In this document: positions 1 to 64,000 of the stretch, one piece after another | Layout of the letters: every line of letters starts with the position of its first letter | Position numbering within the stretch: position 1 is the stretch's first letter | Sequence record: MN871447.1 | Strand: one strand, 5' to 3' | Length of the DNA stretch: 64,000 nt | Translations under genes and position numbers: made by a program | The notes under the pieces: model-generated | Told to the model about the DNA's origin: nothing | Database searches by the model: none | What the model saw: the letters and a program-made list of their open reading frames with translations, nothing else

Positions 1-1
1 T

Positions 2-481
2 AAGACGTTTGAGGCGTTTTCCTGATGAAGTTACAATAGTGAACATACCGTCATCAGCAGTGCTCGTATCATTGGCGTCGTAATAGAATTCCCCGCCGCC
101 TACAGTGCCATTTAAGTTATAGCTGATCAACTTTAAGATCTGTTTATCGAACCACGGATTGAAATTCTTTAAATCAGTAATCGACGGAAAACTGACTGTA
201 ATTAATTGTGCTGGTAATGCATTAACGGGGAAACTTCCGTTTTCTGTGCTCACTACTGCGGTAGTCCCTGAAGCTACCATTCCCGTTACTGAACCCATTA
301 CACCTGTAACGTTGTAAATCTCTTTAGTCACGGGGTCAACCGCAAACGAAAGGTTTGTTAAATCCACGCCCCGTTCAATTGACCCAATGGTCGATTGCGG
401 GATGTTCAATAATTGAGAAAGAACCTCTGCACTAGACTGTATAGAGGTGTTTCCGGTTGGTTGAATAAAATTAGTTTGCAT
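2..481 (-). CDS. Tailspike/RBP, N-terminal part (runs off the window start; missing from the ORF track)
   Basis: Hand translation from ATG at 481 is open to the window edge: MQTNFIQPTGNTSIQSSAEVLSQLLNIPQS...GVDL...GGGEFYYDANDTSTADDGMFTIVTSSGKRLKRL. An AAGGA RBS lies upstream. The N-terminus resembles the recalled Kuttervirus TSP3/Det7 head (MISQFNQPRGSTSI...), and the GGGEF..DDG module is shared with neighbouring spikes. Confidence 0.8.
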   Translation of the reverse strand, partial: MQTNFIQPTGNTSIQSSAEVLSQLLNIPQSTIGSIERGVDLTNLSFAVDPVTKEIYNVTGVMGSVTGMVASGTTAVVSTENGSFPVNALPAQLITVSFPSITDLKNFNPWFDKQILKLISYNLNGTVGGGEFYYDANDTSTADDGMFTIVTSSGKRLKRL

Positions 482-494
482 TTATTTTTCCTTT

Positions 495-520
495 TAAGGA
501 GGGGAACCCCCTCCTCCTTT
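495..520. terminator. Rho-independent terminator-like hairpin
   Basis: Purine/pyrimidine inverted repeat (aaggagggg...ccctcctcc) directly after the stop of the 520..3276 gene. Confidence 0.5.
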
Positions 521-3276
521 TACTCTGTCTCAAAACGGAATAGTGACAATCTGGATATGTTTACCGTACCTGTAATGTCAGAAAAAGTCGCTGCAACACG
601 AGCGAACGCTGCGCCAACAGGTGCTCTTATTTTCACCGGACTAGAAGCGATGAATCGTGTTGTACCGGCGGAGTAATTTGGTAAGGTAGTGTCGGAAAAT
701 ACACTTCCCATCGCGGTATTGTTACCAACTACTTGGCCGCCAGATAATAATACTTTTTGATCATTGTAAAAATAAACGTATGGGGTAATACGGTTATTCC
801 CCGTCGAGTTCAGTAGCTGCATTGCGGCAACAACCCCGAACATATCTCCTGCTTTACAGGCAAAATATTCTGTTCCAACTAAAGTCACGTTACTCGCAGA
901 ACTTGTACCGGTTAAAGCAAGAACTTTACCTGTAACATCTGTTCTGTCGGCAATTACCCCTGTCATACCCGCGATGTATCCAACAGAAAATTTCGCTAAC
1001 GTAGAGGAAGTACTCGTGACAGTTGTCCCAGTAGTTTCCGCACTGAAATCAAAACCGCTATTAATAATAGCGTTCGCGGACGGGACGTTATAGTAGGGAT
1101 CTTTTACATACCCACTAACCGCCACGGGTTTACCGGAAGAGTGTAAATAGAGATCTTCGGTGTATGGTTTGACTTCGTGTTTGATCTCAGAGCCATTCCA
1201 ATACACTGCAACCTGGTTTCCGTTAAAGAGTGGTCGAGATGGGCTGTTGGCCAGTCCTAAGGTAGAGTCTGATTTCTGACCAGAACGCAGACGAGGAAGG
1301 AAATCGCAATTGGTAAAGTATACCGCACAGTTAGACGGCGAGCCAACTACATCTAATACGTACCCATTCCAAGCTTCGGCATGACAGTCAGTAAACTTAA
1401 CTGCATTATAACCAGACGATCCCGTAATGACTAATATACTACCGTTAGTAAAGTCAAAACTGCAGTTCATGAACGAAACATCAAAACCAGGTGCTGCAAG
1501 GTATACGTGATGTTCGTTGGTACCGCCAAATGTACAGTTAGTAAACGACATACGTTCGCCGGAGTTACTGGACGTTGTAGACGGAACATTCAAACTAATA
1601 CCGTTTTGTTCGAAACGACATTTAGTCGCAGAGAATAGATAAGTATCGATGGAAGAGAACGTCAATGCACGATAGCATTCGGTCACAACGACATTACGGA
1701 ATGAAACGTTTCTGGCGTTGGACATACTAGCTGCTTCGTTACCGATAAATATTCCAGAAAGAGTAGTTATAGCACGGCCTTGTCCATCCAGTCGCAATAC
1801 ACCGCCATCAGCCGAAAGGTTCTCACCTTCCCAAAGATTGACATTCGTTAAGGCGTCAGTATTTTGGAACTTGATCAGGTACGACCCTGTAAAGTTAGAC
1901 GATGCAACAATGTTAACATTACCTTTCGCAACGATACTGATTGATGTCGGTGCGACAATTGTTGCAGATATCAGATAGCTCCCTGCTGAAATACTGATCG
2001 AAGGACGACTGTAAAAATTAGTCCCTATTGTTAATTTCTGGACATACGCGATCGCACGTTGTAAAGGTATCGTGATATCTGTCCCTGGTTGCGCACCCCA
2101 AAATGAAACATTAATTTCTGAATTGGGGATAACACGCTCCCAATAGAAATTCCCACCGACAATGATTGTACCATAGTCTTCTGTTACACCTCCGCCGATG
2201 TGACCAATAAATTCCCCGCCGCCAATTTTAGTACCAACTGCGTAAGATTTTACTTTAATACGTTCCCCTTCAAATCCCGGTTGACGAGACCGCAGTGAAT
2301 CCACTGATTCCACGCCGTAAACACCTTGAACGACTTGCTCTAAGCTCACACCATAACTGGTATTGACTTTTGCCGCACCTGTCGTTTGCCCCAGCGTCAA
2401 AAGAATTTCTGCCGGTGTTCCCGATACCTGTGCGGTGATGACCGACCGAGAACCACCCAGTAAGACTTCAACGATGTCGTTAGCATTCAGCGCTTTCGAA
2501 AGGTTAATCTTCAATCCGGTGCTATCAACTTCATAGTGCTTATTCAGGACTTGTTTTGAGCCGTTGATGTAAATAACAGGGACTGTTTTGAATGTCCACG
2601 GAGGGGTAAGTGACGTTTCTCCACCCACTGCTGCGCCGTCGTTATATAGCCACGTTACGTTGACGTAGTCGGTAATACCAGGTTCTACTGGCGTGATAGG
2701 CGAACCCGGGTAAGGTCTTACGTAGAAGACAACGAAAGCACCCGCCGTTAATGGCCCTTTTAATTTGACTTTGTTCGATAACCGATCAAACGTGTAGTTC
2801 AACCCCTTGAACTGATGACCACCGTTCAAGAACATCTCTGAGACATCGAAACAGTCGAAGGGCAATGCGATTTCCGTTTCACCACCGTTAGCAGAACCGT
2901 TGTTATAAAGGTAACTGACATATGACGTGTAGGAGCCGAACTTACCGTCCGCCATCATTTTTCCGGTGCCGTAGATAACCGGAGTATTGTCTTTATAGAC
3001 AGCCGTGGCAGAAGCACCGTTGACGTTAATAAACGCTGCGACGTAGAGTTGGCTATCGTCAGTATAGACGTAAAAGATTTCATCTTTGATAGTAGCCGCA
3101 ATACCTTCTGCGAGGGTTTCGTAAGCATTTTCAAAAAGAAGATTTGATCGAAGATTATTTAACGTGGTGCGGTATGTTTCATTTTCTGCTCCCGCTACTG
3201 CCACTGGCAATAGAGCAGATTCTGGAACAATACCCTTACTCGAAAGTTCGGAAATTTTTCTTGTGTTATTGGCCAT
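520..3276 (-). CDS. Tailspike/depolymerase: KISEL anchor + two XD3-like docking domains + beta-helix + C-terminal CBM-like domain
   Basis: Start moved to MANNTRKISEL (ATG 3276, GAGG RBS). Two YNxGxAxGGET...NG..Q repeats, then a GVES..LR..GGGEF module, an N/T/S/C-rich beta-helix and a jelly-roll-like C-terminus. Confidence 0.85.
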   Translation of the reverse strand: MANNTRKISELSSKGIVPESALLPVAVAGAENETYRTTLNNLRSNLLFENAYETLAEGIAATIKDEIFYVYTDDSQLYVAAFINVNGASATAVYKDNTPVIYGTGKMMADGKFGSYTSYVSYLYNNGSANGGETEIALPFDCFDVSEMFLNGGHQFKGLNYTFDRLSNKVKLKGPLTAGAFVVFYVRPYPGSPITPVEPGITDYVNVTWLYNDGAAVGGETSLTPPWTFKTVPVIYINGSKQVLNKHYEVDSTGLKINLSKALNANDIVEVLLGGSRSVITAQVSGTPAEILLTLGQTTGAAKVNTSYGVSLEQVVQGVYGVESVDSLRSRQPGFEGERIKVKSYAVGTKIGGGEFIGHIGGGVTEDYGTIIVGGNFYWERVIPNSEINVSFWGAQPGTDITIPLQRAIAYVQKLTIGTNFYSRPSISISAGSYLISATIVAPTSISIVAKGNVNIVASSNFTGSYLIKFQNTDALTNVNLWEGENLSADGGVLRLDGQGRAITTLSGIFIGNEAASMSNARNVSFRNVVVTECYRALTFSSIDTYLFSATKCRFEQNGISLNVPSTTSSNSGERMSFTNCTFGGTNEHHVYLAAPGFDVSFMNCSFDFTNGSILVITGSSGYNAVKFTDCHAEAWNGYVLDVVGSPSNCAVYFTNCDFLPRLRSGQKSDSTLGLANSPSRPLFNGNQVAVYWNGSEIKHEVKPYTEDLYLHSSGKPVAVSGYVKDPYYNVPSANAIINSGFDFSAETTGTTVTSTSSTLAKFSVGYIAGMTGVIADRTDVTGKVLALTGTSSASNVTLVGTEYFACKAGDMFGVVAAMQLLNSTGNNRITPYVYFYNDQKVLLSGGQVVGNNTAMGSVFSDTTLPNYSAGTTRFIASSPVKIRAPVGAAFARVAATFSDITGTVNISRLSLFRFETE

Positions 3277-3314
3277 TGCAAGAAACCTCATTGTCGGCAA
3301 TAGGGCTGTAAAAA

Positions 3315-3362
3315 TAGTCATAGGAAAACAAATAGAGAGGGGCCAAAAGGCCCCTCTCTAGA
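3315..3362 (-). promoter_or_regulatory. Terminator hairpin + TATG late-promoter cassette
   Basis: Minus strand: hairpin GAGAGGGGCC-TTTT-GGCCCCTCTC followed by TTTGTTTTCCTATGACTA. TATG is the phiKZ-type late promoter core. Confidence 0.65.
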
Positions 3363-3369
3363 GTTTATT

Positions 3370-5337
3370 TTATTGAAGGAATGCTTTGACAGGGCCCAAG
3401 TAAACGGAACCTGATGTTTGATAATGACGAAGACCCACGTGAACAGTCGCTGCCCCAGGCGGAACAATTACCGATCCGGAGCATTTTACAACATTAGATG
3501 CACTACCTGTCGTCCCTGAAAGATTCGTCCCAATTACGTTATGGGTAATTTCTACACCTTCAATGTCGTAAAATGTATAACCGAAATAACAACCGCCATT
3601 TGTGGAAACAATATTTTCCCAATAAAGCGTGGTAGCTAAATAAAGAGTTTGTCCTGGCGAGCAGCGTAAACGTTGGCCAAATAACGTCGTCAATGCCCCG
3701 GTCGTTGTTGTGCTAAGCACTTTCGCAGAGGCACCAATTGATTTTGAGTTATCGTAAGTTATCGTAGGTTGGAAAGCGGTACCCGTTGCTGAATATATCG
3801 TAGACCAACCTGTCAAATCTGCGGTATTATAATTATAATTTCTCAGCGGGTTCGTATAATCGCCGATATTTACCATGTCATTATTCCCGTAGATATCAAA
3901 ATAATTATCGACAACTTTGACGAGGGCACCGCTACCTGTACATTTAACAACATCAACGGCCGCCATCTTATTGTATTTTCCAGCAGGACATCCCACTAGT
4001 CGGAAAATACAAGGACCTGATAAAGTGAACCATACAGGTTTACCTGCGGTTGTTCCTTGGTTCGCATACGTGGTGGCAACGTCATTTCCGCCGTCAATAA
4101 ACGTGTTTTGGATATTGACAAACGGTTTTCTTTTTGAAGAGGTATAAAGCATCTTACCGTACGGGTTAGAGGAATTGTTCTCGAAATGACACCCTATGAA
4201 ATTAATATTTCCCGTAGAGATATCAAACACAAGATCACTATAGTCAAAAGAGTGCGAATAAAAATACGCATCAAGATACTGACCGGTACTGGGAACGTAT
4301 ACGCCCGCAGCGTTCCCGTTAGCGTTTAATCCATTATACGTTACGCCACCGAAGATTGAAATGTTTTCCCCTGCGTCGTTGACGCAATTGAAATGCCAGC
4401 CATATCGCCAGAACTTACCCACAACCGGCTGTATAAATTGCAGAAGGTACGTCGACTGCGAGCCGATATAAATGTTGTCACGAAATCCTTCCACCCACAC
4501 TTTAGCTAACACCGTGGACACTTGGGTGTTTGTACCATCGGGGAAGAACCCAATACCATCTAATGTCCCTACAGGTGTTATAGGTGGTTTCGAAACGGAA
4601 GGTCCTCCGTAAGGGCCTTGTAAACGAATTTCCAGCTCTGATCCTAAATTGTAAGTGGCGCCAGGGACACCTACGACCCGAACAGCATACCCGGTAGTCA
4701 TTAATGAACTATCTACCACAAACCTTGAACGGTCCATGATCAATTTTCCGGAAGCTGCGTAGACGGTAATTTGAGAAGTGATTCGGTAACGAGCATTCGA
4801 TTCTTTAGAACGAACAGTATAACCTAACTTCAGTAATTCTAAGGTTTTTTGTACTGCAACAGTATCATCCGTTATACCGTCTCCCTTCGCCCCATTGCTT
4901 TCAAAGGTCGTTTGGCCAGAAATGTCATTCAGGGAACCAGCACCCATGGGAATAATGCTCATACCGGTACTTTCTGTAACTGATGCTGCAGCTCTCATTT
5001 GTCTGCTCGTCGGTAACCTGACTTGTTCATTGTCATAACCCAGAATAGGGTTAGCTACTCCGTCATTATTTTGGTATTGCAGTACCCAGAGTTTCGCCGC
5101 GCTTTCATAGACGAAAAATACGTCCCCTGACGTGGTTCCGTTCAGGCCCGCATCCACAGACAGGAAAGCATTATCGAAGCCTAGCGTTTGACGGAGGTCG
5201 TTAATTTTAGTGGATTTAGTGAAAGGAACTCCCGCACTGGTTTTGGCGTTAATCGGGACAACGTCATTTTCTTTGATGACGCCTGCGTCACCGAGTTCAG
5301 AAATTTTGATTCCGATAGAATCTGAAGACTTAGGCAT
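3370..5337 (-). CDS. Tailspike/depolymerase (KISEL anchor, beta-helix, CBM-like C-terminus)
   Basis: Start moved to MPKSSDSIGIKISELG (ATG 5337, GAGG RBS). Contains the GAKGDGITDDT pectate-lyase-like motif, and its body is paralogous to 8916..10961. Confidence 0.85.
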   Translation of the reverse strand: MPKSSDSIGIKISELGDAGVIKENDVVPINAKTSAGVPFTKSTKINDLRQTLGFDNAFLSVDAGLNGTTSGDVFFVYESAAKLWVLQYQNNDGVANPILGYDNEQVRLPTSRQMRAAASVTESTGMSIIPMGAGSLNDISGQTTFESNGAKGDGITDDTVAVQKTLELLKLGYTVRSKESNARYRITSQITVYAASGKLIMDRSRFVVDSSLMTTGYAVRVVGVPGATYNLGSELEIRLQGPYGGPSVSKPPITPVGTLDGIGFFPDGTNTQVSTVLAKVWVEGFRDNIYIGSQSTYLLQFIQPVVGKFWRYGWHFNCVNDAGENISIFGGVTYNGLNANGNAAGVYVPSTGQYLDAYFYSHSFDYSDLVFDISTGNINFIGCHFENNSSNPYGKMLYTSSKRKPFVNIQNTFIDGGNDVATTYANQGTTAGKPVWFTLSGPCIFRLVGCPAGKYNKMAAVDVVKCTGSGALVKVVDNYFDIYGNNDMVNIGDYTNPLRNYNYNTADLTGWSTIYSATGTAFQPTITYDNSKSIGASAKVLSTTTTGALTTLFGQRLRCSPGQTLYLATTLYWENIVSTNGGCYFGYTFYDIEGVEITHNVIGTNLSGTTGSASNVVKCSGSVIVPPGAATVHVGLRHYQTSGSVYLGPVKAFLQ

Positions 5338-5362
5338 TATATTATCCTCAAGTGAAAGAATC

Positions 5363-5403
5363 TCATACGAAACAAAACTGAGGGGGTCTGACGACCCCCT
5401 CAA
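5363..5403 (-). promoter_or_regulatory. Terminator hairpin + TATG late-promoter cassette
   Basis: Hairpin gagggggtc...gaccccctc followed, on the minus strand, by TTTTGTTTCGTATGA. Confidence 0.7.
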
Positions 5404-5407
5404 CTTA

Positions 5408-8400
5408 TTACCATGTACTCAAAGCCACTCGTCTCCATACATTAGGCGCAACACAAACATAGTAGTAACTAGTATCGGCTGCCCATTGACCAACAGAACC
5501 AGCTGCTGTCATCGATGCTGGAACATCAACTTTTACACCGACAGGGTTACCGTTAATTGTAATCGCACCTGTAAAATAAGCGTTACGAAAACCGGCAGTA
5601 GAAGAACCAAAATCAAACGATCCTGTTACACTGGGAAGAATCGTGTTATAAGCAGTGACGATCCCAGTAGCTGCCACTTTAAAAATATCAGTTAAAGTAT
5701 CAGATACCGATAATGTAGTTTTGTTCGAAGCCGAAACACTAAATGAATTCCCAGAACCAATTGCTAATTTAGAAGGGGAACCGTTCTTTTTCAAGAAACC
5801 CAAATCGCCATTGTTACTGAAAGAAAACATCGAATTATCGGCTGTCATCGATAAAGACCCGCCAATCGAAAGACTTTCGAATGGGTAAAACGTGTAACTT
5901 GGGAGTAGTCTTTGATCGATAACAAGGTTATCATTAACGTTCCCTACAATACCATCGATCGCGTAGGTAGTGCTATACGTACCGTCGTTATTGAGTAAAC
6001 GTCTAACTAGTCGTTGTTGACCTGTTACGGAAGTGGAAGAGCCCGAAGAAATATAAAGTGGGATACCCATAACGACAAGTTTAACAGATGCATCAGGTAC
6101 TTTGATCAGTGTCTGATTGTTATCAACATCGATAGATGTAATTTGTACGGTAAACGTTGTCTTCAAAACAGAATCTAACGTTATACCGCTCTTAATGATT
6201 TTATCATACGCGCTATAGTTAGAGTCAATAGTTGGAGAAAACTTAAAATCATTACCGTGTTTATCTACGCGAATGAAAGGACGGACGATATCACCAGGTT
6301 TAAAAATACCACCACCTGTTCCGTTGTTTACCCCCGAGTAAGTATTTGAGGACATTATCGAGAACATATCGGCTTGCGGGGTATAGTCACAACCGCCAGG
6401 GAAAACACTTACGCCACCGGTATAAGCCTCTACCGCCTTCAAGATGATTGGCGTAGCCGGATCAATCTGGAAATAAACGGAAACCTGCGGTGTCCAAGTA
6501 CCAACTCCATCGGTACCGTATGGGCGTTTGTTAAAAACGGTAATTAGTTTATAACCGTTTTTAAAATCGACTACCGTTTCGCCATAGGCTACGAAATCAT
6601 TGTTATTCGTAACGGTTGTTTCAATATTACCCGTTAGACCAATAGAGATTTTTTTCGGATCGAAGTTACCGGTAAGATCCTTAAGCCAGATATGAACTAC
6701 ACTATCTTTCGCTAAGTTTTTGAACGGTAGATAACAGACACCGCTGTTCAAAGAAAGTCCGTAAGGGTTGAGAAATTCTTTTGATTGCTTGATGTCTCGT
6801 AAGGTGTCAAAATCTAATTCCCCGAGAACACCTCCGACGTTATACGTCCCGTATTTGAAGTCGTAACCACCATGGAGAAAAGCCCCTTCGTCACGGACAG
6901 GCGTACCGATCTGAATACCTCTTACACCAACCGCAGTGGGTACTTGGGTATAGTCATTTGGCCAAACCCATTTTTGGGTAACGCTGTCGTAATAGCCGAA
7001 TGATCCATCTTCAAATGACAACATGTAATAGTTTTTGCTATCATTTTTATACTGTGAAACAGCACCAATGTGAAGGTAGCAGCTTCGGCTCCATACACCG
7101 TCGTTATATCCAAATTTAGAAATAACGAAATTACGATAAGTCCACTCTGTATAAAGGCCAGTAAAGCTATGTCCCTTTGCAGTGGTATAGACAATCCCTT
7201 TCGAAGGGTTACAGTCTACGCCTAACCCGCCGTTATTGGATATATAAGCGCCACTCGCATCAAATCCGGTCCCAGTTACCACCATTGTGTAAGAAGGGAT
7301 AGTACCGGATTTATTTGAGCTTGGGTTTTGCCAATGGATGTTACTTGTACAAATCCCGCCCTTCCAATATGACCAATCGACGCTACTTCTTAATACGCCA
7401 CGCCAACCAGAATGGAAACGACAGTTTTCATAGTTAGCCCCGTAGAAATTACCGAAACGAGAAGTCCCCATGAAATCAAGAATGTAACGATAGTCTTTGA
7501 CGTTGTCATCAAAGTCAGTGCCGTCATTGAAAAGGCTCTGCGTCGTTGTACCTGCCATCGCTACCGCACACCAGGTGAACATCGAAATGGCTACGCCGTC
7601 ATGGAAAACATATTCTGGGTTAATGATTAAAATACCAACTCCCGAAGAACATTGATCCGGAGTTTTACTGACATTCAAATCACCGCGTATATCGCCGCCC
7701 AAGAAAGTGACATTTTGGCAACTCACGCTACCCCAATAATTCGCCCCATTAATAGCATCGAATTTTTCTTTTACTTCATCGTAACCATGTTGGAAGCCAT
7801 TAAGCTTTTTACCAGTGACGGGATAACTATTAGACGGGGTAGGAACAACATAGATTGTTGACCCTCGCATGTCATAAGTCACACCGTTCCTTACTTTTAC
7901 CGCGTTTTTACAAATACGATAAAGATTTGGAGAAAACGTTATTCGTAATCTTTTATATCCAGTATAAGTGGCGGCGGTATTGGAGGTGTAAACTTCTATT
8001 GGGATTTGCTTGAAAATCCCGTTAATGGCATCGCCGAGACATACAACGTTTTCTTTTGTTGACCACACTTCGTCGTAGGTAGTAGCCATCGCGCCATTCG
8101 CTAAAGGGTCAATTTCTCCTTTAGAGATATCAATGAGATATTCTACCCCGAGTTTGTTATAGATCTTCCCCTCGGTAATAACGTGTTTTCCTGCCAATGA
8201 AAGATTGACAACGCCTGTCTTGTTCCAATCACCAGCACCGCCATCTTTTTCTTTATAAAATCCACGAGTGCTAATTTTATTAGGCGAAACAGTCATGTTG
8301 AATATATCTACTGTCGCCGAGAGCCAATGGCCCAAACCGTCAGCTATTGTCTCACCTGTACCCATCGCTATCAGCGAGGTCCCTTGCGCGGGATTGATTA

Positions 8401-8755
8401 ACTCATCTTTCCCGGCAAGAATATTTAACCCTTTACGCGTGCGATATAAAAGTGGACTTCCGTCAGCATCATTCATGACTTCTGCAATACCTGACCGGTT
8501 TACATAGGCACGAACTTTCGTTTTGGTGTCATCGGTGTAAACAAAGAAAATCTGATTCGCCGATGTATTACTTAACCCTGCGACAGTACTATCAAAAGCT
8601 GTTTCAAAATTGAGTAAATTGCGTAAATCAGAAATACTCATTGCGGAAGAAGTATTTTCTGTATTGTTTAACTGGGAAATGAACACCACATCTGAGTCAT
8701 TCACTGGCGTACTCGGCCGAGAAAGTTCAGAAAGTTTAACATAAATGTCAGCCAT
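5408..8755 (-). CDS. Large tailspike/fibre (KLSEL anchor, beta-helix, C-terminal fibre motif)
   Basis: 1115 aa. MADIYVKLSELS anchor, beta-helix-like central region and a common phage-fibre C-terminal motif VPAS.TAAG..GQWAAD..YYYVCVA.N.WRRVALSTW. Confidence 0.8.
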   Translation of the reverse strand: MADIYVKLSELSRPSTPVNDSDVVFISQLNNTENTSSAMSISDLRNLLNFETAFDSTVAGLSNTSANQIFFVYTDDTKTKVRAYVNRSGIAEVMNDADGSPLLYRTRKGLNILAGKDELINPAQGTSLIAMGTGETIADGLGHWLSATVDIFNMTVSPNKISTRGFYKEKDGGAGDWNKTGVVNLSLAGKHVITEGKIYNKLGVEYLIDISKGEIDPLANGAMATTYDEVWSTKENVVCLGDAINGIFKQIPIEVYTSNTAATYTGYKRLRITFSPNLYRICKNAVKVRNGVTYDMRGSTIYVVPTPSNSYPVTGKKLNGFQHGYDEVKEKFDAINGANYWGSVSCQNVTFLGGDIRGDLNVSKTPDQCSSGVGILIINPEYVFHDGVAISMFTWCAVAMAGTTTQSLFNDGTDFDDNVKDYRYILDFMGTSRFGNFYGANYENCRFHSGWRGVLRSSVDWSYWKGGICTSNIHWQNPSSNKSGTIPSYTMVVTGTGFDASGAYISNNGGLGVDCNPSKGIVYTTAKGHSFTGLYTEWTYRNFVISKFGYNDGVWSRSCYLHIGAVSQYKNDSKNYYMLSFEDGSFGYYDSVTQKWVWPNDYTQVPTAVGVRGIQIGTPVRDEGAFLHGGYDFKYGTYNVGGVLGELDFDTLRDIKQSKEFLNPYGLSLNSGVCYLPFKNLAKDSVVHIWLKDLTGNFDPKKISIGLTGNIETTVTNNNDFVAYGETVVDFKNGYKLITVFNKRPYGTDGVGTWTPQVSVYFQIDPATPIILKAVEAYTGGVSVFPGGCDYTPQADMFSIMSSNTYSGVNNGTGGGIFKPGDIVRPFIRVDKHGNDFKFSPTIDSNYSAYDKIIKSGITLDSVLKTTFTVQITSIDVDNNQTLIKVPDASVKLVVMGIPLYISSGSSTSVTGQQRLVRRLLNNDGTYSTTYAIDGIVGNVNDNLVIDQRLLPSYTFYPFESLSIGGSLSMTADNSMFSFSNNGDLGFLKKNGSPSKLAIGSGNSFSVSASNKTTLSVSDTLTDIFKVAATGIVTAYNTILPSVTGSFDFGSSTAGFRNAYFTGAITINGNPVGVKVDVPASMTAAGSVGQWAADTSYYYVCVAPNVWRRVALSTW

Positions 8756-8842
8756 TATTTTGCCTCTTAAGCTCTCTAATAGTCAATCGTACATACGATT
8801 AACAGCTTGAAAGATTACGTTTTGGTTTATTGCACATTAACT

Positions 8843-8890
8843 AGAGAAGGATACGGAAAAGCTCCTCTCTTTTTTGTTTCGTATGACCAT
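8843..8890 (+). promoter_or_regulatory. Imperfect hairpin + U-tract + TATG late promoter at the divergence point
   Basis: agagaagga...tcctctct-tttttt-GTTTCGTATGACCAT. Confidence 0.65.
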
Positions 8891-8915
8891 TTTTTGTTTA
8901 CATCGGAGTCGTGAA

Positions 8916-10961
8916 ATGACCGATATCACTGCATTGAAAATTTCTGAACTATCGCCCAGCTCTAATCCGTCAGAGAATGCGTTTCTTCCGCTCTCAGAAG
9001 CGAATGGAAACGAATCCGAAAAAGTTAGTATTGGTACCCTCAGAGAAACGTTAGGTTTTGAGAACGCGTACAGCACGATTGCTGCCGGGCTCAGTGTAAC
9101 TACAGAGGGGAATGTTTTCTTTGTTTACGAAAACAGTACACGAGACTATGTCTTGGGGTATGTAAACCAAGGGAACGGGACTTACTCTGCATTAATGTCA
9201 GACAGTACGACACAAGTTCGCTACGCGACGAAAGCGCATATTGTCAACTCTTTATTCATGTTACAAGGAGTAGAGAGTTTCGACGCATTACGGACGCTTA
9301 AACCATGGTACCAAGGACAGCGTGTCACGCTGAAGAGTTACTACAAAGACGGGGTTACGGGTGGGGGTATTTTCGTTGCGCGTTTAGGGGTAAATGCGGA
9401 TGACAACGGCACGATTGCTGCCGGGAATGAATTCTACTGGCAACGGATTATTACAGATCAGTTGTCTTTTGAGGACTTTGGTGCAGTCGGGGACGGCGTA
9501 CTGGACGATACTAGTAATATTCAAAAAGCGGTCAACTACTGTGCCAAAAATGGCATTGCACTAACGTGTTTAGGGAAAGTATACGCGGTCAGTACCGTAA
9601 ATTTCCCGACCGATTTAGTGATCGATATGCGTAATGCAGTACTTTTGTCGCTGCCCTCTGTTACGACGGGTTATACCTTAACAATCAGCGGCTATTTGTC
9701 ACCTGCGGCTAATCCAGGGAAATTTGATAATATTCGCGTTCAGCGTACCTTAATTAATACTCATCAACCCGACACTAACAGTGTCGTAGACGGCGTGTCA
9801 TTTGGTGTCGATGCGCACAATATTTCCTTCTACAATCTTAAGGTCTCTGGGTTTAGGGACGGAGTTTGTTTTAACGGGAAGAGTGCTTACCTCATTCGTT
9901 TATACAGTCCGATCATCGGACAATGTTGGCGCCGAGGGATGGCCTTTTATGCGAATACTGATTCCAATGAGAACGTGACTATTTACGGCGGCGTGATTGC
10001 AGATTGTTGTAATTTTACTTTCGACGGTACCGGGCTCTACTTATCAGGGAGTGCCTCGAGTATCGATGTCAGGTTCTTTGGAACCAGTTTTGATTATTGC
10101 GACATCTCAGTTGATATTTATCAATCTAACGTCGAGCTCCACGGTTGTCACTTGGAAAACAATAACAACAACCCTCATATTCGACTTTCGTACACCTCAA
10201 CCAAAAACCAACCCTATTTGATCATGAAAGGGGGGACAATGGGAGGCGGACCGAACGCGAACTCATGGAGCGGTATTCCGGTAGAAAATAGTACGGGTCG
10301 CCCTTACCTCGTCTTCATTACCAACACTGGCGGTGCCCACGTCGATATTGATGGAACTGACACCAGTAAATACATGACGGGAGTCAGGAGAACTACCGAG
10401 ATCGTAGGTGTAGAGGGGGATAACTACCAGTTGATCGGGACCTTAAGGGTGAGGAACAAAATGACCTCTGGAAACATGGATAACGCCAGTCGTCCCATGC
10501 GACCTTGTAGTGCCCTTAACGTTATTCTGATCAACCAGTATCAAACTGCCGCATGGACACCGAGTTACACTAACGCCGACCTCACTTATACGATTGATAC
10601 TACGAATTATTCTAACCCTAATTCACCGCACTCACGAAAAATTACACAAGGAAGCGTACGTAACGTCTCTTACTGGCAGGACGTGACACTGCGCGGCGGA
10701 GATATTTTCCACGCGGAGGCCGAAATCAAAATTACCTCGTTGACGGCTGGTTACGTCGCACTTCGAGTGGATTTTTACGACTCTGCCGGGAACGTAATAC
10801 AATCGTCAATCAAATCTGTATCTGCGGTGACAACCGATTGGAATAACGTGTGGGTCTGGTTACGTGCGCCAAACGGTACAGTCAAGGCAAAAGTTCAAGA
10901 GTACTTAAACGGTTTTGTTGGAACGGCATATTTCACCAATGAACACGTTTGGATTTCTTAA
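8916..10961 (+). CDS. Tailspike/depolymerase (KISEL anchor, GGG-F/DDNG module, beta-helix, CBM-like C-terminus)
   Basis: Start moved to MTDITALKISEL (ATG 8916, GGAG RBS). Contains FGAVGDGVLDDT, a beta-helix and a C-terminal YWQDVTL...FYDSAG...LRAPNGTVKAKV module. Confidence 0.85.
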   Translation: MTDITALKISELSPSSNPSENAFLPLSEANGNESEKVSIGTLRETLGFENAYSTIAAGLSVTTEGNVFFVYENSTRDYVLGYVNQGNGTYSALMSDSTTQVRYATKAHIVNSLFMLQGVESFDALRTLKPWYQGQRVTLKSYYKDGVTGGGIFVARLGVNADDNGTIAAGNEFYWQRIITDQLSFEDFGAVGDGVLDDTSNIQKAVNYCAKNGIALTCLGKVYAVSTVNFPTDLVIDMRNAVLLSLPSVTTGYTLTISGYLSPAANPGKFDNIRVQRTLINTHQPDTNSVVDGVSFGVDAHNISFYNLKVSGFRDGVCFNGKSAYLIRLYSPIIGQCWRRGMAFYANTDSNENVTIYGGVIADCCNFTFDGTGLYLSGSASSIDVRFFGTSFDYCDISVDIYQSNVELHGCHLENNNNNPHIRLSYTSTKNQPYLIMKGGTMGGGPNANSWSGIPVENSTGRPYLVFITNTGGAHVDIDGTDTSKYMTGVRRTTEIVGVEGDNYQLIGTLRVRNKMTSGNMDNASRPMRPCSALNVILINQYQTAAWTPSYTNADLTYTIDTTNYSNPNSPHSRKITQGSVRNVSYWQDVTLRGGDIFHAEAEIKITSLTAGYVALRVDFYDSAGNVIQSSIKSVSAVTTDWNNVWVWLRAPNGTVKAKVQEYLNGFVGTAYFTNEHVWIS

Positions 10962-10974
10962 GAAGGAACTCACT

Positions 10975-11196
10975 ATGTTTCAAGTAGGCGACACCGTTCG
11001 CATCCTTTCTTGTCAAACTCGAGAAGACTTAGTTGGGAAAGAAACGACCATCAGTGCACTGGACGCTAAATTGAAAGATTTGGCTTGGGCAGATATCTAC
11101 GGAATGGATCAATATATTTCGGTGGTCATCGATACCGATGCACGGTTTATTGCGGCTCAATTGGAACTCGTAGCCAGTGACATTGAAGGCTCTTAA
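10975..11196 (+). CDS. Small hypothetical protein, possibly an SH3/KOW-like barrel
   Basis: MFQVGDTVRIL... (73 aa) with an AAGGA RBS right after the tailspike stop. Confidence 0.6.
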   Translation: MFQVGDTVRILSCQTREDLVGKETTISALDAKLKDLAWADIYGMDQYISVVIDTDARFIAAQLELVASDIEGS

Positions 11197-11207
11197 GTTA
11201 TAGGCAA

Positions 11208-11251
11208 TGAGGGGACCTAGGTCCCCTCATTGCCTTGTTTCGTATGACCAT
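11208..11251 (+). promoter_or_regulatory. Terminator hairpin + TATG late-promoter cassette
   Basis: gaggggacctaggtcccctc hairpin then TTGTTTCGTATGACCAT, 17 nt identical to 8874-8890. Confidence 0.7.
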
Positions 11252-11271
11252 CCCCATTCAGGATTAAAGAC

Positions 11272-13647
11272 ATGTCTAATGAAATACAGAAAATTAGCGA
11301 GTTGAACCCTGCTACTACGCTGACTGAAAACACTCTACTCCCTGTGGTCTCTGAACAGACGGAGACCAATAACACAGATATCTCAACACTGCGTTCAGTC
11401 TTGTTGTTCGACAAAGCCTTCAACTCAATCGCAGAAGGTGCAGATGGAACGGAGAAGGGAGAGTCTTACTTTGTTTACACGGATGTAACCAAAACCGCGG
11501 TACAGGGTTACGTCAACCAAGGTGGGGGTTCTTACACGCCGCTCGTAGATATTAATGGCGTCGCTGTTCGGTACATCTCCGGGCAGACGTTACGAGGGTT
11601 AGATTATTTTACTAACGGTGTAGATTCCTTCGCTAAGTTACGGACACTATCGCCTCTGTACGCAGGACAACGCGTAAAGTTGAAAAGTTGGGTAGCGGGT
11701 GGAAAAACAGGCGGCGGGGAATTTATCGCCGGAATCGGATCAGCAACGGATGACGGCGGGACAATCGCCGCGGGAAACGGATTCTACTGGGAAAGGGTAC
11801 TCTCTGAGCCCGTAATTTATCCAGAGTTTTTTGGTGCAGTCCCGGGAGGTACGGACTCACTTTCTGCCATCCAACAAGCACTAAAAGTTGCGGCCGGAAA
11901 ATACCCCGTCTCGTTTTGTAAAAGTACCTATTCCATTTCTGGACCTATTTATATCCCTAGTAATTCTGTCCTTAATGGAAACGGGGCAACATTAAAAACA
12001 TTAACTCCTATTGATACTACTTGGATGCAAGGCGCTATTTTCGCACCGGGCAATTATCACCCGGAATATGTGAGTAATGTCCCTAAGAACAATCTTACCT
12101 CCACCTACGGGAGTAACGTGGTTGGCATTGACCCCTCTCTCGTCAGTAAATACAAAACAGGCGATTTAGTGAGGATCTCATCCGTGCGAGGGATTCTTAA
12201 CGGTGGTTTTCTTATCCCGTTTTACATGAAGCTTTGTAAAGTAATAGGTGTATCCGGTAGCAATATCACGTTGGATATTCCTGTCGATTATACTGGTTCT
12301 GATCTGACCATTATGCAAGCAAATCAGCCCGCTTACAATGCTCGTTTTAATCAGCCACTATTTGTTTGTGAAAACGCCATCGTTCAAGACTTTGTTGTAG
12401 ACACTTGGGACCATTGGACTGGCGACAGCGCAACTTTTAATTGCGTTTTCCGTAACATCTCAGGTAAAGCCCGCGCGGTGGTTTATGGGAATACTTTTTG
12501 TCGTACGCGTTTTGATAATATCAATATCACTTTTCGCGGAAGAATCAGTGAACTGGCATTTGGTTCTCACGATACTCGCATTACCAACCTCACTGCGATT
12601 GCCGATACGACCCTTAATGCTAACGCCATGATAACATGGGCAGAAAGCGGCGATAACTGTCATATTGATGGTTTTACACTGGTATTCAATAATACCGCGG
12701 CGCCGTCGGTAATTTGCCGTTTCTCCTCCTTCACTAATAGTTCCATTCGAAACGGCATGATCTTCGGGGTGACAAACAGTAATAACATTTTATCCTTCGA
12801 GAGTTATGGTGGTGATCGTGTTCCTTGTAGCAATAACCTGTTTGAAAATATCACGATAAATTACGTCACGAAAACAGCGGTAATTTGTGATACGTACCAT
12901 TCTGCTGCGGATTCATTGGTAACGAACTGCCAGTTCAAAAACATCAATTATATTGGTATTAAACCAGACGTAGCAATTTTAAGGACGATGACTTCGGCAG
13001 GAATCAGTAACCCTATTAAAGGACTTAAGGCAACCATCTCGTCAGTAAATGGCGGGGCTTTCGTAGCGAACGATTCTATTGAGGGGTTAATTGATTTAAC
13101 GGGCCCTATTACCATTTCATCTTTAGCGGCGATTGCAACAAAAAATCGAGTGAAACTGATTAACAGTTCCCGATTCACTTTCCACGGAAACGACAACGTG
13201 ATTGAAAACAGTGTATCAATCACAGACTCGACTCCAGGATCGGTCTATAAGGTCATTAACTACCCCGTAGGGTCTATTCGTCTCAATGATGAAATCACTT
13301 TCAAACTAGAGGGTTCCACCGCGGGTAACTTAGGGGCGAAAACAATTGGAATTGGTTTTTTGGATAACACGTCGCCTACACGGGTACTAGTCGGTCCTTC
13401 TTTGACGCAGGCCGCTGGCGGGTCGATTTTCAACATAGAAGGTAGCATTAGCATTATCGGTGGCTTTGCTGTTATTACTGCGGTACTTAACGATAATGGG
13501 ACAATCAAACCTTTTCGCGCCATCGGGAACATTGACCCTATCACGTCCGCCGATTTTACTTTGAACGTTATTCTTCGTAACAACGCTGCGGGAGACACCA
13601 TCAATCTTCAGCGATTAACTATACGAAATATTGATTTAACTTGGTAG
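11272..13647 (+). CDS. Tailspike/depolymerase (KISEL anchor, beta-helix)
   Basis: MSNEIQKISEL anchor, GVDSFAKLRTL...GGGEF...DDGGTI module, FGAVPGGTDS motif and a beta-helix. Confidence 0.85.
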   Translation: MSNEIQKISELNPATTLTENTLLPVVSEQTETNNTDISTLRSVLLFDKAFNSIAEGADGTEKGESYFVYTDVTKTAVQGYVNQGGGSYTPLVDINGVAVRYISGQTLRGLDYFTNGVDSFAKLRTLSPLYAGQRVKLKSWVAGGKTGGGEFIAGIGSATDDGGTIAAGNGFYWERVLSEPVIYPEFFGAVPGGTDSLSAIQQALKVAAGKYPVSFCKSTYSISGPIYIPSNSVLNGNGATLKTLTPIDTTWMQGAIFAPGNYHPEYVSNVPKNNLTSTYGSNVVGIDPSLVSKYKTGDLVRISSVRGILNGGFLIPFYMKLCKVIGVSGSNITLDIPVDYTGSDLTIMQANQPAYNARFNQPLFVCENAIVQDFVVDTWDHWTGDSATFNCVFRNISGKARAVVYGNTFCRTRFDNINITFRGRISELAFGSHDTRITNLTAIADTTLNANAMITWAESGDNCHIDGFTLVFNNTAAPSVICRFSSFTNSSIRNGMIFGVTNSNNILSFESYGGDRVPCSNNLFENITINYVTKTAVICDTYHSAADSLVTNCQFKNINYIGIKPDVAILRTMTSAGISNPIKGLKATISSVNGGAFVANDSIEGLIDLTGPITISSLAAIATKNRVKLINSSRFTFHGNDNVIENSVSITDSTPGSVYKVINYPVGSIRLNDEITFKLEGSTAGNLGAKTIGIGFLDNTSPTRVLVGPSLTQAAGGSIFNIEGSISIIGGFAVITAVLNDNGTIKPFRAIGNIDPITSADFTLNVILRNNAAGDTINLQRLTIRNIDLTW

Positions 13648-13652
13648 AACAC

Positions 13653-13698
13653 GAGGAGGGGTTTTAATCCCTCCTCTCTTTTGTGTTTCGTATGACCA
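13653..13698 (+). promoter_or_regulatory. Terminator hairpin + TATG late-promoter cassette
   Basis: gaggaggg...ccctcctc hairpin, T-tract, then TGTTTCGTATGACCA. Confidence 0.7.
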
Positions 13699-13723
13699 GT
13701 TAGCTTTCTTCAGGAAAACAAAT

Positions 13724-15718
13724 ATGTCTAATGATACTCAAAAAATTTCGGAATTAGGGAGTGCGGCTAGCGTCCCTGAGAACTCAATGGTCCCTATAGT
13801 GACGGTTCCTACCGAAACAAACCAGATCACTCTTTCTTCGTTGCGCTCGGTATTAAATTTCGAAAGTGCCTTTGACACTATCGAATTAGGATTAGCTGGG
13901 ACAGAAAAGAACGAACCCTTCTTCGTTTACACCGACGATACTCGGTCATTTGTTAACGGGTATCTCAATCAAGGGGGTGGGACCTATACATCGCTTCTCG
14001 ATAAGGACGGTAAGCAGATCAATAACGTTGTTTACAGTAAAATTATTGGGAGTGTTTATCGTGGGTTTGTTAGCGGGCTCTGTCAGAACGCGGGGTTCGG
14101 AAGCGATAATATAGTCGTTTTAAAGAAAGGGTTAGTGCTCTCGGGGATCATGGTAGTCATCGACACTACATCGCTCCGTTTTTATTTCAGCAACAATTCT
14201 GCTCTCACTGTTGACCATTGGGCACAGAGCGGCGACAACCTTGTGGTGACGGATTCCTCAGGGAATAACGTTACACTAGCAGACGGTTGGTCGCAACTAT
14301 TAACGGGCGGTACTCTCCCAGTTGACGTAAGAAGCGAGACTATTGATTTCTGGGAAAGAATTAAAACCAACGGACAATTTGATCTGACAGCTAGACCAAA
14401 CGACCCAAAAGGGATTGCAGGTATTGTTTTTGGCGGTAAGAATAACAAAGGCGCGTTGGTTATTGATCAGAGAGGTCGTCTCCAGACCTATGCGATTAAA
14501 AATGGTGTCATGACGGCGGCCAGAATGGCTATCCCTGTAACGGAGCCTTACGGTTATGGTGCCGGGTCGCGGTTAGGAAGCATCACTCGCTTTCCGGTCA
14601 GCGGCGCGGAAGACGATACTCTCTCTTCGTCTATTATTTTTCTACCCCAAGCAGATGGTTCAGTGAAAGCCTATTTAGCAGGTCCCGGGCTGTATACAAA
14701 CTTTGCTGCGCCTTTTCCCGATGCCGTAAAACGCGTAGCTAAAGAGATTGTTACAGCCGACCTTTTACCAAGTGCTTTATTGAATTCTTCTACTAACCCA
14801 ACCGATTGGCTCAGCACGGAGTCTTGGGTTAAATTGGTGACGGTCAATGACAATATTCAAGGCTCGGTATTCAGCGGTATTTATTCTGGGGGTGCGGGTT
14901 TATCGGAAGCTGTATGCGCTTACTTGATTGAATTCCAATCGAAACCCTCGAATGTGACTACCGTCAACGCAAACACACTGCGTTACTACCTTAGAATTAC
15001 GTCACTTCGTTCTCGAGGAGATCTGCGTTACAGTTCAGGAACGGTACGTTTTGGAGTGGTGCGAGATGCGACGGCCAACACTTCAACGCTTTATGCGCGC
15101 TTAGCGGTTCGTTCTGAGAACTCTTCCCTTATTCCCTTACGTGCTGACCCGCCTGGTTCCGATGGCGTCGCGAAAGTAACCATCAATACTGTATTAAACA
15201 GCTATGTTACGACTGAGCCCTCCGGGATCGTGTACCTCCCCGTTACGGAGTCGCTGACTACCAACGTCGCTGTTCAGCTCAACAATGGGACGTATGCTCA
15301 GACACGCGGAGCAGTGATTCGATTAACGAATAATCTTTCAGCCAACACTCGCGGGTCATTCGTCACCTCGGGAGAGTTCTCCGCTAACGATACTTTATCT
15401 GCTATCAACCGTGGCTACGCTGGACTAGGAACAGTGACAGCTGCTCGAGTATCGACAGGGAAATATACGATCACAGGGGCCTCCACAGGGACTTCTTCGG
15501 TGGCCTGGAAAATCACACCTCCATTTGGGTCCTTTGGCTCGGGTATTCAAAACCTGGTAGCGGTAATCGAATCGGACGTTTCCAATGTCATTACTATCGG
15601 CGTGAGAAAAATTCTTTACACCGCTGATACTACCACCGGTGCGGTCACGACAGCGTTGGGAGATTATGTAGATATCCCGAATGATACCTGGATCGATATC
15701 CACACTACGCTCAGTTGA
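13724..15718 (+). CDS. Tail fibre protein (KISEL anchor, non-beta-helix body, fibre C-terminal domain)
   Basis: MSNDTQKISEL anchor. The C-terminus RVSTGKYTITG...W.ITPP...DIPNDTWIDIH is typical of a phage tail-fibre tip domain. Confidence 0.75.
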   Translation: MSNDTQKISELGSAASVPENSMVPIVTVPTETNQITLSSLRSVLNFESAFDTIELGLAGTEKNEPFFVYTDDTRSFVNGYLNQGGGTYTSLLDKDGKQINNVVYSKIIGSVYRGFVSGLCQNAGFGSDNIVVLKKGLVLSGIMVVIDTTSLRFYFSNNSALTVDHWAQSGDNLVVTDSSGNNVTLADGWSQLLTGGTLPVDVRSETIDFWERIKTNGQFDLTARPNDPKGIAGIVFGGKNNKGALVIDQRGRLQTYAIKNGVMTAARMAIPVTEPYGYGAGSRLGSITRFPVSGAEDDTLSSSIIFLPQADGSVKAYLAGPGLYTNFAAPFPDAVKRVAKEIVTADLLPSALLNSSTNPTDWLSTESWVKLVTVNDNIQGSVFSGIYSGGAGLSEAVCAYLIEFQSKPSNVTTVNANTLRYYLRITSLRSRGDLRYSSGTVRFGVVRDATANTSTLYARLAVRSENSSLIPLRADPPGSDGVAKVTINTVLNSYVTTEPSGIVYLPVTESLTTNVAVQLNNGTYAQTRGAVIRLTNNLSANTRGSFVTSGEFSANDTLSAINRGYAGLGTVTAARVSTGKYTITGASTGTSSVAWKITPPFGSFGSGIQNLVAVIESDVSNVITIGVRKILYTADTTTGAVTTALGDYVDIPNDTWIDIHTTLS

Positions 15719-15729
15719 TTGAGGTAAAA

Positions 15730-17391
15730 ATGAACTACTATTACATTGATTCGTCCGCTACAGTTAATGGGACCGGGACGAAAAGCAATCCCTTTAATTC
15801 GATTCAGTCAGCGATTGACGCCAACCTAGTCCACCCGCTAACGCTATACCTTAAAGCAGGGCAAACTTACGAACTGGCATATTACAACCGTACCGCAACC
15901 AGTTTCTTTAATAATAAGACTGGTATACAGTCTGTTATTACTAGATACGGTGCGGGCGCCAAACCAATACTCACCAGTAATAACGATACGATTATCATTG
16001 ATGCGTACGCGTGCCAAATAAAGTTTGAAGACATTCGTATTTCCCCGAAACCTGGATCAGAAAGAACCGCCATTTACCTTAACCTGATTCCAATCGGCGA
16101 TAGTGCCAATAACAATATTTGTAACTTAACCTTAAACAAAGTTGACTTTATTGGTACACCTGAGTCGTTAGGGGGGATGAACGGAATCAATCGGGTGTTC
16201 TGTTTGAACAGTTTGGTCGATTATGCCGGGCTTAATAACATTGCCCATAAACTCTTAATCAGTAACTGTACGTTCGACAACGTGAATGCCGGTGTACAAT
16301 TGAGAGGTAACCCAGATCTCTCGGACAAAACGACTTATCACGGTGACCAGAAGAAAAGTTATGGTTTTAGGGTGATCAACTGTTCGTTTACGAACATCAT
16401 TAACTCGGCGGTGTTCATTGGTTGGGCAGCGAGTAAAAATCAATCGCGGAATGTCATTGGCGACGACATGGCGACGGGTGTGGACGGACTGTACTATTCC
16501 AGTTACCGTTACAACGTGTACAATACCGCAACAGGTGCGTCTCAAGCCGATGTCCCGGTTTGGTTCTCTGGAACACGTTATCTGACATTACAGAATTTCG
16601 AAATCCACGGCGCCGGCCCGGCTTACCCTGACCGTCAAACTATTGACTTCGATTATCATTGTCACTATTGCGTGGCGCGTTATGGATATACTTCAAACAA
16701 CGCCCGCGGTTCAATGATTATCCAAGGACCTTTCAGTAACAGCTGGTACAGTTCTAAAGGGTACACGCCATTGTCCAATGATGCGTATACTTTGTACTAT
16801 ACGCTTGGTTTTGGGTCGATCGGTAACGTCATCGAATATGTGATTTCATTTAACGATGGAGTAGCGAGAACCACCAATACAGCAGATAAATTTTGGCAAA
16901 AAACCTCTGCGTTTCGCTACGTCTATGATAATGTTGTACGGAACTGTGTGTTCATTGATACGGTCACTACAAGTAACGATAATGCGATAGCTATAAACCC
17001 GCAGGCCGATGACAATGCAACGGCACTCAGTTTGACGCTTGATAGCAACATTTTTTATTACACCAATAAAACAGCTACGGAACTTGTGGTAGGTAGTACG
17101 GTGTCCGGTTTCCCAGGGTTATTAGGTAAATTTAAACTCAAAAATAATGTCTTCTATTCTGAAAAATGGAATGGTGTACAACCCACTTCCACAGGATTTC
17201 TGGAAGAAAGTAATCTATTCAGCAACCCAGCGTTCATCAATGGTTTGTCTAATAGCGCTTTCAGCGGATTAAAAGAAGCTTTACTCAATATTAAAGTCAA
17301 AATGAATAGTCCTTGTATCGGTAACGGTACAACGGGAGTTTCGCCGGATTTTGATGGTAAAATTGGTAATAATATCGGAATCGTCCAGTAA
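15730..17391 (+). CDS. Anchor-less right-handed beta-helix protein (putative polysaccharide lyase/depolymerase)
   Basis: ATG 15730 after a GAGGT RBS. YYIDSSA..NGTGTKSNPFNSIQ.AI...LYLKAGQTY is a pectin-lyase-fold start, and NxFxNP.F lies near the C-terminus. Confidence 0.75.
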   Translation: MNYYYIDSSATVNGTGTKSNPFNSIQSAIDANLVHPLTLYLKAGQTYELAYYNRTATSFFNNKTGIQSVITRYGAGAKPILTSNNDTIIIDAYACQIKFEDIRISPKPGSERTAIYLNLIPIGDSANNNICNLTLNKVDFIGTPESLGGMNGINRVFCLNSLVDYAGLNNIAHKLLISNCTFDNVNAGVQLRGNPDLSDKTTYHGDQKKSYGFRVINCSFTNIINSAVFIGWAASKNQSRNVIGDDMATGVDGLYYSSYRYNVYNTATGASQADVPVWFSGTRYLTLQNFEIHGAGPAYPDRQTIDFDYHCHYCVARYGYTSNNARGSMIIQGPFSNSWYSSKGYTPLSNDAYTLYYTLGFGSIGNVIEYVISFNDGVARTTNTADKFWQKTSAFRYVYDNVVRNCVFIDTVTTSNDNAIAINPQADDNATALSLTLDSNIFYYTNKTATELVVGSTVSGFPGLLGKFKLKNNVFYSEKWNGVQPTSTGFLEESNLFSNPAFINGLSNSAFSGLKEALLNIKVKMNSPCIGNGTTGVSPDFDGKIGNNIGIVQ

Positions 17392-17402
17392 AACATAAAT
17401 GA

Positions 17403-17434
17403 GGAGAGAGGGAGCATTTGCTCCCTCTCTCCTA
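17403..17434. terminator. Bidirectional terminator between convergent genes
   Basis: ggagagagggagc-attt-gctccctctctcc perfect stem. Confidence 0.8.
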
Positions 17435-17439
17435 TTCGC

Positions 17440-18006
17440 TTAATTCCCGGTTTGTTCAACCAGAATGAATTTGCTGTCTTCGGTGTTAATCGCTTTACCA
17501 GATTCGGTAAGCAGAGAACCACGAGGAATCTTACTACCGCCACTACACGTGACGTCAAGGTTACCTGACCAGACGTGACTATTATAAGTCGTACCAGCTT
17601 TGGTCTGGATGGTCACAACCGCGGTTTCTCCGGACGGAATGAACGGCAGGTAATCGTCCGCATTCGCAATATCTTCAACGTCAATATAGAGACTGTATTT
17701 AGCTTTGATCAGCGGTAAAAGATCAGCGATTGTCGATGCTGTTTCCGGCAGGACTAACGTAGGGCCAACCGACGCCATCAGTTTGTTCAGTTCGATACGG
17801 GTGTAAGTAAAGGTCTTACTCCCGGTTACCGGAGAACGGCCTGTAACGAGCACGGAGACACGATCTTCTGTGCCCGGTACCGTAGAACCAGTGATGTTAC
17901 CAAAGCTCAGGTAGCTGGCGTTGAGCGGCGTAGTGAGGTTATTCTGCTGACTGATCAGATCAGCGAGAATCTCGTATTTGGGACGACCGAATAAATCGAC
18001 GTACAT
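17440..18006 (-). CDS. Virion structural protein (phiKZ gp131-135-like domain) with C-terminal LLTE..TE motif; candidate RBP adaptor
   Basis: The GSKTFTYTRIELNKL...IKAKYSLYIDVEDI...WSGNLDV pattern is recalled from phiKZ-like baseplate/fibre paralogs. The protein ends GSLLTESGKAINTEDSKFILVE. Confidence 0.55.
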   Translation of the reverse strand: MYVDLFGRPKYEILADLISQQNNLTTPLNASYLSFGNITGSTVPGTEDRVSVLVTGRSPVTGSKTFTYTRIELNKLMASVGPTLVLPETASTIADLLPLIKAKYSLYIDVEDIANADDYLPFIPSGETAVVTIQTKAGTTYNSHVWSGNLDVTCSGGSKIPRGSLLTESGKAINTEDSKFILVEQTGN

Positions 18007-18055
18007 TGTGTATACTCCATCTTAATTTTGTAAGCTTACACAGTAATGCGTGCTA

Positions 18056-18442
18056 TCACCAAATCGGCTCGCCACGATCAATAAATCGAATTCTTTCTTT
18101 TCTACAGAGTTTTTCTAGGATATCTTTTAAGAGGTGACGATGACAGAAGCAGTCGTGTTTACAATAGCAAGCTAAACAAATTCGTTCCTGATTAATCAAC
18201 CACAGCCACGGTTCCGGATTTTTGATAAACCGTTCACGGGTCAACCGGTAATAGATATCAACGTATTCCGCTTCACTGACAATACCTTGCTTAAATGGCC
18301 AGAGTAATTCTGGGGTGGGCGCAAAGTCTTTTATTCCGCTTTTTAACGTGGTATCGACAAAGACAATATCCAATCCTTCCCAAACTCGCCAATCAGGTAT
18401 TCTGCCTGTCCATACTTCGAGTTGCTTGAATGAACGAAACAT
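18056..18442 (-). CDS. DUF488/YeaO-like protein
   Basis: FAPTPELL..FK...YV..Y and a LACYC..DCFCHRHLL motif. ATG 18442 with a GGAGGAG RBS. Confidence 0.65.
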   Translation of the reverse strand: MFRSFKQLEVWTGRIPDWRVWEGLDIVFVDTTLKSGIKDFAPTPELLWPFKQGIVSEAEYVDIYYRLTRERFIKNPEPWLWLINQERICLACYCKHDCFCHRHLLKDILEKLCRKERIRFIDRGEPIW

Positions 18443-18508
18443 CTCTCCTCCGTTCAATGAAACCAAAAAAAAAACAATGAGACGATTAACCTGCTTAGGT
18501 CAAACGAC

Positions 18509-19030
18509 CTAAGCATAGAAGTTTAACCATTCCAGAAAACGCCGACTGCGTTTTTCGATGTTCCCTTCAACTGGGTATCTTGATGCGTAATCTTCGTTGA
18601 GGGTTAGCGGATAAAACTCTGGGTCTCTCTCGGTGGCGTACATTAAATGCAATACGTAGTGCCGGGTACCGTAAACGTCCAGGAAAGTCCAGAGTACATA
18701 ACGTTGAAATGCGTGCTTAAACGTATCCAGTCTCAGTTTTTTGAAGAGTCGATAAAATTCCGTGATATCAATTTTTAATGCTTCGAGACTGGTGATCTGA
18801 ACCGGGACACCGAGTTGAAGCGATAAACGGAATCCCCGGCAACGATACTCCCTCGCATTCATTCCCAGATATTCAATGATCAGTTTAGACCCGATGCGTT
18901 TATACGTTATATCCGTGGTCGCACGCGTCGTTTCACCTACACGTCTACCGAAGGTGGTGGTGTCAATTCGATATTTTGCCAGGTCTTCTACGGCTTTCAG
19001 AAAGGACAATTTACTGACTTTGAGGCGCAT
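18509..19030 (-). CDS. Hypothetical protein
   Basis: 173-aa ORF with RBS, co-oriented with its neighbours. Confidence 0.6.
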   Translation of the reverse strand: MRLKVSKLSFLKAVEDLAKYRIDTTTFGRRVGETTRATTDITYKRIGSKLIIEYLGMNAREYRCRGFRLSLQLGVPVQITSLEALKIDITEFYRLFKKLRLDTFKHAFQRYVLWTFLDVYGTRHYVLHLMYATERDPEFYPLTLNEDYASRYPVEGNIEKRSRRFLEWLNFYA

Positions 19031-19045
19031 AGTTTCTCTCTTCGA

Positions 19046-19078
19046 AAAATAAAAGAAAGAGAGGCCAGCGCCTCTCTT
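19046..19078 (-). terminator. Terminator, near-identical copy of 22109..22141
   Basis: aaaataaaagaaagagaggccagcgcctctctt; 33 nt with one mismatch to the second copy. Confidence 0.75.
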
Positions 19079-19083
19079 GGTAT

Positions 19084-19635
19084 TTACGCTCTGACCTGTT
19101 TCAGCCAGGCGTCGTCGAGACCCGCTACTGCCGCGGTCTTACGATTAACGTACTCGGTCAGGTCTGGGTCGTGGCGCGTCACCAGGAAATGGAGGGCACG
19201 CAGACCGGCTAACCAGAAATCGGTTTCGAGGAATTTGTATTCGCACGCCGGATGCAGGACAGTGAATTCCCAGCATTCCGCTTCATCAGATTCCGTTTCC
19301 GTCACGTTACGGTATTTGATCTGGCCGCTGGTTGATTCCAGATAACGGTTAACGGCATGGATTGACAATGCGTGACCTTTAGGGACATCGAAGCCCAAAC
19401 CGATGAACAGCGAATGAGTCAGAGACATCTTGGAGATACGATCAACGTAATCTTCGTGTTTGGCGATGATCTCTTCTTTGCTCAGCGGGATTTCGCCGTC
19501 TTTGATGATTTCCGGGTAAGAGGAATCAACCAGCACGAAGTCTTCGTGTTTGAAATCCTTCAGGACTTCCTGTTTCATTTCGCTGTCAATAGTTGCGGCA
19601 GCAGAGATTGCTTCGTTTACAACGGTGTTTTCCAT
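19084..19635 (-). CDS. Hypothetical acidic protein (probably early)
   Basis: 183-aa ORF downstream of the putative early promoter at 20304. Confidence 0.65.
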   Translation of the reverse strand: MENTVVNEAISAAATIDSEMKQEVLKDFKHEDFVLVDSSYPEIIKDGEIPLSKEEIIAKHEDYVDRISKMSLTHSLFIGLGFDVPKGHALSIHAVNRYLESTSGQIKYRNVTETESDEAECWEFTVLHPACEYKFLETDFWLAGLRALHFLVTRHDPDLTEYVNRKTAAVAGLDDAWLKQVRA

Positions 19636-19665
19636 TTGATAATTAACCTAATTGAAAGAAAAGAA

Positions 19666-19690
19666 AAAGCGGGGGATTTCCCCGCTTTAT
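19666..19690 (-). terminator. Terminator hairpin
   Basis: aaagcgggg-gattt-ccccgcttt with an A-tract on the left (U-tract on the minus strand). Confidence 0.7.
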
Positions 19691-19711
19691 TAAACTACCT
19701 GACCGCCGAAA

Positions 19712-20173
19712 TTAATCGGACAGTTCGGAAGTTTTGGATTCGATCATACGGCGAACCGCGACATGGTCATCGCGTTCTTTACGGCGATACGCCACGGTCA
19801 CCGACGGGTCTTTCATGGTGCCGTCAGCCTTTTTACCGGTCGGCGGAGTATAGTTAACCGCAACGCCTGTTTTACCTGTCTGGATAACACCCCAGACGCG
19901 TTTGGTGTCGCGATGAGTTTTCAGGTGATCGATGGCCTTAGGGCCGGCGTTATGCAGCAGCGCGGTAGCGAACAGGCTTTCATATTCCTGAACCGCTTCG
20001 ATCTTGTCTTTGATATCCGCCGGCGCGTTGTCCATGAAACAGTCTACGCCTTCTTTCTGCGAGATAGTTCCGTGCTCTGAGACGAAAATGCTGTCGCCGA
20101 TTTTAGCGGAAAGGTCCAGTACCTCTTTAGAAATTTCCAGTACGGTTTCTTTCTTTTCTTTTACATCTGACAT
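19712..20173 (-). CDS. Hypothetical protein, first gene of a putative early unit
   Basis: 153 aa, GAGG RBS, ~130-nt leader. Confidence 0.7.
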   Translation of the reverse strand: MSDVKEKKETVLEISKEVLDLSAKIGDSIFVSEHGTISQKEGVDCFMDNAPADIKDKIEAVQEYESLFATALLHNAGPKAIDHLKTHRDTKRVWGVIQTGKTGVAVNYTPPTGKKADGTMKDPSVTVAYRRKERDDHVAVRRMIESKTSELSD

Positions 20174-20303
20174 TTGTATTTCCTCAATTGAGTGTGTTTC
20201 GATGAGATTAATAAGAACTGCAGTTCTACTACTTCACTATCGACCGATGATCAATTCGGCGCGATGAGAACTTTGAAAGGTAGATTTCTCTACCTTATTT
20301 CAA

Positions 20304-20315
20304 TAGAGTGATATA
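20304..20315 (-). promoter_or_regulatory. Putative early (vRNAP) promoter TATATCACTCTA
   Basis: Identical 12-mer at 56503-56514 and a variant at 44874-44882. Resembles the phiKZ early consensus TATATTAC. Confidence 0.6.
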
Positions 20316-20324
20316 GATGTTAAA

Positions 20325-21056
20325 TTAGTTTGAAATGGCACCGAGACATTCAAACAGATACCCGGTCATGAATTCTGCCGAGGTAGGCTTCGTGTATTGA
20401 CCGGTGCTGTTATCGGAACGGATAATAGTTTGGTAGATGTTACCAAACGTCGTGGCGTTACTGTCGTCGAATAACACCTTAAACAGCCCCTGATGAATCG
20501 CAGCGTAAAGATCAGTAGCTTTTACCCCTTCTGTTACAAAGTCGCTCACAAAGCTGTCTGCTTCGTTATAGTGATCAACGAGTAACGGGTGAGCGTTCTT
20601 CAGGAGGAAGTAAAACTCTTTTGCCAGCGACGTCAGTAATTCACTCCGCTTGTCTTCATTACTGAGGTAGATTTTATACAGCTCATTACTGTAACTGGTC
20701 ACCCAATTAGTACCGGCAGTACGCGCTTCTTCGCGGAATTTCGTTTCCGGTTTCAGGTAATACCCGATCCCTTCGGTCAGGGAAAGATAGGTCAATGCAT
20801 CCGGGTTATCGATCGGCGCATTCAGATAAAGGACATTTCCTTCAACGCGATACGTTTCAACGCTCGGGTCGATGACGATTTCCACGTTTTCGAGTTGATA
20901 CTTTTCACCGATAGCATGGACGCCGTACACGAAGACTTGACCCGGGACAATCACTCCTTCGATGGTTTCCTTCACCGCCTGTGCTAAAGCAACTAGGCGT
21001 TGGGTTTCACTGGCGTTGAGACCCTTGATGCCGTTGAGCAGACTGGATGGTTGCAT
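20325..21056 (-). CDS. Hypothetical protein
   Basis: 243 aa, GAGGTG RBS, upstream CTATGTAAA motif. Confidence 0.7.
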   Translation of the reverse strand: MQPSSLLNGIKGLNASETQRLVALAQAVKETIEGVIVPGQVFVYGVHAIGEKYQLENVEIVIDPSVETYRVEGNVLYLNAPIDNPDALTYLSLTEGIGYYLKPETKFREEARTAGTNWVTSYSNELYKIYLSNEDKRSELLTSLAKEFYFLLKNAHPLLVDHYNEADSFVSDFVTEGVKATDLYAAIHQGLFKVLFDDSNATTFGNIYQTIIRSDNSTGQYTKPTSAEFMTGYLFECLGAISN

Positions 21057-21160
21057 GGCTACACCTCAATAAGTTTTACGTTTACATAGTAGGAACGGTA
21101 ACTGTAAGGTTTGAAATGTTACAGCATAGAGAGGAGGGCAGACGCCCTCCTCTCATTTGG

Positions 21161-21322
21161 TTAATGTCTCTGCGGTTTATTTGTCGGCGTAGGGAGTGTT
21201 ACTCCTTTAAACCGACATTCTTTGTAAACATTGCGTAAAAAGCGTTGGCGGTCTTCTTCACGTTGTTTCTCGATTCGTTCGTCACCAGGGAATCTGGCGA
21301 TATAGCAGGGGCGTTTCACCAT
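21161..21322 (-). CDS. Small basic hypothetical protein (53 aa; not in the ORF track)
   Basis: Hand translation MVKRPCYIARFPGDERIEKQREEDRQRFLRNVYKECRFKGVTLPTPTNKPQRH*. AAGGTG RBS upstream, terminator (21128-21155) downstream. Confidence 0.6.
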   Translation of the reverse strand: MVKRPCYIARFPGDERIEKQREEDRQRFLRNVYKECRFKGVTLPTPTNKPQRH

Positions 21323-21360
21323 AGCGTTCACCTTTTGTTCTTGTGGGCTTTACCGGCCCG

Positions 21361-22038
21361 TTAGACAGTCGGGTTACTCTTGCTCGTTATCCACTGACTC
21401 GCAAGTGTTTTGAGTGATCCGCCGCTATCGACGAAAGCACTCAAATTACTGTTGTCAGTGTAGACTACATTGCGGTCTTCGCTATTGACGGTAGCGGAGA
21501 CAATGACATGGTTTCCTTTCACAAGTGCATTTTCGCTTATGATAGTACGAAGCGTGTAACCCACGATATCAATAAGATCAGACAACTGCTTATAGCGGTA
21601 TTGTCCATCGTTGGTTGTGTCCTCTTCGTAGTCAGTACGTAAGGATTCGAATAAATAGTATCCTACCCACAGCGATGCCACCGCGTAGATACTCGGGTTA
21701 AAAACGTTGTCGAGTCGGGGAAGGAGACTATAGTGGTACAAAGTCGTCACGCCGTAACCCAGATTTGCCAACGTGTTAAGAACAAATCCATCCGGGAGGG
21801 CGTTGATCTTGGCGTCAATTCCTGGAAATTTAGTTCCCAGGTGACTGATAAGACGGGAGCGTACTTCCGTTTCTCGCATATTGATTGGCCAAGATAAAAT
21901 AGGAACTTGCTTAAACGGTTTATTCTCGCCTGCAAAATCCGAAGCACTCGGCGTTCTTGTCCAAGGAGTTAATAACTCAATCGACTGGATAATAGCAGGG
22001 AGCGTACTGTCGTCGTAAATTCCAACTGAAGTGGGCAT
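21361..22038 (-). CDS. Hypothetical, possibly a virion structural protein
   Basis: 225 aa, GAGG RBS. Upstream terminator plus TTTTATGATAA (TATG) suggests late expression. Confidence 0.6.
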   Translation of the reverse strand: MPTSVGIYDDSTLPAIIQSIELLTPWTRTPSASDFAGENKPFKQVPILSWPINMRETEVRSRLISHLGTKFPGIDAKINALPDGFVLNTLANLGYGVTTLYHYSLLPRLDNVFNPSIYAVASLWVGYYLFESLRTDYEEDTTNDGQYRYKQLSDLIDIVGYTLRTIISENALVKGNHVIVSATVNSEDRNVVYTDNSNLSAFVDSGGSLKTLASQWITSKSNPTV

Positions 22039-22108
22039 GATAAATCCTCTCTTCGTAATAAGTGTCTCTTAAATTAAATCAGATTTTAAGTATTATCATA
22101 AAACTAAG

Positions 22109-22141
22109 AAAATAAAAGAAAGAGAGGCCAACGCCTCTCTT
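22109..22141 (-). terminator. Terminator after the protease gene
   Basis: agagaggc-caac-gcctctct stem; duplicate of 19046..19078. Confidence 0.75.
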
Positions 22142-22147
22142 TTCTAT

Positions 22148-22894
22148 TTACCAACGTGCAACCAGACCACTTTTCCCGGAAAGTAAGGTAGCGCGATCTA
22201 AGTTACGAATCGCATCAATCGTCCCTTTAAAACTGGACTCTACCGAAACCAGACTTTTATCTTCCGCCATACTACGAATGATTGCCGGTTGAACCGGAAC
22301 CACCAACGCCGATTCGCAAGACGGCGACATGTATTTGTTCGCAACAGAAAGACCCGGTTCGTTAACGAGATCCCAGGTGATGATGTTATCAACGTACTTA
22401 CGTACCTTCCCGCCCACGACTCTGTCGGTCGCCATGCTGCGAATACTGAAGGCCAGATTCTCGTCCGGGTTAGCCATGATTTTATCAAAGTCATCACGAC
22501 GTGCACCAGTAGAACAGACTTCGCCCATGATCGCGCAAATGCGCTGACCATTCGGTAACACGAAGTTCGGTACTACCCAAACTTTACGGATATGGATCGC
22601 CCAGTTCCGCTCATCAATCGTGTGGATGCGCTGAATGAACTTACGGTAGTCAGGGTAGTCATACTCTTTTGGATGACCCCACTCACCACGCAAATACCCT
22701 TCGTTAATCCGCTTCTGGAACAAGCCGTTTGCAGCGAGGATACGTTCTACACGCTGCTGGTCATAAACTGCCCCGATGCTGTTATCAAACTCTAACGCAC
22801 CCAGGATAACTTCCAGGTAGTTATTATCGAGGCGTTTAATGTTACCGACCCGGTTCACTCCTTTCAGCGCCGTTACTTCAAATGACATTCCCAT
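22148..22894 (-). CDS. Prohead (head maturation) serine protease, phiKZ gp175/SPN3US gp245-like
   Basis: LRGEWGHP (catalytic His), IDERNWAIHI, FSIRSM (catalytic Ser) and ITWDLVNEPG motifs. Start moved to MGMSF (22894), just after the upstream gene's stop. Confidence 0.85.
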   Translation of the reverse strand: MGMSFEVTALKGVNRVGNIKRLDNNYLEVILGALEFDNSIGAVYDQQRVERILAANGLFQKRINEGYLRGEWGHPKEYDYPDYRKFIQRIHTIDERNWAIHIRKVWVVPNFVLPNGQRICAIMGEVCSTGARRDDFDKIMANPDENLAFSIRSMATDRVVGGKVRKYVDNIITWDLVNEPGLSVANKYMSPSCESALVVPVQPAIIRSMAEDKSLVSVESSFKGTIDAIRNLDRATLLSGKSGLVARW

Positions 22895-22898
22895 GATT

Positions 22899-23624
22899 TC
22901 ACCATCGTACAATATTAGAGAAACTCGACTCATACGAAAGCAGTCCCGCCTTGCGTTCCTTGGCAGCGTTGAATTCTGTCTTCGATAACGGGAACATCTC
23001 AACTTGGCTTTGGTCGAACGGCTCTTCTTTGTACCGTTCTAGCGCAGGGAGCACCATCTGATAATACCCGCGTTTCAACGAAAAGAACGGCGAGAACTTT
23101 AAGGACGGACCCGTCACCTCAATGAGGATTCGGGTTTCAATACTTTTCTGGTAGTCATCTTTGATCAAACGAAGTTCGTCGATAAAACACTTCCCGACGA
23201 CCCGCGCTGGGTAGGGTTGGTCTTCCTGATCGACATTCACTAACCAACGTTCTTCTGACCACTCTGCCATCGGGCAGATAGATTTCCCTGGTCGCAAAGA
23301 ACCCTCTACATCAATGGCGTAGATCGTATAGCCACCGAGCCATGTGTCATCACCCGCGCAGTGGGCTTTACTGTCGAGAAAGTCCCGTAACGCGACACCG
23401 TATCCTCGCAGACAATCCACCACAGTGATTCCGGTACAAACCCGTTTCACACTTTCATCTTCTCCCGCCATCGTCCGTTGAATTTCACGCGGAACGAAAA
23501 CGTCGATCTTTGGATTAGGCGAGATATGATAAAGGACGCGGTGGTGCGTATCGACCTGTAAGGCGTTGATGGCGTGCTCTTGCTGTTTACGGACGAAAGC
23601 AGTTAACCGTTCAAATGGTGACAT
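22899..23624 (-). CDS. ADP-ribosyltransferase-fold-like protein (tentative)
   Basis: LYHIS..F.PR...RVCTG.T..DCL.G...YTIYAID...SEERWL spacing matches ART strands 1, 2, 4 and 5. Confidence 0.4.
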   Translation of the reverse strand: MSPFERLTAFVRKQQEHAINALQVDTHHRVLYHISPNPKIDVFVPREIQRTMAGEDESVKRVCTGITVVDCLRGYGVALRDFLDSKAHCAGDDTWLGGYTIYAIDVEGSLRPGKSICPMAEWSEERWLVNVDQEDQPYPARVVGKCFIDELRLIKDDYQKSIETRILIEVTGPSLKFSPFFSLKRGYYQMVLPALERYKEEPFDQSQVEMFPLSKTEFNAAKERKAGLLSYESSFSNIVRW

Positions 23625-23626
23625 AC

Positions 23627-24352
23627 TTACGCCCTCAAGAGTCGTTCAATCGGCTGCGTGACTTCGTTAGGGTTCACAATCGCCGAATCCAAGCCATCGC
23701 CAGTGTAGCTCCCTGAGATCTTCGCTGTGGTATCAGACGAACCATCAATTACGTTACGTAACGGAATCCACGTGAACGGCGTTGTTTTGAGTTCGTTGTA
23801 GCTGAAGAGTTTCTCACGAAGTGGGACTTTACGGTCATGCGATAAACGCGCAATCTGTGCGATAATCATCTCGCCGATGGTCGGGGTCGCCACCAATTGC
23901 GTACCGGTGTATTTTTTCGTTTCTTCAAAGAACCCGCTGAGCGAGATATAGTTGTAGAAGAATGGGATTCTTCCTCGGGCCAGAATCTCTTCAAACAGGT
24001 AATAAAGAAGGGTGTTGTCTTTGACCAGGTTCAAGTTTTTGATCACGGTACTACCGGGAGTAAAATGGAAGTCGTAATAGCTCCGACCTTGGTACTCTAA
24101 CTGACGAATTTCAGCCGGGGCGATTTCCATCATACTGGGTGTGGTTGAAACTGCGTATTCACCCGCTTCGTTACAGATCGCAAAGAAGCCGATGATCATA
24201 ATACGCTTACCCATACTGATCAATTGTTTTGCGCGAAAGGACTCTTGGATCACAATCCGGCAGCCGGTCGTAGTGACCAGACTGCCGTTTGGGAGTTCAC
24301 GTAACGTCGCTTTCATCGCATCAGGTTTATGTTTCCACTGAGCGATATCCAC
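23627..24352 (-). CDS. rpoC: Virion RNA polymerase beta' C-terminal subunit (SPN3US gp244/phiKZ gp176-like)
   Basis: The C-terminal WIPLRNV...DTTAKISGSY..DGL.SAIVNP...IERLLR resembles the beta' C-terminus, and the position is syntenic. Confidence 0.65.
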   Translation of the reverse strand: MDIAQWKHKPDAMKATLRELPNGSLVTTTGCRIVIQESFRAKQLISMGKRIMIIGFFAICNEAGEYAVSTTPSMMEIAPAEIRQLEYQGRSYYDFHFTPGSTVIKNLNLVKDNTLLYYLFEEILARGRIPFFYNYISLSGFFEETKKYTGTQLVATPTIGEMIIAQIARLSHDRKVPLREKLFSYNELKTTPFTWIPLRNVIDGSSDTTAKISGSYTGDGLDSAIVNPNEVTQPIERLLRA

Positions 24353-24363
24353 ACTCGACTCCT

Positions 24364-25896
24364 TTAAGCTACCGTAACATCATCCGCTTCGATGATACCG
24401 ATCTTTTCCGCTGCACTGAAACTCAGGACGTCAAAGTTGGCCACTAACCATTTCGCCAGGTAACGTACCGCGGCGGTATAGGCTGCGGTAGTCCCGTCTT
24501 CCTGATTCTCTTGCATCTCCGTTTCCACGATGTCGATAATGTCCTCGGCATCGATAAAGGTGAAGATGTGCTGGCAGACTTTCTGTTTGACTAACTCGAA
24601 CAGGTTCGGGTCGTTGTCAATGTTCCAGTTAACGTAAAACTTACCGGACTTGAGATCTTCAATCACCCGTGCCATCGCTTCTTCTTTACTGAAGCCACCC
24701 GGGAGTTGGTCATCGTTCAGTTCACCCAGCGCTGCTGAAAGTTCCGGTACGAAACAGTTAGATAGGCGTTTAAGGAACGTGTCGCGCGAATAACGTTGAC
24801 GTTGCACTTCGAGTGCCTGCCAGCGTTTAAGGTTCAGTTCATTATTGGACAGGAACTGGGTCAGTAAACGCTGACCGCCTTTCGGGTCTAGAACGCCGCC
24901 AATCACGCTCTCCGGGGTTAAACCCTGGCTGAGCCCCTGACGGTAGACCGGGCCGAATACAACGATCTCTGCGTCTTCTGAGGTCGTTGCAATCTGACTT
25001 TTACCGGTGAAGCGAATCACCAGCTGTCCACGACGACTGCAACCGCTGAGCCAACCCAGGCCGTTCTGAATCAGGTAGCCGTACTGGAGTTTCATCGCGT
25101 TGATCGTCGCGTTGAATTCCGGTAAGGTTAACCCGGTACCCGGCAGCGGGTCTTGACTAAAGCTGTCAATCAGGAAATAGGTAATAATACCCAGATCAGT
25201 CATTGACGCATCGGTAAAGGTACCAACACAACGCTGGCCTTCTTTCTGCTGCACTAAACCAGCAATGAACCGGGTCACCGGACAAACCGGTACAACCGTC
25301 TCGTTACGGAAGAGGACGTTGTAGATTGCAACAACGGTATCGGCGCCGTATTTCGCAATAGCATCCGCTAACCCGTCGTCCAGTTCGCTCACACCGGTCT
25401 TCATTCCGTCAATCAGATCGACGTCAGTTTTTTCCGGGGCATTTTTGATTCGGGTAAACAGCGGCGCATTCGGTTTGTACTGACCGAACGTATCGATGAC
25501 GTACGGGTTGTAGATGATCGGCGACGGGTCGTATTGAGTGATGGTGAACTCTTTCGGTTCCACACCCTTCATGCGATCGAGGATCTTCCCGGTAACGTCG
25601 CTGATCAACGGAACAACGGTGTTACGGACATACCCGATCTGACGCAGTAACGCTCCGCCGACTACCTCTGCTGCACCGGCCACCGCTCCTTCGTGCGGTT
25701 CCGCCATCCCAATGGTACGCTGGGCGTTGTTGAACAACACCGCGTCGTAGTTCTCCATGGACGGTTTATGGCTCTGGAAGAGCGGTAAAGATTCGGCCAC
25801 CGGACTAAACATCACGCTACCGGTGCGCGGGAAAAGAAACAGTCCTTCATTACTGACGACCGTTTTCGCCAAGGCGATAGATTTTTTATTTAACAT
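24364..25896 (-). CDS. Virion head/ejection protein (SPN3US gp243/phiKZ gp177-like)
   Basis: 510 aa, syntenic position, N-terminal PSMEN candidate protease site. Confidence 0.55.
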   Translation of the reverse strand: MLNKKSIALAKTVVSNEGLFLFPRTGSVMFSPVAESLPLFQSHKPSMENYDAVLFNNAQRTIGMAEPHEGAVAGAAEVVGGALLRQIGYVRNTVVPLISDVTGKILDRMKGVEPKEFTITQYDPSPIIYNPYVIDTFGQYKPNAPLFTRIKNAPEKTDVDLIDGMKTGVSELDDGLADAIAKYGADTVVAIYNVLFRNETVVPVCPVTRFIAGLVQQKEGQRCVGTFTDASMTDLGIITYFLIDSFSQDPLPGTGLTLPEFNATINAMKLQYGYLIQNGLGWLSGCSRRGQLVIRFTGKSQIATTSEDAEIVVFGPVYRQGLSQGLTPESVIGGVLDPKGGQRLLTQFLSNNELNLKRWQALEVQRQRYSRDTFLKRLSNCFVPELSAALGELNDDQLPGGFSKEEAMARVIEDLKSGKFYVNWNIDNDPNLFELVKQKVCQHIFTFIDAEDIIDIVETEMQENQEDGTTAAYTAAVRYLAKWLVANFDVLSFSAAEKIGIIEADDVTVA

Positions 25897-26087
25897 TACA
25901 CGATCCCCTCTTGAACACGACGCGCGGCGATGGCAGCACCAATGGCGGCGGCCAGGTCTTCTTCGATGTTAGCGCCATCGGGGATTCTGAGGTCTTCGCT
26001 ACGGGCATCAAGCATAATGCGACGCCCTACTTCGAGAATATTGGCGACGCTAGTCTGCGCAATTTCCTGTAAACCTTCGTTATTCAT
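25896..26087 (-). CDS. Small hypothetical protein
   Basis: 63 aa, AAGG RBS, abuts the next gene's start. Confidence 0.55.
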   Translation of the reverse strand: MNNEGLQEIAQTSVANILEVGRRIMLDARSEDLRIPDGANIEEDLAAAIGAAIAARRVQEGIV

Positions 26088-26162
26088 CTTCTTAACCTTA
26101 TTTTACAAAGCGCTTTGAAAAGTAGGGAATCAGGGCGAGTACGTTTCTCGCCCTGTGGTCAG

Positions 26163-29100
26163 TTACTGTTCATTATCGTAGGCTTTCAGCATCTCCTGCT
26201 GAATGTTTTCAATAAGAACGTTACCCATCCCAAGGAGTAATGCGGAGTTTACGATACGTGCGTTGATCGCGCGATACGAGAACTGAAGGTCGATGTCCCA
26301 CGGTTCTCCGCCAGGCAGTACAGGGTTACGTGTACGGCAAATACCGTTATACACACCACTTACCACCGACTTCTTCTGGTTACCCACCACCAGTTTATCG
26401 CCGTCCCCCATACCACGCTGATGCGTGATATAAATACGAATCGCCATCATATCAATCTCTAACGGCAAACCGTCGATCCGGCTCGGCGTGAAGACCTGTC
26501 CGGTCGGACTCGTTTCTTGCTTGAGTACCTTGACGTTTTTCGCACGAATCGCGTCGTATTTATCCGCCACCTTACGAACCGAATCCGACATGTCCTCTTT
26601 CTCACCGAAATAGAACACCTCAATCTTCTCAACCGTTCCTACGTGTTTTGCACGAGGGGCTGGGTTACCGAGTCGCGCTAAGGTTTCCATAGAACTGGCA
26701 TCAAAGTAATCAAAGTTCGCTGAGATTTCGTCTTCGATAAACGCGAGGGTGTCGTCGATGTCAACGTGTTGTCCTTCGCTCACCAAATTACGGATTGCCT
26801 GATTAAAGTTCACCATCAGGACACGGGTATGCGTCACCAACGTCGCCATCTTCTTAGAGAGCCGTTCTGAAATCAGACTGGCGTCTTCGAAGGTGTTGTT
26901 GTTTTCCATCAACGCGATGTTTGTGGTGATCCCGTTCTTGAACGCGACCTGACCTGGCTCACGCCAGTCTTTCGCAAAGAACCCCGGATGGTAAGCGATA
27001 ATGGTATCCTTCTTCACGCTCGCACCGACTTCCAGATCACAACGCATCTCATGCGGGACGGTATGACCTGTCACGATACCGAACTTACGTCCAATCTCGA
27101 TACGGTCTTCACCGAGCGCGGGATCATCGTATTTCACGACAACGTAATTCTTTCCTTTCTCTGTTACCACGCCCTGACCTTTTGCGCTGGCAGCGAAAAG
27201 ATCATCATTACGGTGGGCCATCATTAACTCGTAACCCGTGCGGATATAACCGAGGTCATCTCCTACACTGCTTATTTTGTGGCTACTCTGAATACCGATA
27301 AAGTTAACGCGCTTCGGGTCGTCATAAGTCGCAAAGGGTGATACCAATGCGCTAGTAGAAAGGATATTACTAAACCCTTTCTCTTTACTCAGGTCTTTCT
27401 CAGTCCGTGCTGTACCACGTAAACTGGTGAGGTTAGGGTTCGCTGACAGGAAGCAGTTAATCCCAACGTCGCCGTTATCCACCGAGGATTCAGAACGAAT
27501 ACCAATATCACTCGGATGGAACGCACGGGTACGTCTCGTCATGGAACGCTTACCGCGGCCGCCAGTACCGGAATAAGTCAGGTTCTCTTTCTCTTTCAGG
27601 TTTTGGATAGGGTTAGAATCTTCTACCAGAGAAACAGAGGGATCTTTCTGTATCGCGGACAATACCTCGAACGGTGGGAAATCCAAAGACGCCCTTGAAC
27701 TGAGGTTACTGGAAGATTGTCTCCGGACGGCTTCTGAGAAGGTACGGTAGACCGCTCCTGCCATACGCTCGTAACCTTTGAATAACGAGCCCTCTGAACT
27801 CAGGTCACTCGGGTATTCATCGGTCGCCAAGTAAAAGGCGGCTTTCTTCAACAGCGGGATGAACGTGGTGGGTTCGTTCATCATCTCCAGGTTCTCTTCT
27901 GCGATCGGGTCGATAAAGATTGCATTAAGGTTAGTGAACTCGTAGAGATAGCGTCCTGATAACTGCATGTCAGAAAGCAGTGCGTTGTAGTTGTCCCGAT
28001 TGTCCAGTTCTGCAACAGAATAGTTTTTCAGGGCAGCCTTCCACAGAAGCAACGAAGCGTAGATCAAGACATCAGGGTGTGTCTTTCTTGGGATACGCCA
28101 GATCTCATCGGCAAAGACGATCTCGAAGGTATTCGGGTCGGGTTGTACACGCGCCCCTTTCGTTCTCCGTTCCGGCTGAATCTCTAACCCTTCTACCATC
28201 TGACTGAATCCTTCCAGATAAGCCAATACAATGGCTAACGGGAACTCTTGTCCTAAGATAGAGATTGTCACCAATTCATTCGGACGGTCATCTGGGTTAG
28301 CTCCAAGGAGTTTTGCGATATGCCCGAGGTTGTCAGCACCGGCGCGCAGGTAACCCTCTTTATCCATCGTGACCGTAGTTTTCCCGCGTTTTCCTACTGG
28401 GATATCCGTTGTTCCATTCCAATCCGGGAAATTTTTCTTGATGTTCTCGTAGTCGAAAATAAACTGTATGCCCACTGCCTCAAACGAGATGACCTCTTTG
28501 GCGATAGCCGAATAGGTTCTGGGCACCGGTTGGGAATCTTTGAACGAGTTACCGTAAACAATTTCCGTCATGATCGGCGGGTTAGTTAACGCCGCGCGGT
28601 TCATGGCATCTTTAAGCCACTCTCCGTAATCGTAACGACGTTTATCGCTGCGGTCGACAAACAGCTTGCCGTAATACGTGGACAGCGCTACGGTCGATGG
28701 AGAGATCTTACGGATGGGTTTATCAAAACGCAATTTGCGCATGAAGTATTTAATCCCACCGATTTTATATTTCCCATTTTTATCGATGACCGGTAACTGG
28801 AAACGAACCGTAGAAGGCGCGCCTTTAACCGGCGAGATTTTCACCGTGTAATCGTAAAGGTCATTTAACGCATCGACTTGGCGTTCCACTTTAAAGTCGG
28901 TAATGGCAAACCCGGCTTTCTGGAAATTAAGGATTAAATTGATCACGTCCTTTTGCATGACTTCTTTAACGTACTTTTGATCGAAGTCGATCAAGGTACT
29001 TTTTAACATGCTTTTATCTTTGACGTGGGTAATATCCTCGATGACCTTCGGTTCAAAATTCCAGACGACTTCTTTCGGGATCTGTCGGTAGTCTTCCAGC

Positions 29101-30650
29101 GAAACGCTTTCGTTGAACGGGGAAGGAATAACCTTGTAACTTTCGGCCAAACGAAGATGACGCTTGTACTCGGCATTGCTAATCAGCCCTTTACTCAGGA
29201 GCGATTCTGCTTGGGTTCGAATCCCTGAAACCAAAGGCGATTCCTGAACCGCTTCTTGCGGTGGGTCGATAATGACCTCTGCGTCAATGTCAGGGGCAGC
29301 AACCAGACGAACAGCGCGAGGCGGTTCAGTGGTCTCAATCTCCTCAGTGACGCTCTTAAAGGCATCAACTAACTGCGTACGAAGACCGGGTTTCCCTTGG
29401 TTAATCTTTTCCCTGAGCGCTTTGACTGTGGTGGTTTTAACGACAGGTTCTTCTGGGTTGTTTTCTTGGGTTTCTGTTTCCGTTGTTTCCACCACAACCG
29501 TTTCTTCCGCGTCACCGGTGATCTCGAGGATTTCACTTTCCCCGGTATTCTCATCCGGGATAGTTTCTTCGATGGTGACCTGTTCCTGCACACCGGTCAG
29601 CAATTTCAGCGCAGTGATGTGTTGTAGCATCAATCGGGAGATCTGTGCGTAAGCATCGCCTTTCGGGTTAGTTTCTGATTTGGTCCATTGGTGAAGCAGG
29701 CCCAGATTCAGAACCGTGAATTTCCCCATTCGCATAAAGACGAAATTAATCTTGCTGTAATGTTCGACCGGGATCATGTTCAACAGCGAGTTTTCCCGTT
29801 TCTCAGCAAGCCACTGCCAGAGGTCTTGAATAAAGAGCGCATCGTCATTCTGGAAATACCCGAGACGAATACGATTCATCTCTTCCAGTGAAACACCGGA
29901 CGCCGCAATGAAACTGTCGTCGCTTTCAAAGCCCAGCGCTGACTCATCAAATGCCTCTCGCGCCACGTCAGCCGGTAACTCACTCGATAACCCTGGCATA
30001 TGGAGATCGAAGACATCTGCGTACGAGAGGGCAACGGGACGTGCTCGGAGCTGATTCTGATACGCATTGAGGATAGGGATACCCGCATCCTCAACTGAAA
30101 TGTTTAACTGCATCTTCGTTGGGAGTTCATCCGGGACATTGACCAGAATAAACTGATGGCGGTCAGAATGTTCAGCGTAGAACTTAGCCTGTCCGTATAA
30201 CGTAGCGAGCAGGTTTTGGAAACGCCAGAATCGGGCCATCGGTAACGGCAGGTAACGCCACTGCATGGGGATGAGCGAGTAGTTGGCGACAATCGCAGCG
30301 TTACGGTCGTCTAATGCTCTGGCGATATCGGTAACCCGACGGAAACCACGGCGCTTTTGCAACCACGTCCGTTTTAGGTTAGCAACATTGAACGCTCCTT
30401 TCCGACGAGGACTGCCGTTAAAGAGTGTCATTTCCGTAATGTTATCGGCGTAGGGACGTAGTCTTTCTTTTTGGATTGCGAAGAACGTCTCGTCAGGACC
30501 TAAGTCAGTGGCATTACTGGGAAGATAATGGACGATGCTATTCTTAGGGAGAATAAAGTTCTCGACATTGAACGCTCTTGGGTTAGCCAGTCGCGTTTTA
30601 TTACGTGTCCCGTAGGACATGTAAAATTGCTGGTATTGAATATTACTCAT
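26163..30650 (-). CDS. rpoB: Virion RNA polymerase beta subunit, main part (phiKZ gp178/SPN3US gp241-like)
   Basis: RAFHPSDIG, SSVDNGDVG, DDPKRVNFIGIQSSH, FEDASLISE and GDGDKLVVGNQKKSVV correspond to beta motifs. The beta C-terminus is absent. Confidence 0.9.
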   Translation of the reverse strand: MSNIQYQQFYMSYGTRNKTRLANPRAFNVENFILPKNSIVHYLPSNATDLGPDETFFAIQKERLRPYADNITEMTLFNGSPRRKGAFNVANLKRTWLQKRRGFRRVTDIARALDDRNAAIVANYSLIPMQWRYLPLPMARFWRFQNLLATLYGQAKFYAEHSDRHQFILVNVPDELPTKMQLNISVEDAGIPILNAYQNQLRARPVALSYADVFDLHMPGLSSELPADVAREAFDESALGFESDDSFIAASGVSLEEMNRIRLGYFQNDDALFIQDLWQWLAEKRENSLLNMIPVEHYSKINFVFMRMGKFTVLNLGLLHQWTKSETNPKGDAYAQISRLMLQHITALKLLTGVQEQVTIEETIPDENTGESEILEITGDAEETVVVETTETETQENNPEEPVVKTTTVKALREKINQGKPGLRTQLVDAFKSVTEEIETTEPPRAVRLVAAPDIDAEVIIDPPQEAVQESPLVSGIRTQAESLLSKGLISNAEYKRHLRLAESYKVIPSPFNESVSLEDYRQIPKEVVWNFEPKVIEDITHVKDKSMLKSTLIDFDQKYVKEVMQKDVINLILNFQKAGFAITDFKVERQVDALNDLYDYTVKISPVKGAPSTVRFQLPVIDKNGKYKIGGIKYFMRKLRFDKPIRKISPSTVALSTYYGKLFVDRSDKRRYDYGEWLKDAMNRAALTNPPIMTEIVYGNSFKDSQPVPRTYSAIAKEVISFEAVGIQFIFDYENIKKNFPDWNGTTDIPVGKRGKTTVTMDKEGYLRAGADNLGHIAKLLGANPDDRPNELVTISILGQEFPLAIVLAYLEGFSQMVEGLEIQPERRTKGARVQPDPNTFEIVFADEIWRIPRKTHPDVLIYASLLLWKAALKNYSVAELDNRDNYNALLSDMQLSGRYLYEFTNLNAIFIDPIAEENLEMMNEPTTFIPLLKKAAFYLATDEYPSDLSSEGSLFKGYERMAGAVYRTFSEAVRRQSSSNLSSRASLDFPPFEVLSAIQKDPSVSLVEDSNPIQNLKEKENLTYSGTGGRGKRSMTRRTRAFHPSDIGIRSESSVDNGDVGINCFLSANPNLTSLRGTARTEKDLSKEKGFSNILSTSALVSPFATYDDPKRVNFIGIQSSHKISSVGDDLGYIRTGYELMMAHRNDDLFAASAKGQGVVTEKGKNYVVVKYDDPALGEDRIEIGRKFGIVTGHTVPHEMRCDLEVGASVKKDTIIAYHPGFFAKDWREPGQVAFKNGITTNIALMENNNTFEDASLISERLSKKMATLVTHTRVLMVNFNQAIRNLVSEGQHVDIDDTLAFIEDEISANFDYFDASSMETLARLGNPAPRAKHVGTVEKIEVFYFGEKEDMSDSVRKVADKYDAIRAKNVKVLKQETSPTGQVFTPSRIDGLPLEIDMMAIRIYITHQRGMGDGDKLVVGNQKKSVVSGVYNGICRTRNPVLPGGEPWDIDLQFSYRAINARIVNSALLLGMGNVLIENIQQEMLKAYDNEQ

Positions 30651-30665
30651 TGCAGAGAAACTCCT

Positions 30666-32297
30666 TTAAGCTTCACCAGTAATGTTACGTAAGACTAATT
30701 GTACGTTATCAACATCCGCGCTCTTAGAGAGAGTACCGCGGGAAGAGAGGAACCATTCTTTACGACCTTTTAGCATTTCGTATTCAGCAATAGAATCCGA
30801 GGCATAGATCGCTGTAAAGGTACAACGGTCGCCATCGAAGTCGGCACCCAATGGAGAGAGATAGCTGACGCCTATCCCCATAGAGTTAACGTACTCTACC
30901 GATTTGCTTTGATCAGGGAATTCGAAACAAATGAAATCGTCACCCAGTCTCCGCCAGTCGTGGCCGAGTTCAGCTTTTACGCTAGAAACAATAGTCGGTT
31001 TGCAGTAAATGTTTGCTATGAAAGTCGACCCTTGTCCTGTAACAGGGTAACGAGTCACTACGCCTGCTAACTTACCCCATTCACGATACCCGGACAGGTA
31101 ATAAAGCGAGGTCATGTTAATCGGGCTAACAAACCGCTTATCAAAACCCGCTGGGAGTTCGTTGATATCAGCGAAGAACCGGAACCCTTCTTCACCCCAA
31201 TAGAGCAGTCCTAAGTAATAACCGTCTATTAAAATTGGTTTATTTCTGAAAGCCGGGGTTTTATAGCGGGTGATCTGGGCATCTAAACCGTCACGGGTTG
31301 TCCAACGTTCAACGGCCTCCGGGGAGGGCTGTACGTATTCAGCACGGAGAGTTTTGGGGTTCGTCAAACGGATTTCATCTTCGCTGTTACCCGAGAAAAC
31401 TTCACCTAGCCAACCTGAGCGTAAGAAATAGCGTGTCTTAGGCAGGACCGCTTTGATGGTCTGGTAGAGCCCTAACTGAACGTGGTTGATCCCTGGCGTA
31501 TTCGTTTCACCGATCCGAGTCCCTGTGATCTTCATTGGCGAAATAACGTTTGCTGTACCGTTAATGATTTTACGTGACGCCCATTTCGCAGCCGCAAAAC
31601 CTTTCTTTCCTTTAATCATGTTAAAGATACTTTCGAATATCTCGTTGAACTGTCGTTGTAATTGTAAACGACTGTTATTGATTAAAGGGTCTTCAGAAGG
31701 CTCACGACCCATCTCCAGACTGTTGGAGATTGAGATGATAGAACGATAGAATTTGTTGATTTCGTCTTCACTCGTACGCCCTGAGGTTTCTACCATCAGA
31801 TCACGCAGACCTGCCGGCATGACCAGGACTTTATCAGTCAGCGCTTTGTCTTTATTTTTGTTGATGAGCTTCACGCGGAGATTACGGAGTTCGGAATCGC
31901 CTTCTTCTAATTTCAAATCGGGGAAATGACGTACAAAAAAGGAGAAGCCGGTTTCGCCCTCCATTTCGTTGCTGGGTTCGAAATCGAAGGTTTCTGTGTT
32001 AAAGACGGCATAACGTCGCCCTTCCAGAATATCCAAATAAAGACGTTTTAATGAACCGAGTCGTTTATAAACGAGCGGGTGAAAAACACGGGTATGGAGT
32101 TCGATATAACTGAAACGCCCATCGCGTTCAGGTGAACCTAAGGGACCGAATGTTTCTACTGAGAATAAACCGTCCTTATGGAAATTACGGGTACCGGTTT
32201 CAAAGATCTCGGTCGTACTGGTCGGTCGCATACTCCGTATCAGTTGAGGGGTTAAATCCATGAGGAAGATATTGAATGGGATATCGTTAGTACGCAT
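30666..32297 (-). CDS. rpoC: Virion RNA polymerase beta' subunit with catalytic motif (phiKZ gp180/SPN3US gp240-like)
   Basis: DGLFSVETFG, VLVMPAGLR, KGKKGF and RYP motifs, plus catalytic GADFDGD. Confidence 0.92.
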   Translation of the reverse strand: MRTNDIPFNIFLMDLTPQLIRSMRPTSTTEIFETGTRNFHKDGLFSVETFGPLGSPERDGRFSYIELHTRVFHPLVYKRLGSLKRLYLDILEGRRYAVFNTETFDFEPSNEMEGETGFSFFVRHFPDLKLEEGDSELRNLRVKLINKNKDKALTDKVLVMPAGLRDLMVETSGRTSEDEINKFYRSIISISNSLEMGREPSEDPLINNSRLQLQRQFNEIFESIFNMIKGKKGFAAAKWASRKIINGTANVISPMKITGTRIGETNTPGINHVQLGLYQTIKAVLPKTRYFLRSGWLGEVFSGNSEDEIRLTNPKTLRAEYVQPSPEAVERWTTRDGLDAQITRYKTPAFRNKPILIDGYYLGLLYWGEEGFRFFADINELPAGFDKRFVSPINMTSLYYLSGYREWGKLAGVVTRYPVTGQGSTFIANIYCKPTIVSSVKAELGHDWRRLGDDFICFEFPDQSKSVEYVNSMGIGVSYLSPLGADFDGDRCTFTAIYASDSIAEYEMLKGRKEWFLSSRGTLSKSADVDNVQLVLRNITGEA

Positions 32298-32341
32298 TGT
32301 CTAATCCTGTTAACAGACGATTAACCTTTTAAGGGAACAAA

Positions 32342-35300
32342 ATGGCCAAAAGAGAAAAAATAGATCTGGATCGTTTTGACGATTTTGATCTCGAAGATAA
32401 TTGGGGCATGGACAAAGAACCTCAAAGTGCGAAAGACGGAAGCGGTAAACGCGAGGCTGTAAAAAAGGCAGGAAAGACCGTTCTCCGTGAGATGGGGAAA
32501 ACGACCTTTACCAGTCAGATGGCGAAAACCATCCTGAAAGAGGCCATGCCGCGTTCTTTCACTACAACCTTAGATAACGTTGATAAAGGTTTAATCGACG
32601 TTCGATCGCTTTACGCTGATGTCCGTAAAGATGCCGCCCCGATGCTGCGAGAAATGAAAGCGTTGGGTCGTACCGTCAACCGTCTTGTTCCTACACCGTA
32701 TCAGAAAAAGATCGATGCGTTTCTGACGAGAAACAACGGGACAGATAAATCAGGTTCTCAACTGGCAGCGCTCAATATTGAAGACGCAGCGGTACTCCAG
32801 TCGTTAGCTCAAGTCTTCAATCAAGACGATGACAAACCGAAGCAGATGAGCCCTGAGGAACTGACTGAGAAACTGACCGATCAGCAGTATAAAATAAAAC
32901 TGGGTACGGCCATTGCGAGTATCCAGAATCTCCTGGCGAAGCAGACCGCTTATCAGTTTGGTGCACAGCGTGCATTTCAAAAGAAAAGTATGGAGCTTCA
33001 AATTCGACAGCTGATGGTTTCGCGTGCCCATTTAGACGTGGCACAGAAGTCTGCGGTTGAAACCTCCAACCTGCTCAGAAGCGTTGTCGAAAACACCGCG
33101 TTACCTGACGTAGTAAAACAGCACCGTTCGGAAGAATTCCTTCGAATGGGCCGTGAGAAAATTTTTGGTCGCATCCAACAGTCAATGTACGACTGGACGA
33201 GTAATTATCGTAACCAGTTCAAAGACCGTGCGAAACAAGCCATTAACGACAGAATGCAAAAACTCACTATGGGTTTTTCAATGGCCAACGATTCTCTCGA
33301 ACAGCTCGAGGCGCAACGGGAATTACTGGCGTCAATGGGTGTCACCCCGGAGGAGTTTTTAGCAGGGGCAGCAGGGAACTGGGGTGCGTTACAAATCGGT
33401 AAACGTATCGGAAAACGCATTAATAAAAGTGCGCCTTCGCTACGTCGATTGGACGGTACATTCCAGGGCGTCAACTACCTCTTTAACAACAAAGAACGTT
33501 TAGCGTCAGATTGGGGAAATTCCGGTTACCGTTACGGGAAATGGTATAATCCCATCGAGAACTTTGTTAAAGACACCTTACGTGGCGGTTACCGTGACGA
33601 AGGCGTAGTTCGCGCCGGAGGATTGGGGAACGGAGAAAAAATCTCGACTGTAGACGAGCGTAAACTCAGCTATATGGAAGAGATGTCCGGGTACCTGTCC
33701 CGAATCTTACATAGTATCGACGTCCTCAGGACGGGCGATAATAACACGCAGCGCACGGTTTTCAACCGTCAGAAGGGCATTTTTACCTCCTTTAATGAAT
33801 CGGTGGCGTCGACACGTCAGGCGTTGATTAAAGACACCGATATCAATTCACAGCGTGAGAATATTAATCGTCTTATCGAGAACATCGATAACAACAACCG
33901 GTTATCTCCCGACGCTAAAGGTAAAATTTCTGATCACCTGATGGCAAGGGCAAGAACCTCGAAAGCCTTTAACCCGGCAGCCCTAGCTAATGAGAAAATC
34001 TCAGGGTTATCCCGTGACGACCAACGCCTTTGGCAAGGACTGATGGCGAAACGTTATGGACTGAAACTGAACGAGAAAAGTGAATGGTCGCTTAACCCGT
34101 TCTCTTCTTCAAACGTTAACCTTAATATCGATGCCGGTCAGTATAACTACGCCTCTAACCAAACGCAGGGTATCTTTAATCGTGCCCATGCGTTAGCGCA
34201 AACCGGTAACCTTGAAGAACTGATCTCAGAAGGCGCAGTGGTCTTTAAGAACGGTAACTGGGAAGTTAACCCAGACTATTACGGTTCACGCGTATCTGGT
34301 AAACCTTCACCGGGTAACAACGACTCGACTAACCCTAACGACATGGGTCCACATCGTCCTCGTAACCCACCGCCGGGTACCCCGCCTATCACTGAACTCC
34401 GTCGCTTCGGACAAGATTGGACCAACCCGAATTCGGTTAACTTTAATCTTAACGGGAACCAACAAAATTCTTTTGGTACAGCGTTAGCGGAACAAACCGA
34501 TCGAATCCTTGAGTCCATGAAACACTCTCAGTTGTTCTGGGATGAGCAAACGGCCAGAATAGAGGCACAGCTTACCGCGCTGGAAGGGTGTTGTCTCAAC
34601 GGAGGAGGTGGTGGTGGTCAGGGTGGCCAAAGCGGTGATTCTGGCGATCAAGGCGGACGTCGTCGTTTCTCACGGAACTGGGCTAAACGCGGACTCCGTG
34701 CGGGTATCGGCGGTATTCGTCGTGGTGTGAAAGGGATGTGGGATCTTGGCGGTTTACCGCTTAAAGCAGCAGGAGAGATCTTTAAGCGAGTACGTCGCCC
34801 GGCTTTCAATGCAGCGATGACAATCGGTACCTTTGGCCTGAATAAAGTCTTAGGTTTCGGGATGCAGGCGTTTGAGAAAGTTCAAGACGGCTATATCGCG
34901 ACGGCACAGGGTTTAAAGAAAGTCATTGAAAAAGAAGGACTGGCAGCGGGTCGTTACGTTGACCAAGCCACCGGGAAGGTTATCAAGAAACTTTCCGACG
35001 TACGGGGCGCAGTCTGGGACGTGGTAAATAACACACAGGTCCTGACCGACGACGAAGCGAGACGGGGTTTGTTTAACGCCGCAGGAAACCGCATTAAGTC
35101 ATCCTTTAACAAAGCACTCGGTGCGGTGGGGAGTCTATTAAACGGAAGGTTTACTCCTTATCATTTACTGAAAGGTGCTGCAGGCGGGTTAGGGAAAGGT
35201 CTCTTTTCCTTATTTGGTCGCTTACCAGATATTTACGTGCTCGGAGAAATGAAACCGCGTCTCTACGCCAGTAAGTTGGCGAATGGGGAATATTTCTCGA

Positions 35301-38300
35301 TGCGTACTGGGAAAGTCATCAAGAAACTTTCCGATATTGACGGTGACGTTGGGGTAATTGACCCTCGCACCAGAACCATGACACCTGTACTTTCTGCTGA
35401 AGATGCTGCTAAAGGATTGGTTGATAAGAATGGCCGTAGCGTTCGTACTGGACTGGCTAAACTTACGGGGATGATCGGCAACGGTCTCCGCGGGGTGGGC
35501 GGTTTACTTACAACTCCGTTTAAGATTTTAAATGGACTGAAAAACGGTGCGATTAATTTAGCTTCTAACGGTTTGAATGCAGTAAGTGGTGTTTTAAATA
35601 GGGGTTTGAATACAGGGATAGGATTCTCTGGCGGGTCGACATCGTGGCTAAAACGTATCTATCGACTCTTAGTTAATCAGTTCACTGGGAAAGATCCACT
35701 TGACGGCCTCGATGCCGAAACAGGTAGTGTTTCGGGTATCAAGAATCGCTTAACGGGCGGGTTCGAGAAACTCAAGAATCGTACCGGGAGTTGGTGGCAG
35801 CGTCTTCAGAAAAAGAAACCGGAAGAGACCAAACCTGAACACGCTGAGAAAGCGGCGAAGGAAGGGGGTGGTTGGGGTAAACTGATCTGGGCCGCTATCA
35901 CGGGAGTTGGTGCCATTGTCGGGAAAATTGCAACCGGATTCGGGAATTTCTGGAAATGGATCAAAGAACTTCCTCGCTGGATAAGTGGTGCGAAAGCGTT
36001 AGATGCTGCTGGGGATTTGGCAGGGGATGTAGCAGGCTCAGGAGGTAAGAGAGGCGGTCTGCTACGTAGAACCGGTAACGTACTGAAGAAAGTCGGGAAA
36101 GGGGCGCTAGGGGTTGCGGGCTTCTTAGGAAGAGGGTTATTTAGCGGAGTCGGAATGTTAGCAAGGGGCGCTGCGGTAGCGGCAGGGTCATTACTCTCTG
36201 CGCCTGTTCTGGTCACAGCGGCGGTAGCTGCGGGTGTAGGTTATCTGATTTATAAAGGATACCAAGCCTACAAGAACAGAATGACATCGCTGAGAAACTA
36301 CCGTGCAGCACAGTACGGCGTCAACCCGAAAGACAGTGACCGGGCGGGTAAAGTACTTGCATTAGAAGAAGCGGTTCTGAAAAACAGTCAGATCTCAGGG
36401 CAAGGGAAACTCAAGATTGGTTCGTTACCTTTCCAAGAGTTACTGAGTGCCTTTGATGTTGAGATCACTGACCAGCGTAGTGTACAGCGTTGGACACGGT
36501 GGTATCAGATGCGTTTCGTTCCGGTCTTTACCCGTAACGTTGAAACACTTTATCGGATGGACCCTAAAGCTAAAATCACCGAGAGTGAATTCCTGAAACC
36601 GAGTCAACGAGGGGACTTCGCTAAAGCCACCTTCATTGCATCCGGTGGAAAAGAATCTCCTTATCTGGTCTCTGACTCGCCATTCCCTAATATGTCTTCA
36701 GTAACAGGTGATCGGTTTGTTGCCGGTTTCCGTGACCAGGTCATCGCAGAGTTTGCGGAAGCAGAGAAAAAGGCGATCGCCTCGGGCGAGAAGAAACTGG
36801 TCACTACTTCAGACGTGAAGCAACCGAAGGGAATCGAGTTACTGAACAAAAAGGCACAGGAAGCACAAGCCAATAATGCTAACCGGACAGTAAATCCAAC
36901 AACCGATCTCTACTATTCACCGGGCGATACCCGGAAAGGGCTAACTTCCCTGACCGGCGATAAGCGCAAGGATGAATTGATTGAGATGGGGAACCGCATT
37001 GATGACCTGACCTCGATACGTGTTAAACTTTACGGTTTACGCGAGCTGTTGAAAGGGGACGTTAACGCCTTACTCGCATTAGAGACTGAGGCGTTGAAAT
37101 TCATTCGATACGGTGATAAAGGAGTAGCCCTCTGGACAGGGAACAGCGAACAGTTCTTCGCTAACTGGAACGGTCAATTCGGTATTAACAGTAATAACGC
37201 CAATGAAAAGGCACAGTGGCTATTCTGGTTCACGAAACGTTTCCTACCTGTCTTCTTGAACTTCTGTTCTGAAAGCAATTTCATCGCGCCTAATAGTTCG
37301 CCGATGGTCGCATGGAAGAAACTGAACGCGAGCGATCTCCTGAAGATTGCAAACTTCATGAACAGCGCGACGACCGAGGTCAATGGCGGGAAAGTCTCAG
37401 TCTGGACCATTAAAGCATCACCGTGGCCTAACCGCTTCTCAAACACGGACAGTAGTGTTATTCAGTCTAACCTGGATGCATTACGTCTCGAAGGGAAAAA
37501 GGAAGTTTACCAAGAGAAAGTGAAGACAGAAGCGGAAATCGCCAAGATGACCTTTGATGGTAAAGCGCTTCGTAACTCGTCACTGGGTAACAAGATTGCT
37601 GACCTTTATAGCGATAACCGTGCGTTAACCGCCGATACGCGAGGACGCGCTACTGGCGCTAACGGTGTCGGTGTTTACGGTCAACGTGTGGGTTCAATGG
37701 GAACCTCCTTTGAACGTTCGGAAGCGGGTAGCAGTTTCACGGATACCAACTTACTGCATTCCGGTGAAGGTACCGGCGGGTCGATTAATGATATCCCTGA
37801 TCCGAAAGGAGACGGTTGGGATAACGTGAAAGATTCGATTGCAGCAGTGGCTAAGATGGTCGGCGTTGATGCCGGTTCATTGGCGGCAATGGTGGCGCAG
37901 GAATCTCGCTTTGAGCTTCGGGCGAAGAACGGGAACTCCTCAGCAGCAGGACTCGGTCAGTTCCTTGATGGAACCTGGAAAGAGATTCTCCCTACTCTTG
38001 TTAAGAAATACGGTGTGAACCCGAATACGTCTCAGTATGACCCACGTGCGTCGTTATTGGCCACGGCGGAATACATGAAACAGAACGCGAAGATCATCGG
38101 TGACATTGGTAGACCATTGACGACCACTGATATCTATATGGCGCACTTCTTAGGGCCAGGGGGTGCAAGGAACGTACTGCGTGTACCGACCAACACACCG
38201 ATTCAATCGGCGATGGGCGATAACTATTATAAAGTTGCGAGAGCGAACCCTGAGATCTTTAAGAACGTCAGGACGACGGGTGACCTTGTAGCGAGTCTTG

Positions 38301-38935
38301 GTGGTTATCTCTCCAGAAATGGTGGGCAGTACGCTCAGCTGGCGAACGGGATGACAGGGAAGGCTGGACCAGCCGTTCCGGGTGGGGGAAGTGATGCGGT
38401 CAGTACCAGTGCCCCGAAAGAGACAGAGACAACCCCGCCTGTTGCACCATCGACGGGATCAAACACTATCGTCAGCAATCCGGCGAAAGGTGAGATGCCT
38501 GTCGGTAGTACGACAAGTACGTCTGTCACGACAAGGGGGACCGATACGGTCACGCCGGCAACGACCCGTACCACGGACAGTCGTGACGCTAAAGCATTGG
38601 CTCAGCAGGCAGTACAGCGCGAGAACACTGCGGAAGCTAATCGCATTGCTGTGGCAGCATCCAGAAAACAATCAGCTGAAACGGCGAGTACGACAAGTAC
38701 ATGGGCCGATACGTTGAATGAACAGCTTGAGACGCAGAAATCTATGGACAGTACGTTGAAGTTGATCAAAGGTCTTCTGGAGAAAGGGGTGCCGGTAACC
38801 GGTGGGGAAAATAATTCTTCCCCTAAGACCAATCCTAACAGCAGCGAATTAAGAGGGAAAGATATCAGTACGGGGAGTCGAGGGAAACAACCTTTTGAAC
38901 CGTTCGATACGAGTATCTCGCAGAACTTTCGTTAA
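32342..38935 (+). CDS. Tail tape-measure / virion-associated lytic transglycosylase (phiKZ gp181-like)
   Basis: 2197 aa with an SLT domain (AMVAQESRF...SSAAGLGQFLDGTW...YMAHFLGPGG). Divergent from vRNAP beta' as in phiKZ. Confidence 0.88.
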   Translation: MAKREKIDLDRFDDFDLEDNWGMDKEPQSAKDGSGKREAVKKAGKTVLREMGKTTFTSQMAKTILKEAMPRSFTTTLDNVDKGLIDVRSLYADVRKDAAPMLREMKALGRTVNRLVPTPYQKKIDAFLTRNNGTDKSGSQLAALNIEDAAVLQSLAQVFNQDDDKPKQMSPEELTEKLTDQQYKIKLGTAIASIQNLLAKQTAYQFGAQRAFQKKSMELQIRQLMVSRAHLDVAQKSAVETSNLLRSVVENTALPDVVKQHRSEEFLRMGREKIFGRIQQSMYDWTSNYRNQFKDRAKQAINDRMQKLTMGFSMANDSLEQLEAQRELLASMGVTPEEFLAGAAGNWGALQIGKRIGKRINKSAPSLRRLDGTFQGVNYLFNNKERLASDWGNSGYRYGKWYNPIENFVKDTLRGGYRDEGVVRAGGLGNGEKISTVDERKLSYMEEMSGYLSRILHSIDVLRTGDNNTQRTVFNRQKGIFTSFNESVASTRQALIKDTDINSQRENINRLIENIDNNNRLSPDAKGKISDHLMARARTSKAFNPAALANEKISGLSRDDQRLWQGLMAKRYGLKLNEKSEWSLNPFSSSNVNLNIDAGQYNYASNQTQGIFNRAHALAQTGNLEELISEGAVVFKNGNWEVNPDYYGSRVSGKPSPGNNDSTNPNDMGPHRPRNPPPGTPPITELRRFGQDWTNPNSVNFNLNGNQQNSFGTALAEQTDRILESMKHSQLFWDEQTARIEAQLTALEGCCLNGGGGGGQGGQSGDSGDQGGRRRFSRNWAKRGLRAGIGGIRRGVKGMWDLGGLPLKAAGEIFKRVRRPAFNAAMTIGTFGLNKVLGFGMQAFEKVQDGYIATAQGLKKVIEKEGLAAGRYVDQATGKVIKKLSDVRGAVWDVVNNTQVLTDDEARRGLFNAAGNRIKSSFNKALGAVGSLLNGRFTPYHLLKGAAGGLGKGLFSLFGRLPDIYVLGEMKPRLYASKLANGEYFSMRTGKVIKKLSDIDGDVGVIDPRTRTMTPVLSAEDAAKGLVDKNGRSVRTGLAKLTGMIGNGLRGVGGLLTTPFKILNGLKNGAINLASNGLNAVSGVLNRGLNTGIGFSGGSTSWLKRIYRLLVNQFTGKDPLDGLDAETGSVSGIKNRLTGGFEKLKNRTGSWWQRLQKKKPEETKPEHAEKAAKEGGGWGKLIWAAITGVGAIVGKIATGFGNFWKWIKELPRWISGAKALDAAGDLAGDVAGSGGKRGGLLRRTGNVLKKVGKGALGVAGFLGRGLFSGVGMLARGAAVAAGSLLSAPVLVTAAVAAGVGYLIYKGYQAYKNRMTSLRNYRAAQYGVNPKDSDRAGKVLALEEAVLKNSQISGQGKLKIGSLPFQELLSAFDVEITDQRSVQRWTRWYQMRFVPVFTRNVETLYRMDPKAKITESEFLKPSQRGDFAKATFIASGGKESPYLVSDSPFPNMSSVTGDRFVAGFRDQVIAEFAEAEKKAIASGEKKLVTTSDVKQPKGIELLNKKAQEAQANNANRTVNPTTDLYYSPGDTRKGLTSLTGDKRKDELIEMGNRIDDLTSIRVKLYGLRELLKGDVNALLALETEALKFIRYGDKGVALWTGNSEQFFANWNGQFGINSNNANEKAQWLFWFTKRFLPVFLNFCSESNFIAPNSSPMVAWKKLNASDLLKIANFMNSATTEVNGGKVSVWTIKASPWPNRFSNTDSSVIQSNLDALRLEGKKEVYQEKVKTEAEIAKMTFDGKALRNSSLGNKIADLYSDNRALTADTRGRATGANGVGVYGQRVGSMGTSFERSEAGSSFTDTNLLHSGEGTGGSINDIPDPKGDGWDNVKDSIAAVAKMVGVDAGSLAAMVAQESRFELRAKNGNSSAAGLGQFLDGTWKEILPTLVKKYGVNPNTSQYDPRASLLATAEYMKQNAKIIGDIGRPLTTTDIYMAHFLGPGGARNVLRVPTNTPIQSAMGDNYYKVARANPEIFKNVRTTGDLVASLGGYLSRNGGQYAQLANGMTGKAGPAVPGGGSDAVSTSAPKETETTPPVAPSTGSNTIVSNPAKGEMPVGSTTSTSVTTRGTDTVTPATTRTTDSRDAKALAQQAVQRENTAEANRIAVAASRKQSAETASTTSTWADTLNEQLETQKSMDSTLKLIKGLLEKGVPVTGGENNSSPKTNPNSSELRGKDISTGSRGKQPFEPFDTSISQNFR
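34870..35430 (+). repeat. Tandem ~110-aa domain repeat within the tape-measure protein
   Basis: GRYVDQATGKVIKKLSDVRGAV and GEYFSMRTGKVIKKLSDIDGDV; both DNA copies share atcaagaaactttccga. Confidence 0.7.
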
Positions 38936-38980
38936 CTAAATTGGGGAGAGAAATCTCCCCTTATTTTTAAAGGAACAGAA

Positions 38981-41125
38981 ATGGCGACATTAGATACAGT
39001 AACTGACGATAGCTGGACGCGTCAGGCATTCTTACTTCCTGCCGATGCGGTTGATGATGACGACATTTATTACCGTAACCACTCCAGCGCCTATTTTAAA
39101 TACACCGATACTACGTTGGGCGGAAACTGGGCATTGAATGCACCACCCCAACCCTGTCTCTTTTCAGACCCTGTCTTAGACCGTTATGTTGAAATCGGCG
39201 AGGGCCAAGGTGCGTGGTATTCTGAAAACATTGATGACAACTCAGTTTTACTCCACATGCGATTTGGTGTACCGAACTATAACAGTCTGGCGAGTTTCTT
39301 CGGTAACTTCTACAGCTCCGACGATGCGCGTTTGGTTCGTACTGGACGGGCATCCGGTGTAGGGAATTTAATTGGCCGGGCGATCGGCTGGGCGTTCTCT
39401 GTTCGACTTGTTCCGTTTATCATGACGTTCACCGCCATCAAATGGTTTACCGGAACGGTCAGTACGAAATTCTATTACCTTAAACCGACGATGGGGCTGT
39501 ACTGGAAATATGTCAACGATTTTGCCAACAACATTGCCTCCAACCTTGATCTCGCAGCAAAGCCTACTACGGATTCATGGCTTAAACTTACAGAAGGTGC
39601 GAATTTAAACGGTACCACACCGATGTCTGAATCTGGTGACCCTGGTGTGGAGTCTATCGAACAAGCAACAAAAACAGCGTTTGAGATTGGCGCCAGAGAG
39701 AAGTCGGTTTATGACCAGATGGTACCGGAACTTTTCCGTGCTGACGGTTTAACTGGTATCGATATCTACGCGACAGCGACACGGGCGCAGGCATACGCTA
39801 ACGCGTGGCATGAGGCAATTAATGAAATTGCCGCACAAAACCAGAGTAACGGTAATGGCGTGATGTCAAGTATCTACGCGTGGATGACTGGCGGAGGTGC
39901 AACGGCATCACTGAACAAGGCCAAAAAGAAAACTTACGCGACCACTGAAGAGTTCCTTAACGCTTATCTGAAAGACCCAGACGGACGTCTCACTGAATCA
40001 CCTGCTACGGCGGGGAATGAAGCCAGCAATGCCGAGGTTAACACCGCTCAGCAATCCACGGCGACAACGACCGATGCCAACGGTAATGCGATTAGTCCCG
40101 TGGCTGATAACGGAACTAATGAAGCGCAGAAAGGTGTTATTGAACAAGCGTACGAAAGCGTCAAAGACTATTTCACTGATGAGGTCATTGGTCGTGCTTA
40201 TGCGACCTTTAAAGCGGCGCAGCGCGATGGTTCTCAATGGCTAACCCTTCGAATCGATGGACGTGAGTCGGCCAGTGAATCTTTCTCAAACAGTGTACGC
40301 GAGTCCGATCTCCAGTCGACGATCAACAGCACTTCTTCCAGAGCGGCCAGTATGCGTTTCAGTATGGCAGAAGGGAATTTCCTTGGTATTCCAGGGATGC
40401 AAGAGATCGTTAACACAGTGAAAGACATAGCGGGCGGGATTATGGATTCTCTTCATATCTCGGGTGTTGGCGCTATTGCAGGGAACGCCTTTGTCGATAT
40501 TCCTAAACATTACGACAGTTCTTCTGCGAGTTTTAACCAGATGTCGCTAACGATTCCGTTACGAGCATGGGCGGGAGATAACTTCAACCGTTTCCAATGT
40601 GAAATCCTTCCGCTGATCACAATGTTAGTGGGGGCGTTACCAAGGGCAACGGGGACTGGTTCGTATACAGCACCTTTCATTGGTGAGTTTTATTGCCAGG
40701 GTCGTTGTTCGATTCCTTTGGGGATGATCACGGCCATCGATATTACTCGTGCAACCTCGAATATGCCTTGGACGAAAAACGGGGAATACCTCGGGATTGA
40801 TGTCAGGTTAACGATCACTGACCTTTCGTCAGTGGCGGCCATGAACCTTAACGAGGCATTTGGTCTACGTAACTTTGACCCAACGACATGGAACCGGCTG
40901 CTGTTCCCGCAAGATTCGTCGTTTGAAATGTACACTAACGTATTATCCAGTCTGGGTCTCCATGACCAGATTTACATGTTACCGCGCTTCAAGCGTAACT
41001 GGAACAGGGTAGTGAACAGTTTCGATAGATTCTTCTCGTACTCTAACCTGGCCAACACTATCTTCAGCGGTAATATGGGCGGGCAAATACTTTCTGCGCT
41101 CAGTAAAACTGACCGTGGCTTGTAA
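38981..41125 (+). CDS. Tail/baseplate structural protein (phiKZ gp182-like)
   Basis: KYTDTTLGGNWALNAPPQ, MRFGVPNYNSLASFF and YTAPFIGEFYCQGR motifs; syntenic after the TMP. Confidence 0.7.
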   Translation: MATLDTVTDDSWTRQAFLLPADAVDDDDIYYRNHSSAYFKYTDTTLGGNWALNAPPQPCLFSDPVLDRYVEIGEGQGAWYSENIDDNSVLLHMRFGVPNYNSLASFFGNFYSSDDARLVRTGRASGVGNLIGRAIGWAFSVRLVPFIMTFTAIKWFTGTVSTKFYYLKPTMGLYWKYVNDFANNIASNLDLAAKPTTDSWLKLTEGANLNGTTPMSESGDPGVESIEQATKTAFEIGAREKSVYDQMVPELFRADGLTGIDIYATATRAQAYANAWHEAINEIAAQNQSNGNGVMSSIYAWMTGGGATASLNKAKKKTYATTEEFLNAYLKDPDGRLTESPATAGNEASNAEVNTAQQSTATTTDANGNAISPVADNGTNEAQKGVIEQAYESVKDYFTDEVIGRAYATFKAAQRDGSQWLTLRIDGRESASESFSNSVRESDLQSTINSTSSRAASMRFSMAEGNFLGIPGMQEIVNTVKDIAGGIMDSLHISGVGAIAGNAFVDIPKHYDSSSASFNQMSLTIPLRAWAGDNFNRFQCEILPLITMLVGALPRATGTGSYTAPFIGEFYCQGRCSIPLGMITAIDITRATSNMPWTKNGEYLGIDVRLTITDLSSVAAMNLNEAFGLRNFDPTTWNRLLFPQDSSFEMYTNVLSSLGLHDQIYMLPRFKRNWNRVVNSFDRFFSYSNLANTIFSGNMGGQILSALSKTDRGL

Positions 41126-41167
41126 AAGTAAACAAAAAAAAAAGAGAGGGTTTTCACCCTCTCTTTT

Positions 41168-41971
41168 TTATACTGTTTCTAATTTTAACGTACTCACGGT
41201 ACGTTTTGCTACCCGCGGAGCGAGTCGTTGACAACTCTCGTCTATTGGATTAAACCAGTCCTCTTTCGGCCAACCTTTCTTCACTCGATAAAGTAACGTA
41301 GTATAAGGGATTGCCTTTTCTCTGGCGAGTTCTGCAACAGAGACGTGCTGACCTTCCCACTCAACGTTGATGGTTGCTATTCTCCCTGGTTGCGTTGTGT
41401 ACCGCGTATAGTCAGCGCGTCTTTCAGCGGGTGCCCAGTAACAACTCATTGCATTGAGGGGCTCATCTGTTTTTTCAATCCACAAGAAATCAGTTTCTTC
41501 TCTAGGATAACCTATTTCGTCAAACGCCTTTCTGTACGAAGTCCAATGAACTGGAAGAGTCAACGATTTCCCGCTGCGGTTCTTTATCCTTGAGAAACTT
41601 GCTCTCAATTTTGCGCGGGTCTTCGGGTGTATAATTTCTGGTCGACTCTTTTTAGCTCGGCGTTCCAATACGGTAAGAACACTATCTCCTCGGAATAAAG
41701 AAGATTGTGTTTTCCTGTAATCTAACCGGTACCGTTCAACGATCTCACTTAACGTAAGGACTTCACTCAATACAGGATAAAGTCTTTTCTTGTACCCCAC
41801 TAAATTTACGAAGAGGGGTCCGACATCCTTCATACCGGGAGTTTTTACCAACGCTCTCTTTATTCTCTGGTAAACCGTGATTCTTTTCATACCCGTAATC
41901 CCCACGATTTCCGGGACAGTGCGTTTAACGCCGTTGTAAAGATATACAGGCTGGTTTTTAACAGCAGGCAT
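41168..41971 (-). CDS. HNH-endonuclease-derived DNA-binding protein, active site apparently degenerate
   Basis: W.SY..AF.EIG.P and CYWAP...DYTR frame the HNH region. Three short helix-turn-helix-like units (YNG...V.EI..ITG...TVYQRIKR; WEG...VAELAR...YTTLLYRVKKGW). Confidence 0.6.
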   Translation of the reverse strand: MPAVKNQPVYLYNGVKRTVPEIVGITGMKRITVYQRIKRALVKTPGMKDVGPLFVNLVGYKKRLYPVLSEVLTLSEIVERYRLDYRKTQSSLFRGDSVLTVLERRAKKSRPEIIHPKTRAKLRASFSRIKNRSGKSLTLPVHWTSYRKAFDEIGYPREETDFLWIEKTDEPLNAMSCYWAPAERRADYTRYTTQPGRIATINVEWEGQHVSVAELAREKAIPYTTLLYRVKKGWPKEDWFNPIDESCQRLAPRVAKRTVSTLKLETV

Positions 41972-42029
41972 CTCATCATCCTTATCGAAAAGATATTTTC
42001 TACATCAATAAACGGTGCTGTGTAAATAG

Positions 42030-42060
42030 AGTAGAGAGGGCAATTAAGCCCTCTCTACTG
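42030..42060 (-). terminator. Terminator hairpin
   Basis: gtagagagggc-aattaa-gccctctctac. Confidence 0.75.
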
Positions 42061-42062
42061 TT

Positions 42063-43130
42063 TTATGCAAGTGCGATAAACGTGTATTGTTGTTTTGCTA
42101 ATCCAACCACAGTGTTCTCTGTAAAGTGCTGAACCACTGCAATCTGGTAAGCGTATTCCGGTAATGTATTCAGTACTGTTTTCGCATTGGTGGAAATATT
42201 CCGGAAGACACTCAGACGATGTCCTGTAGGAGTGAACTGCGAAGCATTCCAACGTGGGTCAATGGAGGATAAGACCGAGACTAACTCTGTCGCGTAAGTA
42301 CTGTACTGGTTCGCGTCAATGACTTTACCAAAACGATAGTTCTGGAGAATCTGTTGTACGGCATCAGGGGCTTTCTGTAAGATGTAGACACCGCCTAAAC
42401 TTTCTACCATCGCCTTGACCATTGACAGGTTCCCAGAAGCCAACACCGTCGGTAGACTGTCGCCCATTGCCGCGGTCAGTGTCGGATTAGAGGAATCGCT
42501 ACTGTAGACAGCGGAGACAACGTTAGAGAGTCCGAGAAATGAAGCCTGCTGGAGAATAGAAGATTTCAGTGCCGTCATCGACAGTTTGTCTTCCAAATTC
42601 TGAAAGGTCATATCCGCATTGGCCAATAAGGTATTAACACTACTGATCAGATTATTCGCGTTCAGGATATCTCCGGCAGAGGTCAACTGGGTAACCGCGC
42701 CATTGACATCGCTAAAGGTACTATCGACGGTGCTGTTAATTTCCTGAAGCGTACTGGTAGCACCATTGATAACCTCATCAGAGATCCCTTTGACGGTACT
42801 GATACTTTGACCAATCTCGTTACTCAGCTGACTGGTATATTCGCTGATGTCTTTCTTTACTGCGCTGGCTTGAGTGAGCAGGTCATTCAACGACCCTAAA
42901 TCACTGATAGTGGTGTTTAAAAGATAATTCTTTGTTTCAGCGAGTTTCCCTAAAACCATATTCTTCATGTTACTCAATACGGTTTTCGTTTCCTTTCCGT
43001 AACCATCTACGGCCACCATCGAATCCTTAACACCCGTTGCCACTAATGAGCTTTGGGTTTGCGCGGCAGCCTTAGCAGTTTGCGCTGAGTTACTTAAGGT
43101 CTTAACGTAATTACTGACGCCTAACGCCAT
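42063..43130 (-). CDS. Putative virion structural protein
   Basis: 355 aa, S/T/A/L-rich and helical, GGAGG RBS. Confidence 0.6.
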   Translation of the reverse strand: MALGVSNYVKTLSNSAQTAKAAAQTQSSLVATGVKDSMVAVDGYGKETKTVLSNMKNMVLGKLAETKNYLLNTTISDLGSLNDLLTQASAVKKDISEYTSQLSNEIGQSISTVKGISDEVINGATSTLQEINSTVDSTFSDVNGAVTQLTSAGDILNANNLISSVNTLLANADMTFQNLEDKLSMTALKSSILQQASFLGLSNVVSAVYSSDSSNPTLTAAMGDSLPTVLASGNLSMVKAMVESLGGVYILQKAPDAVQQILQNYRFGKVIDANQYSTYATELVSVLSSIDPRWNASQFTPTGHRLSVFRNISTNAKTVLNTLPEYAYQIAVVQHFTENTVVGLAKQQYTFIALA

Positions 43131-43414
43131 ATGTCCTCCTTACTAAAAATAAAGCGAATCTTCTCCCAAAGGGTTTTTGGTGTCCTGTTACGGTATCGGG
43201 TTAAACCGTGGCTGTAGAAATGACTGGCGGCAATGGCGACGAATTCTATCTTTTCTTCTTTGGTGAAAATGGTGCTAAAAATACGGTTATTCAACTGCTC
43301 TAGAAAATACACTGCATCCGCTTCCGAGTGACGGTCTTCCTTGAAAAAATTTTCAATGTCCTCTTCGATCGTTTTAAGTAAATTTTTTACAGCGGTAGAA
43401 TTTGTTCCGGACAT
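43121..43414 (-). CDS. Hypothetical protein
   Basis: Start probably MSGTNS (43414). The track's ATG at 43453 lies within a terminator+TTTATG promoter-like element. Confidence 0.55.
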   Translation of the reverse strand: MSGTNSTAVKNLLKTIEEDIENFFKEDRHSEADAVYFLEQLNNRIFSTIFTKEEKIEFVAIAASHFYSHGLTRYRNRTPKTLWEKIRFIFSKEDIWR

Positions 43415-43496
43415 AGCGGGAGCGCTCCAAAAAATAAAAGAGTGAAGGTGCATAAAGAAGAGTGGGGTAAAGACCCCACTCTTCTTTTATTCTCGA

Positions 43497-44252
43497 CTAC
43501 TCATCCGGGTCATCAGCAACGTTCAAGAACCGGCCGTCCATTCTGACTTCATGGAATGTAACGACATCGTCCGGGAACGTCAGTTCTAACATCAGATAAA
43601 CACGTAACGGGTCAATGACCTTTAACGCCTTCGTAAAGACCTTAATGGACATATCCGCATTCCGTATCCCACGGTTCAGGTTAGACCGTTCCGTACTCTG
43701 CCGGTTACGTTCAACAAAACCGTTTAACGGGTCATTGACATAACGATTAACACGTTCCGCCCAATCGGCCTCGTCTTTGATGATTTGACGTTTAATGTCA
43801 CTGAACAAACGATGGAGGACATTATACCGTGTTGGGAATTTCTCGTTATGATATTCCGTGTATAGGTCTTCTTCGTCAATCTCGTCGATATGAGAAGTTC
43901 GTGTTCCGTCACGATGTTCGAGGAGAAGAATAAACTTCAGATTAATGGGGCGAATTACTCGCATCCCACGAATGAAGTTATGCAGCGTCATCTCTTGCTT
44001 TGCCAGCTCACGGTTAAGATTACTGCGTTCTGTCGATTTTCCACGGCTCGTCTGTACGACATTGTTCCGTGGATCTTTAACGTATTGCGATAACCGATTA
44101 TTCCAAAATAACGACGAAATGTTCAGGTCATTTCTGACTTCTCTGAACATTAGCGATAACAGGTTCATGGGCCCGGTGTGTTCATTTACACGGTTACGTC
44201 GCAACTCTTCTGCCAAACGAAATCGGGCTGGGATTCCTCGGCTTTTGATCAT
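43497..44252 (-). CDS. Hypothetical protein with an internal two-fold domain repeat
   Basis: STERSNLNR occurs twice, with flanking W..R...YV.DP.N similarity. Confidence 0.7.
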   Translation of the reverse strand: MIKSRGIPARFRLAEELRRNRVNEHTGPMNLLSLMFREVRNDLNISSLFWNNRLSQYVKDPRNNVVQTSRGKSTERSNLNRELAKQEMTLHNFIRGMRVIRPINLKFILLLEHRDGTRTSHIDEIDEEDLYTEYHNEKFPTRYNVLHRLFSDIKRQIIKDEADWAERVNRYVNDPLNGFVERNRQSTERSNLNRGIRNADMSIKVFTKALKVIDPLRVYLMLELTFPDDVVTFHEVRMDGRFLNVADDPDE

Positions 44253-44265
44253 GGAGTAGACCTTT

Positions 44266-44781
44266 TTAACGTTGACTAAAATAACGTAGGTGTACCTCGG
44301 CGATAGACAACATATCACAGTGCACCGTATAGAGAGAAAGAAGCATCCCTTGATATTGATTTTTATTCATCCCTTTTTTCAGTTGGTCGAGCAAAAGCAA
44401 ATGTTCGACAACGGAAGGGATTAACACATCAATAAACGCATAATAATCAGCGCGGCGTTTTTCGTGGTCAACTAACCACTCGTCGAGCTTATAGCGCGTG
44501 AGTGCTTGTTTCAGATTGTAGTTCTCTACAACGGCCTGATGCTCACTAAGGATTTCGTTTATTCGGTTAACGGTATCAGTGAACTCTTTCAATGGTCGGT
44601 AAAGATCTACATACTGTTCTCGGTAAGCTACGTCGTTAGGGACACTTTCACGGAGCTTGGCCATAGCGGTATAGAGGGTTTCAATGTTGTCACGAGTAAC
44701 GGCATATTTCTCTCCTTTGTTGATTAATTTAAGGGCGGGTTTAACAGGGTCTAATTTCTGGCGGCGGAAGAACGAAAGCAC
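44266..44781 (-). CDS. Hypothetical helical protein
   Basis: GTG start with a GGAGGAG RBS. Confidence 0.7.
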   Translation of the reverse strand: MLSFFRRQKLDPVKPALKLINKGEKYAVTRDNIETLYTAMAKLRESVPNDVAYREQYVDLYRPLKEFTDTVNRINEILSEHQAVVENYNLKQALTRYKLDEWLVDHEKRRADYYAFIDVLIPSVVEHLLLLDQLKKGMNKNQYQGMLLSLYTVHCDMLSIAEVHLRYFSQR

Positions 44782-44873
44782 AACTCCTCCTGTTATTGAT
44801 TATGAAATGATTTTACTTTACATAGAAGTGAAGTCAGCATCTTTTTAAACAGATTTAAACCTTTCTCAATAAG

Positions 44874-44882
44874 GTGATATAG
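44874..44882 (-). promoter_or_regulatory. Putative early promoter (CTATATCAC)
   Basis: CTATATCACCTTATTG versus CTATATCACTCTATTG at 20304. Confidence 0.5.
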
Positions 44883-44906
44883 TCTTGAAAAATAATGGAG
44901 TTTAAC

Positions 44907-45422
44907 ATGGCCGCGTATGAGCAAGTCGAAGAGTTTGAACCTATCCCGGAAGAAAAAGAAGGTGAAGTCCTGAGCGCCAGACCTGCCGACGGAATGCCGC
45001 AAGACAGCGATGATCGTTTGGATTTTACCCAGAATGTCCGTGCGTTGATTGTCAATGAGATTATCAAAGGCGGGAAGGTTCCAGTTAATGACAAAGACCA
45101 GATGAGCATCCTGAAAGATGCGTTAGATGGTATTGACCGTCAGGAACTAGGCAAGAAGAAAATCTCAGCCAAGAAAGAAGAGACCGCCGCAAACATTAAT
45201 AACGTGGCTAAAATGCTGGAACGCTTCAGTATGGAAGTGAGTCGTAGCACCAACGGGGCCCCGATGGAAAAAATGTTGGCAGAGAAACCGAAACGCGACC
45301 CTTCCGTTTTCAATCGTGACGTCAGGGCTCAGTTCCCTGATATCAATGAATCAGAACTGGAACTGACGCGCCGGGAAGAAAGCAGTGAAGAATTCTTCGA
45401 ACGGATGAAAGAAGATGAATAA
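44907..45422 (+). CDS. Acidic hypothetical protein
   Basis: MAAYEQVEEF start after a GGAG RBS, followed by a bidirectional terminator. Confidence 0.65.
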   Translation: MAAYEQVEEFEPIPEEKEGEVLSARPADGMPQDSDDRLDFTQNVRALIVNEIIKGGKVPVNDKDQMSILKDALDGIDRQELGKKKISAKKEETAANINNVAKMLERFSMEVSRSTNGAPMEKMLAEKPKRDPSVFNRDVRAQFPDINESELELTRREESSEEFFERMKEDE

Positions 45423-45460
45423 CGCATAAGACAGAGAGGGGAATCCCTCTCTGTCTATAA

Positions 45461-46162
45461 TCAAAAGGGGGCATTGAAATATTCAACACTGATAAACCTG
45501 ATCGTCCAGGAAGGGGAGACATATTGTTCAGACAATTGGTGAACGTCATCAAGAAGATCTTTAAAATACGCAAAATCTTCAACGTTCGGTTTGGTCTGGA
45601 ATAACGCTGGACCAATCAATTCTGTATTAAGAAGATTGACCGACTCCTGTGTCTCGATATGCTCCTCCAGCCAGCCAATAATATCGTAATGAATAAAATG
45701 CGTAAAATCACTGGCTACAGATTGCGGGGTCAGTTGTTTATCGCTTTTTCTCACCCAATCTATTTTGGTCTGCGGGTGAAGGAACGTTTTGATGGCCTTG
45801 GACAATGACTCCCTGACGTTATTGGTGAGTCGATACGGGTATTCGTTTACCGTTACGGAAACGTTGAGGTCTGTAGGCGAGATACGTGGACCTTGCTCCG
45901 ACCCTTCAATAATTTCCTTAATGACCCCGATCAATTTCGATCTGACCGATTTCTTCAGGATCTCGGAATCACGTCCCCGATAAGCCTTTCTCCATGCCTC
46001 TTCGGTAATACCCAGACCTTCCCAAATCACCCAATCACCACGGCGCCGGCCATAACCCTTGGCGATCATGTTAACGGCCTTGTCAAAATTAAGACTCAAT
46101 GCCACCGACATCCGGGTGTCGAGTAGATCGTCTAATCTGAGATGGATACGTAGTGGTCTCAT
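45461..46162 (-). CDS. HAD-fold-like hypothetical protein
   Basis: N-terminal IHLRLDDLLDTR resembles HAD motif I. Confidence 0.4.
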   Translation of the reverse strand: MRPLRIHLRLDDLLDTRMSVALSLNFDKAVNMIAKGYGRRRGDWVIWEGLGITEEAWRKAYRGRDSEILKKSVRSKLIGVIKEIIEGSEQGPRISPTDLNVSVTVNEYPYRLTNNVRESLSKAIKTFLHPQTKIDWVRKSDKQLTPQSVASDFTHFIHYDIIGWLEEHIETQESVNLLNTELIGPALFQTKPNVEDFAYFKDLLDDVHQLSEQYVSPSWTIRFISVEYFNAPF

Positions 46163-46635
46163 CCCTGTTCACCCAGTTCAGTGAAACTCGGGTAAACAAA
46201 CCCAAGGGACATCAAGGGAATGATCCACGTGTTCGCCTCGTAGAGCGAGAGGATTTCGTTAAACTTCACAGTCCACATCTGAGCGTCATTAGGGACAACA
46301 GAAAGGTCTTGTATTTCTGACTGCGTCGGTCGATTCGCTGACGCGTTAGCAAACGAGTCAATGATCTGACTGAGTTCTTTACGCGTGAATGGGCTCAATG
46401 CAAAGAACCGTAAACCAAATACGTAGTTAACCAGTATATCTCGGGAATGAATCTCATTTTGAACCGAGATTAACTGATCACGGGTAACCAGTAACGGTTG
46501 CGCAGTTACGGAATAATATTGCGATACAAACCCGGTAAAGACATCAATGTCAGTTGGGTCTTTCAGGTCGTTCTTAAAAGCCAGTGTGAACTGATGTGCC
46601 TGGCCAGAGAGAATTTCAATTTCTTCTTTGATCAT
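46159..46635 (-). CDS. Hypothetical protein
   Basis: 158 aa, translationally coupled to its neighbours. Confidence 0.6.
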   Translation of the reverse strand: MIKEEIEILSGQAHQFTLAFKNDLKDPTDIDVFTGFVSQYYSVTAQPLLVTRDQLISVQNEIHSRDILVNYVFGLRFFALSPFTRKELSQIIDSFANASANRPTQSEIQDLSVVPNDAQMWTVKFNEILSLYEANTWIIPLMSLGFVYPSFTELGEQG

Positions 46636-46637
46636 GG

Positions 46638-47309
46638 CTATTTATCCAACGTGGTGTCGAGGTGAGCGGTACGCAGGAGCGTGGCGAAGTTTTTCGTGGC
46701 AGTAACGCCTGTACCCCATTCTTTGGCGTTTGCCACAGTTCCTTCACCGGTAAGTGAGATATCAGTTTCCAGTTTCTGGTTAGCGCCTTCATCGCCTCCA
46801 CGTACCGAGATCAGTTCGCGGATTAATACATTACCGCCCAGGGATTCAATGTTGTTGAGTTCCGGGAAGGAAATACGTGAGCCTTTCGACGGACCCGTCA
46901 CCTGGCCAGTGAGATCATCCACGTGTGTATTATCGTCGGGGATACTCTGCTTATCTTCGATCATCTGCTGTAAGCGAATAACGCCCTCACGAATGACCAT
47001 ATAGCGAACAGGCGTAGTAAAGACCTTTTTCGTTTCCGGGTCTTCCATTTCAAGGTACTGGAAGAATTCCACACCCCAGCGTTTTGCCACGGCCTTAAGA
47101 TGGGCGTTGTCGTAGATTGGTGACGTTAGGTTAGGTAAGGTAGCGGAGATCATGGGTTTTCCTTGGCGGATACCTTCCATGATGCCGTCAAACTCTTCGT
47201 CACTCAGTGCTTCCAGATCTTTGCCAATTTGCATGGCGTTTCCTGATCCGGGAAAGAGTTCTTCCATCAGCCTTACGCAAACCGCTGTGGCGGCGACGCG
47301 GTTTTTCAT
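46638..47309 (-). CDS. rpoB: Virion RNA polymerase beta C-terminal subunit (phiKZ gp149/SPN3US gp218-like)
   Basis: RLQQMIEDK...DDLTGQVTGPSKGSRISFPE...ELISVRGGD corresponds to the beta C-terminal switch region. Start MKNRVA with a GAGG RBS. Confidence 0.75.
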   Translation of the reverse strand: MKNRVAATAVCVRLMEELFPGSGNAMQIGKDLEALSDEEFDGIMEGIRQGKPMISATLPNLTSPIYDNAHLKAVAKRWGVEFFQYLEMEDPETKKVFTTPVRYMVIREGVIRLQQMIEDKQSIPDDNTHVDDLTGQVTGPSKGSRISFPELNNIESLGGNVLIRELISVRGGDEGANQKLETDISLTGEGTVANAKEWGTGVTATKNFATLLRTAHLDTTLDK

Positions 47310-47685
47310 TTTTAACCTCTTTAGGAATAGTGATACTGCGATGGGAAACGCGGTATTCGGATATCCGGCGAACCACGTCACCTGTCCCCTTAGATTCCCC
47401 ATCCCAGAACGTTACACAGTGTGTAGCCACTGCCATCATTTCGGCATTACGAATAAATCCTGCGCCTTTCCCCTTTCCGTCCCAATCTGCTGGGAAGGTT
47501 AAACAACGGAGTCCTCTCCGTAATGCATATAGGAACGCCAGGTAATCCGTCCCGTTAGCACCGCCTTCCAGAATGACAATTTCTTCTGGGGGGAACCGAG
47601 ACGTGAGTTTATCCATATGTTTTGCAAACTGGTAATAGTTACGGTAATGACGGCAACCCGAAACCATCACCTTGAACCGTGCCAT
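47200..47685 (-). CDS. SLOG/YspA-like (DUF2493) protein
   Basis: VSGCRHY...EGGANGTD...FPADWD..GKGAGFIRNAEM...FWDGESKGT. Confidence 0.85.
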   Translation of the reverse strand: MARFKVMVSGCRHYRNYYQFAKHMDKLTSRFPPEEIVILEGGANGTDYLAFLYALRRGLRCLTFPADWDGKGKGAGFIRNAEMMAVATHCVTFWDGESKGTGDVVRRISEYRVSHRSITIPKEVKNEKPRRRHSGLRKADGRTLSRIRKRHANWQRSGSTE

Positions 47686-47972
47686 TATTTACCCCAACGG
47701 AAAATAATATCTGGGAGGACACGGTCTGAGAAATCCGATAGCCAGGCATCGATGCCGTTATCGGTTGAAATCTGTAGAACATTACGAGACGCTCTCGGAG
47801 AGATGGTTTTTAGTTCCTTCTCCCAGAACGCATTGATCTCTTGCATCTCGACCCGATTACTGGAGCGTACTCGCTCTTCGTGATTAAATTTGCGATCAAA
47901 CAAATTCGCCACGCCGTGCGAGTACTGCGACAGTAACATGGTCATGTGAAAACGTGCTTCTTGACGTACCAT
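47685..47972 (-). CDS. Hypothetical protein
   Basis: 95 aa, GAGGTG RBS. Confidence 0.6.
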   Translation of the reverse strand: MVRQEARFHMTMLLSQYSHGVANLFDRKFNHEERVRSSNRVEMQEINAFWEKELKTISPRASRNVLQISTDNGIDAWLSDFSDRVLPDIIFRWGK

Positions 47973-47992
47973 GTTACACCTCGATAGCTACA

Positions 47993-49408
47993 TTACTGTT
48001 TCCAGTAAGGTTTGTATTTACCCATTGCAATTCTGATCAGGTCATAGCTGCTCAGGAAATGTTTCTCTTCTTTGATTTCCTTGAACTGCCAATGGCCGCG
48101 AGTTTCCCCTAACAGCTCGTCCCAATCGTAACCTTGCTCTTTGATCTTTTCGAAGATCTCTGGCGGGGTCATCGCATAACCTTCCAGTTTCCACATGAAG
48201 TTACGAATCTGACACAGACCAGAGGTCAGCTCTAACGCACGGCGCAGTTTATAGTCGTCGTCGATTTTGTCACGGACGGCGTTACGCGTGAAAGATACTT
48301 CCGGGTAGATCGCCAGAGAGAGGTTAGTTGTATTACTACCCATCCCGTAATACTTATTCGTTTCGCGCAGGTAGTGTAGCTGAGTTAAGTGAACGAGTAA
48401 GCCTTCTGCCTGAGAGAAGACCAGCTCAAACGGTGCACCGGATTGACCATATTTACCGCGCAGGTTCATACAACGCACTTTAACGAGGTCTTTGTCTTCC
48501 TTCGATCCCATTTCACCGCGACCGTAAAGCGGAAGACGCGAGCCGTCAGTTAGCGGAGAACGACCGTGAACAAACCACATGTTATTCGGAATAAAGGTGA
48601 ATTTTTCGGTGGCGTTCTTGATCGTCTTACCGGACTGGAGGTCGGCCATGATTTTGTGCGGAGGCGCATTCGGGTCCATATTCGCTTTCGCCCCGATATG
48701 GGCAGTTAACATGGAATAGAACGAATGGCGGCCATTGAGCCCTGGCATCTGCATCATGATCTGGGTTTTGTAACGCCCGTCGTTCATGAAGATCATGTTG
48801 TTGTCTTTCGAGCCGATTTCGTTATCGCCAAATTTTTCTTCAATGGCGTCAAAAGACATCATTGACCAGGAATCGATTTCTTCCATGGTTGGCGGATACA
48901 TCTTGATCAGCTGTCCGTCATGGTTAGGGAACGGAGTGGTCAACATAGGGACTTTCGTTTTCTTATCGACTTTCATTTCGCCGTATTTTTTACGGACGTC
49001 CCAATAGTCGTTCCCGGACATTTTTAACATGTTAGTGAAGAGAAACTTTTCATTCTCTTCGAGGCCGTGTTCGGTGATACGCGGCATTCTGGCAGCACGG
49101 TACCCTAAACCTTCAATATCTTTAGAGCCTTCGGTCTCGTAGAAAAAGCTGTTGACGGCATCGTAGTACAGTTCCTGAGGCTGTAACATCATGAAATCAG
49201 CCAGGGTCGATTTAAACTGGTTGTTCTCGCCTACGACGGCGTTGATATTCGCCACCCCACCGTTTAAATACATTTCCCCGGCTTCGCCTTCGACGTAACG
49301 ACCAGAGAAATGATCAAACAAACAGTTGGTGTTCAGTTTAGGGGTAGAGGCATCGGCTTTCTTATCTTCGCTCATGACACCCGCCGGGCTCAGTGAAAAT
49401 CCGCTCAT
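47993..49408 (-). CDS. uvsX: UvsX/RecA-like recombinase (phiKZ gp152-like)
   Basis: Walker A-like GENNQFKST, FFYETEGS, EEIDSWS and NLRGKYGQSG. Confidence 0.8.
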   Translation of the reverse strand: MSGFSLSPAGVMSEDKKADASTPKLNTNCLFDHFSGRYVEGEAGEMYLNGGVANINAVVGENNQFKSTLADFMMLQPQELYYDAVNSFFYETEGSKDIEGLGYRAARMPRITEHGLEENEKFLFTNMLKMSGNDYWDVRKKYGEMKVDKKTKVPMLTTPFPNHDGQLIKMYPPTMEEIDSWSMMSFDAIEEKFGDNEIGSKDNNMIFMNDGRYKTQIMMQMPGLNGRHSFYSMLTAHIGAKANMDPNAPPHKIMADLQSGKTIKNATEKFTFIPNNMWFVHGRSPLTDGSRLPLYGRGEMGSKEDKDLVKVRCMNLRGKYGQSGAPFELVFSQAEGLLVHLTQLHYLRETNKYYGMGSNTTNLSLAIYPEVSFTRNAVRDKIDDDYKLRRALELTSGLCQIRNFMWKLEGYAMTPPEIFEKIKEQGYDWDELLGETRGHWQFKEIKEEKHFLSSYDLIRIAMGKYKPYWKQ

Positions 49409-49514
49409 TGATAATCCTTGGTTCTGTTTTATGAATTGTCTTCATTACAATTAAGGAAGGTATTTAATTTTATGTTAACGCTCTTTAGATTACTGACTAC
49501 ATAAGGTATAGATC

Positions 49515-50387
49515 ATGCCATTCTCAATGGAATATTTGAACGCTGAAAAAAATGCCATTATTGCAATGACCAAAGAAATCCCTGTCCACTCCACGCCCAG
49601 TAACGAAGCGCTCTCTATCCAACGGGCAGCGATGGGTGTCGTCGATCGCTTTGCTGGGTTCCTGAATAAAATTGCGGGGCGCTTTAGCAGTCCAGTTGAT
49701 AAACTGAGCGATTTTAAAGACAGCGCGAAACCTAAAACCAGTCAACAGATCAAACTGGAAAAAGCACTGGATTCTATACTGTACGCGGATATCACCGGTC
49801 AGCGTGTACAAGTGGTTCCGGGTTTATCTGGTACCTGGCTGGAACTGCTAGATTCATGGAGACTCCCGGTGAAATTTTCCGTGGACTTTTACGACGATTA
49901 CCTGAATCCGTTTGAAAAATTCCTGGCAGTCGCCATTACTGACCCAGAAAAATTCACTACCGTAGGGACAGTGAATCGTATCAGTCAAATTGACATTGAT
50001 TCTCACATTCAGTCGTTGACCGCTTATCTGAAAGGGAATGTGAAAACTAACCTTCGCGCTTACGGTGAATGTACCGAACGTAACGGTGATACGGTTAAGG
50101 TTTACGCTAAGACCCAAGAGATTTCTACCGCACTTCATAAGGGTAATTTGGACCTCGTGAAAGGCACCGTTGATCGCTGTGCAGAGATGTTGGAAACTCT
50201 GTCTAAACAAATCAAGGACAGTAACTTACCCTATCGTCTTAATGCTAAGACCATTAACGATCTGACCGAGGTCGTTTTCCAGATGGCGAAAATGGCGGAG
50301 CTTTACGCAGCGACTTACACCTACGTTGAATCCCAACGGACGGCAATGGATGAAACTGCTGAGAAACTGATTGCTTTAGCAAAATAA
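49515..50387 (+). CDS. Putative head (internal) protein
   Basis: 290 aa, helical, N-terminal SME/SNE candidate protease sites, upstream TTTTATG. Confidence 0.5.
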   Translation: MPFSMEYLNAEKNAIIAMTKEIPVHSTPSNEALSIQRAAMGVVDRFAGFLNKIAGRFSSPVDKLSDFKDSAKPKTSQQIKLEKALDSILYADITGQRVQVVPGLSGTWLELLDSWRLPVKFSVDFYDDYLNPFEKFLAVAITDPEKFTTVGTVNRISQIDIDSHIQSLTAYLKGNVKTNLRAYGECTERNGDTVKVYAKTQEISTALHKGNLDLVKGTVDRCAEMLETLSKQIKDSNLPYRLNAKTINDLTEVVFQMAKMAELYAATYTYVESQRTAMDETAEKLIALAK

Positions 50388-50394
50388 ACATAAG

Positions 50395-50425
50395 AGAATG
50401 GGAGAGGTCAACCCTCTCCCATTCT
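50395..50425. terminator. Bidirectional terminator
   Basis: gagaatgggagagg-tcaac-cctctcccattctc. Confidence 0.8.
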
Positions 50426-50429
50426 CACT

Positions 50430-50807
50430 TTATGACACTGCCGACAACGAATGCATGTTGACAATATTTTTCAGTTCCTGACGAAGTGTGAACTCGCCAT
50501 CCTCCACGCCTTCTTTTAACCAGCGGGGGATCATCTCTTCGAAGTAATTAGCTACCTTTTCGTGCGGTAAGGTTCTAATCGCTTCGCACTGTTTTTCATC
50601 CCAAAGAATTTCAGGGAGAATTGTACCTAGCAATAATCCTTTGGAATCCGTTGTCAAGTTTAAGCGACGATTCATACTCGAAGCTAATCGTTGACATCCA
50701 CCCGAACGACCAGAAAGTAGCGTGTAAAAAGAACCCAATATTAAAACACGTCGACCTTTCGTCGTAAAGAGTTTAGGTCCGAAGACCGCTAAAAGTATTT
50801 TGATCAT
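50430..50807 (-). CDS. Hypothetical protein
   Basis: 125 aa, overlaps the RNase H stop. Confidence 0.55.
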   Translation of the reverse strand: MIKILLAVFGPKLFTTKGRRVLILGSFYTLLSGRSGGCQRLASSMNRRLNLTTDSKGLLLGTILPEILWDEKQCEAIRTLPHEKVANYFEEMIPRWLKEGVEDGEFTLRQELKNIVNMHSLSAVS

Positions 50808-52462
50808 AGTTTACCCGTGATCTCAAAAAGGTTAGAATTGAGCGACGCAGTAAACAGCGTGTCACCGTCCACTTCCATTAACGTGGCGTAACGGAAAGCA
50901 CGCGTGCCATCTGGCCATGTGATGACGCGTATTCTGAGGTCTTCAGAACCCAACGCGTTGACCGTATTCCTTAACGGGATATCTTGTCCTATTTTTAATT
51001 TGATTGTGGCTTTCCCTGTTGTCCCGTCAGCCAGTTGGTAATTAGCTGTAACAGAAATTGCCTTATTCGGCGGGTCCATGGCCTCAGTGGGTTTTGTAAC
51101 AGGTTTCTTTTTCCCTTCTTGGGTCGTCTTCACACAGTATGAAGTGATATCCGTGATCGTCGTTTTTCCCTTGCCTGTAAACCCGTATCCTAACATGGTC
51201 AGAAGTGTCTCAAACCGCGTCAACAGACGGAAACCTAAAAAGGTCGGTCTCAGCTCCTCAATAAGCGCAACTTTATCCGGAGACCGGATAGTGCTCTTCT
51301 CGGCGTCGTCCCATAAGACAGAACGTTTGTCCTGTATCAGACTGACGTATCGATCTGCGTTAAGGATATTTTCAAGATGACCCAGCGTCATGATCTGAGT
51401 GCCGTCGTAGTACCGGCTCTTCAGAAACTCTCCGAGTAATTCCAGGACAGGTTCTTTTTCCTTAGCGAAGAGGATGGCTACTTTAGCAGTGGCAGTGGCC
51501 TTACCGATCATGTCGACTTCGGTGTCGTTACCGTGGTTCCCGAAGAAATAAACGTAGCGATCGTCATAGTCAACTTTGTAATGTGTCCGGTCAGTTAACG
51601 CATACCACCAACGTTGTTCCAGTAAGCGATTACTGGTTTTGGTGTTTTGTACGTATCCTTTACGGTCTGAAATGAGATAAACGGTTTTACCGGGTTCATC
51701 GCGTTCCAGAATCATTCCGCGGTTGGCGTTGTAATCAGCACGTTCATTCCCTGTATAACCAGCGTGACCTGGGATATACCCAAATAACATTCTGGTTTTC
51801 CCTTCCTCAACAATACTGTCGAAGAGAGAACAGAGCAATTGCCAAAGATCTTTGTTTTGGACAGGTCGACGGTCAGCAGTTAACCAACCGTTTCTTTCCC
51901 AGTTAACACGATAGAAAAGTAACCCTTCTAAAACATATTTCGAGTCCGCAAAAATAACAGACTCTTTTGGGCTCTTTTCTTTGACAATTGTGAGACTGTT
52001 TAACATCCCCATTAACTCAGTAAAGTTATTACTGGTTTTGTACTGACCACCGTATGCATCAATAAAGCTGATGGGGTTGACAGGCTTCACCGTTTTATTT
52101 TCATCGGCGTGTAAGATAAGATAGTTTTTATCTACCTGCCCAGTGAAGCCCGTCTCTTCATCTGCCTTAGTGACGACATCTTTACACCGGTGTTGTCTAC
52201 CGTCGACATAACCGATGTTAGTAAACGCACCCTTAGCCTTTTTAATCTTCGCTTCTTTCTTGTCCGCAACCGGGTACGAATATCCGTGAATGCCCCAGCC
52301 AGAAAGTAACGTTTGGGTATTACTTCCGCCGTCGCAGAATAAAACAAGATTAAAACTGCCCGGTTCTGGGAATTCACCTTCCCACGGTTGCTCAATCTTC
52401 ATGTTCAGAAGTTCCTGTTTCAAAGTATGTTCAGAAGAATAAAGCGTCGCGTAAGAAATCAA
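50804..52462 (-). CDS. rnhA: Ribonuclease HI with long C-terminal extension (phiKZ gp155-like)
   Basis: FCDGGS, NNFTELMG, FADSKYV and IPGHAGYTGNERAD give the complete D-E-D-D motif set. Confidence 0.9.
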   Translation of the reverse strand: MISYATLYSSEHTLKQELLNMKIEQPWEGEFPEPGSFNLVLFCDGGSNTQTLLSGWGIHGYSYPVADKKEAKIKKAKGAFTNIGYVDGRQHRCKDVVTKADEETGFTGQVDKNYLILHADENKTVKPVNPISFIDAYGGQYKTSNNFTELMGMLNSLTIVKEKSPKESVIFADSKYVLEGLLFYRVNWERNGWLTADRRPVQNKDLWQLLCSLFDSIVEEGKTRMLFGYIPGHAGYTGNERADYNANRGMILERDEPGKTVYLISDRKGYVQNTKTSNRLLEQRWWYALTDRTHYKVDYDDRYVYFFGNHGNDTEVDMIGKATATAKVAILFAKEKEPVLELLGEFLKSRYYDGTQIMTLGHLENILNADRYVSLIQDKRSVLWDDAEKSTIRSPDKVALIEELRPTFLGFRLLTRFETLLTMLGYGFTGKGKTTITDITSYCVKTTQEGKKKPVTKPTEAMDPPNKAISVTANYQLADGTTGKATIKLKIGQDIPLRNTVNALGSEDLRIRVITWPDGTRAFRYATLMEVDGDTLFTASLNSNLFEITGKL

Positions 52463-52884
52463 GGGTGACGGCGTTGAAATTCCTCAATGATGTGATGGCT
52501 TTGGGCGTCGCACGCGCTGGGCGTCTTGGTACAAATTCTCTGGAGTTCAGAGAGTTCCAGACGGGCGTCATTTTCCCAGCCAAATTTTTCCATGGTCAAC
52601 GTATGAATATCGGCTTCATAACGATCGCGGCTGATTCCTGATACCGGTTGATTACTGGCATCGGAAAGACGTTTTAACGCGGCATTATAATTACGATATA
52701 ATTCACGGTATTTGACATAACCTACCGTTGACGACAAACCAAGAGTGAAAATTAAAATGGTTATTATCGTACGATAGAAGTAACGCTTCCTTTTCGGGGG
52801 TGGTTCTCTGGTATTATCCAAACGGTATTGCTCCCGTATGAAATAATACAAGTACGGTAAAAAACGCAAGAAAAAGTAATTCAC
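52459..52884 (-). CDS. Single-pass membrane protein
   Basis: Basic patch then TIITILIFTLGLSSTVGYV, with a Cys pair near the C-terminus. Confidence 0.6.
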   Translation of the reverse strand: MNYFFLRFLPYLYYFIREQYRLDNTREPPPKRKRYFYRTIITILIFTLGLSSTVGYVKYRELYRNYNAALKRLSDASNQPVSGISRDRYEADIHTLTMEKFGWENDARLELSELQRICTKTPSACDAQSHHIIEEFQRRHP

Positions 52885-52943
52885 GGCGGTACCTCCGCTG
52901 ACAGGTTCTTTTCCTGTTTAATAATAATTATGGAGTAGAAACA

Positions 52944-54245
52944 ATGTTGAATGTGTATAGTTTTGTAACTATTAAAAATTTTATCAATAACGCAGTGGGA
53001 CAGACTGCAAAAGTAGGTGAACTTACCACCCACGGTGAAACCTACAGCACAGACGTAGGGACATATTCTGTTGCCGATTACACCGATGTCATTTTAAAGA
53101 CGCTGTCTGTCACCCGCGACGGTACCAAAAGTAATCTAGGGTTGACTTACTACACGCAGATCCTGGAAGTCTCACAGTGGCTCTATCAGCGAAGCATTAA
53201 TGGTCTGATCACCACAGACACCGCCGCACTACTTCAGAACCTGAACGCGCAGTTTTCGGATTACCTCACTGTAAAATCAGTTGGGGCAATTGTCAACAAT
53301 GGATCATATAATTTTCCTTCTAGTCTCCAAATGTCCTTTAGTAACTCTGGGGAAGAGAACGAACTGTTTGTCTGGTACGCGATCGATAATTTCCTGGTGG
53401 AATATCCGCTTTATGAACTTAGCGTCGTAATGCCGTTTGATGACATTGATCTGTTGGTTGGTGATTCTGACGCTGCGGTGGCGGCGATCAAAGCTATTAC
53501 CCCGGTGAGTAACACCGCACGCATCACGAACGCTATCGGTCAGAACCCGCAGACGGATATCTGGACCGGCTACTTTACGTGGGTGGCAAAAGATAACGAC
53601 GAAGTCACGTTGCAAATTCCGATCAACGTCGTGATCTACGGGTCTGCCGGTAAGAACCTTGATTACATCAAAAACGCGATTCGTGAACATATCCTAGGGA
53701 ACAGCACGGCAGGTACTGACACGTGGGAGATTGTCTTACCAGATCTCTTTACACCGACTGAATATTACGTGGTGCCGGTTTGGGACAGAATCTCTCTCCC
53801 TAATCAGCTGGATACTACCGCGCTCTATTCCCCGGTGTTACCGTATAAAGATTTCCTGACTTATACCGATAAGTACATGGCGGACTATGAACAACAGCAT
53901 GTCATTGACGCTGGGGAAATTGCGTTTAACACGTACCAGAACCTTCAGCTCTTGGTCTGCGGTCACGTAAGGAACTATAACGTTTCCTACGTCTTCTCCG
54001 AACTCTGGCCGCGCTATGCAGCAATCGCACCAACCAGCTCTGAATTCGGTAAGATTCCAGAAGCGACCCGAAACTTCATTATCAACTTGATTGCGCTTCT
54101 GAAGATTGCAGAAACGGCAACGGCTACTTCTATCCTGCCGACAGGATACACTCGTGCCACGCGTAACGGGGTGGTTTACATCACCATGACGGTCAATACC
54201 GTTCAGTATCTGGTTCCGGTGAAAAACGGTTTCAGTAAGGATTAA
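52944..54245 (+). CDS. Virion structural protein (phiKZ-like conserved)
   Basis: 433 aa; GELTTHGETYS and PDLFTPTEYYVVPVW motifs; upstream TATG. Confidence 0.6.
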   Translation: MLNVYSFVTIKNFINNAVGQTAKVGELTTHGETYSTDVGTYSVADYTDVILKTLSVTRDGTKSNLGLTYYTQILEVSQWLYQRSINGLITTDTAALLQNLNAQFSDYLTVKSVGAIVNNGSYNFPSSLQMSFSNSGEENELFVWYAIDNFLVEYPLYELSVVMPFDDIDLLVGDSDAAVAAIKAITPVSNTARITNAIGQNPQTDIWTGYFTWVAKDNDEVTLQIPINVVIYGSAGKNLDYIKNAIREHILGNSTAGTDTWEIVLPDLFTPTEYYVVPVWDRISLPNQLDTTALYSPVLPYKDFLTYTDKYMADYEQQHVIDAGEIAFNTYQNLQLLVCGHVRNYNVSYVFSELWPRYAAIAPTSSEFGKIPEATRNFIINLIALLKIAETATATSILPTGYTRATRNGVVYITMTVNTVQYLVPVKNGFSKD

Positions 54246-54250
54246 AACGA

Positions 54251-54850
54251 ATGGCTAAGACACGTAACACCCCTGCCTTAGGGTTGAAAGGGAAATGGTC
54301 ATTAATACAACCGTGGACCGCCAGCCAGTCGTTAATTTATCAATGTACCGCTATTCGTTTCTTTACCGAGATGGTAGCGGAAGGGATTGATATCTTTAAC
54401 GTCTACTATTCTCCTAAGGGCCTCACGGAGTCTGACTATAACGCAGACCTGTCTGCTGGCGCGGCGATGTGTGTACTGTATTCGTCCTCTGGTAGTGTCA
54501 TTACGGTTCCCGATACCTACATTGAAACTTTCCCGGGGATCGGGATGTCGAACTGGGGGCAGGTGATCCTCTCTGCGTCTTTGGGTCCGATGCGTTTAGA
54601 CCTCGATTACTCGTTCTTGAAAGAACAGATGGGCAACTTGATCTCTGACACGATCGGCGTTGTTCCTGAGATCTACGTAGATCAACTGGCCACAATTGAA
54701 GCGATCAGTACGGAAGAGGCAGACGCGATCGAAGCAGCGAGACTGTCAGCTATCACCAATCGCACGTCGACCTACGCGCAGAACTTGGCGCTACAAAAAG
54801 AGAACGCTGAGTTACGTATCAAGATTCAGGCGTTATTGGCAGCAAAATAA
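54251..54850 (+). CDS. Virion structural protein
   Basis: TPALGLKGKWSLIQPW N-terminus and a C-terminal coiled coil; co-transcribed with the previous gene. Confidence 0.55.
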   Translation: MAKTRNTPALGLKGKWSLIQPWTASQSLIYQCTAIRFFTEMVAEGIDIFNVYYSPKGLTESDYNADLSAGAAMCVLYSSSGSVITVPDTYIETFPGIGMSNWGQVILSASLGPMRLDLDYSFLKEQMGNLISDTIGVVPEIYVDQLATIEAISTEEADAIEAARLSAITNRTSTYAQNLALQKENAELRIKIQALLAAK

Positions 54851-54920
54851 AAAAAAGAAGCATAGAGACTCTCTCCTCCGCTTCTGCGGAGGAGAGAGCT
54901 TATGTTCCTAATACGCAGAA

Positions 54921-55175
54921 TTACTCTGCGTCAGGCGCTTCGTCGGTGGACGGGCGATAGAGTTCGTTCAGCACTTCGGTTGCCGGGTAGAACTCTTCTT
55001 CTACCCAACCGTCGTCAGAGGCTTTTGCAGCCATGACGCTTTTACCCTGGTCAAGTGAAGACTTAACCCAGGTCAGCGAATCGACTGCCATGTCAATGAC
55101 CGTTTCAGCAGAGACGGTATCGGTGGTCAGCGCATTGATCTTTTCAGCGGTAGTTTCGTTCAGAGTTACTTTCAT
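54921..55175 (-). CDS. Small protein, possibly ribbon-helix-helix
   Basis: KVTLNETTAEKINAL...ETVIDMAV follows a beta-alpha-alpha pattern. Confidence 0.45.
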   Translation of the reverse strand: MKVTLNETTAEKINALTTDTVSAETVIDMAVDSLTWVKSSLDQGKSVMAAKASDDGWVEEEFYPATEVLNELYRPSTDEAPDAE

Positions 55176-55274
55176 GTTCAGTTTCCTGTATACGTGTTAA
55201 TAGTCACATGTGTGTTATGGTTTGTTCAAAAGATAACCGAGCGGTTTAAAACTTGAAATTGACGGAGGGGATAA

Positions 55275-55514
55275 TTAAGCCTGCGATAGTAACGGCTGAT
55301 TCATCAGCATTTTCAGACGAGTGATTTCCGCTAAGAGTTGTTCTTCTTTCACGGTTGTCTCGACTTCACGTACGACAACCTTATAGCCGTTATCCGCTAA
55401 GACGAGAGACTCTCTCTTCAACTTGATGATCTCTTCCGGCTTTCGGTTCGCCTTCAATTCAACGAGTTGACGTTTCAGCTCTCTGCGCTTCCTCATTAAT
55501 TCAAAGTAGTCCAT
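55275..55514 (-). CDS. Small basic coiled-coil protein
   Basis: 79 aa, GAGG RBS. Confidence 0.6.
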   Translation of the reverse strand: MDYFELMRKRRELKRQLVELKANRKPEEIIKLKRESLVLADNGYKVVVREVETTVKEEQLLAEITRLKMLMNQPLLSQA

Positions 55515-55515
55515 G

Positions 55516-55839
55516 TTAACCTCTTTGGTTCTCGTCAGGGGAATCGCCTATAACCGTATTCAGATCGCTCTCAAAGAGCGTTTCGTTCCCAATGTAGATT
55601 GGGAAGGGATTAGGCTGTTCGAGCTTCTCCGTGAGGTTGACGAGCTCTGGGATAATCATCGGCGTATACCCCAGGAACTTAACGACTTTCTTCGCCGCTA
55701 AGGTCTTAACGGTCTCGTCGTAACCTCTGACTTCCGCACGAATGACCTGGATATAAGGTAGATTTTCAGCGGCGCGACTTTCACGCGTTCTTTCTAACGC
55801 CAGCAGGATTTCTCCGGCTTCAGATTCCTTAAAGCGCAT
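55516..55839 (-). CDS. Hypothetical protein
   Basis: Probable start MRFKESE (55839), overlapping the upstream stop. Confidence 0.55.
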   Translation of the reverse strand: MRFKESEAGEILLALERTRESRAAENLPYIQVIRAEVRGYDETVKTLAAKKVVKFLGYTPMIIPELVNLTEKLEQPNPFPIYIGNETLFESDLNTVIGDSPDENQRG

Positions 55840-56470
55840 AGCGGTTATCTCGCGTGATTTGACTGAAGTTACCGATAACCCGGCCCGGTACAAACATGGC
55901 TTCTTTTGCGGTCTCACGCAGCAGAATGCTGAGGATCGTCATGACCTCATACATCTGACTGAGTGTGGTCGAGGTATGACAGGTAAAGATCAGATTGACC
56001 GTTTCTGCCGGGAGATCGTTTTCCGCCAACATCTGACGGAACTGGTCTTCAAACTCGGTTACGTCCTTTTTATTCTTCACGAAATAATAGACGTTCTGAG
56101 AGAAGACCTGCGCCTGGCGAATTTCAATGCGCAAATCTGAAATTTCAGGCAGCGTTTTAACGACCGTCTGACGGAGCTTTTCGTAACCCGCATTGAAATC
56201 AATGACCGGGAAGAATTGCTCGTCGACATTGGCGACGTTGTCTTCGAAACATTGCGCGATGTTGTTGACGGCTACCTGGAACGGTGCAGAATGAAGGATG
56301 TCAGTGAGTCGGGCATCGGAAAAACCCGAGTAGTTATTGTCGACCAGATCATCGTCACCTAACGCTGCGGTACGAATGAACACGGTCTGATGTTGGATCG
56401 CAATTTCACCGGTACGTGTCGGCTTCCCGTAACTGGTTAAACGGTCTGTCATTTTCGAAATGTTTTGCAT
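55829..56470 (-). CDS. Hypothetical protein (probably early)
   Basis: Start moved to MQNISK (56470, AGGAG RBS), downstream of the TATATCACTCTA motif. Confidence 0.65.
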   Translation of the reverse strand: MQNISKMTDRLTSYGKPTRTGEIAIQHQTVFIRTAALGDDDLVDNNYSGFSDARLTDILHSAPFQVAVNNIAQCFEDNVANVDEQFFPVIDFNAGYEKLRQTVVKTLPEISDLRIEIRQAQVFSQNVYYFVKNKKDVTEFEDQFRQMLAENDLPAETVNLIFTCHTSTTLSQMYEVMTILSILLRETAKEAMFVPGRVIGNFSQITRDNRYAL

Positions 56471-56502
56471 GATTGCAACTCCTTTAGTTGGGGTAATTAC
56501 AC

Positions 56503-56514
56503 TAGAGTGATATA
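56503..56514 (-). promoter_or_regulatory. Putative early promoter TATATCACTCTA
   Basis: Exact match to 20304-20315. Confidence 0.6.
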
Positions 56515-56552
56515 TGCATAAAGCGGACTGGAAAAGACCAGTCCGTTTATGT

Positions 56553-59024
56553 TCAGTAAAATTCAGCCACGGTGTTGACACCGTCTTTAGGGTGACGGAA
56601 ATCAAAGTCAATGATGTCCGAGAAAGGCAAAGCGCCATGCGATACTGCGTGATGCGAAATCAAGAACACCTGTGAGAATCGCCCGTTCTCAACACCGCGT
56701 GTAATGAACTGCATCAGTCTCGCTTTGTGCTCAGGCGAAAGAGGGCGGTCGACTTCGTCTAAACAGAGTGGGACATTGTTCAGGTTCAGGTAGAGCATCG
56801 CTGTGATCTGAAACGCGAAATCAATGATCTTCTGTTGACCGTCTGACCCAGTCCGCATATCCGGTACAATGTAATCGTCGGAGTCATGGAGACGTAACGG
56901 GAACTCGTACGACAGATCACTGTCGTTTGGCTTCCCAATTAACAGTTCCATCGAATGCGTCCAGATATCCGCAATGACTTCGTTGACCTGACCGATAAAG
57001 ACTTTGATAAATTCGTTCATCTGCTCGGCCACTGCCCCTGACTTTGGTGACAGTGTCCCAACCAACAGACGGTAACAATCCACTTTCTCTTTTTGTTTCT
57101 CCAGTTGTTTCCGGGTATCGTTAATCTGGTCTTCCAGTGTCTTGGCATCATTAAGGGTTTTGGTCAATGTGCCAATATGACCCTGTAAGTCCTGAATGAG
57201 CAGTAAACGGGTTTCGTTGAACAAGTATTGAATACCACTGACAGTATCCTTGACCAGTTTTTCGTAGTTACCCGTGACTGCCTCGACAGCGTTGGTATAT
57301 TGGTCAGCCAGATTCAACCCTCTTTCGTAGAGTTTTCCTTCCTCTTTAGAACGCGCTAATTCGCTATAGATGTCCTCCAGCGTCTCTTTGACTTTGACGA
57401 AACGTACTCTGACTCCATCAATCCCGGTGACGACGTTCTCTTGTAATTGCGAAAGCACTAATTGCGCTTCTCGTAATTTATTTTTTGCCCGATATACCTC
57501 AAGGTGTTTTTCCAGGTCTTCTTTGAGTAACAACATCACCTGGACGGCTCGTAACGGTTCGTCTTTTAACGTGACTTGTTTATCCAATTGAGCAAAAAGA
57601 CCTTTGGCGGCAGGGGCTTGGTTCCGCAGTCCTATCAAATTACGGTACTGGGACAACCACTGTTCAACCTCTTCAATGTTCCGTTGGTTTTCGGCAATGG
57701 CCTTTTCACCCTGTATCATGCTCTCCTTGAGTTCCTCTGCCTGCTTAGTTAACCGCGGACGAGAGTCCGAAGACACTCCAGGGATAAACTGAAAACGACA
57801 TTGTGGACACTGAACTTCTTTCCCTTGGTTGATGTGGTCAATCTGCTCTAACGTTTGCGCGTACTTAGCAGAGAGGCTATTGTAATGCTCCTGGAAACGT
57901 TGGCGGTTATTCAAGAGTATTTCGTAGCCTTGTCGAGTAAACCGTCCTTCTGGGTCAGGTTGAATTTCCGTCAGGGTTTTTGACCACTCCGGGAAGATCA
58001 TGGCGAGTTGCTCTAACGCCATTTCCAGAGTGGTCTCTTCGATGACCATTTCTGGGGCGTAAAGTTTCTCCAGTGATGCCTGTTGAAACTGCCGATCCCA
58101 ATGATTCACTTCGTTACGCAACCGTGCTAAGTTTTCTTCACTGGCGTCAGCATTCCGTTTTAGTATCAGTTCCAGTTCGTCATATTCTTCCTGTAATGCC
58201 TTCTTACGCGTTTCTAAACCAAAGACATACTCTTTTAGCTTATTGATCTTTTCAAGCCACAGAGAGCGATTGGTGGCGTTTAACGGGGTATCTGGTAATT
58301 GTTTTAAGGTTTCTTTTATTTGTTGGGGCAATTGTTGCCACTGGTACTGGATTCCGGCGGAGTCTTGACTGCGGTTTTGCTCCTCATTGTAATCCTTTAA
58401 TACCTCAGTAACGATACTTTGGTATTCCGTCAGACGAGCGGTAAGAGTGGCTCTCTCGTCGTCAGACATTCGTTGGGTTTCTTTTTCTGCTAACGACTCC
58501 TCCAGCGCATTAACTGCACCGATAGAGTGTGACAGTTTCTTTCTGGCTTTACCGAATAATGAGTTAGCGAACGACATATCGGAATCGGCCAAGGCAGTTA
58601 ATACTTCCTGACGTTTTGCCGCACCGGCACCAGAGAATGAGAACTGTCCTGCCTGGATCATCGCGGAGAGTTTATCAACCGCCAGATATTTCTGCACCAG
58701 ATCTTTTTGAACGGTAGAAGTTCCGCCATCGTTCAGGTTTTCCCCGTTCAACCAAAACTCGTGTTTAACATCACTGCCGACAATGGTTTTCGTTTCAATT
58801 AACCCGTGATCAGTTTCTAACAAAAGGCGAGAGAAACCATTTTTATCGAACATGTTAGACGCAGAAGGGAAAGCCGTGATTTCGTCCAAGAGTGCAGATT
58901 TCCCAAAACCGTTGGGGCCGATGATAATTTGATAAGGACTTTTTGGTTTGTAAAGGATACGCTCAATCAACCCGGATCGCAGGCGCTTGTTATGAGAAAT
59001 TTCGGTTTCAATCACTTTGATCAT
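56553..59024 (-). CDS. sbcC: SbcC/Rad50-like SMC-family ATPase (phiKZ gp165-like)
   Basis: Walker A GPNGFGKS, CPQC zinc hook within a coiled coil, signature-like GSDGQ, Walker B LDEVD and H-loop ISH. Confidence 0.88.
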   Translation of the reverse strand: MIKVIETEISHNKRLRSGLIERILYKPKSPYQIIIGPNGFGKSALLDEITAFPSASNMFDKNGFSRLLLETDHGLIETKTIVGSDVKHEFWLNGENLNDGGTSTVQKDLVQKYLAVDKLSAMIQAGQFSFSGAGAAKRQEVLTALADSDMSFANSLFGKARKKLSHSIGAVNALEESLAEKETQRMSDDERATLTARLTEYQSIVTEVLKDYNEEQNRSQDSAGIQYQWQQLPQQIKETLKQLPDTPLNATNRSLWLEKINKLKEYVFGLETRKKALQEEYDELELILKRNADASEENLARLRNEVNHWDRQFQQASLEKLYAPEMVIEETTLEMALEQLAMIFPEWSKTLTEIQPDPEGRFTRQGYEILLNNRQRFQEHYNSLSAKYAQTLEQIDHINQGKEVQCPQCRFQFIPGVSSDSRPRLTKQAEELKESMIQGEKAIAENQRNIEEVEQWLSQYRNLIGLRNQAPAAKGLFAQLDKQVTLKDEPLRAVQVMLLLKEDLEKHLEVYRAKNKLREAQLVLSQLQENVVTGIDGVRVRFVKVKETLEDIYSELARSKEEGKLYERGLNLADQYTNAVEAVTGNYEKLVKDTVSGIQYLFNETRLLLIQDLQGHIGTLTKTLNDAKTLEDQINDTRKQLEKQKEKVDCYRLLVGTLSPKSGAVAEQMNEFIKVFIGQVNEVIADIWTHSMELLIGKPNDSDLSYEFPLRLHDSDDYIVPDMRTGSDGQQKIIDFAFQITAMLYLNLNNVPLCLDEVDRPLSPEHKARLMQFITRGVENGRFSQVFLISHHAVSHGALPFSDIIDFDFRHPKDGVNTVAEFY

Positions 59025-59095
59025 TTATTCGTACCGTAACAAAAAGTGGACTCTATTACAATAGCCGGAAAAGTGAAAAATAATAAGGGGACTTA

Positions 59096-60085
59096 ATGAA
59101 CAACCACGATATCGTCGAGAGGACGTTTGGCATCGTTGCCGAGAATAAACCCCTAGGACAAAACAACATTTTAGTCTGGGCTCACCAGAAGACACCGTGG
59201 ATGCAAGGGGACGTACAAAGCCAGTTACAGAAACTTACTGTTGAGAGCGTCGATGCTTCGGGGAAAAAGATTGAAGCTACTGCGGTGACCGACACCGCGA
59301 TCGAAGCTCAGTGGCGACCAGTGGACAGCAGTTGGAGTACTGCCCCTGATGTTCAGCGTGGCGAGGTAGTAGAACTGATTCGTTACGCAGACATGAATAC
59401 CTACTACTGGCGTGAACGTGGTGACGGTGCGGTTGCCAGACGACTCGAAACCAAACGGCTGTTGGTCTCTGCGAATCGAGAAGCAGGTGTCCCTAGTCCT
59501 GACACCCATTACATGATTGAAATCTCCGGTCATACCGGCGCGATCAATATCACCACCTCAAAAGCCAATGGCGAGATCAGTAAATACCATATCACTTTGA
59601 ATGGGGCGGGGGGTGCGATTAGTCTTGGTGATGATGAAGGGAACGAGTTTTATCTTGAGACTAAAGAGAAGCTTATTCGTACCCGAAACAGCTCAGGATC
59701 AATGGTGGAGATGAGTGACAAGAAAATTGGCGTCTTTTGCTTAGAGGATTTGATTCTGGTTGGTAAAGAAAAAATCATCATGCAAGCGGAAAATATTCTG
59801 ATTGAGGCGACGGAGAATTTGGAAGTAGAGGCAGGAAAAAGGATCGCGTTGACTGCCGGGGAGCGGTTTGATACAACTGCGCCGATTATTGCCTTGAACG
59901 GCGCTATCCAATTAAACGGACCGATCAGTCAAGAAACGACAGACAGTAACTACGATGCAACGTTGAAAGGTACTGTGACCACCACTGTGGACGTTATTGC
60001 CGCGGGCGTGAGTCTGGTTAAACACCCGCACAAAGGCGTGGAAAGAGGTAACGACGAATCGGGAGCACCGGTACCAACAGCATAA
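59096..60085 (+). CDS. Baseplate central spike (phiKZ gp164 / P2 gpV-like)
   Basis: OB-fold-like N-terminus (PDVQRGEVV), beta-prism repeats and C-terminal GVSLVKHPH with the HxH metal motif. Confidence 0.75.
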   Translation: MNNHDIVERTFGIVAENKPLGQNNILVWAHQKTPWMQGDVQSQLQKLTVESVDASGKKIEATAVTDTAIEAQWRPVDSSWSTAPDVQRGEVVELIRYADMNTYYWRERGDGAVARRLETKRLLVSANREAGVPSPDTHYMIEISGHTGAINITTSKANGEISKYHITLNGAGGAISLGDDEGNEFYLETKEKLIRTRNSSGSMVEMSDKKIGVFCLEDLILVGKEKIIMQAENILIEATENLEVEAGKRIALTAGERFDTTAPIIALNGAIQLNGPISQETTDSNYDATLKGTVTTTVDVIAAGVSLVKHPHKGVERGNDESGAPVPTA

Positions 60086-60123
60086 AAGGAGACTGGAGGA
60101 CGAAAGTCCTCCAGTCTGTGATG

Positions 60124-60654
60124 TCAACCGTAAATCACATCCACTAATGTAATGTTACGCAAGTTCTTTCCGTCACCTTTGTCAGATCCACCGCCGTATG
60201 CCCAGACTGTGATTCTTTCACCGGCCGCGAATGAACACGGTAAAACAGGGGAACGTTTTACCCCGGAACCCGACGGGGCATCCCAGGACCAATCACCCGG
60301 CCGAGTTTGGTTCGCACCGTACTTACCACCGGAACCATGCCAACCACCCTGGTTACCGTCGAGGGTAATATCGATGACCACGCCCACGACTCGTTTCGCT
60401 GTCGGGAGATCCCAATACGTGGAGTAAACCGAGTTACCCCAAAGAACCCCGCCGATAGAACCGCTTCGTCCACCTTCGTGCGTGCTGTTCCAGAAACTCT
60501 GCGGAAGATCAATCTTATCCCACAGCGGTTGCCACACGCCACCATTAACTACCCAGGCATTATCAACACGATGCCAACTTCCGCCGTTAACGATCCACGG
60601 AAGATCAACACCACGCCAGCCGCCACCATTGACTAATCTAGGGTAACTACGCAT
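60124..60654 (-). CDS. Small tail-fibre-associated protein
   Basis: Triple VNGGxW repeat at the N-terminus, then a beta-sandwich-like region. Confidence 0.6.
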   Translation of the reverse strand: MRSYPRLVNGGGWRGVDLPWIVNGGSWHRVDNAWVVNGGVWQPLWDKIDLPQSFWNSTHEGGRSGSIGGVLWGNSVYSTYWDLPTAKRVVGVVIDITLDGNQGGWHGSGGKYGANQTRPGDWSWDAPSGSGVKRSPVLPCSFAAGERITVWAYGGGSDKGDGKNLRNITLVDVIYG

Positions 60655-60667
60655 TTACTCTACCCCC

Positions 60668-62023
60668 TTAGAAAAGTTTATACCAGATGTGGCCTTCACG
60701 ATATCCCGATGTACTACCAGGCGGGGTGCTGTAAGAGAACGTACGGTAACCATCTGTGTAACGTCGAATACTGTACGGCGTGGCGAAGACGCTCCCGGCG
60801 TTACCATCATAGTTTTCCTGATCGGTAGCTTCTCGCCAGTTCGGGACACTTCCTAAACCCACTTGCGCTTTAGTAACGCTGTGAGGGTTAGACTTATTAT
60901 TCGCGTGCGAGGCAATATTCGGATCCGGTTGATTCGTGGTGTGTACGCGACCCATTGAGGTGTTGTCAACCTGCGCTAAAATTTGCGTGCCGTCCCACCC
61001 AATACGAATTGTGTTGGTTAACATGTTCGTGCCGCCACCACGAATTACCTGCGCATTATTCGTCACGTTACCTAACCCGACTTGGGCGGCAGTGGTGTTA
61101 TGCGGGTTACTGGTGTTTTGTACGTGGCTCGTTATGGTTGGAGTGACGTTGGTCGCAATGTACTTAGTGATCTGCTGGATCCCGCGTAAAGGGGTCATAA
61201 TCACGTTCAGTGCTGTGCCAGCTTCCGCCTCATCCTGCGTCGCGGGACGATAGTTCTCAACTGCCCCCAGCCCCACTTGTGCCTTGGTAACTTTATGGGG
61301 ATTGCTAACATCGTCGATATGCGTGGTCAAATTCGTTTGAACACCATTGATGCTGTTAATCACCCCGTCAATCCGATTATCTAAACGCTCAATTTCTGCG
61401 TAAAGATCTGTATCGGTCTGGTGCAGGGCATCGAGATTATCGTCGAGGTACGCTTTGATACGGTCGATGTAGTTGTAAAGAACATCATGCGAAGAAACGT
61501 CACCGGTATAGGCCGCCTGAACCAATTCTTCTAAGGCCAACACCACGTACTCAAGACCGTAAAGGTCAGTCGCGGAGTGAAGGTGTTTAGACGGGTTAAA
61601 CTCAATCGGTTTACCGAGAATGGCGTCCCACGTCACCGCACGGTTGTCCTGCTGTAGATCAGAGATCAACTGAACAAGGACATCGCGGGCAGTGGTGTAG
61701 GGACCCCCTACACATTGGTAAGTCAGATAGACTGCGGTCACGTTAGCGTTGAGAATTTGTACGATCGTACAAATAGGTTTACCGATTTCCAATTCCGCTT
61801 CTTGGTACGGATAAAGGATTTTATAATCGGTATTCAGGGTCAACACTGCGCCCGTGGCCTGATCGACCACAACCATGCTCTTGGTAAAGAATGCGCCAGC
61901 GTAAGGCGCAATGGCGCGATAAACTTCGCGCCCTACCGTACGTGCCTCGTTGATAATTTTATTACTCGCTGCGGCGCCTGTCCGATCAAGCGGGTATTTC
62001 AAAGCTGCCGTACTTACTGTCAT
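60668..62023 (-). CDS. Tail fibre/baseplate structural protein with NPHxVTxAQVGLG repeats
   Basis: KYPLDRTGAAASNKI N-terminus, three NPH..AQVGLG repeats and C-terminal EGHIWYK. Confidence 0.75.
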   Translation of the reverse strand: MTVSTAALKYPLDRTGAAASNKIINEARTVGREVYRAIAPYAGAFFTKSMVVVDQATGAVLTLNTDYKILYPYQEAELEIGKPICTIVQILNANVTAVYLTYQCVGGPYTTARDVLVQLISDLQQDNRAVTWDAILGKPIEFNPSKHLHSATDLYGLEYVVLALEELVQAAYTGDVSSHDVLYNYIDRIKAYLDDNLDALHQTDTDLYAEIERLDNRIDGVINSINGVQTNLTTHIDDVSNPHKVTKAQVGLGAVENYRPATQDEAEAGTALNVIMTPLRGIQQITKYIATNVTPTITSHVQNTSNPHNTTAAQVGLGNVTNNAQVIRGGGTNMLTNTIRIGWDGTQILAQVDNTSMGRVHTTNQPDPNIASHANNKSNPHSVTKAQVGLGSVPNWREATDQENYDGNAGSVFATPYSIRRYTDGYRTFSYSTPPGSTSGYREGHIWYKLF

Positions 62024-62035
62024 TTTAAACCTCGC

Positions 62036-64000
62036 TTAAAGGGAAGTCGGTGGATTCAGGACCGCAAATTGATTGTTGGGTAAAGGCATGAAAACTTCTT
62101 TGGACCCTAAGTTACAAATAGTACGTCCTACGCGCAGATCGGTGTCCAACGTAGTCATGTCAGCGGTTTCGTCGATCGCCCAAGCGGAACCGGAATATTT
62201 ATAACTTTGACGAGAGATCACATCGACAATACTATAAACCAAACCACCGAAGGTAGTAGGCGTAAAGATCAGCGAATCTTTACCATTGACGATAAACCCA
62301 CCCATGTTCGCAAAAGCGGATGAACTGAAGGTCACCGAACTCACGTCAACCGTGACGGTCGTAGAGGCTACGGTCACGGACATACTGGTCCCGGATTTCG
62401 TACAGGTAACCTGAATAGAGGAACCCGTTAACGCCGCGATTGCAACGTCACTTCCTTTGGTCCAAGTACCGGCGATATACGTACCGAGATAGACCGCACC
62501 GTTTTTAAAGAAGATACCGGCGTAATTATCATTACCGCTAGTGTCTTGATAGTAACCGAAAATAAACCCAGGTACTGAAGTACCCGTCGCCACATCGACA
62601 TACCCTTTCTGGGAGTAAGTAGAAGGCGCCGCAATCAACAATGCCGATACTTTATCCGCGGCCTGTAACGGAGAAGTCAACGTACGCAGGGTAGCATCCC
62701 ACGTTTTGTTAATCCCCGTTGAATGCGTTACCGCCGCATCGAGTAGCCCGCCGGCCGGGAACCCGGCCGTGAGTTTAGCGATATAACTCGGCTGGCAGGA
62801 ATAATCACGAACGATTACGTTGTTCTTAATAGCCGTCACCACACCTGCGGGATCGACGTATTTCTGAGTGACGGTACCGGCGGCGTTCTCTGCACTTGAG
62901 GCAAAGCCGGCATTAACCACGTTTCCTAAGCCTACATCCGCTGCCGTTAAGTTAGTCCCTTGTTCAATCGCTTGGTCGACATAAATTTTCGCAGCATTGG
63001 TCCACCAATACGCAATTCCCGCTGGAGTGGTATAGAGGTTGGCGGCAGTCCCTAAAACGGTTTGGTCGTTCGTTGCCGTTCCGTAGTTCTGAACGTTACC
63101 TAACCCGACTTGCGCCGCGGTCACACTGTGCGGATTATTTTTATCCAGTAAGTGCGCTGCCAGCGGTTGGTCAGTTGAGTTTGTCAACATCAGGTTGGCC
63201 AGATACGGGGTCAGTAAAGTCGTTTTACTCACACCCGCTAACGCTTCTTCTTCCGTTGCTGTGGTGTAGTTAGGGACATTCCCCAAGCCCACTTGTGCTT
63301 TAGTGACGCCATGCGGGTTATTAGTGTTCGTGGTGTGGAACTCCATGATACCCGGAACCAGCGCGTTTGCCAGAATCCTGCCGCCCGACGGGGTCAGGTA
63401 CAGGTTATCCGCTACCCCTGCCGAAGATTCGAGGGTGTTCGCAACACGGTAGTTTTGTACCAGATCTAACCCAACTTGGGCTTTATTCACCTTGTGCGGG
63501 TTACTGTCGTCGTTCTCGTGCGCTTCCAGTAACGGCAAGTAAATTGCCTGGAATTGCTGAGACGTTCTTAAAGACGTCATGTAGTACGTATTATCTGTAC
63601 CGCCTTCTGCCTGCTCTTTATTCGCCGGAACCAGATTACCCAGATCGTCAATACCCAAATCGGCCAATGTGATTTTGTGTGGGTTGTTGTGGTCGGCAAT
63701 GTGTTCTAGCAAAGATTGCATGGCTTTATTAAAGCCGGCAGATTGTGCATCAGAAAGCGAATAGATCGCAGAAATCACTTCGCTGAAGCCCGTCATGTCA
63801 TCAACGTCATGACGGTGGGCGATAGTCGGGAATTCCGTTGGGAGATCAACCACGGCACCCCATTGCAAGGAACGCGGGTCTTGCGCTTTGTTCGCCATGA
63901 GCTGGAGAATTTTATTCTCGTCTAAACAGAATTCTCCCCCTAGGGTGTGGTATTCAATTTCGATATTGGCGCTGAGTGATTTATCGTTAAAGACAATCGC
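62036..64000 (-). CDS. Tail fibre structural protein, paralog of 60668..62023 (5' end outside the window)
   Basis: The frame stays open upstream of the track start to the window edge (AIVFNDKSLSANIEIEYHTLGGEF...), aligning with YLTYQCVGGPY...W..I...P..F of the paralog. Four NPH repeats plus one partial. Confidence 0.78.
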   Translation of the reverse strand, partial: AIVFNDKSLSANIEIEYHTLGGEFCLDENKILQLMANKAQDPRSLQWGAVVDLPTEFPTIAHRHDVDDMTGFSEVISAIYSLSDAQSAGFNKAMQSLLEHIADHNNPHKITLADLGIDDLGNLVPANKEQAEGGTDNTYYMTSLRTSQQFQAIYLPLLEAHENDDSNPHKVNKAQVGLDLVQNYRVANTLESSAGVADNLYLTPSGGRILANALVPGIMEFHTTNTNNPHGVTKAQVGLGNVPNYTTATEEEALAGVSKTTLLTPYLANLMLTNSTDQPLAAHLLDKNNPHSVTAAQVGLGNVQNYGTATNDQTVLGTAANLYTTPAGIAYWWTNAAKIYVDQAIEQGTNLTAADVGLGNVVNAGFASSAENAAGTVTQKYVDPAGVVTAIKNNVIVRDYSCQPSYIAKLTAGFPAGGLLDAAVTHSTGINKTWDATLRTLTSPLQAADKVSALLIAAPSTYSQKGYVDVATGTSVPGFIFGYYQDTSGNDNYAGIFFKNGAVYLGTYIAGTWTKGSDVAIAALTGSSIQVTCTKSGTSMSVTVASTTVTVDVSSVTFSSSAFANMGGFIVNGKDSLIFTPTTFGGLVYSIVDVISRQSYKYSGSAWAIDETADMTTLDTDLRVGRTICNLGSKEVFMPLPNNQFAVLNPPTSL

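Follow-up and report, generated by a model that had tools for sequence, protein, structure and literature searches.

The capsule depolymerase spikes of the phage represented by record MN871447.1 are probably mounted in two tiers, one of spikes attached independently through their own anchors and one of anchorless partners held by hub spikes that carry XD branching domains. The window (64,000 nucleotides, bases 124001-188000 of the unannotated record) belongs to a Klebsiella jumbo myophage of ~300 kb, kin of phiKp24 (Maaswegvirus/Siatvirus group). A preliminary description had reported a hub spike beside an anchorless spike; this observation is real and confirmed, all the strings quoted for it are present in the translations, and the interpretation given to it is, as a whole, partly supported. 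The domain identities, order, copy number, synteny and distribution of the attachment modules are established here (Table 1).

Table 1. Coordinates of tailspike features in the window.
Feature	Position	Strand	Basis or remark
Anchorless head-type tailspike, first 160 codons	2..481	-	whole gene 721 aa
D1 head domain, residues 1-95, opens MQTNFIQPTGNTS	197..481	-	hhalign, HMM, AF2, Foldseek
GC-rich hairpin	497..515		in 38-nt spacer, hub stop to head-spike start
Hub tailspike 1, 918 aa	520..3276	-	ORF; phiKp24 gp306 orthologue
Neck, beta-helix depolymerase body and C-terminal domain	520..2454	-	PDB matches; swappable specificity part
XD domain b, residues 194-274, internal duplicate of XD a	2455..2697	-	HMM envelope, PDB matches
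XD domain a, residues 106-187, T4 gp10 XD2/XD3-type	2716..2961	-	HMM envelope, PDB matches
N-terminal anchor, about 100 aa, contains KISEL, PHROG 27731	2977..3276	-	phmmer/HMM
Terminator-like hairpin, 12 bp, T-rich both sides	3333..3360		between 655-aa spike gene and hub
Anchor-bearing spike, 655 aa, no XD	3370..5337	-	ORF, phmmer/HMM
Anchor-bearing spike, 1115 aa, no XD	5408..8755	-	ORF, phmmer/HMM
Anchor-bearing spike, likely ATG 8916 within 695-aa TTG ORF	8916..10961	+	ORF, phmmer/HMM
Anchor-bearing spike, 791 aa	11272..13647	+	phmmer/HMM
Anchor-bearing spike, 664 aa, internal D1-like stretch after anchor	13724..15718	+	phmmer/HMM

Hub 1 comprises an anchor (residues 1-100), two XDs, a neck with its motif at about residue 323, a beta-helix depolymerase body and a C-terminal domain. 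Its ORF extends to 3321 (520..3321(-)); the start at 3276, and not 3321, matches the annotated start of phiKp24 gp306. The first 99 residues are 92.9% identical to the gp306 N-terminus, and at the DNA level positions 2312..3360, covering the N-terminal ~1 kb of the hub, are 87.7% identical to phiKp24. This likeness ends at 2312, equivalent to about residue 321. Among relatives of hub 1, residues 1-320 are 93-98% identical, yet total lengths range from 824 to 952 aa. Residues 510-657 match Pfam Beta_helix at 25.2 bits, slightly below the curated cutoff of 25.9, and phmmer against PDB chains aligns residues 323-410 with residues 268-357 of CBA120 TSP2 (6w4q) and residues 320-391 with WceF (6tgf). 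The hairpin after the hub gene is not followed by a T-run on the coding (-) strand; phiKp24 carries an annotated terminator at the junction equivalent to the hairpin at 3333..3360.

Two tandem domains resembling XD3 of CBA120 TSP4 had been claimed between anchor and catalytic body, at about 2455-2920. The repeat strings VSYLYNNGSANGGETEIAL... and VTWLYNDGAAVGGETSLTP... both lie within the hub ORF, the HMM envelopes fall near the claimed span, and phmmer and Foldseek agree on the assignment. The two domains detect one another (E about 1e-7). Against PDB chains, the pair matches 9d80_D (1086 aa, E 6e-28) and Shigella phage B2 gp49 (E 1.4e-27) over 171-180 aligned residues, XD a matches residues 245-332 of CBA120 TSP4-N (E 3e-11), and the pair also matches the XD stretches of TSP2 (6w4q); similarity at these values, the mutual match included, is far above chance. 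As a control, the XD HMM recovers the XDs of Det7 gp206 and gp208 and of K11 gp17, and PHROG tail families cover the same hub residues. In an AF2 model of the hub both XDs have pLDDT 63-88. Foldseek matches this model to 7rej_A (E 2.9e-9) and superposes one of the two XDs on 9d84_B, the gp49 XD as seen in the gp48-gp49 complex (PMC11654681), with an rmsd of 0.9 A and a TMt of 0.94 over 68 columns at 38% identity. Each XD is predicted to adopt a beta-jellyroll of about 70-80 residues, and by alignment and model both appear to belong to the docking-type XD2/XD3 jellyrolls rather than to XD1. The best whole-pair matches are Schitoviridae hubs of the G7C gp66/B2 gp49 kind: by tblastn the pair aligns to Schitoviridae in a single piece (E 2e-28) and to Kuttervirus in two (E 9e-9). 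Autographiviridae and Vibrio phages possess the module as well.

The anchor had been called a jumbo-phage type, and its distribution bears this out. tblastn finds it in 23 records, exclusively jumbo phages of 273-307 kb infecting Klebsiella, Serratia or Pectobacterium, at two to seven places per record; genome-wide, it is common to nine ORFs of MN871447.1. The anchor profile has no solved relative in the PDB (best E 0.18), and pLDDT stays below 45 in this region of the hub model. The spike cluster of the Serratia jumbo phage Moabite contains eight anchor spikes, and an HMM scan of that cluster found neither XD nor head, so anchors can work without XDs.

The spike gene that follows hub 1 is missing from the ORF lists because it runs past the window start. 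The complete gene occupies bases 122316..124481 of the record (L001 18316..20481), and MQTNFIQPTGNTSI...GVDL begins its ORF. The product belongs with PHROG tail fibre and EPS depolymerase families. phmmer and HMM searches find no anchor in it, in keeping with what had been claimed, and find one in seven other spikes of the cluster. Its start had further been likened to that of Kuttervirus TSP3. Membership of the same head family holds: hhalign aligns the jumbo type-1 heads to those of non-jumbo phages with 97.1% probability (E 4.8e-11, columns 1-87), and a head HMM built from jumbo relatives alone detects Taipeivirus heads as well as Det7 gp207 (E 1.9e-14), which occupies the TSP3 position, and gp209 (E 2.6e-10). 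The match of profile A1 to TSP3 is circular, since A1 includes Det7 gp207. The AF2 model of the head (pLDDT 71-91 over residues 21-90) has a helix at residues 11-25 and, within residues 32-88, six strands. [quoted passage not shown] Foldseek of this model retrieves TSP1, TSP2, TSP3, TSP4dN, gp63.1 and gp48 at E 1.5e-7 to 2e-3, with a TM of only about 0.37 because two domains were aligned together.

The likeness to TSP3 is nonetheless remote, as neither phmmer, tblastn nor a narrow profile against the PDB finds a solved or Kuttervirus relative of the head. We regard it as a divergent D1 of the TSP1/TSP3/gp63.1 family, visible only to profile or fold comparison. No D2 was detected in the 721-aa spike, where a single D1 is followed by the neck motif from about residue 99; in this it differs from Kuttervirus TSP3 proper, with D1 then D2 ahead of the neck. 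CBA120 TSPs have D1-D2 heads, with a single D1 in TSP2 (PMC8825819). Among type-1 heads, 20 of the 28 N-terminal columns are invariant, against 26 of 82 in the following stretch.

More such heads had been expected past the window start, and they do lie there. Hub 2, which lies upstream of the window, bears the anchor and one XD and is followed by a 607-aa spike with a D1 head; behind hub 1, the 721-aa spike is followed by a 661-aa spike that carries only a 15-aa N-terminal motif peptide. The 721- and 607-aa heads are paralogues (28% identity, E 3e-7), and tblastn matches of the latter are N-termini in Taipeivirus, Det7 gp207, K64-1/RaK2, Gamaleyavirus and phiMAM1. A six-frame census of the whole genome yields exactly three XDs and nine anchors, and no D1 in either hub. 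The N-terminal motif occurs in exactly three ORFs genome-wide, each an anchorless spike directly after the hubs, though only the lack of further matches is informative, since the motif pattern was drawn from these three proteins. The 664-aa anchor-bearing spike matches the A1-built head HMM at ORF positions 147-209 (E 3.2e-6). At its ends the cluster contains 575- and 553-aa beta-helix proteins without a recognisable attachment module.

Relatives were scanned across the spike cluster, and six of them keep the order hub 1 (two XDs), head spike, peptide spike, hub 2 (one XD), head spike. MJ359 departs from the 3:3 ratio, with three XDs and four motif or head spikes in its cluster. The hub-then-partner gene order also occurs in Det7 and K11. 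The first 15 residues of the 661-aa spike are nearly constant across the six relatives, with differing bodies. This spike starts MLTDFNKPRGS and K11 RBP2 starts MLNDLNQPRGS; 8 of the first 13 residues are equal, a comparison with one protein that carries no statistics.

We propose the following scheme. The nine ORFs with the same anchor would form the first tier, each probably attached singly to the baseplate or to a fibre scaffold; we infer that anchor-bearing spikes attach independently of one another. Two of these spikes would also serve as hubs for the second tier: on each trimeric XD, an anchorless spike would dock by its N-terminus to an off-axis face, as the parallels of CBA120 TSP4/TSP2, G7C gp66 and the solved structure of B2 gp48-gp49 suggest. 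The likely docking partners are the products of the genes that follow each hub (721, 661 and 607 aa). That the XDs bind these heads or peptides, and which XD takes which partner, is inferred; docking as such is supported by the counts and synteny above and by precedent: TSP4 XD3 holds the TSP1 head, and TSP1 and TSP3 bind via their heads (PMC8825819); the gp48-gp49 complex (entry 9D84, PMC11654681) is a precedent for docking between XD and partner; and in KP32 the first 29 aa of RBP2 are bound by the branching domain, with Leu2, Asp3, Phe5 and Asn6 as contact residues (PMC13352976). Catalytic bodies would be swapped by recombination at the neck, leaving the attachment modules constant.

A different architecture has been published for phiKp24, in which hub 1 would be the sole baseplate-attached fibre and all others, including those with the ~100-aa N-terminal domain, would dock in layers on the T4gp10-like domains that the two hubs carry. 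There, fibres were ranked by N-terminal length, gp306 was proposed as the primary fibre, and branched fibres are visible by cryo-ET (PMC9700779); in the present phage, too, the structural N-terminus is longest in hub 1. Such hyperbranching is nevertheless unlikely, as the genome offers only three XDs for at least 11 other spikes. Because both hubs have their anchor in common with non-hub spikes, it is an improbable ligand for the XDs, and the eight anchor spikes of the Moabite cluster are accompanied by no XD. Characterised XD partners have, moreover, always been heads or peptides of the motif type (PMC8825819, PMC13352976), which here are borne by three anchorless spikes. Less probable still is that the XDs are spacers or carbohydrate-binding modules that recruit nothing, the anchorless spikes attaching elsewhere through their heads or being non-virion proteins. 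XD1 of CBA120 TSP4 is considered a spacer (PMC8825819), and the two beta-helix proteins without an attachment module indicate that uniform mounting of depolymerases is not required. The hub XDs, however, match docking-type XD2/XD3 (TSP4 residues 245-332 only) and not XD1, and one can be superposed on the XD of gp49 as ordered in its complex with gp48. XD number, partner number and gene order also co-vary in six genomes, and strong constraint holds the first 15-28 residues of the partners while their bodies are replaced.

T4gp10-like docking domains were already known in phiKp24 (vB_KpM_FBKp24) gp306 and gp301 (PMC9700779, 2022), orthologous genes in identical order from what were termed hyperbranched tail fibers. 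Since the multi-depolymerase arrangement has been published for this sister phage, the find is genuine yet ordinary. The catalytic bodies of the two phages are unlike beyond about residue 321, and the small ORF gp305, which in phiKp24 separates hub from partner, is absent from MN871447.1. In sorting the phiKp24 fibres by N-terminal length, PMC9700779 did not split anchor-type from head- or peptide-type fibres, nor tally XDs against partners. Our analysis adds the three XDs and three anchorless motif spikes in one genome, and the Moabite cluster with anchors and neither XD nor head.

The closest solved XD pairs are those of Schitoviridae: B2 gp49-gp48, 9d80_D and E. coli phage G7C gp66-gp63.1 (9D83/9D84, 9D80, 4QNL; PMC11654681). 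These systems share the layout of a two-XD hub encoded next to one spike that has a D1 head at its N-terminus. The phages are podophages, limited to a single hub and a single partner; what precedes their XDs bears no relation to the jumbo anchor, and where the jumbo hub is a predicted depolymerase in its own right, B2 gp49 lacks an enzymatic body. Przondovirus KP32 and K11 (PMC6872550, PMC13352976) likewise encode a hub of anchor, branching domain and enzyme followed by a short-peptide RBP2, but on their T7-like tail a single XD is paired with a single partner; the jumbo genome mixes peptide-type and full-head partners. Another parallel is Alcyoneusvirus RaK2/phiK64-1 (PMC10253068), Klebsiella jumbo phages with a lineage-specific anchor, CBA120-like XDs, D1 heads and many depolymerases; K64-1 head N-termini align with those of MN871447.1. 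In RaK2/phiK64-1, five of the eight XDs sit on gp528, the only primary fibre, against three XDs in total here, and their anchor is reported in one protein only (PMC10253068), whereas that of MN871447.1 is on nine ORFs.

CBA120 and other Kuttervirus phages (TSP1-4; 7REJ, 6W4Q, 6NW9, 4OJ5; PMC8825819) share XD2/XD3-type docking platforms in a multivalent depolymerase complex, anchorless spikes with D1 heads and, in Det7, a hub gene followed by a partner gene. TSP4, however, is built as AD-XD1-XD2-XD3-D1-D2, and the jumbo hub has an unrelated anchor and neither XD1 nor D1/D2. As a Kuttervirus TSP4 orthologue the hub is ruled out, its alignment to TSP4-N being limited to residues 245-332. As a hub, TSP2 lacks an anchor and docks through XD-to-XD contact, whereas both jumbo hubs have their own anchor. 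The TSP3 head has D1 and D2 where the 721-aa spike has D1 only, and sequence likeness between the heads is visible only to profiles. The label "Ackermannviridae-type" given to the hub is not supported, the nearest hubs for the whole XD pair being Schitoviridae gp66/gp49. Recent import of the hub and partner cassette specifically from an Ackermannviridae (Kuttervirus) phage is highly improbable: XD and head relatives are plentiful in Kuttervirus and Taipeivirus and Det7 shares the hub-then-head order, but identity to any non-jumbo phage is only about 25-42%, the whole XD pair is nearest to Schitoviridae (PDB E 1e-27 against 3e-11), TSP4's AD is missing from the hub along with XD1 and D1-D2, and the cassette is present and syntenic in 13 of 13 clade records, hence older than their divergence.

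The broader suggestion of horizontal import survives in part. Confinement of the anchor to jumbo phages, together with a Serratia relative whose anchors occur without XD or head, fits a grafted module; at identities of about 35-42%, and with the module fixed throughout the Klebsiella clade, neither donor nor direction can be named. It is conceivable, at slightly less than an even chance, that the fibre network of phiKp24-like jumbo phages is a hybrid of an older, jumbo-specific array of about nine spikes, each held by the common anchor, and a later graft of XDs and head or peptide partners, and not one tree hung from one primary fibre. The Moabite cluster has the anchor array alone, and here the anchorless spikes, exactly three in number, would occupy the three docking sites. 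On that reading, a single homologous docking element would underlie both the D1 heads of Ackermannviridae and Schitoviridae and the "conserved peptides" of Przondovirus RBP2, and this phage would have it at full length as well as in the form of a 15-aa remnant.

The spike cluster of phage KpLz_1_41 encodes two hub spikes, each carrying an N-terminal anchor followed by one or two T4 gp10-like branching domains (XDs), together with three spikes that have no anchor. The cluster order is conserved in phiKp24, MJ359, Centimanus, KpLz-2_45, and LPKP23, and four further spike genes lie on the opposite strand. The first 9 kb of the window are 100% identical to positions 124001-133000 of MN871447.1 ('Serratia phage KpLz_1_41'; host Klebsiella pneumoniae), a 305-kb UNVERIFIED record without annotation. 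A dozen other ~300-kb Klebsiella phages are related to the window, including vB_KpM_FBKp24 (phiKp24, Maaswegvirus) and KpLz-2_45 (Siatvirus). The scan covered the whole 305-kb record for KpLz_1_41 and the spike cluster for the other relatives. Among the records MN871447-MN871453 and OR844942.1, several ~300-kb phages with Klebsiella pneumoniae as isolation host carry the name 'Serratia phage Kp...'.

Features of the spike cluster and of related loci. Order follows the direction of transcription; plain coordinates are window positions, L001 is the 20-kb stretch preceding the window, and L014 is the Klebsiella phage MJ359 sequence.
Order	Feature	Position (strand)	Content
1	1115-aa spike		anchor
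2	655-aa spike		anchor
	12-bp hairpin	3333..3360	between hub 1 and preceding gene
3	hub 1	520..3276 (-)	anchor + 2 XD
	GC-rich hairpin	497..515	spacer after hub gene
4	721-aa spike	starts at 481 (-)	D1 head
	GC-rich hairpin	L001 18285..18310	spacer after 721-aa gene
5	661-aa spike		starts MLTDFNKPRGSNGEY
6	hub 2		anchor + 1 XD
7	607-aa spike		D1 head
8	575-aa beta-helix protein	L001 9671..11398 (-)
	553-aa beta-helix protein	15730..17391 (+)
	664-aa spike	13724..15718 (+)	jumbo anchor, then internal D1-like stretch
	~690-aa protein	L001 3893..5962 (-)	N-terminal DUF7941
	~690-aa protein	L001 5979..8039 (-)	N-terminal DUF7941
	215-aa ORF	MN871447.1 30269..30913 (-), outside window	anchor, little beyond it; far from cluster
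	752-aa ORF	MN871447.1 38989..41244 (+), outside window	anchor; far from cluster
	803-aa spike (MJ359)	L014 21104..23515	head-like domains in tandem (residues 1-97 and 101-180)

Hub 1 is the orthologue of phiKp24 gp306, with whose annotated start its start at 3276 agrees. Both tandem repeats that the preliminary description had likened to XD3 of CBA120 TSP4 are indeed present in the ORF (520..3321, minus strand). The repeats detect one another (E about 1e-7), and HMM envelopes place them at residues 106-187 and 194-274, followed by a neck and then the beta-helix body. In a phmmer search of all PDB chains, hub residues 109-279 matched residues 130-300 of 9d80_D, a 1086-aa 'Tail fiber protein' (E 6e-28), residues 99-278 matched residues 100-282 of 'Gp49' 9d83_D (E 1.4e-27), and residues 99-187 matched residues 245-332 of CBA120 TSP4-N (7rej/7rfo; E 3e-11), with both XDs of CBA120 TSP2 (6w4q) matched over shorter hub stretches. 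The matched part of TSP4-N corresponds to XD3, since the XD2-XD3 linker occupies residues 250-264 (PMC8825819). Entry 9D84, the Shigella phage B2 gp48-gp49 tailspike complex, comes from the Moo19/B2 study on G7C-like Schitoviridae (PMC11654681). An AF2 model covering hub residues 1-320 has high confidence in the two XDs alone; its top Foldseek matches were TSP4-N (2.9e-9) and the 69-residue gp49 XD that is ordered in gp48-gp49 (rmsd 0.9 Å, TMt 0.94, 38% identity). Pfam-A gave no attachment domain in any of the spikes, just weak beta-helix and pectate-lyase matches, and PF27114 is listed for their database relatives. A search for a second XD in hub 2 found none, and PDB searches that used the 721-aa, 607-aa, or hub-2 protein as a single query gave nothing useful.

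The first ~100 residues of hub 1 constitute the anchor, which also opens other spikes: seven in the cluster carry it, among nine ORFs in the genome. By tblastn it is restricted to 23 records, all of 273-307-kb phages of Klebsiella, Serratia, and Pectobacterium, each with 2-7 copies, a distribution that bears out the earlier term 'jumbo-phage anchor'. A 14-sequence profile searched against the PDB identified no solved relative (best E 0.18), no similarity to the AD of TSP4 was detectable, and the AF2 prediction has no usable anchor region (pLDDT below 45). The 215-aa anchor-bearing ORF elsewhere in the genome is possibly a bodiless or truncated spike.

The MQTNFIQPTGNTSI string, quoted earlier as the start of a 'TSP3-like' spike, opens the ORF starting at 481, which runs out of the window and encodes 721 aa in the full record. 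This protein contains no anchor. Searched alone, its first 109 residues matched thirteen clade records exclusively and no PDB chain. The head is paralogous to the N-terminus of the 607-aa spike (28% identity, E 3e-7), which in turn matches spike N-termini in Taipeivirus, Kuttervirus (Det7 gp207), Miltonvirus, Alcyoneusvirus, Gamaleyavirus, Efbeekayvirus, and Stephanstirmvirinae. In tblastn, the 111-kb record of Enterococcus phage Efm 3-10 also matches the 607-aa head weakly (25.5% over 88 aa); as the match is the same as that of Kuttervirus records, it suggests that this record is mislabelled or mixed.

Since a word-indexed protein search yielded few relatives of the two heads (7 and 3), diverse heads were gathered from phage records, and 14 of these could be aligned end to end. 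The resulting profile matched CBA120 TSP3 and TSP1, G7C gp63.1, and B2 gp48 (1e-27 to 1e-21), but these matches were discarded as circular: Det7 gp207 is itself a member of the profile. They were replaced by a comparison of jumbo with non-jumbo heads and by a jumbo-only HMM. A narrow profile of six jumbo type-1 heads found no solved relative in its own search, and hhalign aligned it to ten non-jumbo heads over columns 1-87 (97.1% probability, E 4.8e-11). An HMM built from the heads of six jumbo relatives alone recovered Det7 gp207 (1.9e-14), Det7 gp209 (2.6e-10), and Taipeivirus heads (1e-21). For the 160 window-encoded residues of the 721-aa spike, the AF2 model (pLDDT 78.5) shows one helix and six strands ahead of a neck, and Foldseek matched it to CBA120 TSP2, TSP1, TSP4dN, and TSP3, G7C gp63.1, and B2 gp48. 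On these three non-circular tests, the 721-aa head is a divergent member of the D1 domains and lacks D2. The likeness to TSP3 thus holds at the level of the D1 family and goes no further.

The third anchorless spike, of 661 aa, begins with 15 residues that are nearly invariant in six relatives with differing bodies, and that are similar to the opening residues of D1 heads as well as to the N-terminus of K11 RBP2, MLNDLNQPRGS. For the KP32-type 'conserved peptide', docking on the branching domain is experimentally established (PMC13352976). Counted across all six frames of the complete 305-kb record, there are exactly three XDs, nine anchors, and exactly three ORFs with the motif M-x(2,3)-[FL]-x-[QK]-P-x-G-[SNT], a pattern derived from the same proteins; all three ORFs are anchorless and adjoin the hubs. 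With the additional 803-aa spike, MJ359 has four head or peptide spikes against three XDs, so a strict rule of one XD per partner was rejected as universal. On the coding strand, the spacer hairpin after the hub gene lacks a T-run, whereas the one after the 721-aa gene has one; hub and partner may therefore be co-transcribed.

The best-supported reading is a two-step assembly, in which each anchor-bearing spike would attach individually and the XDs of both hubs would then recruit the three anchorless spikes via their N-terminal motif. It combines the observed identities, counts, order, and distribution of the domains with XD-partner binding proposed by analogy to CBA120 (PMC8825819), B2 (9D84), and KP32 (PMC13352976). 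Specificity bodies are exchanged at the neck, given that similarity to phiKp24 stops at about residue 321 and that hub N-termini are 93-98% identical despite protein lengths of 824-952 aa.

The XD pair was found in 584 phage records, spanning Ackermannviridae, Schitoviridae, Przondovirus-type Autographiviridae, and Dickeya and Vibrio phages, with the best whole-pair matches in Schitoviridae (37-39% identity, lowest E 2e-28). The anchor also occurs in Serratia phage Moabite, on eight spikes in its 40-kb spike cluster. That cluster contains no XD, head, or motif, whereas the HMMs used do recover the XDs and heads of Det7, a Taipeivirus, and K11. This single outgroup cluster fits the later addition of an XD/partner tier to a pre-existing anchor array within the Klebsiella clade.

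Other spike-type proteins are encoded nearby. The paralogous 553- and 575-aa proteins both begin MNYYYID... and pass directly into the helix, with no anchor, XD, head, or motif found in either. Each gene ends one arm of the cluster, abutting or overlapping the preceding spike gene, and the 553-aa gene is by position and length the counterpart of phiKp24 gp313, placed in group G4 (PMC9700779). The 664-aa spike, whose internal stretch matches the head HMM (E 3.2e-6), is a hybrid of both attachment vocabularies; Pfam Phage_tail_C_2 matches its residues 570-660 (26.7 bits, cutoff 27). The DUF7941 domain of the two adjacent ~690-aa proteins (E about 1e-18), whose phiKp24 counterparts gp294 and gp295 are annotated 'bifunctional tail protein', adds a third N-terminal type to those seen in the putative depolymerases.

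T4gp10-like docking domains and a hyperbranched fibre model have been described for phiKp24 gp306 and gp301 (PMC9700779), an anchor/T4gp10-like domain/conserved-peptide scheme for Klebsiella phages, jumbo phages among them (PMC6872550), and CBA120-like XDs and D1 heads for jumbo phage RaK2 (PMC10253068). The finding is therefore a known architecture read correctly in a new, unannotated member. Beyond those papers, we infer a split between anchor-type and motif-type N-termini, a ratio of three XDs to three partners, and a contrast with the outgroup, which together would count against gp306 as a single primary fibre. With the building blocks established and the orthologous phiKp24 hub published, the locus serves chiefly as an annotated example for a GenBank record without annotation. 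The modest gain is a cleaner parts list for the clade, comprising the attachment module of each spike, the 3:3 count, and an outgroup cluster without the branching tier. It yields a specific structural hypothesis that phiKp24 cryo-ET/cryo-EM or virion cross-linking data could test. Branched receptor-binding complexes account for the ability of one phage to recognise many Klebsiella capsule types.

What the first reader, a model, noticed from the sequence alone, without database searches (positions are those of the whole stretch)
2..17391. Bank of at least eight receptor-binding proteins built on a private KISEL anchor module
Six genes (starts at 3276, 5337, 8755, 8916, 11272 and 13724) begin with a homologous ~100-aa module: K(I/L)SEL...P...LR..L.F..A..T...G...T.....F.VY.....V..Y.N. 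Their bodies diverge: five beta-helix depolymerases and one non-enzymatic fibre. Two more RBPs lack the module. Multi-depolymerase arsenals are established for phiK64-1/RaK2 and the Ackermannviridae. I do not recall one of this size with a dedicated anchor family in a phiKZ/SPN3US-like phage. It implies a multi-capsule host-range device on a chimallivirus baseplate.
Basis: partly seen in the sequence, partly recalled or inferred. Interest (0 to 1): 0.78.

Follow-up and report, generated by a model that had tools for sequence, protein, structure and literature searches.

The report
Shared anchor module on phage receptor-binding proteins
A Klebsiella jumbo phage carries a row of capsule-degrading tail proteins that all start with the same ~108-residue module, most likely their attachment piece; the many-fibre arsenal is already published for its close relative phiKp24, but the shared module itself has not been described in the papers I could read.

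Summary
Six genes in window 520-15718 begin with a homologous ~108-aa module (24-49% identity between paralogues; pairwise BLASTP E 1e-10 to 1e-28). Two module-less RBP genes flank them.

The window is 100% identical to GenBank MN871447.1 (KpLz_1_41, 305 kb, host K. pneumoniae). This is a close relative of phiKp24 (Maaswegvirus, Chimalliviridae). The 14-fibre hyperbranched arsenal of phiKp24 was published in 2022, and 11 of its enzymes were confirmed in 2026. The "arsenal in a chimallivirus" claim is therefore correct but not new.

What those papers do not describe is the module as a paralogous family:
- It has no Pfam, NCBIfam or PDB relative, by sequence or predicted fold, and is not gp10-like.
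- It sits at residue 1 in 132 of 135 relatives found among 1.84 billion proteins.
- Among phage records it occurs only in 23 Maaswegvirus-/Moabitevirus-like ones, at 4-10 tblastn places each.
- The seven modules of the main bank map one-to-one onto phiKp24 modules (54-95% identity), while most bodies behind them are swapped.

Best reading: a lineage-specific virion-attachment domain that defines fixed slots for exchangeable depolymerase cassettes. The docking partner and virion presence are not shown. Interest is moderate.

The parts
2..481 (-). 5' part (first 160 aa) of u7, a 721-aa module-less RBP that runs off the window start. It has its own N-terminus followed by a D1-like 'Phage_tail_beta' region, and is related to phiKp24 gp304.
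520..3276 (-). gA, 918 aa. Module (res 1-~110, nt 2947-3276), then two T4-gp10-like XD branching domains (res ~111-290, nt 2407-2946), then a D1-like PF27114 domain (res ~323-410), then a beta-helix body. The N-terminal 409 aa are orthologous to phiKp24 gp306, the published 'primary' fibre; the body is swapped.
3370..5337 (-). gB, 655 aa. Module (nt 4996-5337) plus a pectate-lyase-like body that is paralogous to gD. The module is orthologous to phiKp24 gp307 (88%); the body is swapped.
5408..8755 (-). gC, 1115 aa. Module (nt 8420-8755) plus a long 'tail fiber' body (phrog_15695) with a fibre-like C-terminus. Only the module (54%) and the last 78 aa match phiKp24 gp308, and the gene is inverted relative to it.
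8916..10961 (+). gD, 681 aa. Module (nt 8916-9251, closest to phiKp24 gp309 at 65%), a D1-like PF27114 domain, then the body of phiKp24 gp310 (94% nt identity).
10975..11196 (+). 73-aa ORF that travels with the gp310-type body in both phages. Possibly a body-specific assembly factor (inference).
11272..13647 (+). gE, 791 aa. Module (nt 11272-11601, 95% to phiKp24 gp310), a D1-like PF27114 domain, then a new body whose residues 182-772 match solved chain 8bke at E 2e-125.
13724..15718 (+). gF, 664 aa. Module (nt 13724-14053) plus a non-beta-helix body with a Phage_tail_C_2 end. Whole-length orthologue of phiKp24 gp312 (95%), which was not counted among the 14 depolymerases.
15730..17391 (+). 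gG, 553 aa, module-less (phrog_16942). Orthologue of phiKp24 gp313 (90%), which its authors predicted to be a beta-helix hydrolase with a short N-terminal peptide.
17440..18006 (-). 188-aa DUF7941 / phrog_2935 'virion structural protein'. It flanks the array here, in Serratia phage Moabite and on a 264-kb metagenomic contig. The same domain forms the N-terminus of two further RBPs upstream of the window.

Best explanation
The ~108-aa module is a lineage-specific N-terminal virion-attachment (anchor/docking) domain of trimeric receptor-binding proteins in Maaswegvirus- and Moabitevirus-type chimalliviruses.

Each paralogue marks one fixed 'slot' in the hyperbranched fibre complex at the baseplate. 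The part behind it is an exchangeable cassette: an optional gp10-like XD domain or D1-like head, then a depolymerase or fibre body. That cassette sets which capsule type the slot recognises.

Recombination between related phages keeps the anchor and replaces the body. The breakpoints lie from just after the module (residue ~113) to the start of the beta-helix (residue ~409).

Shown:
- the homology and its strict N-terminal position;
- the clade restriction;
- one-to-one anchor orthology combined with body swapping;
- the same body on different anchors;
- no relation to the gp10-like fold.

Inferred:
- that the module binds a virion component;
- that the paralogues bind different sites;
- that the proteins are trimeric and present in the particle.

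The partner is unknown. Arrays of 6-8 module-bearing genes occur in relatives where no gp10-like XD domain was detected. I therefore favour docking onto a conserved baseplate or fibre scaffold over docking onto XD domains.
For: Position:
- 132 of 135 relatives carry the module within the first 12 residues, mostly of 500-1350-aa proteins (about 20 are shorter proteins or fragments).
- K7-I8-S9-E10-L11, R41, A49, T60, F66 (Y in gE), V68 and V77 (gE numbering) are each held by 77-95% of 132 cluster representatives.

Slots:
- The seven bank modules of KpLz_1_41 pair one-to-one with phiKp24 gp301, gp306, gp307, gp308, gp309, gp310 and gp312 at 54-95% identity. Identity to any paralogue is 24-49%.
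- Gene order is conserved apart from the inverted gC.

Cassettes:
- Homology to the phiKp24 orthologue ends at residues 113-409 in six of the seven.
- The gp310 body sits behind a gp309-type module in gD, while the gp310 module carries a new body in gE.
- gA-type and gF-type bodies also occur without the module in the same genome.
- The gF-type body occurs elsewhere behind other N-termini, including PF18668.

RBP nature:
- Tail/depolymerase PHROGs and solved depolymerase relatives.
- phiKp24 homologues are active depolymerases, and its fibres were seen by cryo-ET.

Clade restriction:
- 23 of 50,697 phage records, all Maaswegvirus- or Moabitevirus-like, with 4-10 tblastn places each.
- 134 clusters among 1.84 billion representatives.
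- Arrays of 6-8 consecutive members in Moabite and on a 264-kb contig, always beside the same DUF7941 virion gene.

Not a known domain:
- No Pfam or NCBIfam hit, and PF27114 is the downstream domain.
- No PDB sequence hit.
- An AlphaFold2 model (pLDDT 81) has no PDB fold match (best E 0.9), and in BFVD it matches only family members.
- hhalign against the XD domains gives probability 0.1%.
Against: - No direct evidence that any of these proteins is in the virion. The phiKp24 papers contain no mass spectrometry and no resolved fibre-baseplate junction.
- No binding partner was identified, and complexes could not be modelled with the tools at hand.
- The module is also on gA/gp306 and u5/gp301. 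These carry gp10-like branching domains and were proposed to be the primary and secondary fibres, so a simple 'plug for peripheral fibres' picture does not hold.
- One member lies in a P2-like Serratia prophage, outside its tail genes. This is odd for an anchor tuned to a jumbo-phage baseplate.
- No one-to-one slot orthology is seen between the Klebsiella and Serratia phage modules, so fixed slots are shown only within the Maaswegvirus-like group.
- The monomer model may misrepresent an intertwined trimer.
- The XD search used a narrow HMM built from 5 sequences.
Confidence: 0.7

Rival explanations
1. The module is a branch node (socket) or an N-terminal trimerisation cap, not a plug. It would form a head onto which other fibres dock, or by which module-bearing fibres bind each other, so that the network is built by module-module contacts.
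For: - It is present on both the XD-bearing 'organiser' proteins and the simple ones.
- There are 6-9 copies per genome but only three XD units in the Klebsiella phages, and none was detected in the Moabite or L010 arrays.
- The predicted fold has two parts whose relative orientation differs between models of family members (high rmsd at TM ~0.5).
Against: - In characterised branched systems (CBA120, RaK2), as summarised in PMC10253068, the extreme N-terminus is the attaching end.
- There is no evidence for self-association.
- The strong one-to-one conservation of each paralogue fits distinct partners better than a generic cap.
Confidence: 0.15
2. The module is an assembly or recognition tag. 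It would be bound by a shared chaperone or assembly factor, or used for targeting, and would be absent from, or irrelevant in, the mature particle.
For: - The conserved extreme N-terminal peptide (K-I/L-S-E-L) has lower model confidence (pLDDT 64-71), as expected of a segment that folds on a partner.
- Small conserved ORFs lie between the RBP genes.
Against: - The 73-aa ORF travels with the body, not with the module.
- Known RBP chaperones act on C-terminal parts (established knowledge).
- About 108 well-folded residues is large for a tag.
Confidence: 0.07
3. The proteins are soluble, non-virion depolymerases released at lysis, and the module serves oligomerisation or stability.
For: - No proteomic proof of virion association was found in the literature read.
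- One member is encoded outside the tail genes of a P2-like prophage.
Against: - The array lies among virion-structure genes in three lineages.
- gA and u5 carry gp10-like branching domains that are known only from virion fibre complexes.
- phiKp24 shows a very large fibre mass by cryo-ET and infects many capsule types.
Confidence: 0.04

Closest known systems
Hyperbranched tail-fibre system of Klebsiella phage phiKp24 / vB_KpM_FBKp24 (Ouyang et al. 2022, PMC9700779; DepoCatalog 2026, PMC13385381)
   Same: - Same lineage and same locus.
- gF, gG, u1, u2 and u6 are whole-length orthologues (72-96% aa).
- All seven bank modules have one-to-one orthologues.
- gA corresponds to the 'primary' fibre gp306, with its gp10-like domains.
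   Different: - The bodies of u5, gA, gB, gC (central part), gD and gE are different cassettes.
- KpLz_1_41 has an extra gp313-like gene (u3).
- gC is inverted.
- The papers rank the N-termini by length and do not report that gp301, gp306-gp310 and gp312 share a homologous first ~110 aa.
Ackermannviridae CBA120 TSP1-4 branched complex
   Same: - A branched multi-tailspike complex assembled through N-terminal domains.
- gA res 99-187 match the 341-aa 'Tailspike protein' chains 7rfo/7rej (E 3e-11).
- phiKp24 gp306 gave HHpred 99.9% to CBA120 gp165.
- D1-like head domains precede the beta-helices.
   Different: - The module resembles none of AD, XD or D1: hhalign probability 0.1% against XD, and no Foldseek PDB match.
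- In CBA120 only TSP4 carries the baseplate anchor. Here the same module heads 7-9 proteins.
Alcyoneusvirus RaK2 / phiK64-1 long tail fibres (PMC10253068)
   Same: - A jumbo Klebsiella phage with 9-11 RBPs.
- A lineage-specific ~105-aa N-terminal anchor with no homologues outside the group.
- gp10-like XD domains used for branching.
   Different: - In RaK2 the anchor is on one organiser protein (gp528), and the others use CBA120-D1-like heads.
- tblastn with the KISEL module finds no Alcyoneusvirus record.
- RaK2 is not a chimallivirus (own knowledge).
Przondovirus (KP32/K11) RBP1 anchor-branching domain with RBP2 docking peptide (PMC13352976)
   Same: A conserved N-terminal element of an RBP mediates docking, the bodies are exchangeable, and a short conserved N-terminal peptide is the contact (abstract).
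   Different: This is a two-RBP podovirus system with no sequence relation detected. Here the conserved peptide is part of a ~108-aa folded module that is repeated many times per genome.
PHROG family phrog_27731 (unknown function)
   Same: All six window proteins, the upstream member, the Moabite and L010 members and the prophage member match profile positions ~1-110.
   Different: The PHROG is a 688-position whole-protein family with no annotation. It does not delimit the module and gives no function.

Membership tests
KISEL N-terminal module family (phrog_27731 N-terminus) | Homologous ~108-aa domain at the extreme N-terminus of a long tail-protein-like ORF | tested here: met
   HMM E <= 1e-42 for all six window ORFs. 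phrog_27731 positions 1-110 are matched by all six. 132 of 135 relatives have it within the first 12 residues.
T4 gp10-like (XD) branching domain | Sequence or profile similarity of the module to XD domains | tested here: not met
   hhalign of the module alignment A2 against the XD alignment A4 gives probability 0.1%. Foldseek against PDB finds no tailspike or gp10 match.
T4 gp10-like (XD) branching domain | Presence of XD domains elsewhere in the bank proteins | tested here: met
   gA res 99-279 match 9d80_D (E 6e-28), 9d83_D, and 7rfo/7rej. There are two units in gA and one in the upstream u5, and none elsewhere in the genome. The phiKp24 authors' HHpred results agree.
Tailspike head domain (PF27114 Phage_tail_beta / TSP1-gp66-like D1) | The module is this domain | tested here: not met
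   PF27114 is recorded for gA, gD and gE but not for gB, gC or gF, although all six have the module. The PDB matches to 6tgf, 7vyv and 6w4q lie at res ~115-205 (gD, gE) or 320-410 (gA), downstream of the module.
Beta-helix capsule depolymerase (tailspike) | Right-handed parallel beta-helix body related to a characterised depolymerase | tested here: inconclusive
   Met for gE (8bke, E 2e-125). Likely for gA, gD and gB. No evidence for gC. Not seen in gF, whose model is poor. Enzyme activity was not tested.
Chimalliviridae (phage of origin) | phiKZ-type multisubunit virion RNA polymerase and gp181-like tail protein | tested here: met
   Window 26163-32297 encodes two RNAP beta-type subunits (phrog_3148, phrog_2986). 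Window 32342-38935 encodes a 2197-aa protein with a transglycosylase region (phrog_3201; Moabite's annotators liken its homologue to phiKZ gp181). A Peptidase_S80 head protease lies nearby.
Chimalliviridae (phage of origin) | Chimallin (nucleus shell) and PhuZ tubulin genes | not tested
   Not in the window. Both are reported for the close relative phiKp24 (gp083, gp094; bioRxiv 10.1101/2021.03.02.433402). NCBI taxonomy places Maaswegvirus and Moabitevirus in Chimalliviridae.
Virion-associated RBP | Protein detected in purified particles | not testable with these tools
   The phiKp24 structural paper contains no proteomics, and none was found for KpLz_1_41.

The most novel reading that the evidence does not exclude
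The module is one half of an undescribed, XD-independent plug-and-socket system. Seven or more diverged plugs would each recognise their own site on a conserved chimallivirus scaffold, possibly involving the DUF7941 proteins that bracket the array. This would give an ordered, addressable assembly of a 14-RBP fibre tree. As a corollary, the copy in a P2-like Serratia prophage would be a cargo protein that exploits the same plug, for instance as a decoy that interferes with a super-infecting jumbo phage.
Probability: 0.15. Interest if true: 0.6.

Novelty: new member of a known kind. Interest (0 to 1): 0.35.

Why it matters
Multi-depolymerase jumbo phages are studied for how one particle recognises many Klebsiella capsule types. 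How a dozen or more different fibres are placed in one complex is unresolved for phiKp24.

Seven of its fibres, including the proposed primary one, share one anchor family with slot-specific paralogues. Evolution keeps the anchors and swaps the bodies. Together these give a concrete, testable parts list for interpreting cryo-EM maps and virion proteomes of this lineage, and a clean marker (an HMM) for finding such arrays in metagenomes.

This does not change the general picture of RBP modularity.

Tried and rejected
- **Known-domain hypotheses for the module.** All were negative: Pfam and NCBIfam scans, a PDB profile search, Foldseek against PDB, and hhalign against gp10-like XD domains. I first suspected that the precomputed PF27114 was the module. 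One search showed it is the downstream D1-like domain.
- **XD domains as the socket.** There are only three XD units in the genome, and none was detected in the Moabite or L010 arrays. I dropped this as the general partner, with the caveat that the XD HMM is narrow.
- **Ancient seven-slot architecture shared with Serratia phages.** No one-to-one orthology was found.
- **gF as a relative of the K25 depolymerase gp300.** Rejected. The paralogue u4 shares only its N-terminus with gp300.
- **gF structure.** The AlphaFold2 model was poor (pLDDT 56) and its fold search was uninformative.
- **Repeat-domain proteins at window 60668-63898 as an XD scaffold.** No PDB or Pfam support.
- I did not resend those rows. 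I built a new alignment from window sequences and whole proteins returned by the searches only.
- **Literature searches that found nothing.** These covered chimallin with FBKp24 and PDB entry 9D80.

Full report
**What is there**

Window 1-17500 holds eight large ORFs: four on the minus strand, then four on the plus strand. I name the six module-bearing genes as follows:

| Name | Coordinates | Length |
|---|---|---|
| gA | 520-3276(-) | 918 aa |
| gB | 3370-5337(-) | 655 aa |
| gC | 5408-8755(-) | 1115 aa |
| gD | 8916-10961(+) | 681 aa |
| gE | 11272-13647(+) | 791 aa |
| gF | 13724-15718(+) | 664 aa |

Their first ~108 residues align end to end with 16 invariant columns. Identity over the first 112 aa is 28-49% among the six, and pairwise BLASTP E-values are 1e-10 to 1e-28.

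An HMM of the six modules hits nothing else among all six-frame ORFs of the window, and hits each of the six at its N-terminus with E <= 1e-42. Two RBP-like genes without the module flank them. These are the 5' end of a 721-aa gene at 2-481(-), and gG at 15730-17391(+).

**Where the window comes from**

The region is 100% identical to GenBank MN871447.1. That record is an unannotated, 'UNVERIFIED' 305-kb entry named 'Serratia phage KpLz_1_41' whose stated host is Klebsiella pneumoniae. Its annotated relatives are phiKp24 (vB_KpM_FBKp24, genus Maaswegvirus), Centimanus, MJ359, LPKP23 and KpLz-2_45.

The rest of the window carries phiKZ-type split RNA polymerase subunits, a 2197-aa gp181-like tail protein with a transglycosylase region, and an S80 head protease. 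Maaswegvirus and its sister genus Moabitevirus are placed in Chimalliviridae. phiKp24 was reported to encode tubulin and nucleus-shell proteins.

**What is already published**

phiKp24 was described in 2022 as carrying fourteen putative depolymerase tail fibres in a hyperbranched arrangement, imaged by cryo-ET (PMC9700779). In 2026, eleven of the fourteen were reported as active enzymes covering 14 capsule types (PMC13385381). Related ~299-kb Klebsiella jumbo phages with 17-19 possible RBPs have also been reported (PMC10265529).

The claim that such an arsenal is unrecorded in a phiKZ-like phage therefore does not hold.

Those papers do not describe the shared module. [quoted passage not shown] Its HHpred table reports only T4-gp10/CBA120-like hits in gp301 and gp306. 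The 2026 paper removed the N-termini before analysis.

**Size of the bank**

I fetched the whole public record in separate pieces and scanned them. The bank continues upstream of the window to fourteen RBP-like genes. The genome has nine module-bearing ORFs:
- seven in the bank: the six above plus an 892-aa gene upstream, u5;
- one 745-aa tail protein elsewhere;
- one 207-aa module-only ORF elsewhere.

Other N-terminal classes exist alongside:
- u1 and u2 start with a DUF7941 domain, as does the free-standing 188-aa protein at 17440-18006.
- u3 and gG are paralogues.
- u4 and u7 share a different N-terminus.

**What the module is not**

- It has no Pfam or NCBIfam hit. The precomputed PF27114 'Phage_tail_beta' seen on relatives is the D1-like domain downstream, present in gA, gD and gE only.
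- A profile search of PDB sequences gives nothing better than E 0.03.
- An AlphaFold2 model built on 25 sequences has mean pLDDT 81 and pTM 0.67. It shows a less confident N-terminal peptide, a beta-hairpin, two short helices, a four-stranded sheet and a C-terminal helix.
- Foldseek finds no solved structure like it (best E 0.9). In the viral predicted-structure library it finds only members of the same family.
- Profile-profile comparison with the gp10-like XD domains of gA, u5 and gp306 gives probability 0.1%.

The only library entry that covers the module is the first ~110 positions of phrog_27731, which has unknown function.

**Distribution**

- tblastn with a Klebsiella-phage module and with a Serratia-phage module finds the same 23 of 50,697 phage records. 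All are Maaswegvirus-like (host Klebsiella) or Moabitevirus-like (hosts Serratia and Pectobacterium), with 4-10 places each.
- A profile search of 1.84 billion representative proteins finds 134 clusters. In 132 of 135 the module starts within the first 12 residues, mostly of 500-1350-aa proteins (about 20 are shorter proteins or fragments).
- Sampled members lie on contigs of up to ~300 kb.
- Moabite has eight consecutive module-bearing genes. A 264-kb metagenomic contig has six. Both arrays sit next to the same 188-aa DUF7941 gene as in the window.
- Conserved columns cluster in the N-terminal K-I/L-S-E-L peptide and in the core.
- One exception was found. A 1006-aa protein with a clear module (E 3e-26) sits between the portal gene and ogr in a P2-like prophage of Serratia fonticola, away from its tail genes.

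**Slots and cassettes**

Comparing KpLz_1_41 with phiKp24 is the most informative result. Each of the seven bank modules has one clear orthologue:

| KpLz_1_41 | phiKp24 | Module identity |
|---|---|---|
| u5 | gp301 | 83% |
| gA | gp306 | 94% |
| gB | gp307 | 88% |
| gC | gp308 | 54% |
| gD | gp309 | 65% |
| gE | gp310 | 95% |
| gF | gp312 | 93% |

Identity to any other paralogue is 24-49%. Behind the modules, homology stops at residue 113 (gC), 192 (gB), 233-249 (u5, gD, gE) or 409 (gA), and different bodies follow.

gD carries the gp310 body (94% nt identity) behind a gp309-type module. gE carries the gp310 module and head (93% nt) in front of a new body that matches solved chain 8bke at E 2e-125. 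From memory, and not checked here, 8bke is the KP34 gp57 capsule depolymerase. The 73-aa ORF after the gp310 body moved with it.

gF, gG, u1, u2 and u6 are conserved over their whole length. Bodies of the gA and gF types also occur in the same genome without the module. The gF body occurs in other phages and prophages behind other N-termini. No one-to-one orthology is visible with the Moabite modules.

**How it most likely works**

An N-terminal, clade-specific, strongly conserved domain in front of freely exchanged receptor-binding bodies is the signature of a virion-attachment domain. This follows from established knowledge of tailspike modularity and from the CBA120 and RaK2 work summarised in PMC10253068.

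I conclude, with confidence about 0.7, that the module anchors each protein in its own slot of the fibre complex and that the bodies are capsule-specificity cassettes.

The module also heads gA/gp306 and u5/gp301, the proteins with gp10-like branching domains. The published layering by N-terminal length therefore cannot be the whole story.

Arrays of module-bearing genes exist where I detect no XD domain. I therefore think the modules dock on a conserved baseplate or fibre scaffold, not on XD domains. The XD domains may instead hold module-less fibres. All of this is inference. Virion presence, oligomeric state and the partner are not shown.

**Verdict**

The sequence observation is correct and statistically solid. 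The interpretation as an RBP bank on a chimallivirus is correct but already published for the sister phage. The 'anchor family' is a real, apparently undescribed domain family of a known kind, with a clear slot-and-cassette pattern. Interest is moderate.

Noticed in passing
L011 10001-13021 (protein P0126/P0153; Serratia fonticola contig): A 1006-aa protein with a clear copy of the module (E 3e-26) lies in a P2-like prophage between the portal gene and ogr, outside the tail genes. Its body has no Pfam, PHROG, PADLOC or PDB hit. It could be acquired cargo or a decoy against jumbo phages; this is unexplained.
   Followed up: partly
window 17440-18006 (-); L002 11894-16040; L007 7858-8724: A 188-aa DUF7941 / phrog_2935 'virion structural protein' flanks the RBP array in the window, in Moabite and on a 264-kb contig. 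The same domain forms the N-terminus of two upstream RBPs (phiKp24 gp294/gp295 type), and a fourth copy lies elsewhere in the genome. This is a second N-terminal family and a candidate partner or scaffold.
   Followed up: partly
window 10975-11196 (+): A 73-aa ORF follows the gp310-type body in both phages, although that body sits behind different modules. It appears to belong to the body cassette and may be an assembly factor.
   Followed up: partly
window 5408-8755 (-): gC is inverted relative to its phiKp24 counterpart gp308. It keeps only the module and the last 78 aa, so the whole central part was replaced.
   Followed up: yes
L005 30266-30889 (-) (record MN871447.1 30266-30889): A 207-aa ORF consists of the module plus ~95 residues with no family hit, far from the bank. 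Similar short members exist in Serratia phage 2050HW (132 and 345 aa).
   Followed up: no
window 60668-62023 (-) and 62036-63898 (-): Two adjacent proteins (451 and 620 aa) are built of repeated ~50-aa units that hit many 'tail'/'virion structural' PHROGs (2163, 13857). One weakly matches solved chain 9d93 'Tail collar fibers, gp4'. Neither has a Pfam hit.
   Followed up: partly
window 26163-41125: This stretch holds a phiKZ-type virion RNA polymerase beta-type subunit pair (1495 and 543 aa), a 2197-aa gp181-like tail protein with a transglycosylase region, and a 714-aa conserved protein. The synteny with Moabite is mirrored.
   Followed up: partly
whole window (GenBank MN871447.1): The public record is titled 'Serratia phage' and flagged UNVERIFIED with no annotation, yet its stated host is Klebsiella pneumoniae and it is a Maaswegvirus-like phage. 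The organism name is misleading.
   Followed up: yes
protein P0104 (950 aa, metagenomic): A tail-fibre-like protein has four weak internal matches to the second half of the module (i-E 1e-4 to 1e-6) and none at the N-terminus. This may be a distant repeat relative or noise.
   Followed up: no

Follow-up and report, generated by a model that had tools for sequence, protein, structure and literature searches.

The window analysed here, a 64,000-nucleotide stretch of sequence record MN871447.1, is 100% identical to DNA of the KpLz/KpXa group of Klebsiella jumbo phages and about 77% identical to that of phiKp24. It contains a gene for a 241-amino-acid protein with a predicted resemblance to ADP-ribosyltransferases (ARTs), located between the gene for a beta'C-like subunit of the RNA polymerase carried in the virion (vRNAP) and the gene for the S80 head maturation protease (Table 1). 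The three genes are tightly coupled, as a preliminary description of this DNA had claimed. The TAA stop codon of the subunit gene is separated by 2 nucleotides from the ATG of the ART-like gene, whose TGA stop codon lies 4 nucleotides before the ATG of the protease gene. A scan for terminator-like hairpins found none between the three genes and a strong one after the protease stop codon. Judged from its sequence, this hairpin closes the operon that contains the ART-like gene.

Table 1. Features of the ART-like gene and its neighbours (positions in the window)
Feature	Position	Strand	Basis
ART-like protein gene, 241 aa, phrog_5043 family	22899..23624	-	ORF list, ATG start; phrog_5043 E 9.3e-37
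Predicted ART-like catalytic core, residues ~22-213	22986..23561	-	AlphaFold2 model and VIA-align
His33 codon, strand b1, candidate NAD-binding H/R position	23526..23528	-	Conservation and structural alignment starts
Glu125 codon, strand b5, candidate catalytic glutamate, E-x-W motif	23250..23252	-	Conservation and alignment ends
ART-like protein tail, residues 226-241, A-x-L-L-S, ~10-residue spacer, R-W	22902..22949	-	Trp conservation, co-variation
S80 head maturation protease gene	22148..22891	-	Pfam PF20034 3.9e-62; phrog_3014 7e-69
Protease Glu193 codon, second candidate autocleavage site	22313..22315	-	Protease alignment
Protease Glu218 codon (V-S-V-E|S), conserved candidate autocleavage site	22238..22240	-	Protease alignment
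Protease tail, residues 233-247, A-T-L-L-S ... R-W, candidate prohead-targeting signal	22151..22195	-	Trp conservation
Fifth (beta'C-like) virion RNAP subunit gene	23627..24352	-	phrog_2926 6.7e-76; BLASTP
Terminator-like hairpin directly 3' of protease stop	22119..22142	-	10-bp stem, then T-run

In BLASTP searches, the product of the subunit gene matches phiKZ gp176 (E 3e-53) and SPN3US gp244 (E 4e-25). The latter has been published as the virion RNA polymerase's fifth, beta'C-like, subunit (PMC5694885), and Goslar gp210 is one of five listed vRNAP subunits. The subunit and protease genes are indeed adjacent in the genomes of both phiKZ (gp176/gp175) and SPN3US (gp244/gp245), an arrangement already mentioned when the locus was first described.

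Two genes farther upstream, encoding proteins of 510 amino acids (24364-25896, minus strand) and 63 amino acids (25896-26087, minus strand), are, judged by both position and family, the counterparts of Goslar gp209 and gp208. These Goslar proteins are present at an estimated ~280 and ~380 copies, respectively, and are among the most abundant unassigned proteins in virion proteomics. Outside the window, a 278-amino-acid ORF (genome positions 27270-28106, plus strand) has an acidic D-N-D-V-P-W end after a Gly/Gln/Pro-rich stretch, and this end recalls the C-terminal tip of single-stranded DNA-binding proteins.

The ART-like protein belongs to phrog_5043, a family annotated as 'unknown function', which it matches across residues 6-198 (E 9.3e-37). 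An exhaustive HMMER search finds 420 representative clusters of this family at E<=1e-3, a number that falls to 208 at E<=1e-10. By tblastn, the family is present in 61-80 phage records, from phages of Klebsiella, Serratia, Erwinia, Salmonella, Escherichia, Pseudomonas, Vibrio, Proteus and Burkholderia. The slot between the vRNAP subunit and the protease is also held by a family member in Goslar (gp211), RAY (gp169), PCH45, Moabite, PhiEaH1 and phiKp24. In SPN3US and CR5, a shorter member is found immediately after the protease gene; the SPN3US representative, gp246, matches the family profile with an hhalign probability of 99.1 (E 8.8e-19). The family gene in Noxifer and FLC9 is tens of kilobases from the protease gene (57 kb in Noxifer). 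Among 80 IMG/VR loci picked via the protease alignment, 19 have a family gene within 3.5 kb of the protease gene, 7 upstream and 12 downstream. No full-length family member is found in phiKZ or 201phi2-1. The published chimallivirus core gene set includes the two neighbours as cg59 and cg60, and the ART-like gene is not in the set. Because the family is wide, the slot is shared and the gene is absent from the core set, the ART-like gene is, on sequence grounds, accessory but very common rather than specific to this phage. The gene had at first been thought new to chimalliviruses, a view that does not survive the 420 representative clusters and the occurrences in Goslar, RAY, PCH45, Moabite and PhiEaH1. 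A lineage-specific insertion is likewise ruled out by the spread of the family and the use of the same slot elsewhere, and SPN3US carries the gene after the protease.

Several family members have other architectures. Some uncultured jumbo phages (L097:2944-5055 and L098:5001-7520) have a gene of 703 or 839 codons in the slot before the protease, whose product carries a long N-terminal extension, with a SUKH/SMI1_KNR4 domain in one case, and has the ART-like core at its C terminus. Tandem domain duplications of ~490 amino acids also occur, as do fusions in which the domain follows an HNH endonuclease or an enoyl-CoA hydratase-like module (P0014, P0018, P0036 and P0154). In a relative of Serratia phage 2050HW (L018; also H21/H69), the family gene is split into ORFs of ~105 and ~141 amino acids, probably by a frameshift or a sequencing error. 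The phiKZ protein gp283 (NC_004629.1, 257085-257549; 154 amino acids) begins at the b1 motif itself, has the b1-b2 region in common and matches the family with an hhalign probability of 96.3 (E 1.6e-9). Phage proteins of 110-190 amino acids that resemble gp283 occur among BFVD structure matches, so gp283-type proteins may constitute a family of 'mini' ART-like proteins.

The AlphaFold2 model of the 241-amino-acid protein, calculated from a 130-sequence alignment, has a pLDDT of 93 and a pTM of 0.89. Its core comprises strands b1 (residues 29-35), b2 (61-65), b3 (99-106) and b5 (125-128), which are followed by long hairpins. In an exhaustive VIA-align search, the matches to this model are almost all ADP-ribosyltransferases. 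Among them are TreX (Z 5.8, rmsd 3.1, 102 residues aligned) and Scabin (Z 5.5), together with NatT, CARDS toxin, PltA, pertussis toxin, pierisin, MTX and Tpt1, and further ParT, DarT, Arr, diphtheria toxin and PARPs. No Z score reaches 6, which places them all in the middling range on the tool's own scale, and Z gaps of less than 1 are to be read as ties. The evidence for the predicted fold is carried by the uniformity of the match list rather than by single Z scores. A separate model of residues 1-130 (pLDDT 93.4) gives the same picture, as all of its 50 top matches are ART-fold chains. Structural realignment of Foldseek candidates returns TreX, ScARP, Scabin and pierisin with Z scores of 5.2-5.8, and in the ESM Atlas all 30 named nearest clusters are rifampin ADP-ribosyltransferases (Arr), at 0.93-0.94.

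Sequence comparisons are silent on this point. None of the 130 family members matches a Pfam ART family at E<=10, and sequence and profile searches of the PDB and a search of NCBIfam gave no match to the family of the 241-amino-acid protein. Nor did the Arr family turn up when this genome was searched for it. The structural check proposed in the preliminary description is divided: VIA-align finds ARTs, none with a Z score above 5.8, and a Foldseek search of the PDB gives no match at E<=1e-3. We consider an ART fold of the family core to be well supported by the models. The description of the protein as ART-like agrees with the predicted fold and with the presence of a His and a Glu at the catalytic positions.

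The four motifs quoted in that description (LYHIS, RVCTG, YTIYAID and SEERW) coincide with conserved blocks of the family. Position 33, in strand b1, is His in 124 of 130 family members and Arg in the other 6. Glu125 and Trp127 are invariant (130/130), and Arg61 and Glu55 are kept in 129 and 128 members, respectively. Strand b2 (residues 61-65) reads R-[V/I]-[C/S/T]-[T/V]-[A/S]; this is S-T-S-like but mostly contains Cys, and is neither a clear Tyr motif nor a clear S-T-S motif.

The model of residues 1-130 ends 5 residues past Glu125, and subtracting 5 from the ends of the aligned chains leads to a Glu in more than 10 ARTs. We take these residues to be the catalytic glutamates: E129 of pertussis toxin (PT), E112 of LT, E148 of diphtheria toxin (DT), E988 of PARP1, E160 of Scabin, E165 of pierisin, E197 of MTX, E132 of CARDS toxin, E189 of ART2.2 and E1138 of tankyrase-2. 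The alignment starts place His33 on R9 of PT, R7 of LT/CT, R10 of CARDS toxin and H21 of DT. For both His and Glu, the mapping combines alignment end-points with reference residue numbers rather than a printed residue-level superposition. The alternation of His and Arg on b1 separates two classes of ARTs (H-Y-E and R-S-E). To keep an invariant Glu and a near-invariant His/Arg across 130 diverse members is typical of enzymes, which argues against an inactive protein, and the active site is likely to be competent.

The closest structural relatives are thus TreX/TreTu Rhs toxins and the group of Scabin, ScARP and pierisin (Z 5.2-5.8), and the closest language-model relatives are Arr enzymes. The b1 His/Arg and b5 Glu of small bacterial ARTs are at places equivalent to those in the ART-like protein. 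In comparison with the small ARTs, the ART-like protein adds an N-terminal helix pair, long C-terminal hairpins and a C-terminal helix in the model; its middle motif is [C/S]-[T/V]-[A/S], and its b5 motif is T-x-E-x-W rather than [Q/E]-x-E.

The ART-like protein and the protease of this phage share their C-terminal ends. In both proteins, A-x-L-L-S precedes the tail, and both have S-x-E-S-S-F and an R-W end. The terminal Trp is the conserved part of this resemblance. Within the 137 ART-like family members of normal length, Trp is the terminal residue in 106 and is within the last three residues in 120; for S80 proteases, the corresponding counts are 59 and 64 of 66, and Trp247 of the protease is invariant in the protease alignment. 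The echo between the two tails, claimed from the first reading of this DNA, is real, but its E-S-S-F part is local, and what is conserved is the terminal Trp with the few residues that precede it. As a signal of homology, E-S-S-F was rejected; it is missing from the counterparts of the ART-like protein in phiKp24, Moabite, PhiEaH1, PCH45 and Goslar. A role for terminal Trp as a general signal of head proteins was rejected as well. Only 8 of the 339 ORFs in the 302-kb genome end in Trp, only the ART-like and protease genes have an R-W end, and P-S-A-R-W followed by a stop codon is found in two complete ~240-kb relatives in these two genes only.

The residues before the terminal Trp also co-vary within genomes. 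With one entry per distinct protease tail, an ungapped comparison of the six residues before the terminal Trp gives identity at 23/78 positions in true pairs, compared with 10.8 +/- 3.0 in shuffled pairs (P ~1e-4), in a sample that is small and whose lineages are not fully independent. In one IMG/VR lineage, P-P-S-A-R-W is present on both the ART-like protein and the protease. The two Noxifer tails are K-P-P-F-M-S-W and K-P-S-F-M-R-W, although their genes are 57 kb apart, and those of FLC9 are similar. The phiKZ protease, gp175, ends in P-G-F-M-R without Trp, whereas the Noxifer protease ends in P-S-F-M-R-W; phiKZ lacks both the terminal Trp of the protease and a full-length ART-like gene. In the AlphaFold2 model, confidence drops to 36 across the last residues of the 241-amino-acid protein, as would be expected for a free docking peptide.

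The known function of the protease C terminus suggests a role for this tail. An SPN3US protease that lacks its last 26 residues is active in vitro but is absent from proheads, and the authors of that work suggested that it is the C-terminal propeptide that directs the protease to the core of the prohead (PMC7411985). This propeptide is needed for incorporation into the prohead and is removed by autocleavage (PMC7411985, PMC5694885). The ART-like tail resembles the protease end of the same genome and has the same Trp. The propeptide of phiKZ-type S80 proteases (SPN3US gp245, phiKZ gp175) comprises ~55-64 residues, whereas the part shared with the ART-like protein here is ~7-15 residues. Because the tail is shared with the protease and truncation excludes the SPN3US protease from proheads, we infer that this label also serves the ART-like protein. 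In the literature consulted on the phiKZ-type protease, no second protein is described as bearing the tail, and the terminal Trp receives no comment. A Trp tail is missing from SPN3US gp246 and from the forms of 703-839 amino acids. Since SPN3US gp246 is the homologue with the strongest evidence for a location in the head, the tail cannot be the sole route into heads.

Cleavage of the ART-like protein by the protease, which the preliminary description had placed at S-Y-E, is not a feature of the family. In the protease itself, Glu193, Glu218 and Ser219 are invariant or nearly so and form sites of the S-x-E-S type. Glu193 and Glu218 align with AQE-203 and ATE-234 of the SPN3US protease, of which the former is a verified cleavage site and the latter a suspected one (PMC5694885). 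The ART-like protein has L-S-Y-E-S ten residues from its end, and the phiKp24 homologue keeps S-Y-E; therefore, clipping of the last nine residues is plausible in the phiKp24 clade, and judged from these motifs it is possible only there. In the family as a whole, only 44/137 members have [SAG]xE within their last 18 residues, compared with 24/137 in an internal control window, and roughly one member in four has Glu at P1. With such frequencies, maturation by the protease is not a defining property of the family, and the SPN3US homologue is reported as uncleaved.

Published mass spectrometry places homologues of the ART-like protein in virions, which bears out the proposed head location as far as these homologues are concerned. 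Scheuch et al. 2023 (PMC10052503) list SPN3US gp246 as a head protein in their supplementary tables, where it is represented by ~107 spectra in virions and ~122 in tailless heads, numbers that are similar to those of the protease. Its sequence coverage is 73-87%, its N-terminal Met is removed, and it is described as 'unlikely cleaved by gp245' (PMC10052503). Goslar gp211 is detected in virions by 4 peptides and is estimated at ~3-8 copies, which is close to the estimate for the vRNAP subunit gp210 (2026 Goslar structure preprint, Table S4). This low-level detection is the weaker evidence because the preparation also held chimallin and PhuZ. SPN3US gp246 and Goslar gp211 belong to the same family as the ART-like protein, their genes are also beside the protease gene, and both are detected in heads or virions. 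SPN3US gp246 differs in its length of 209 amino acids, in the position of its gene after the protease gene and in the lack of the C-terminal helix and Trp tail. Published work on the two homologues assigns no fold or function to them. The lysate proteomics of RAY and the structural paper on phiKp24, which includes no mass spectrometry, make no mention of the protein. By analogy with these homologues, the 241-amino-acid protein is presumably located in the head.

The preliminary description had compared the protein to T4 Alt. Like Alt, it would be an ART carried in the head of a large myovirus and made as a late product, and this likeness fits the mass spectrometry of the homologues. T4 Alt is a protein of ~70 kDa with a short N-terminal capsid targeting sequence that is cut by gp21 (PMC7411985, PMC5694885). 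In contrast, the ART-like protein lacks an N-terminal propeptide, for the model has a folded helix there, and its candidate address is C-terminal. The N terminus of the SPN3US homologue is intact except for the Met, unlike the targeting sequence of Alt. No sequence similarity was found between Alt and the ART-like protein. Alt may thus be the nearest analogue in function, with differences in size, sequence and the position of the targeting signal. The literature that was searched describes no chimallivirus virion ART.

These observations suggest a pathway in which the ART-like gene is expressed late, on one transcript with the virion RNA polymerase subunit and the head protease, and its product is built into the prohead. 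Most likely, the flexible Trp-ended tail would dock on the same prohead-core receptor that recruits the protease, and in the phiKp24 clade the tail may later be clipped at S-Y-E. The enzyme would then ride in the head and act in an NAD+-dependent manner, either early in the next infection or during assembly. Our own analysis supplies the gene, its synteny and family, the predicted fold, the conserved residues and the conservation and co-variation of the tail, and published work supplies the presence of homologues in the head and the requirement for the protease C terminus; that the protein is catalytic, how its tail acts, whether it is injected and what it targets are our inferences. We regard the chances as roughly even that the gene encodes a head-borne ART-fold enzyme that enters the prohead by means of a C-terminal Trp tail shared with the protease. 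A broader proposal, which we put forward tentatively and consider rather doubtful, is that the Trp-ended peptide is a portable prohead-core address label of nucleus-forming jumbo phages. This label would be recognised by one receptor and used by the protease and by exactly one passenger protein, an enzyme of ART fold that would reach the early infection vesicle together with the genome.

It is also conceivable, if unlikely, that the ART-fold protein is catalytically dead and is a structural or assembly part of the prohead core that, for example, places or times the protease. The gene sits with the protease gene across many lineages, the two proteins have the same tail, the SPN3US homologue is similar to the protease in head abundance, and the ART-like protein has no sequence similarity to ARTs and an atypical middle motif. 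However, the replacement of His by Arg on b1 is the very exchange that distinguishes the two ART classes, heads of phiKZ and 201phi2-1 assemble without a full-length gene, and the gene is outside the published chimallivirus core set. Another reading, slightly less probable again, retains an active NAD+-using enzyme that is not a modifier of proteins like T4 Alt, and whose target is DNA, RNA or a small molecule, or that simply hydrolyses NAD+. The structural neighbours include the guanine- or DNA-specific ARTs Scabin, ScARP and pierisin, as well as RNA 2'-phosphotransferases and the toxins RES/MbcT, which degrade NAD+. By language model, rifampin ARTs are the nearest, and Arg50 and Arg61 are conserved in the b1-b2 loop. 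Yet the Z gaps among these neighbours are ties, and the classes of target are not discriminated by them.

The shared tail might instead be a handle for the protease, with the ART-like protein as its substrate, inhibitor or passenger that enters the head only via the protease. We consider this improbable. The S-Y-E-S of the tail does resemble the conserved S-x-E-S sites of the protease in this phage, and the two genes are translationally coupled; however, the cleavage-like motif is not conserved, and the estimated copy numbers of the two proteins in Goslar differ ~30-fold. Moreover, the two tails are identical rather than complementary, which indicates a common third partner.

The heads of phiKZ-like phages carry dozens of proteins that have no assigned function and that enter the cell with the DNA. 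To our knowledge, a role has been assigned to only two of the enzymes in these heads, the virion RNA polymerase and the maturation protease. As head cargo, an ART-fold protein would be a concrete, testable candidate for an early activity that modifies the host or the phage itself; these phages are otherwise shielded from their host. The work on SPN3US showed that the C terminus of the protease is required, and left open the route by which the protease finds the core (PMC7411985). With its short sequence, the tail offers a simple point of entry to the question of how both the protease and a passenger reach the core of the prohead. If it is truly an address label, it could be moved onto other proteins to load the heads of jumbo phages. 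The enzyme, if real, would be the first catalytic effector besides the virion RNA polymerase to be assigned to the ejected protein bolus.
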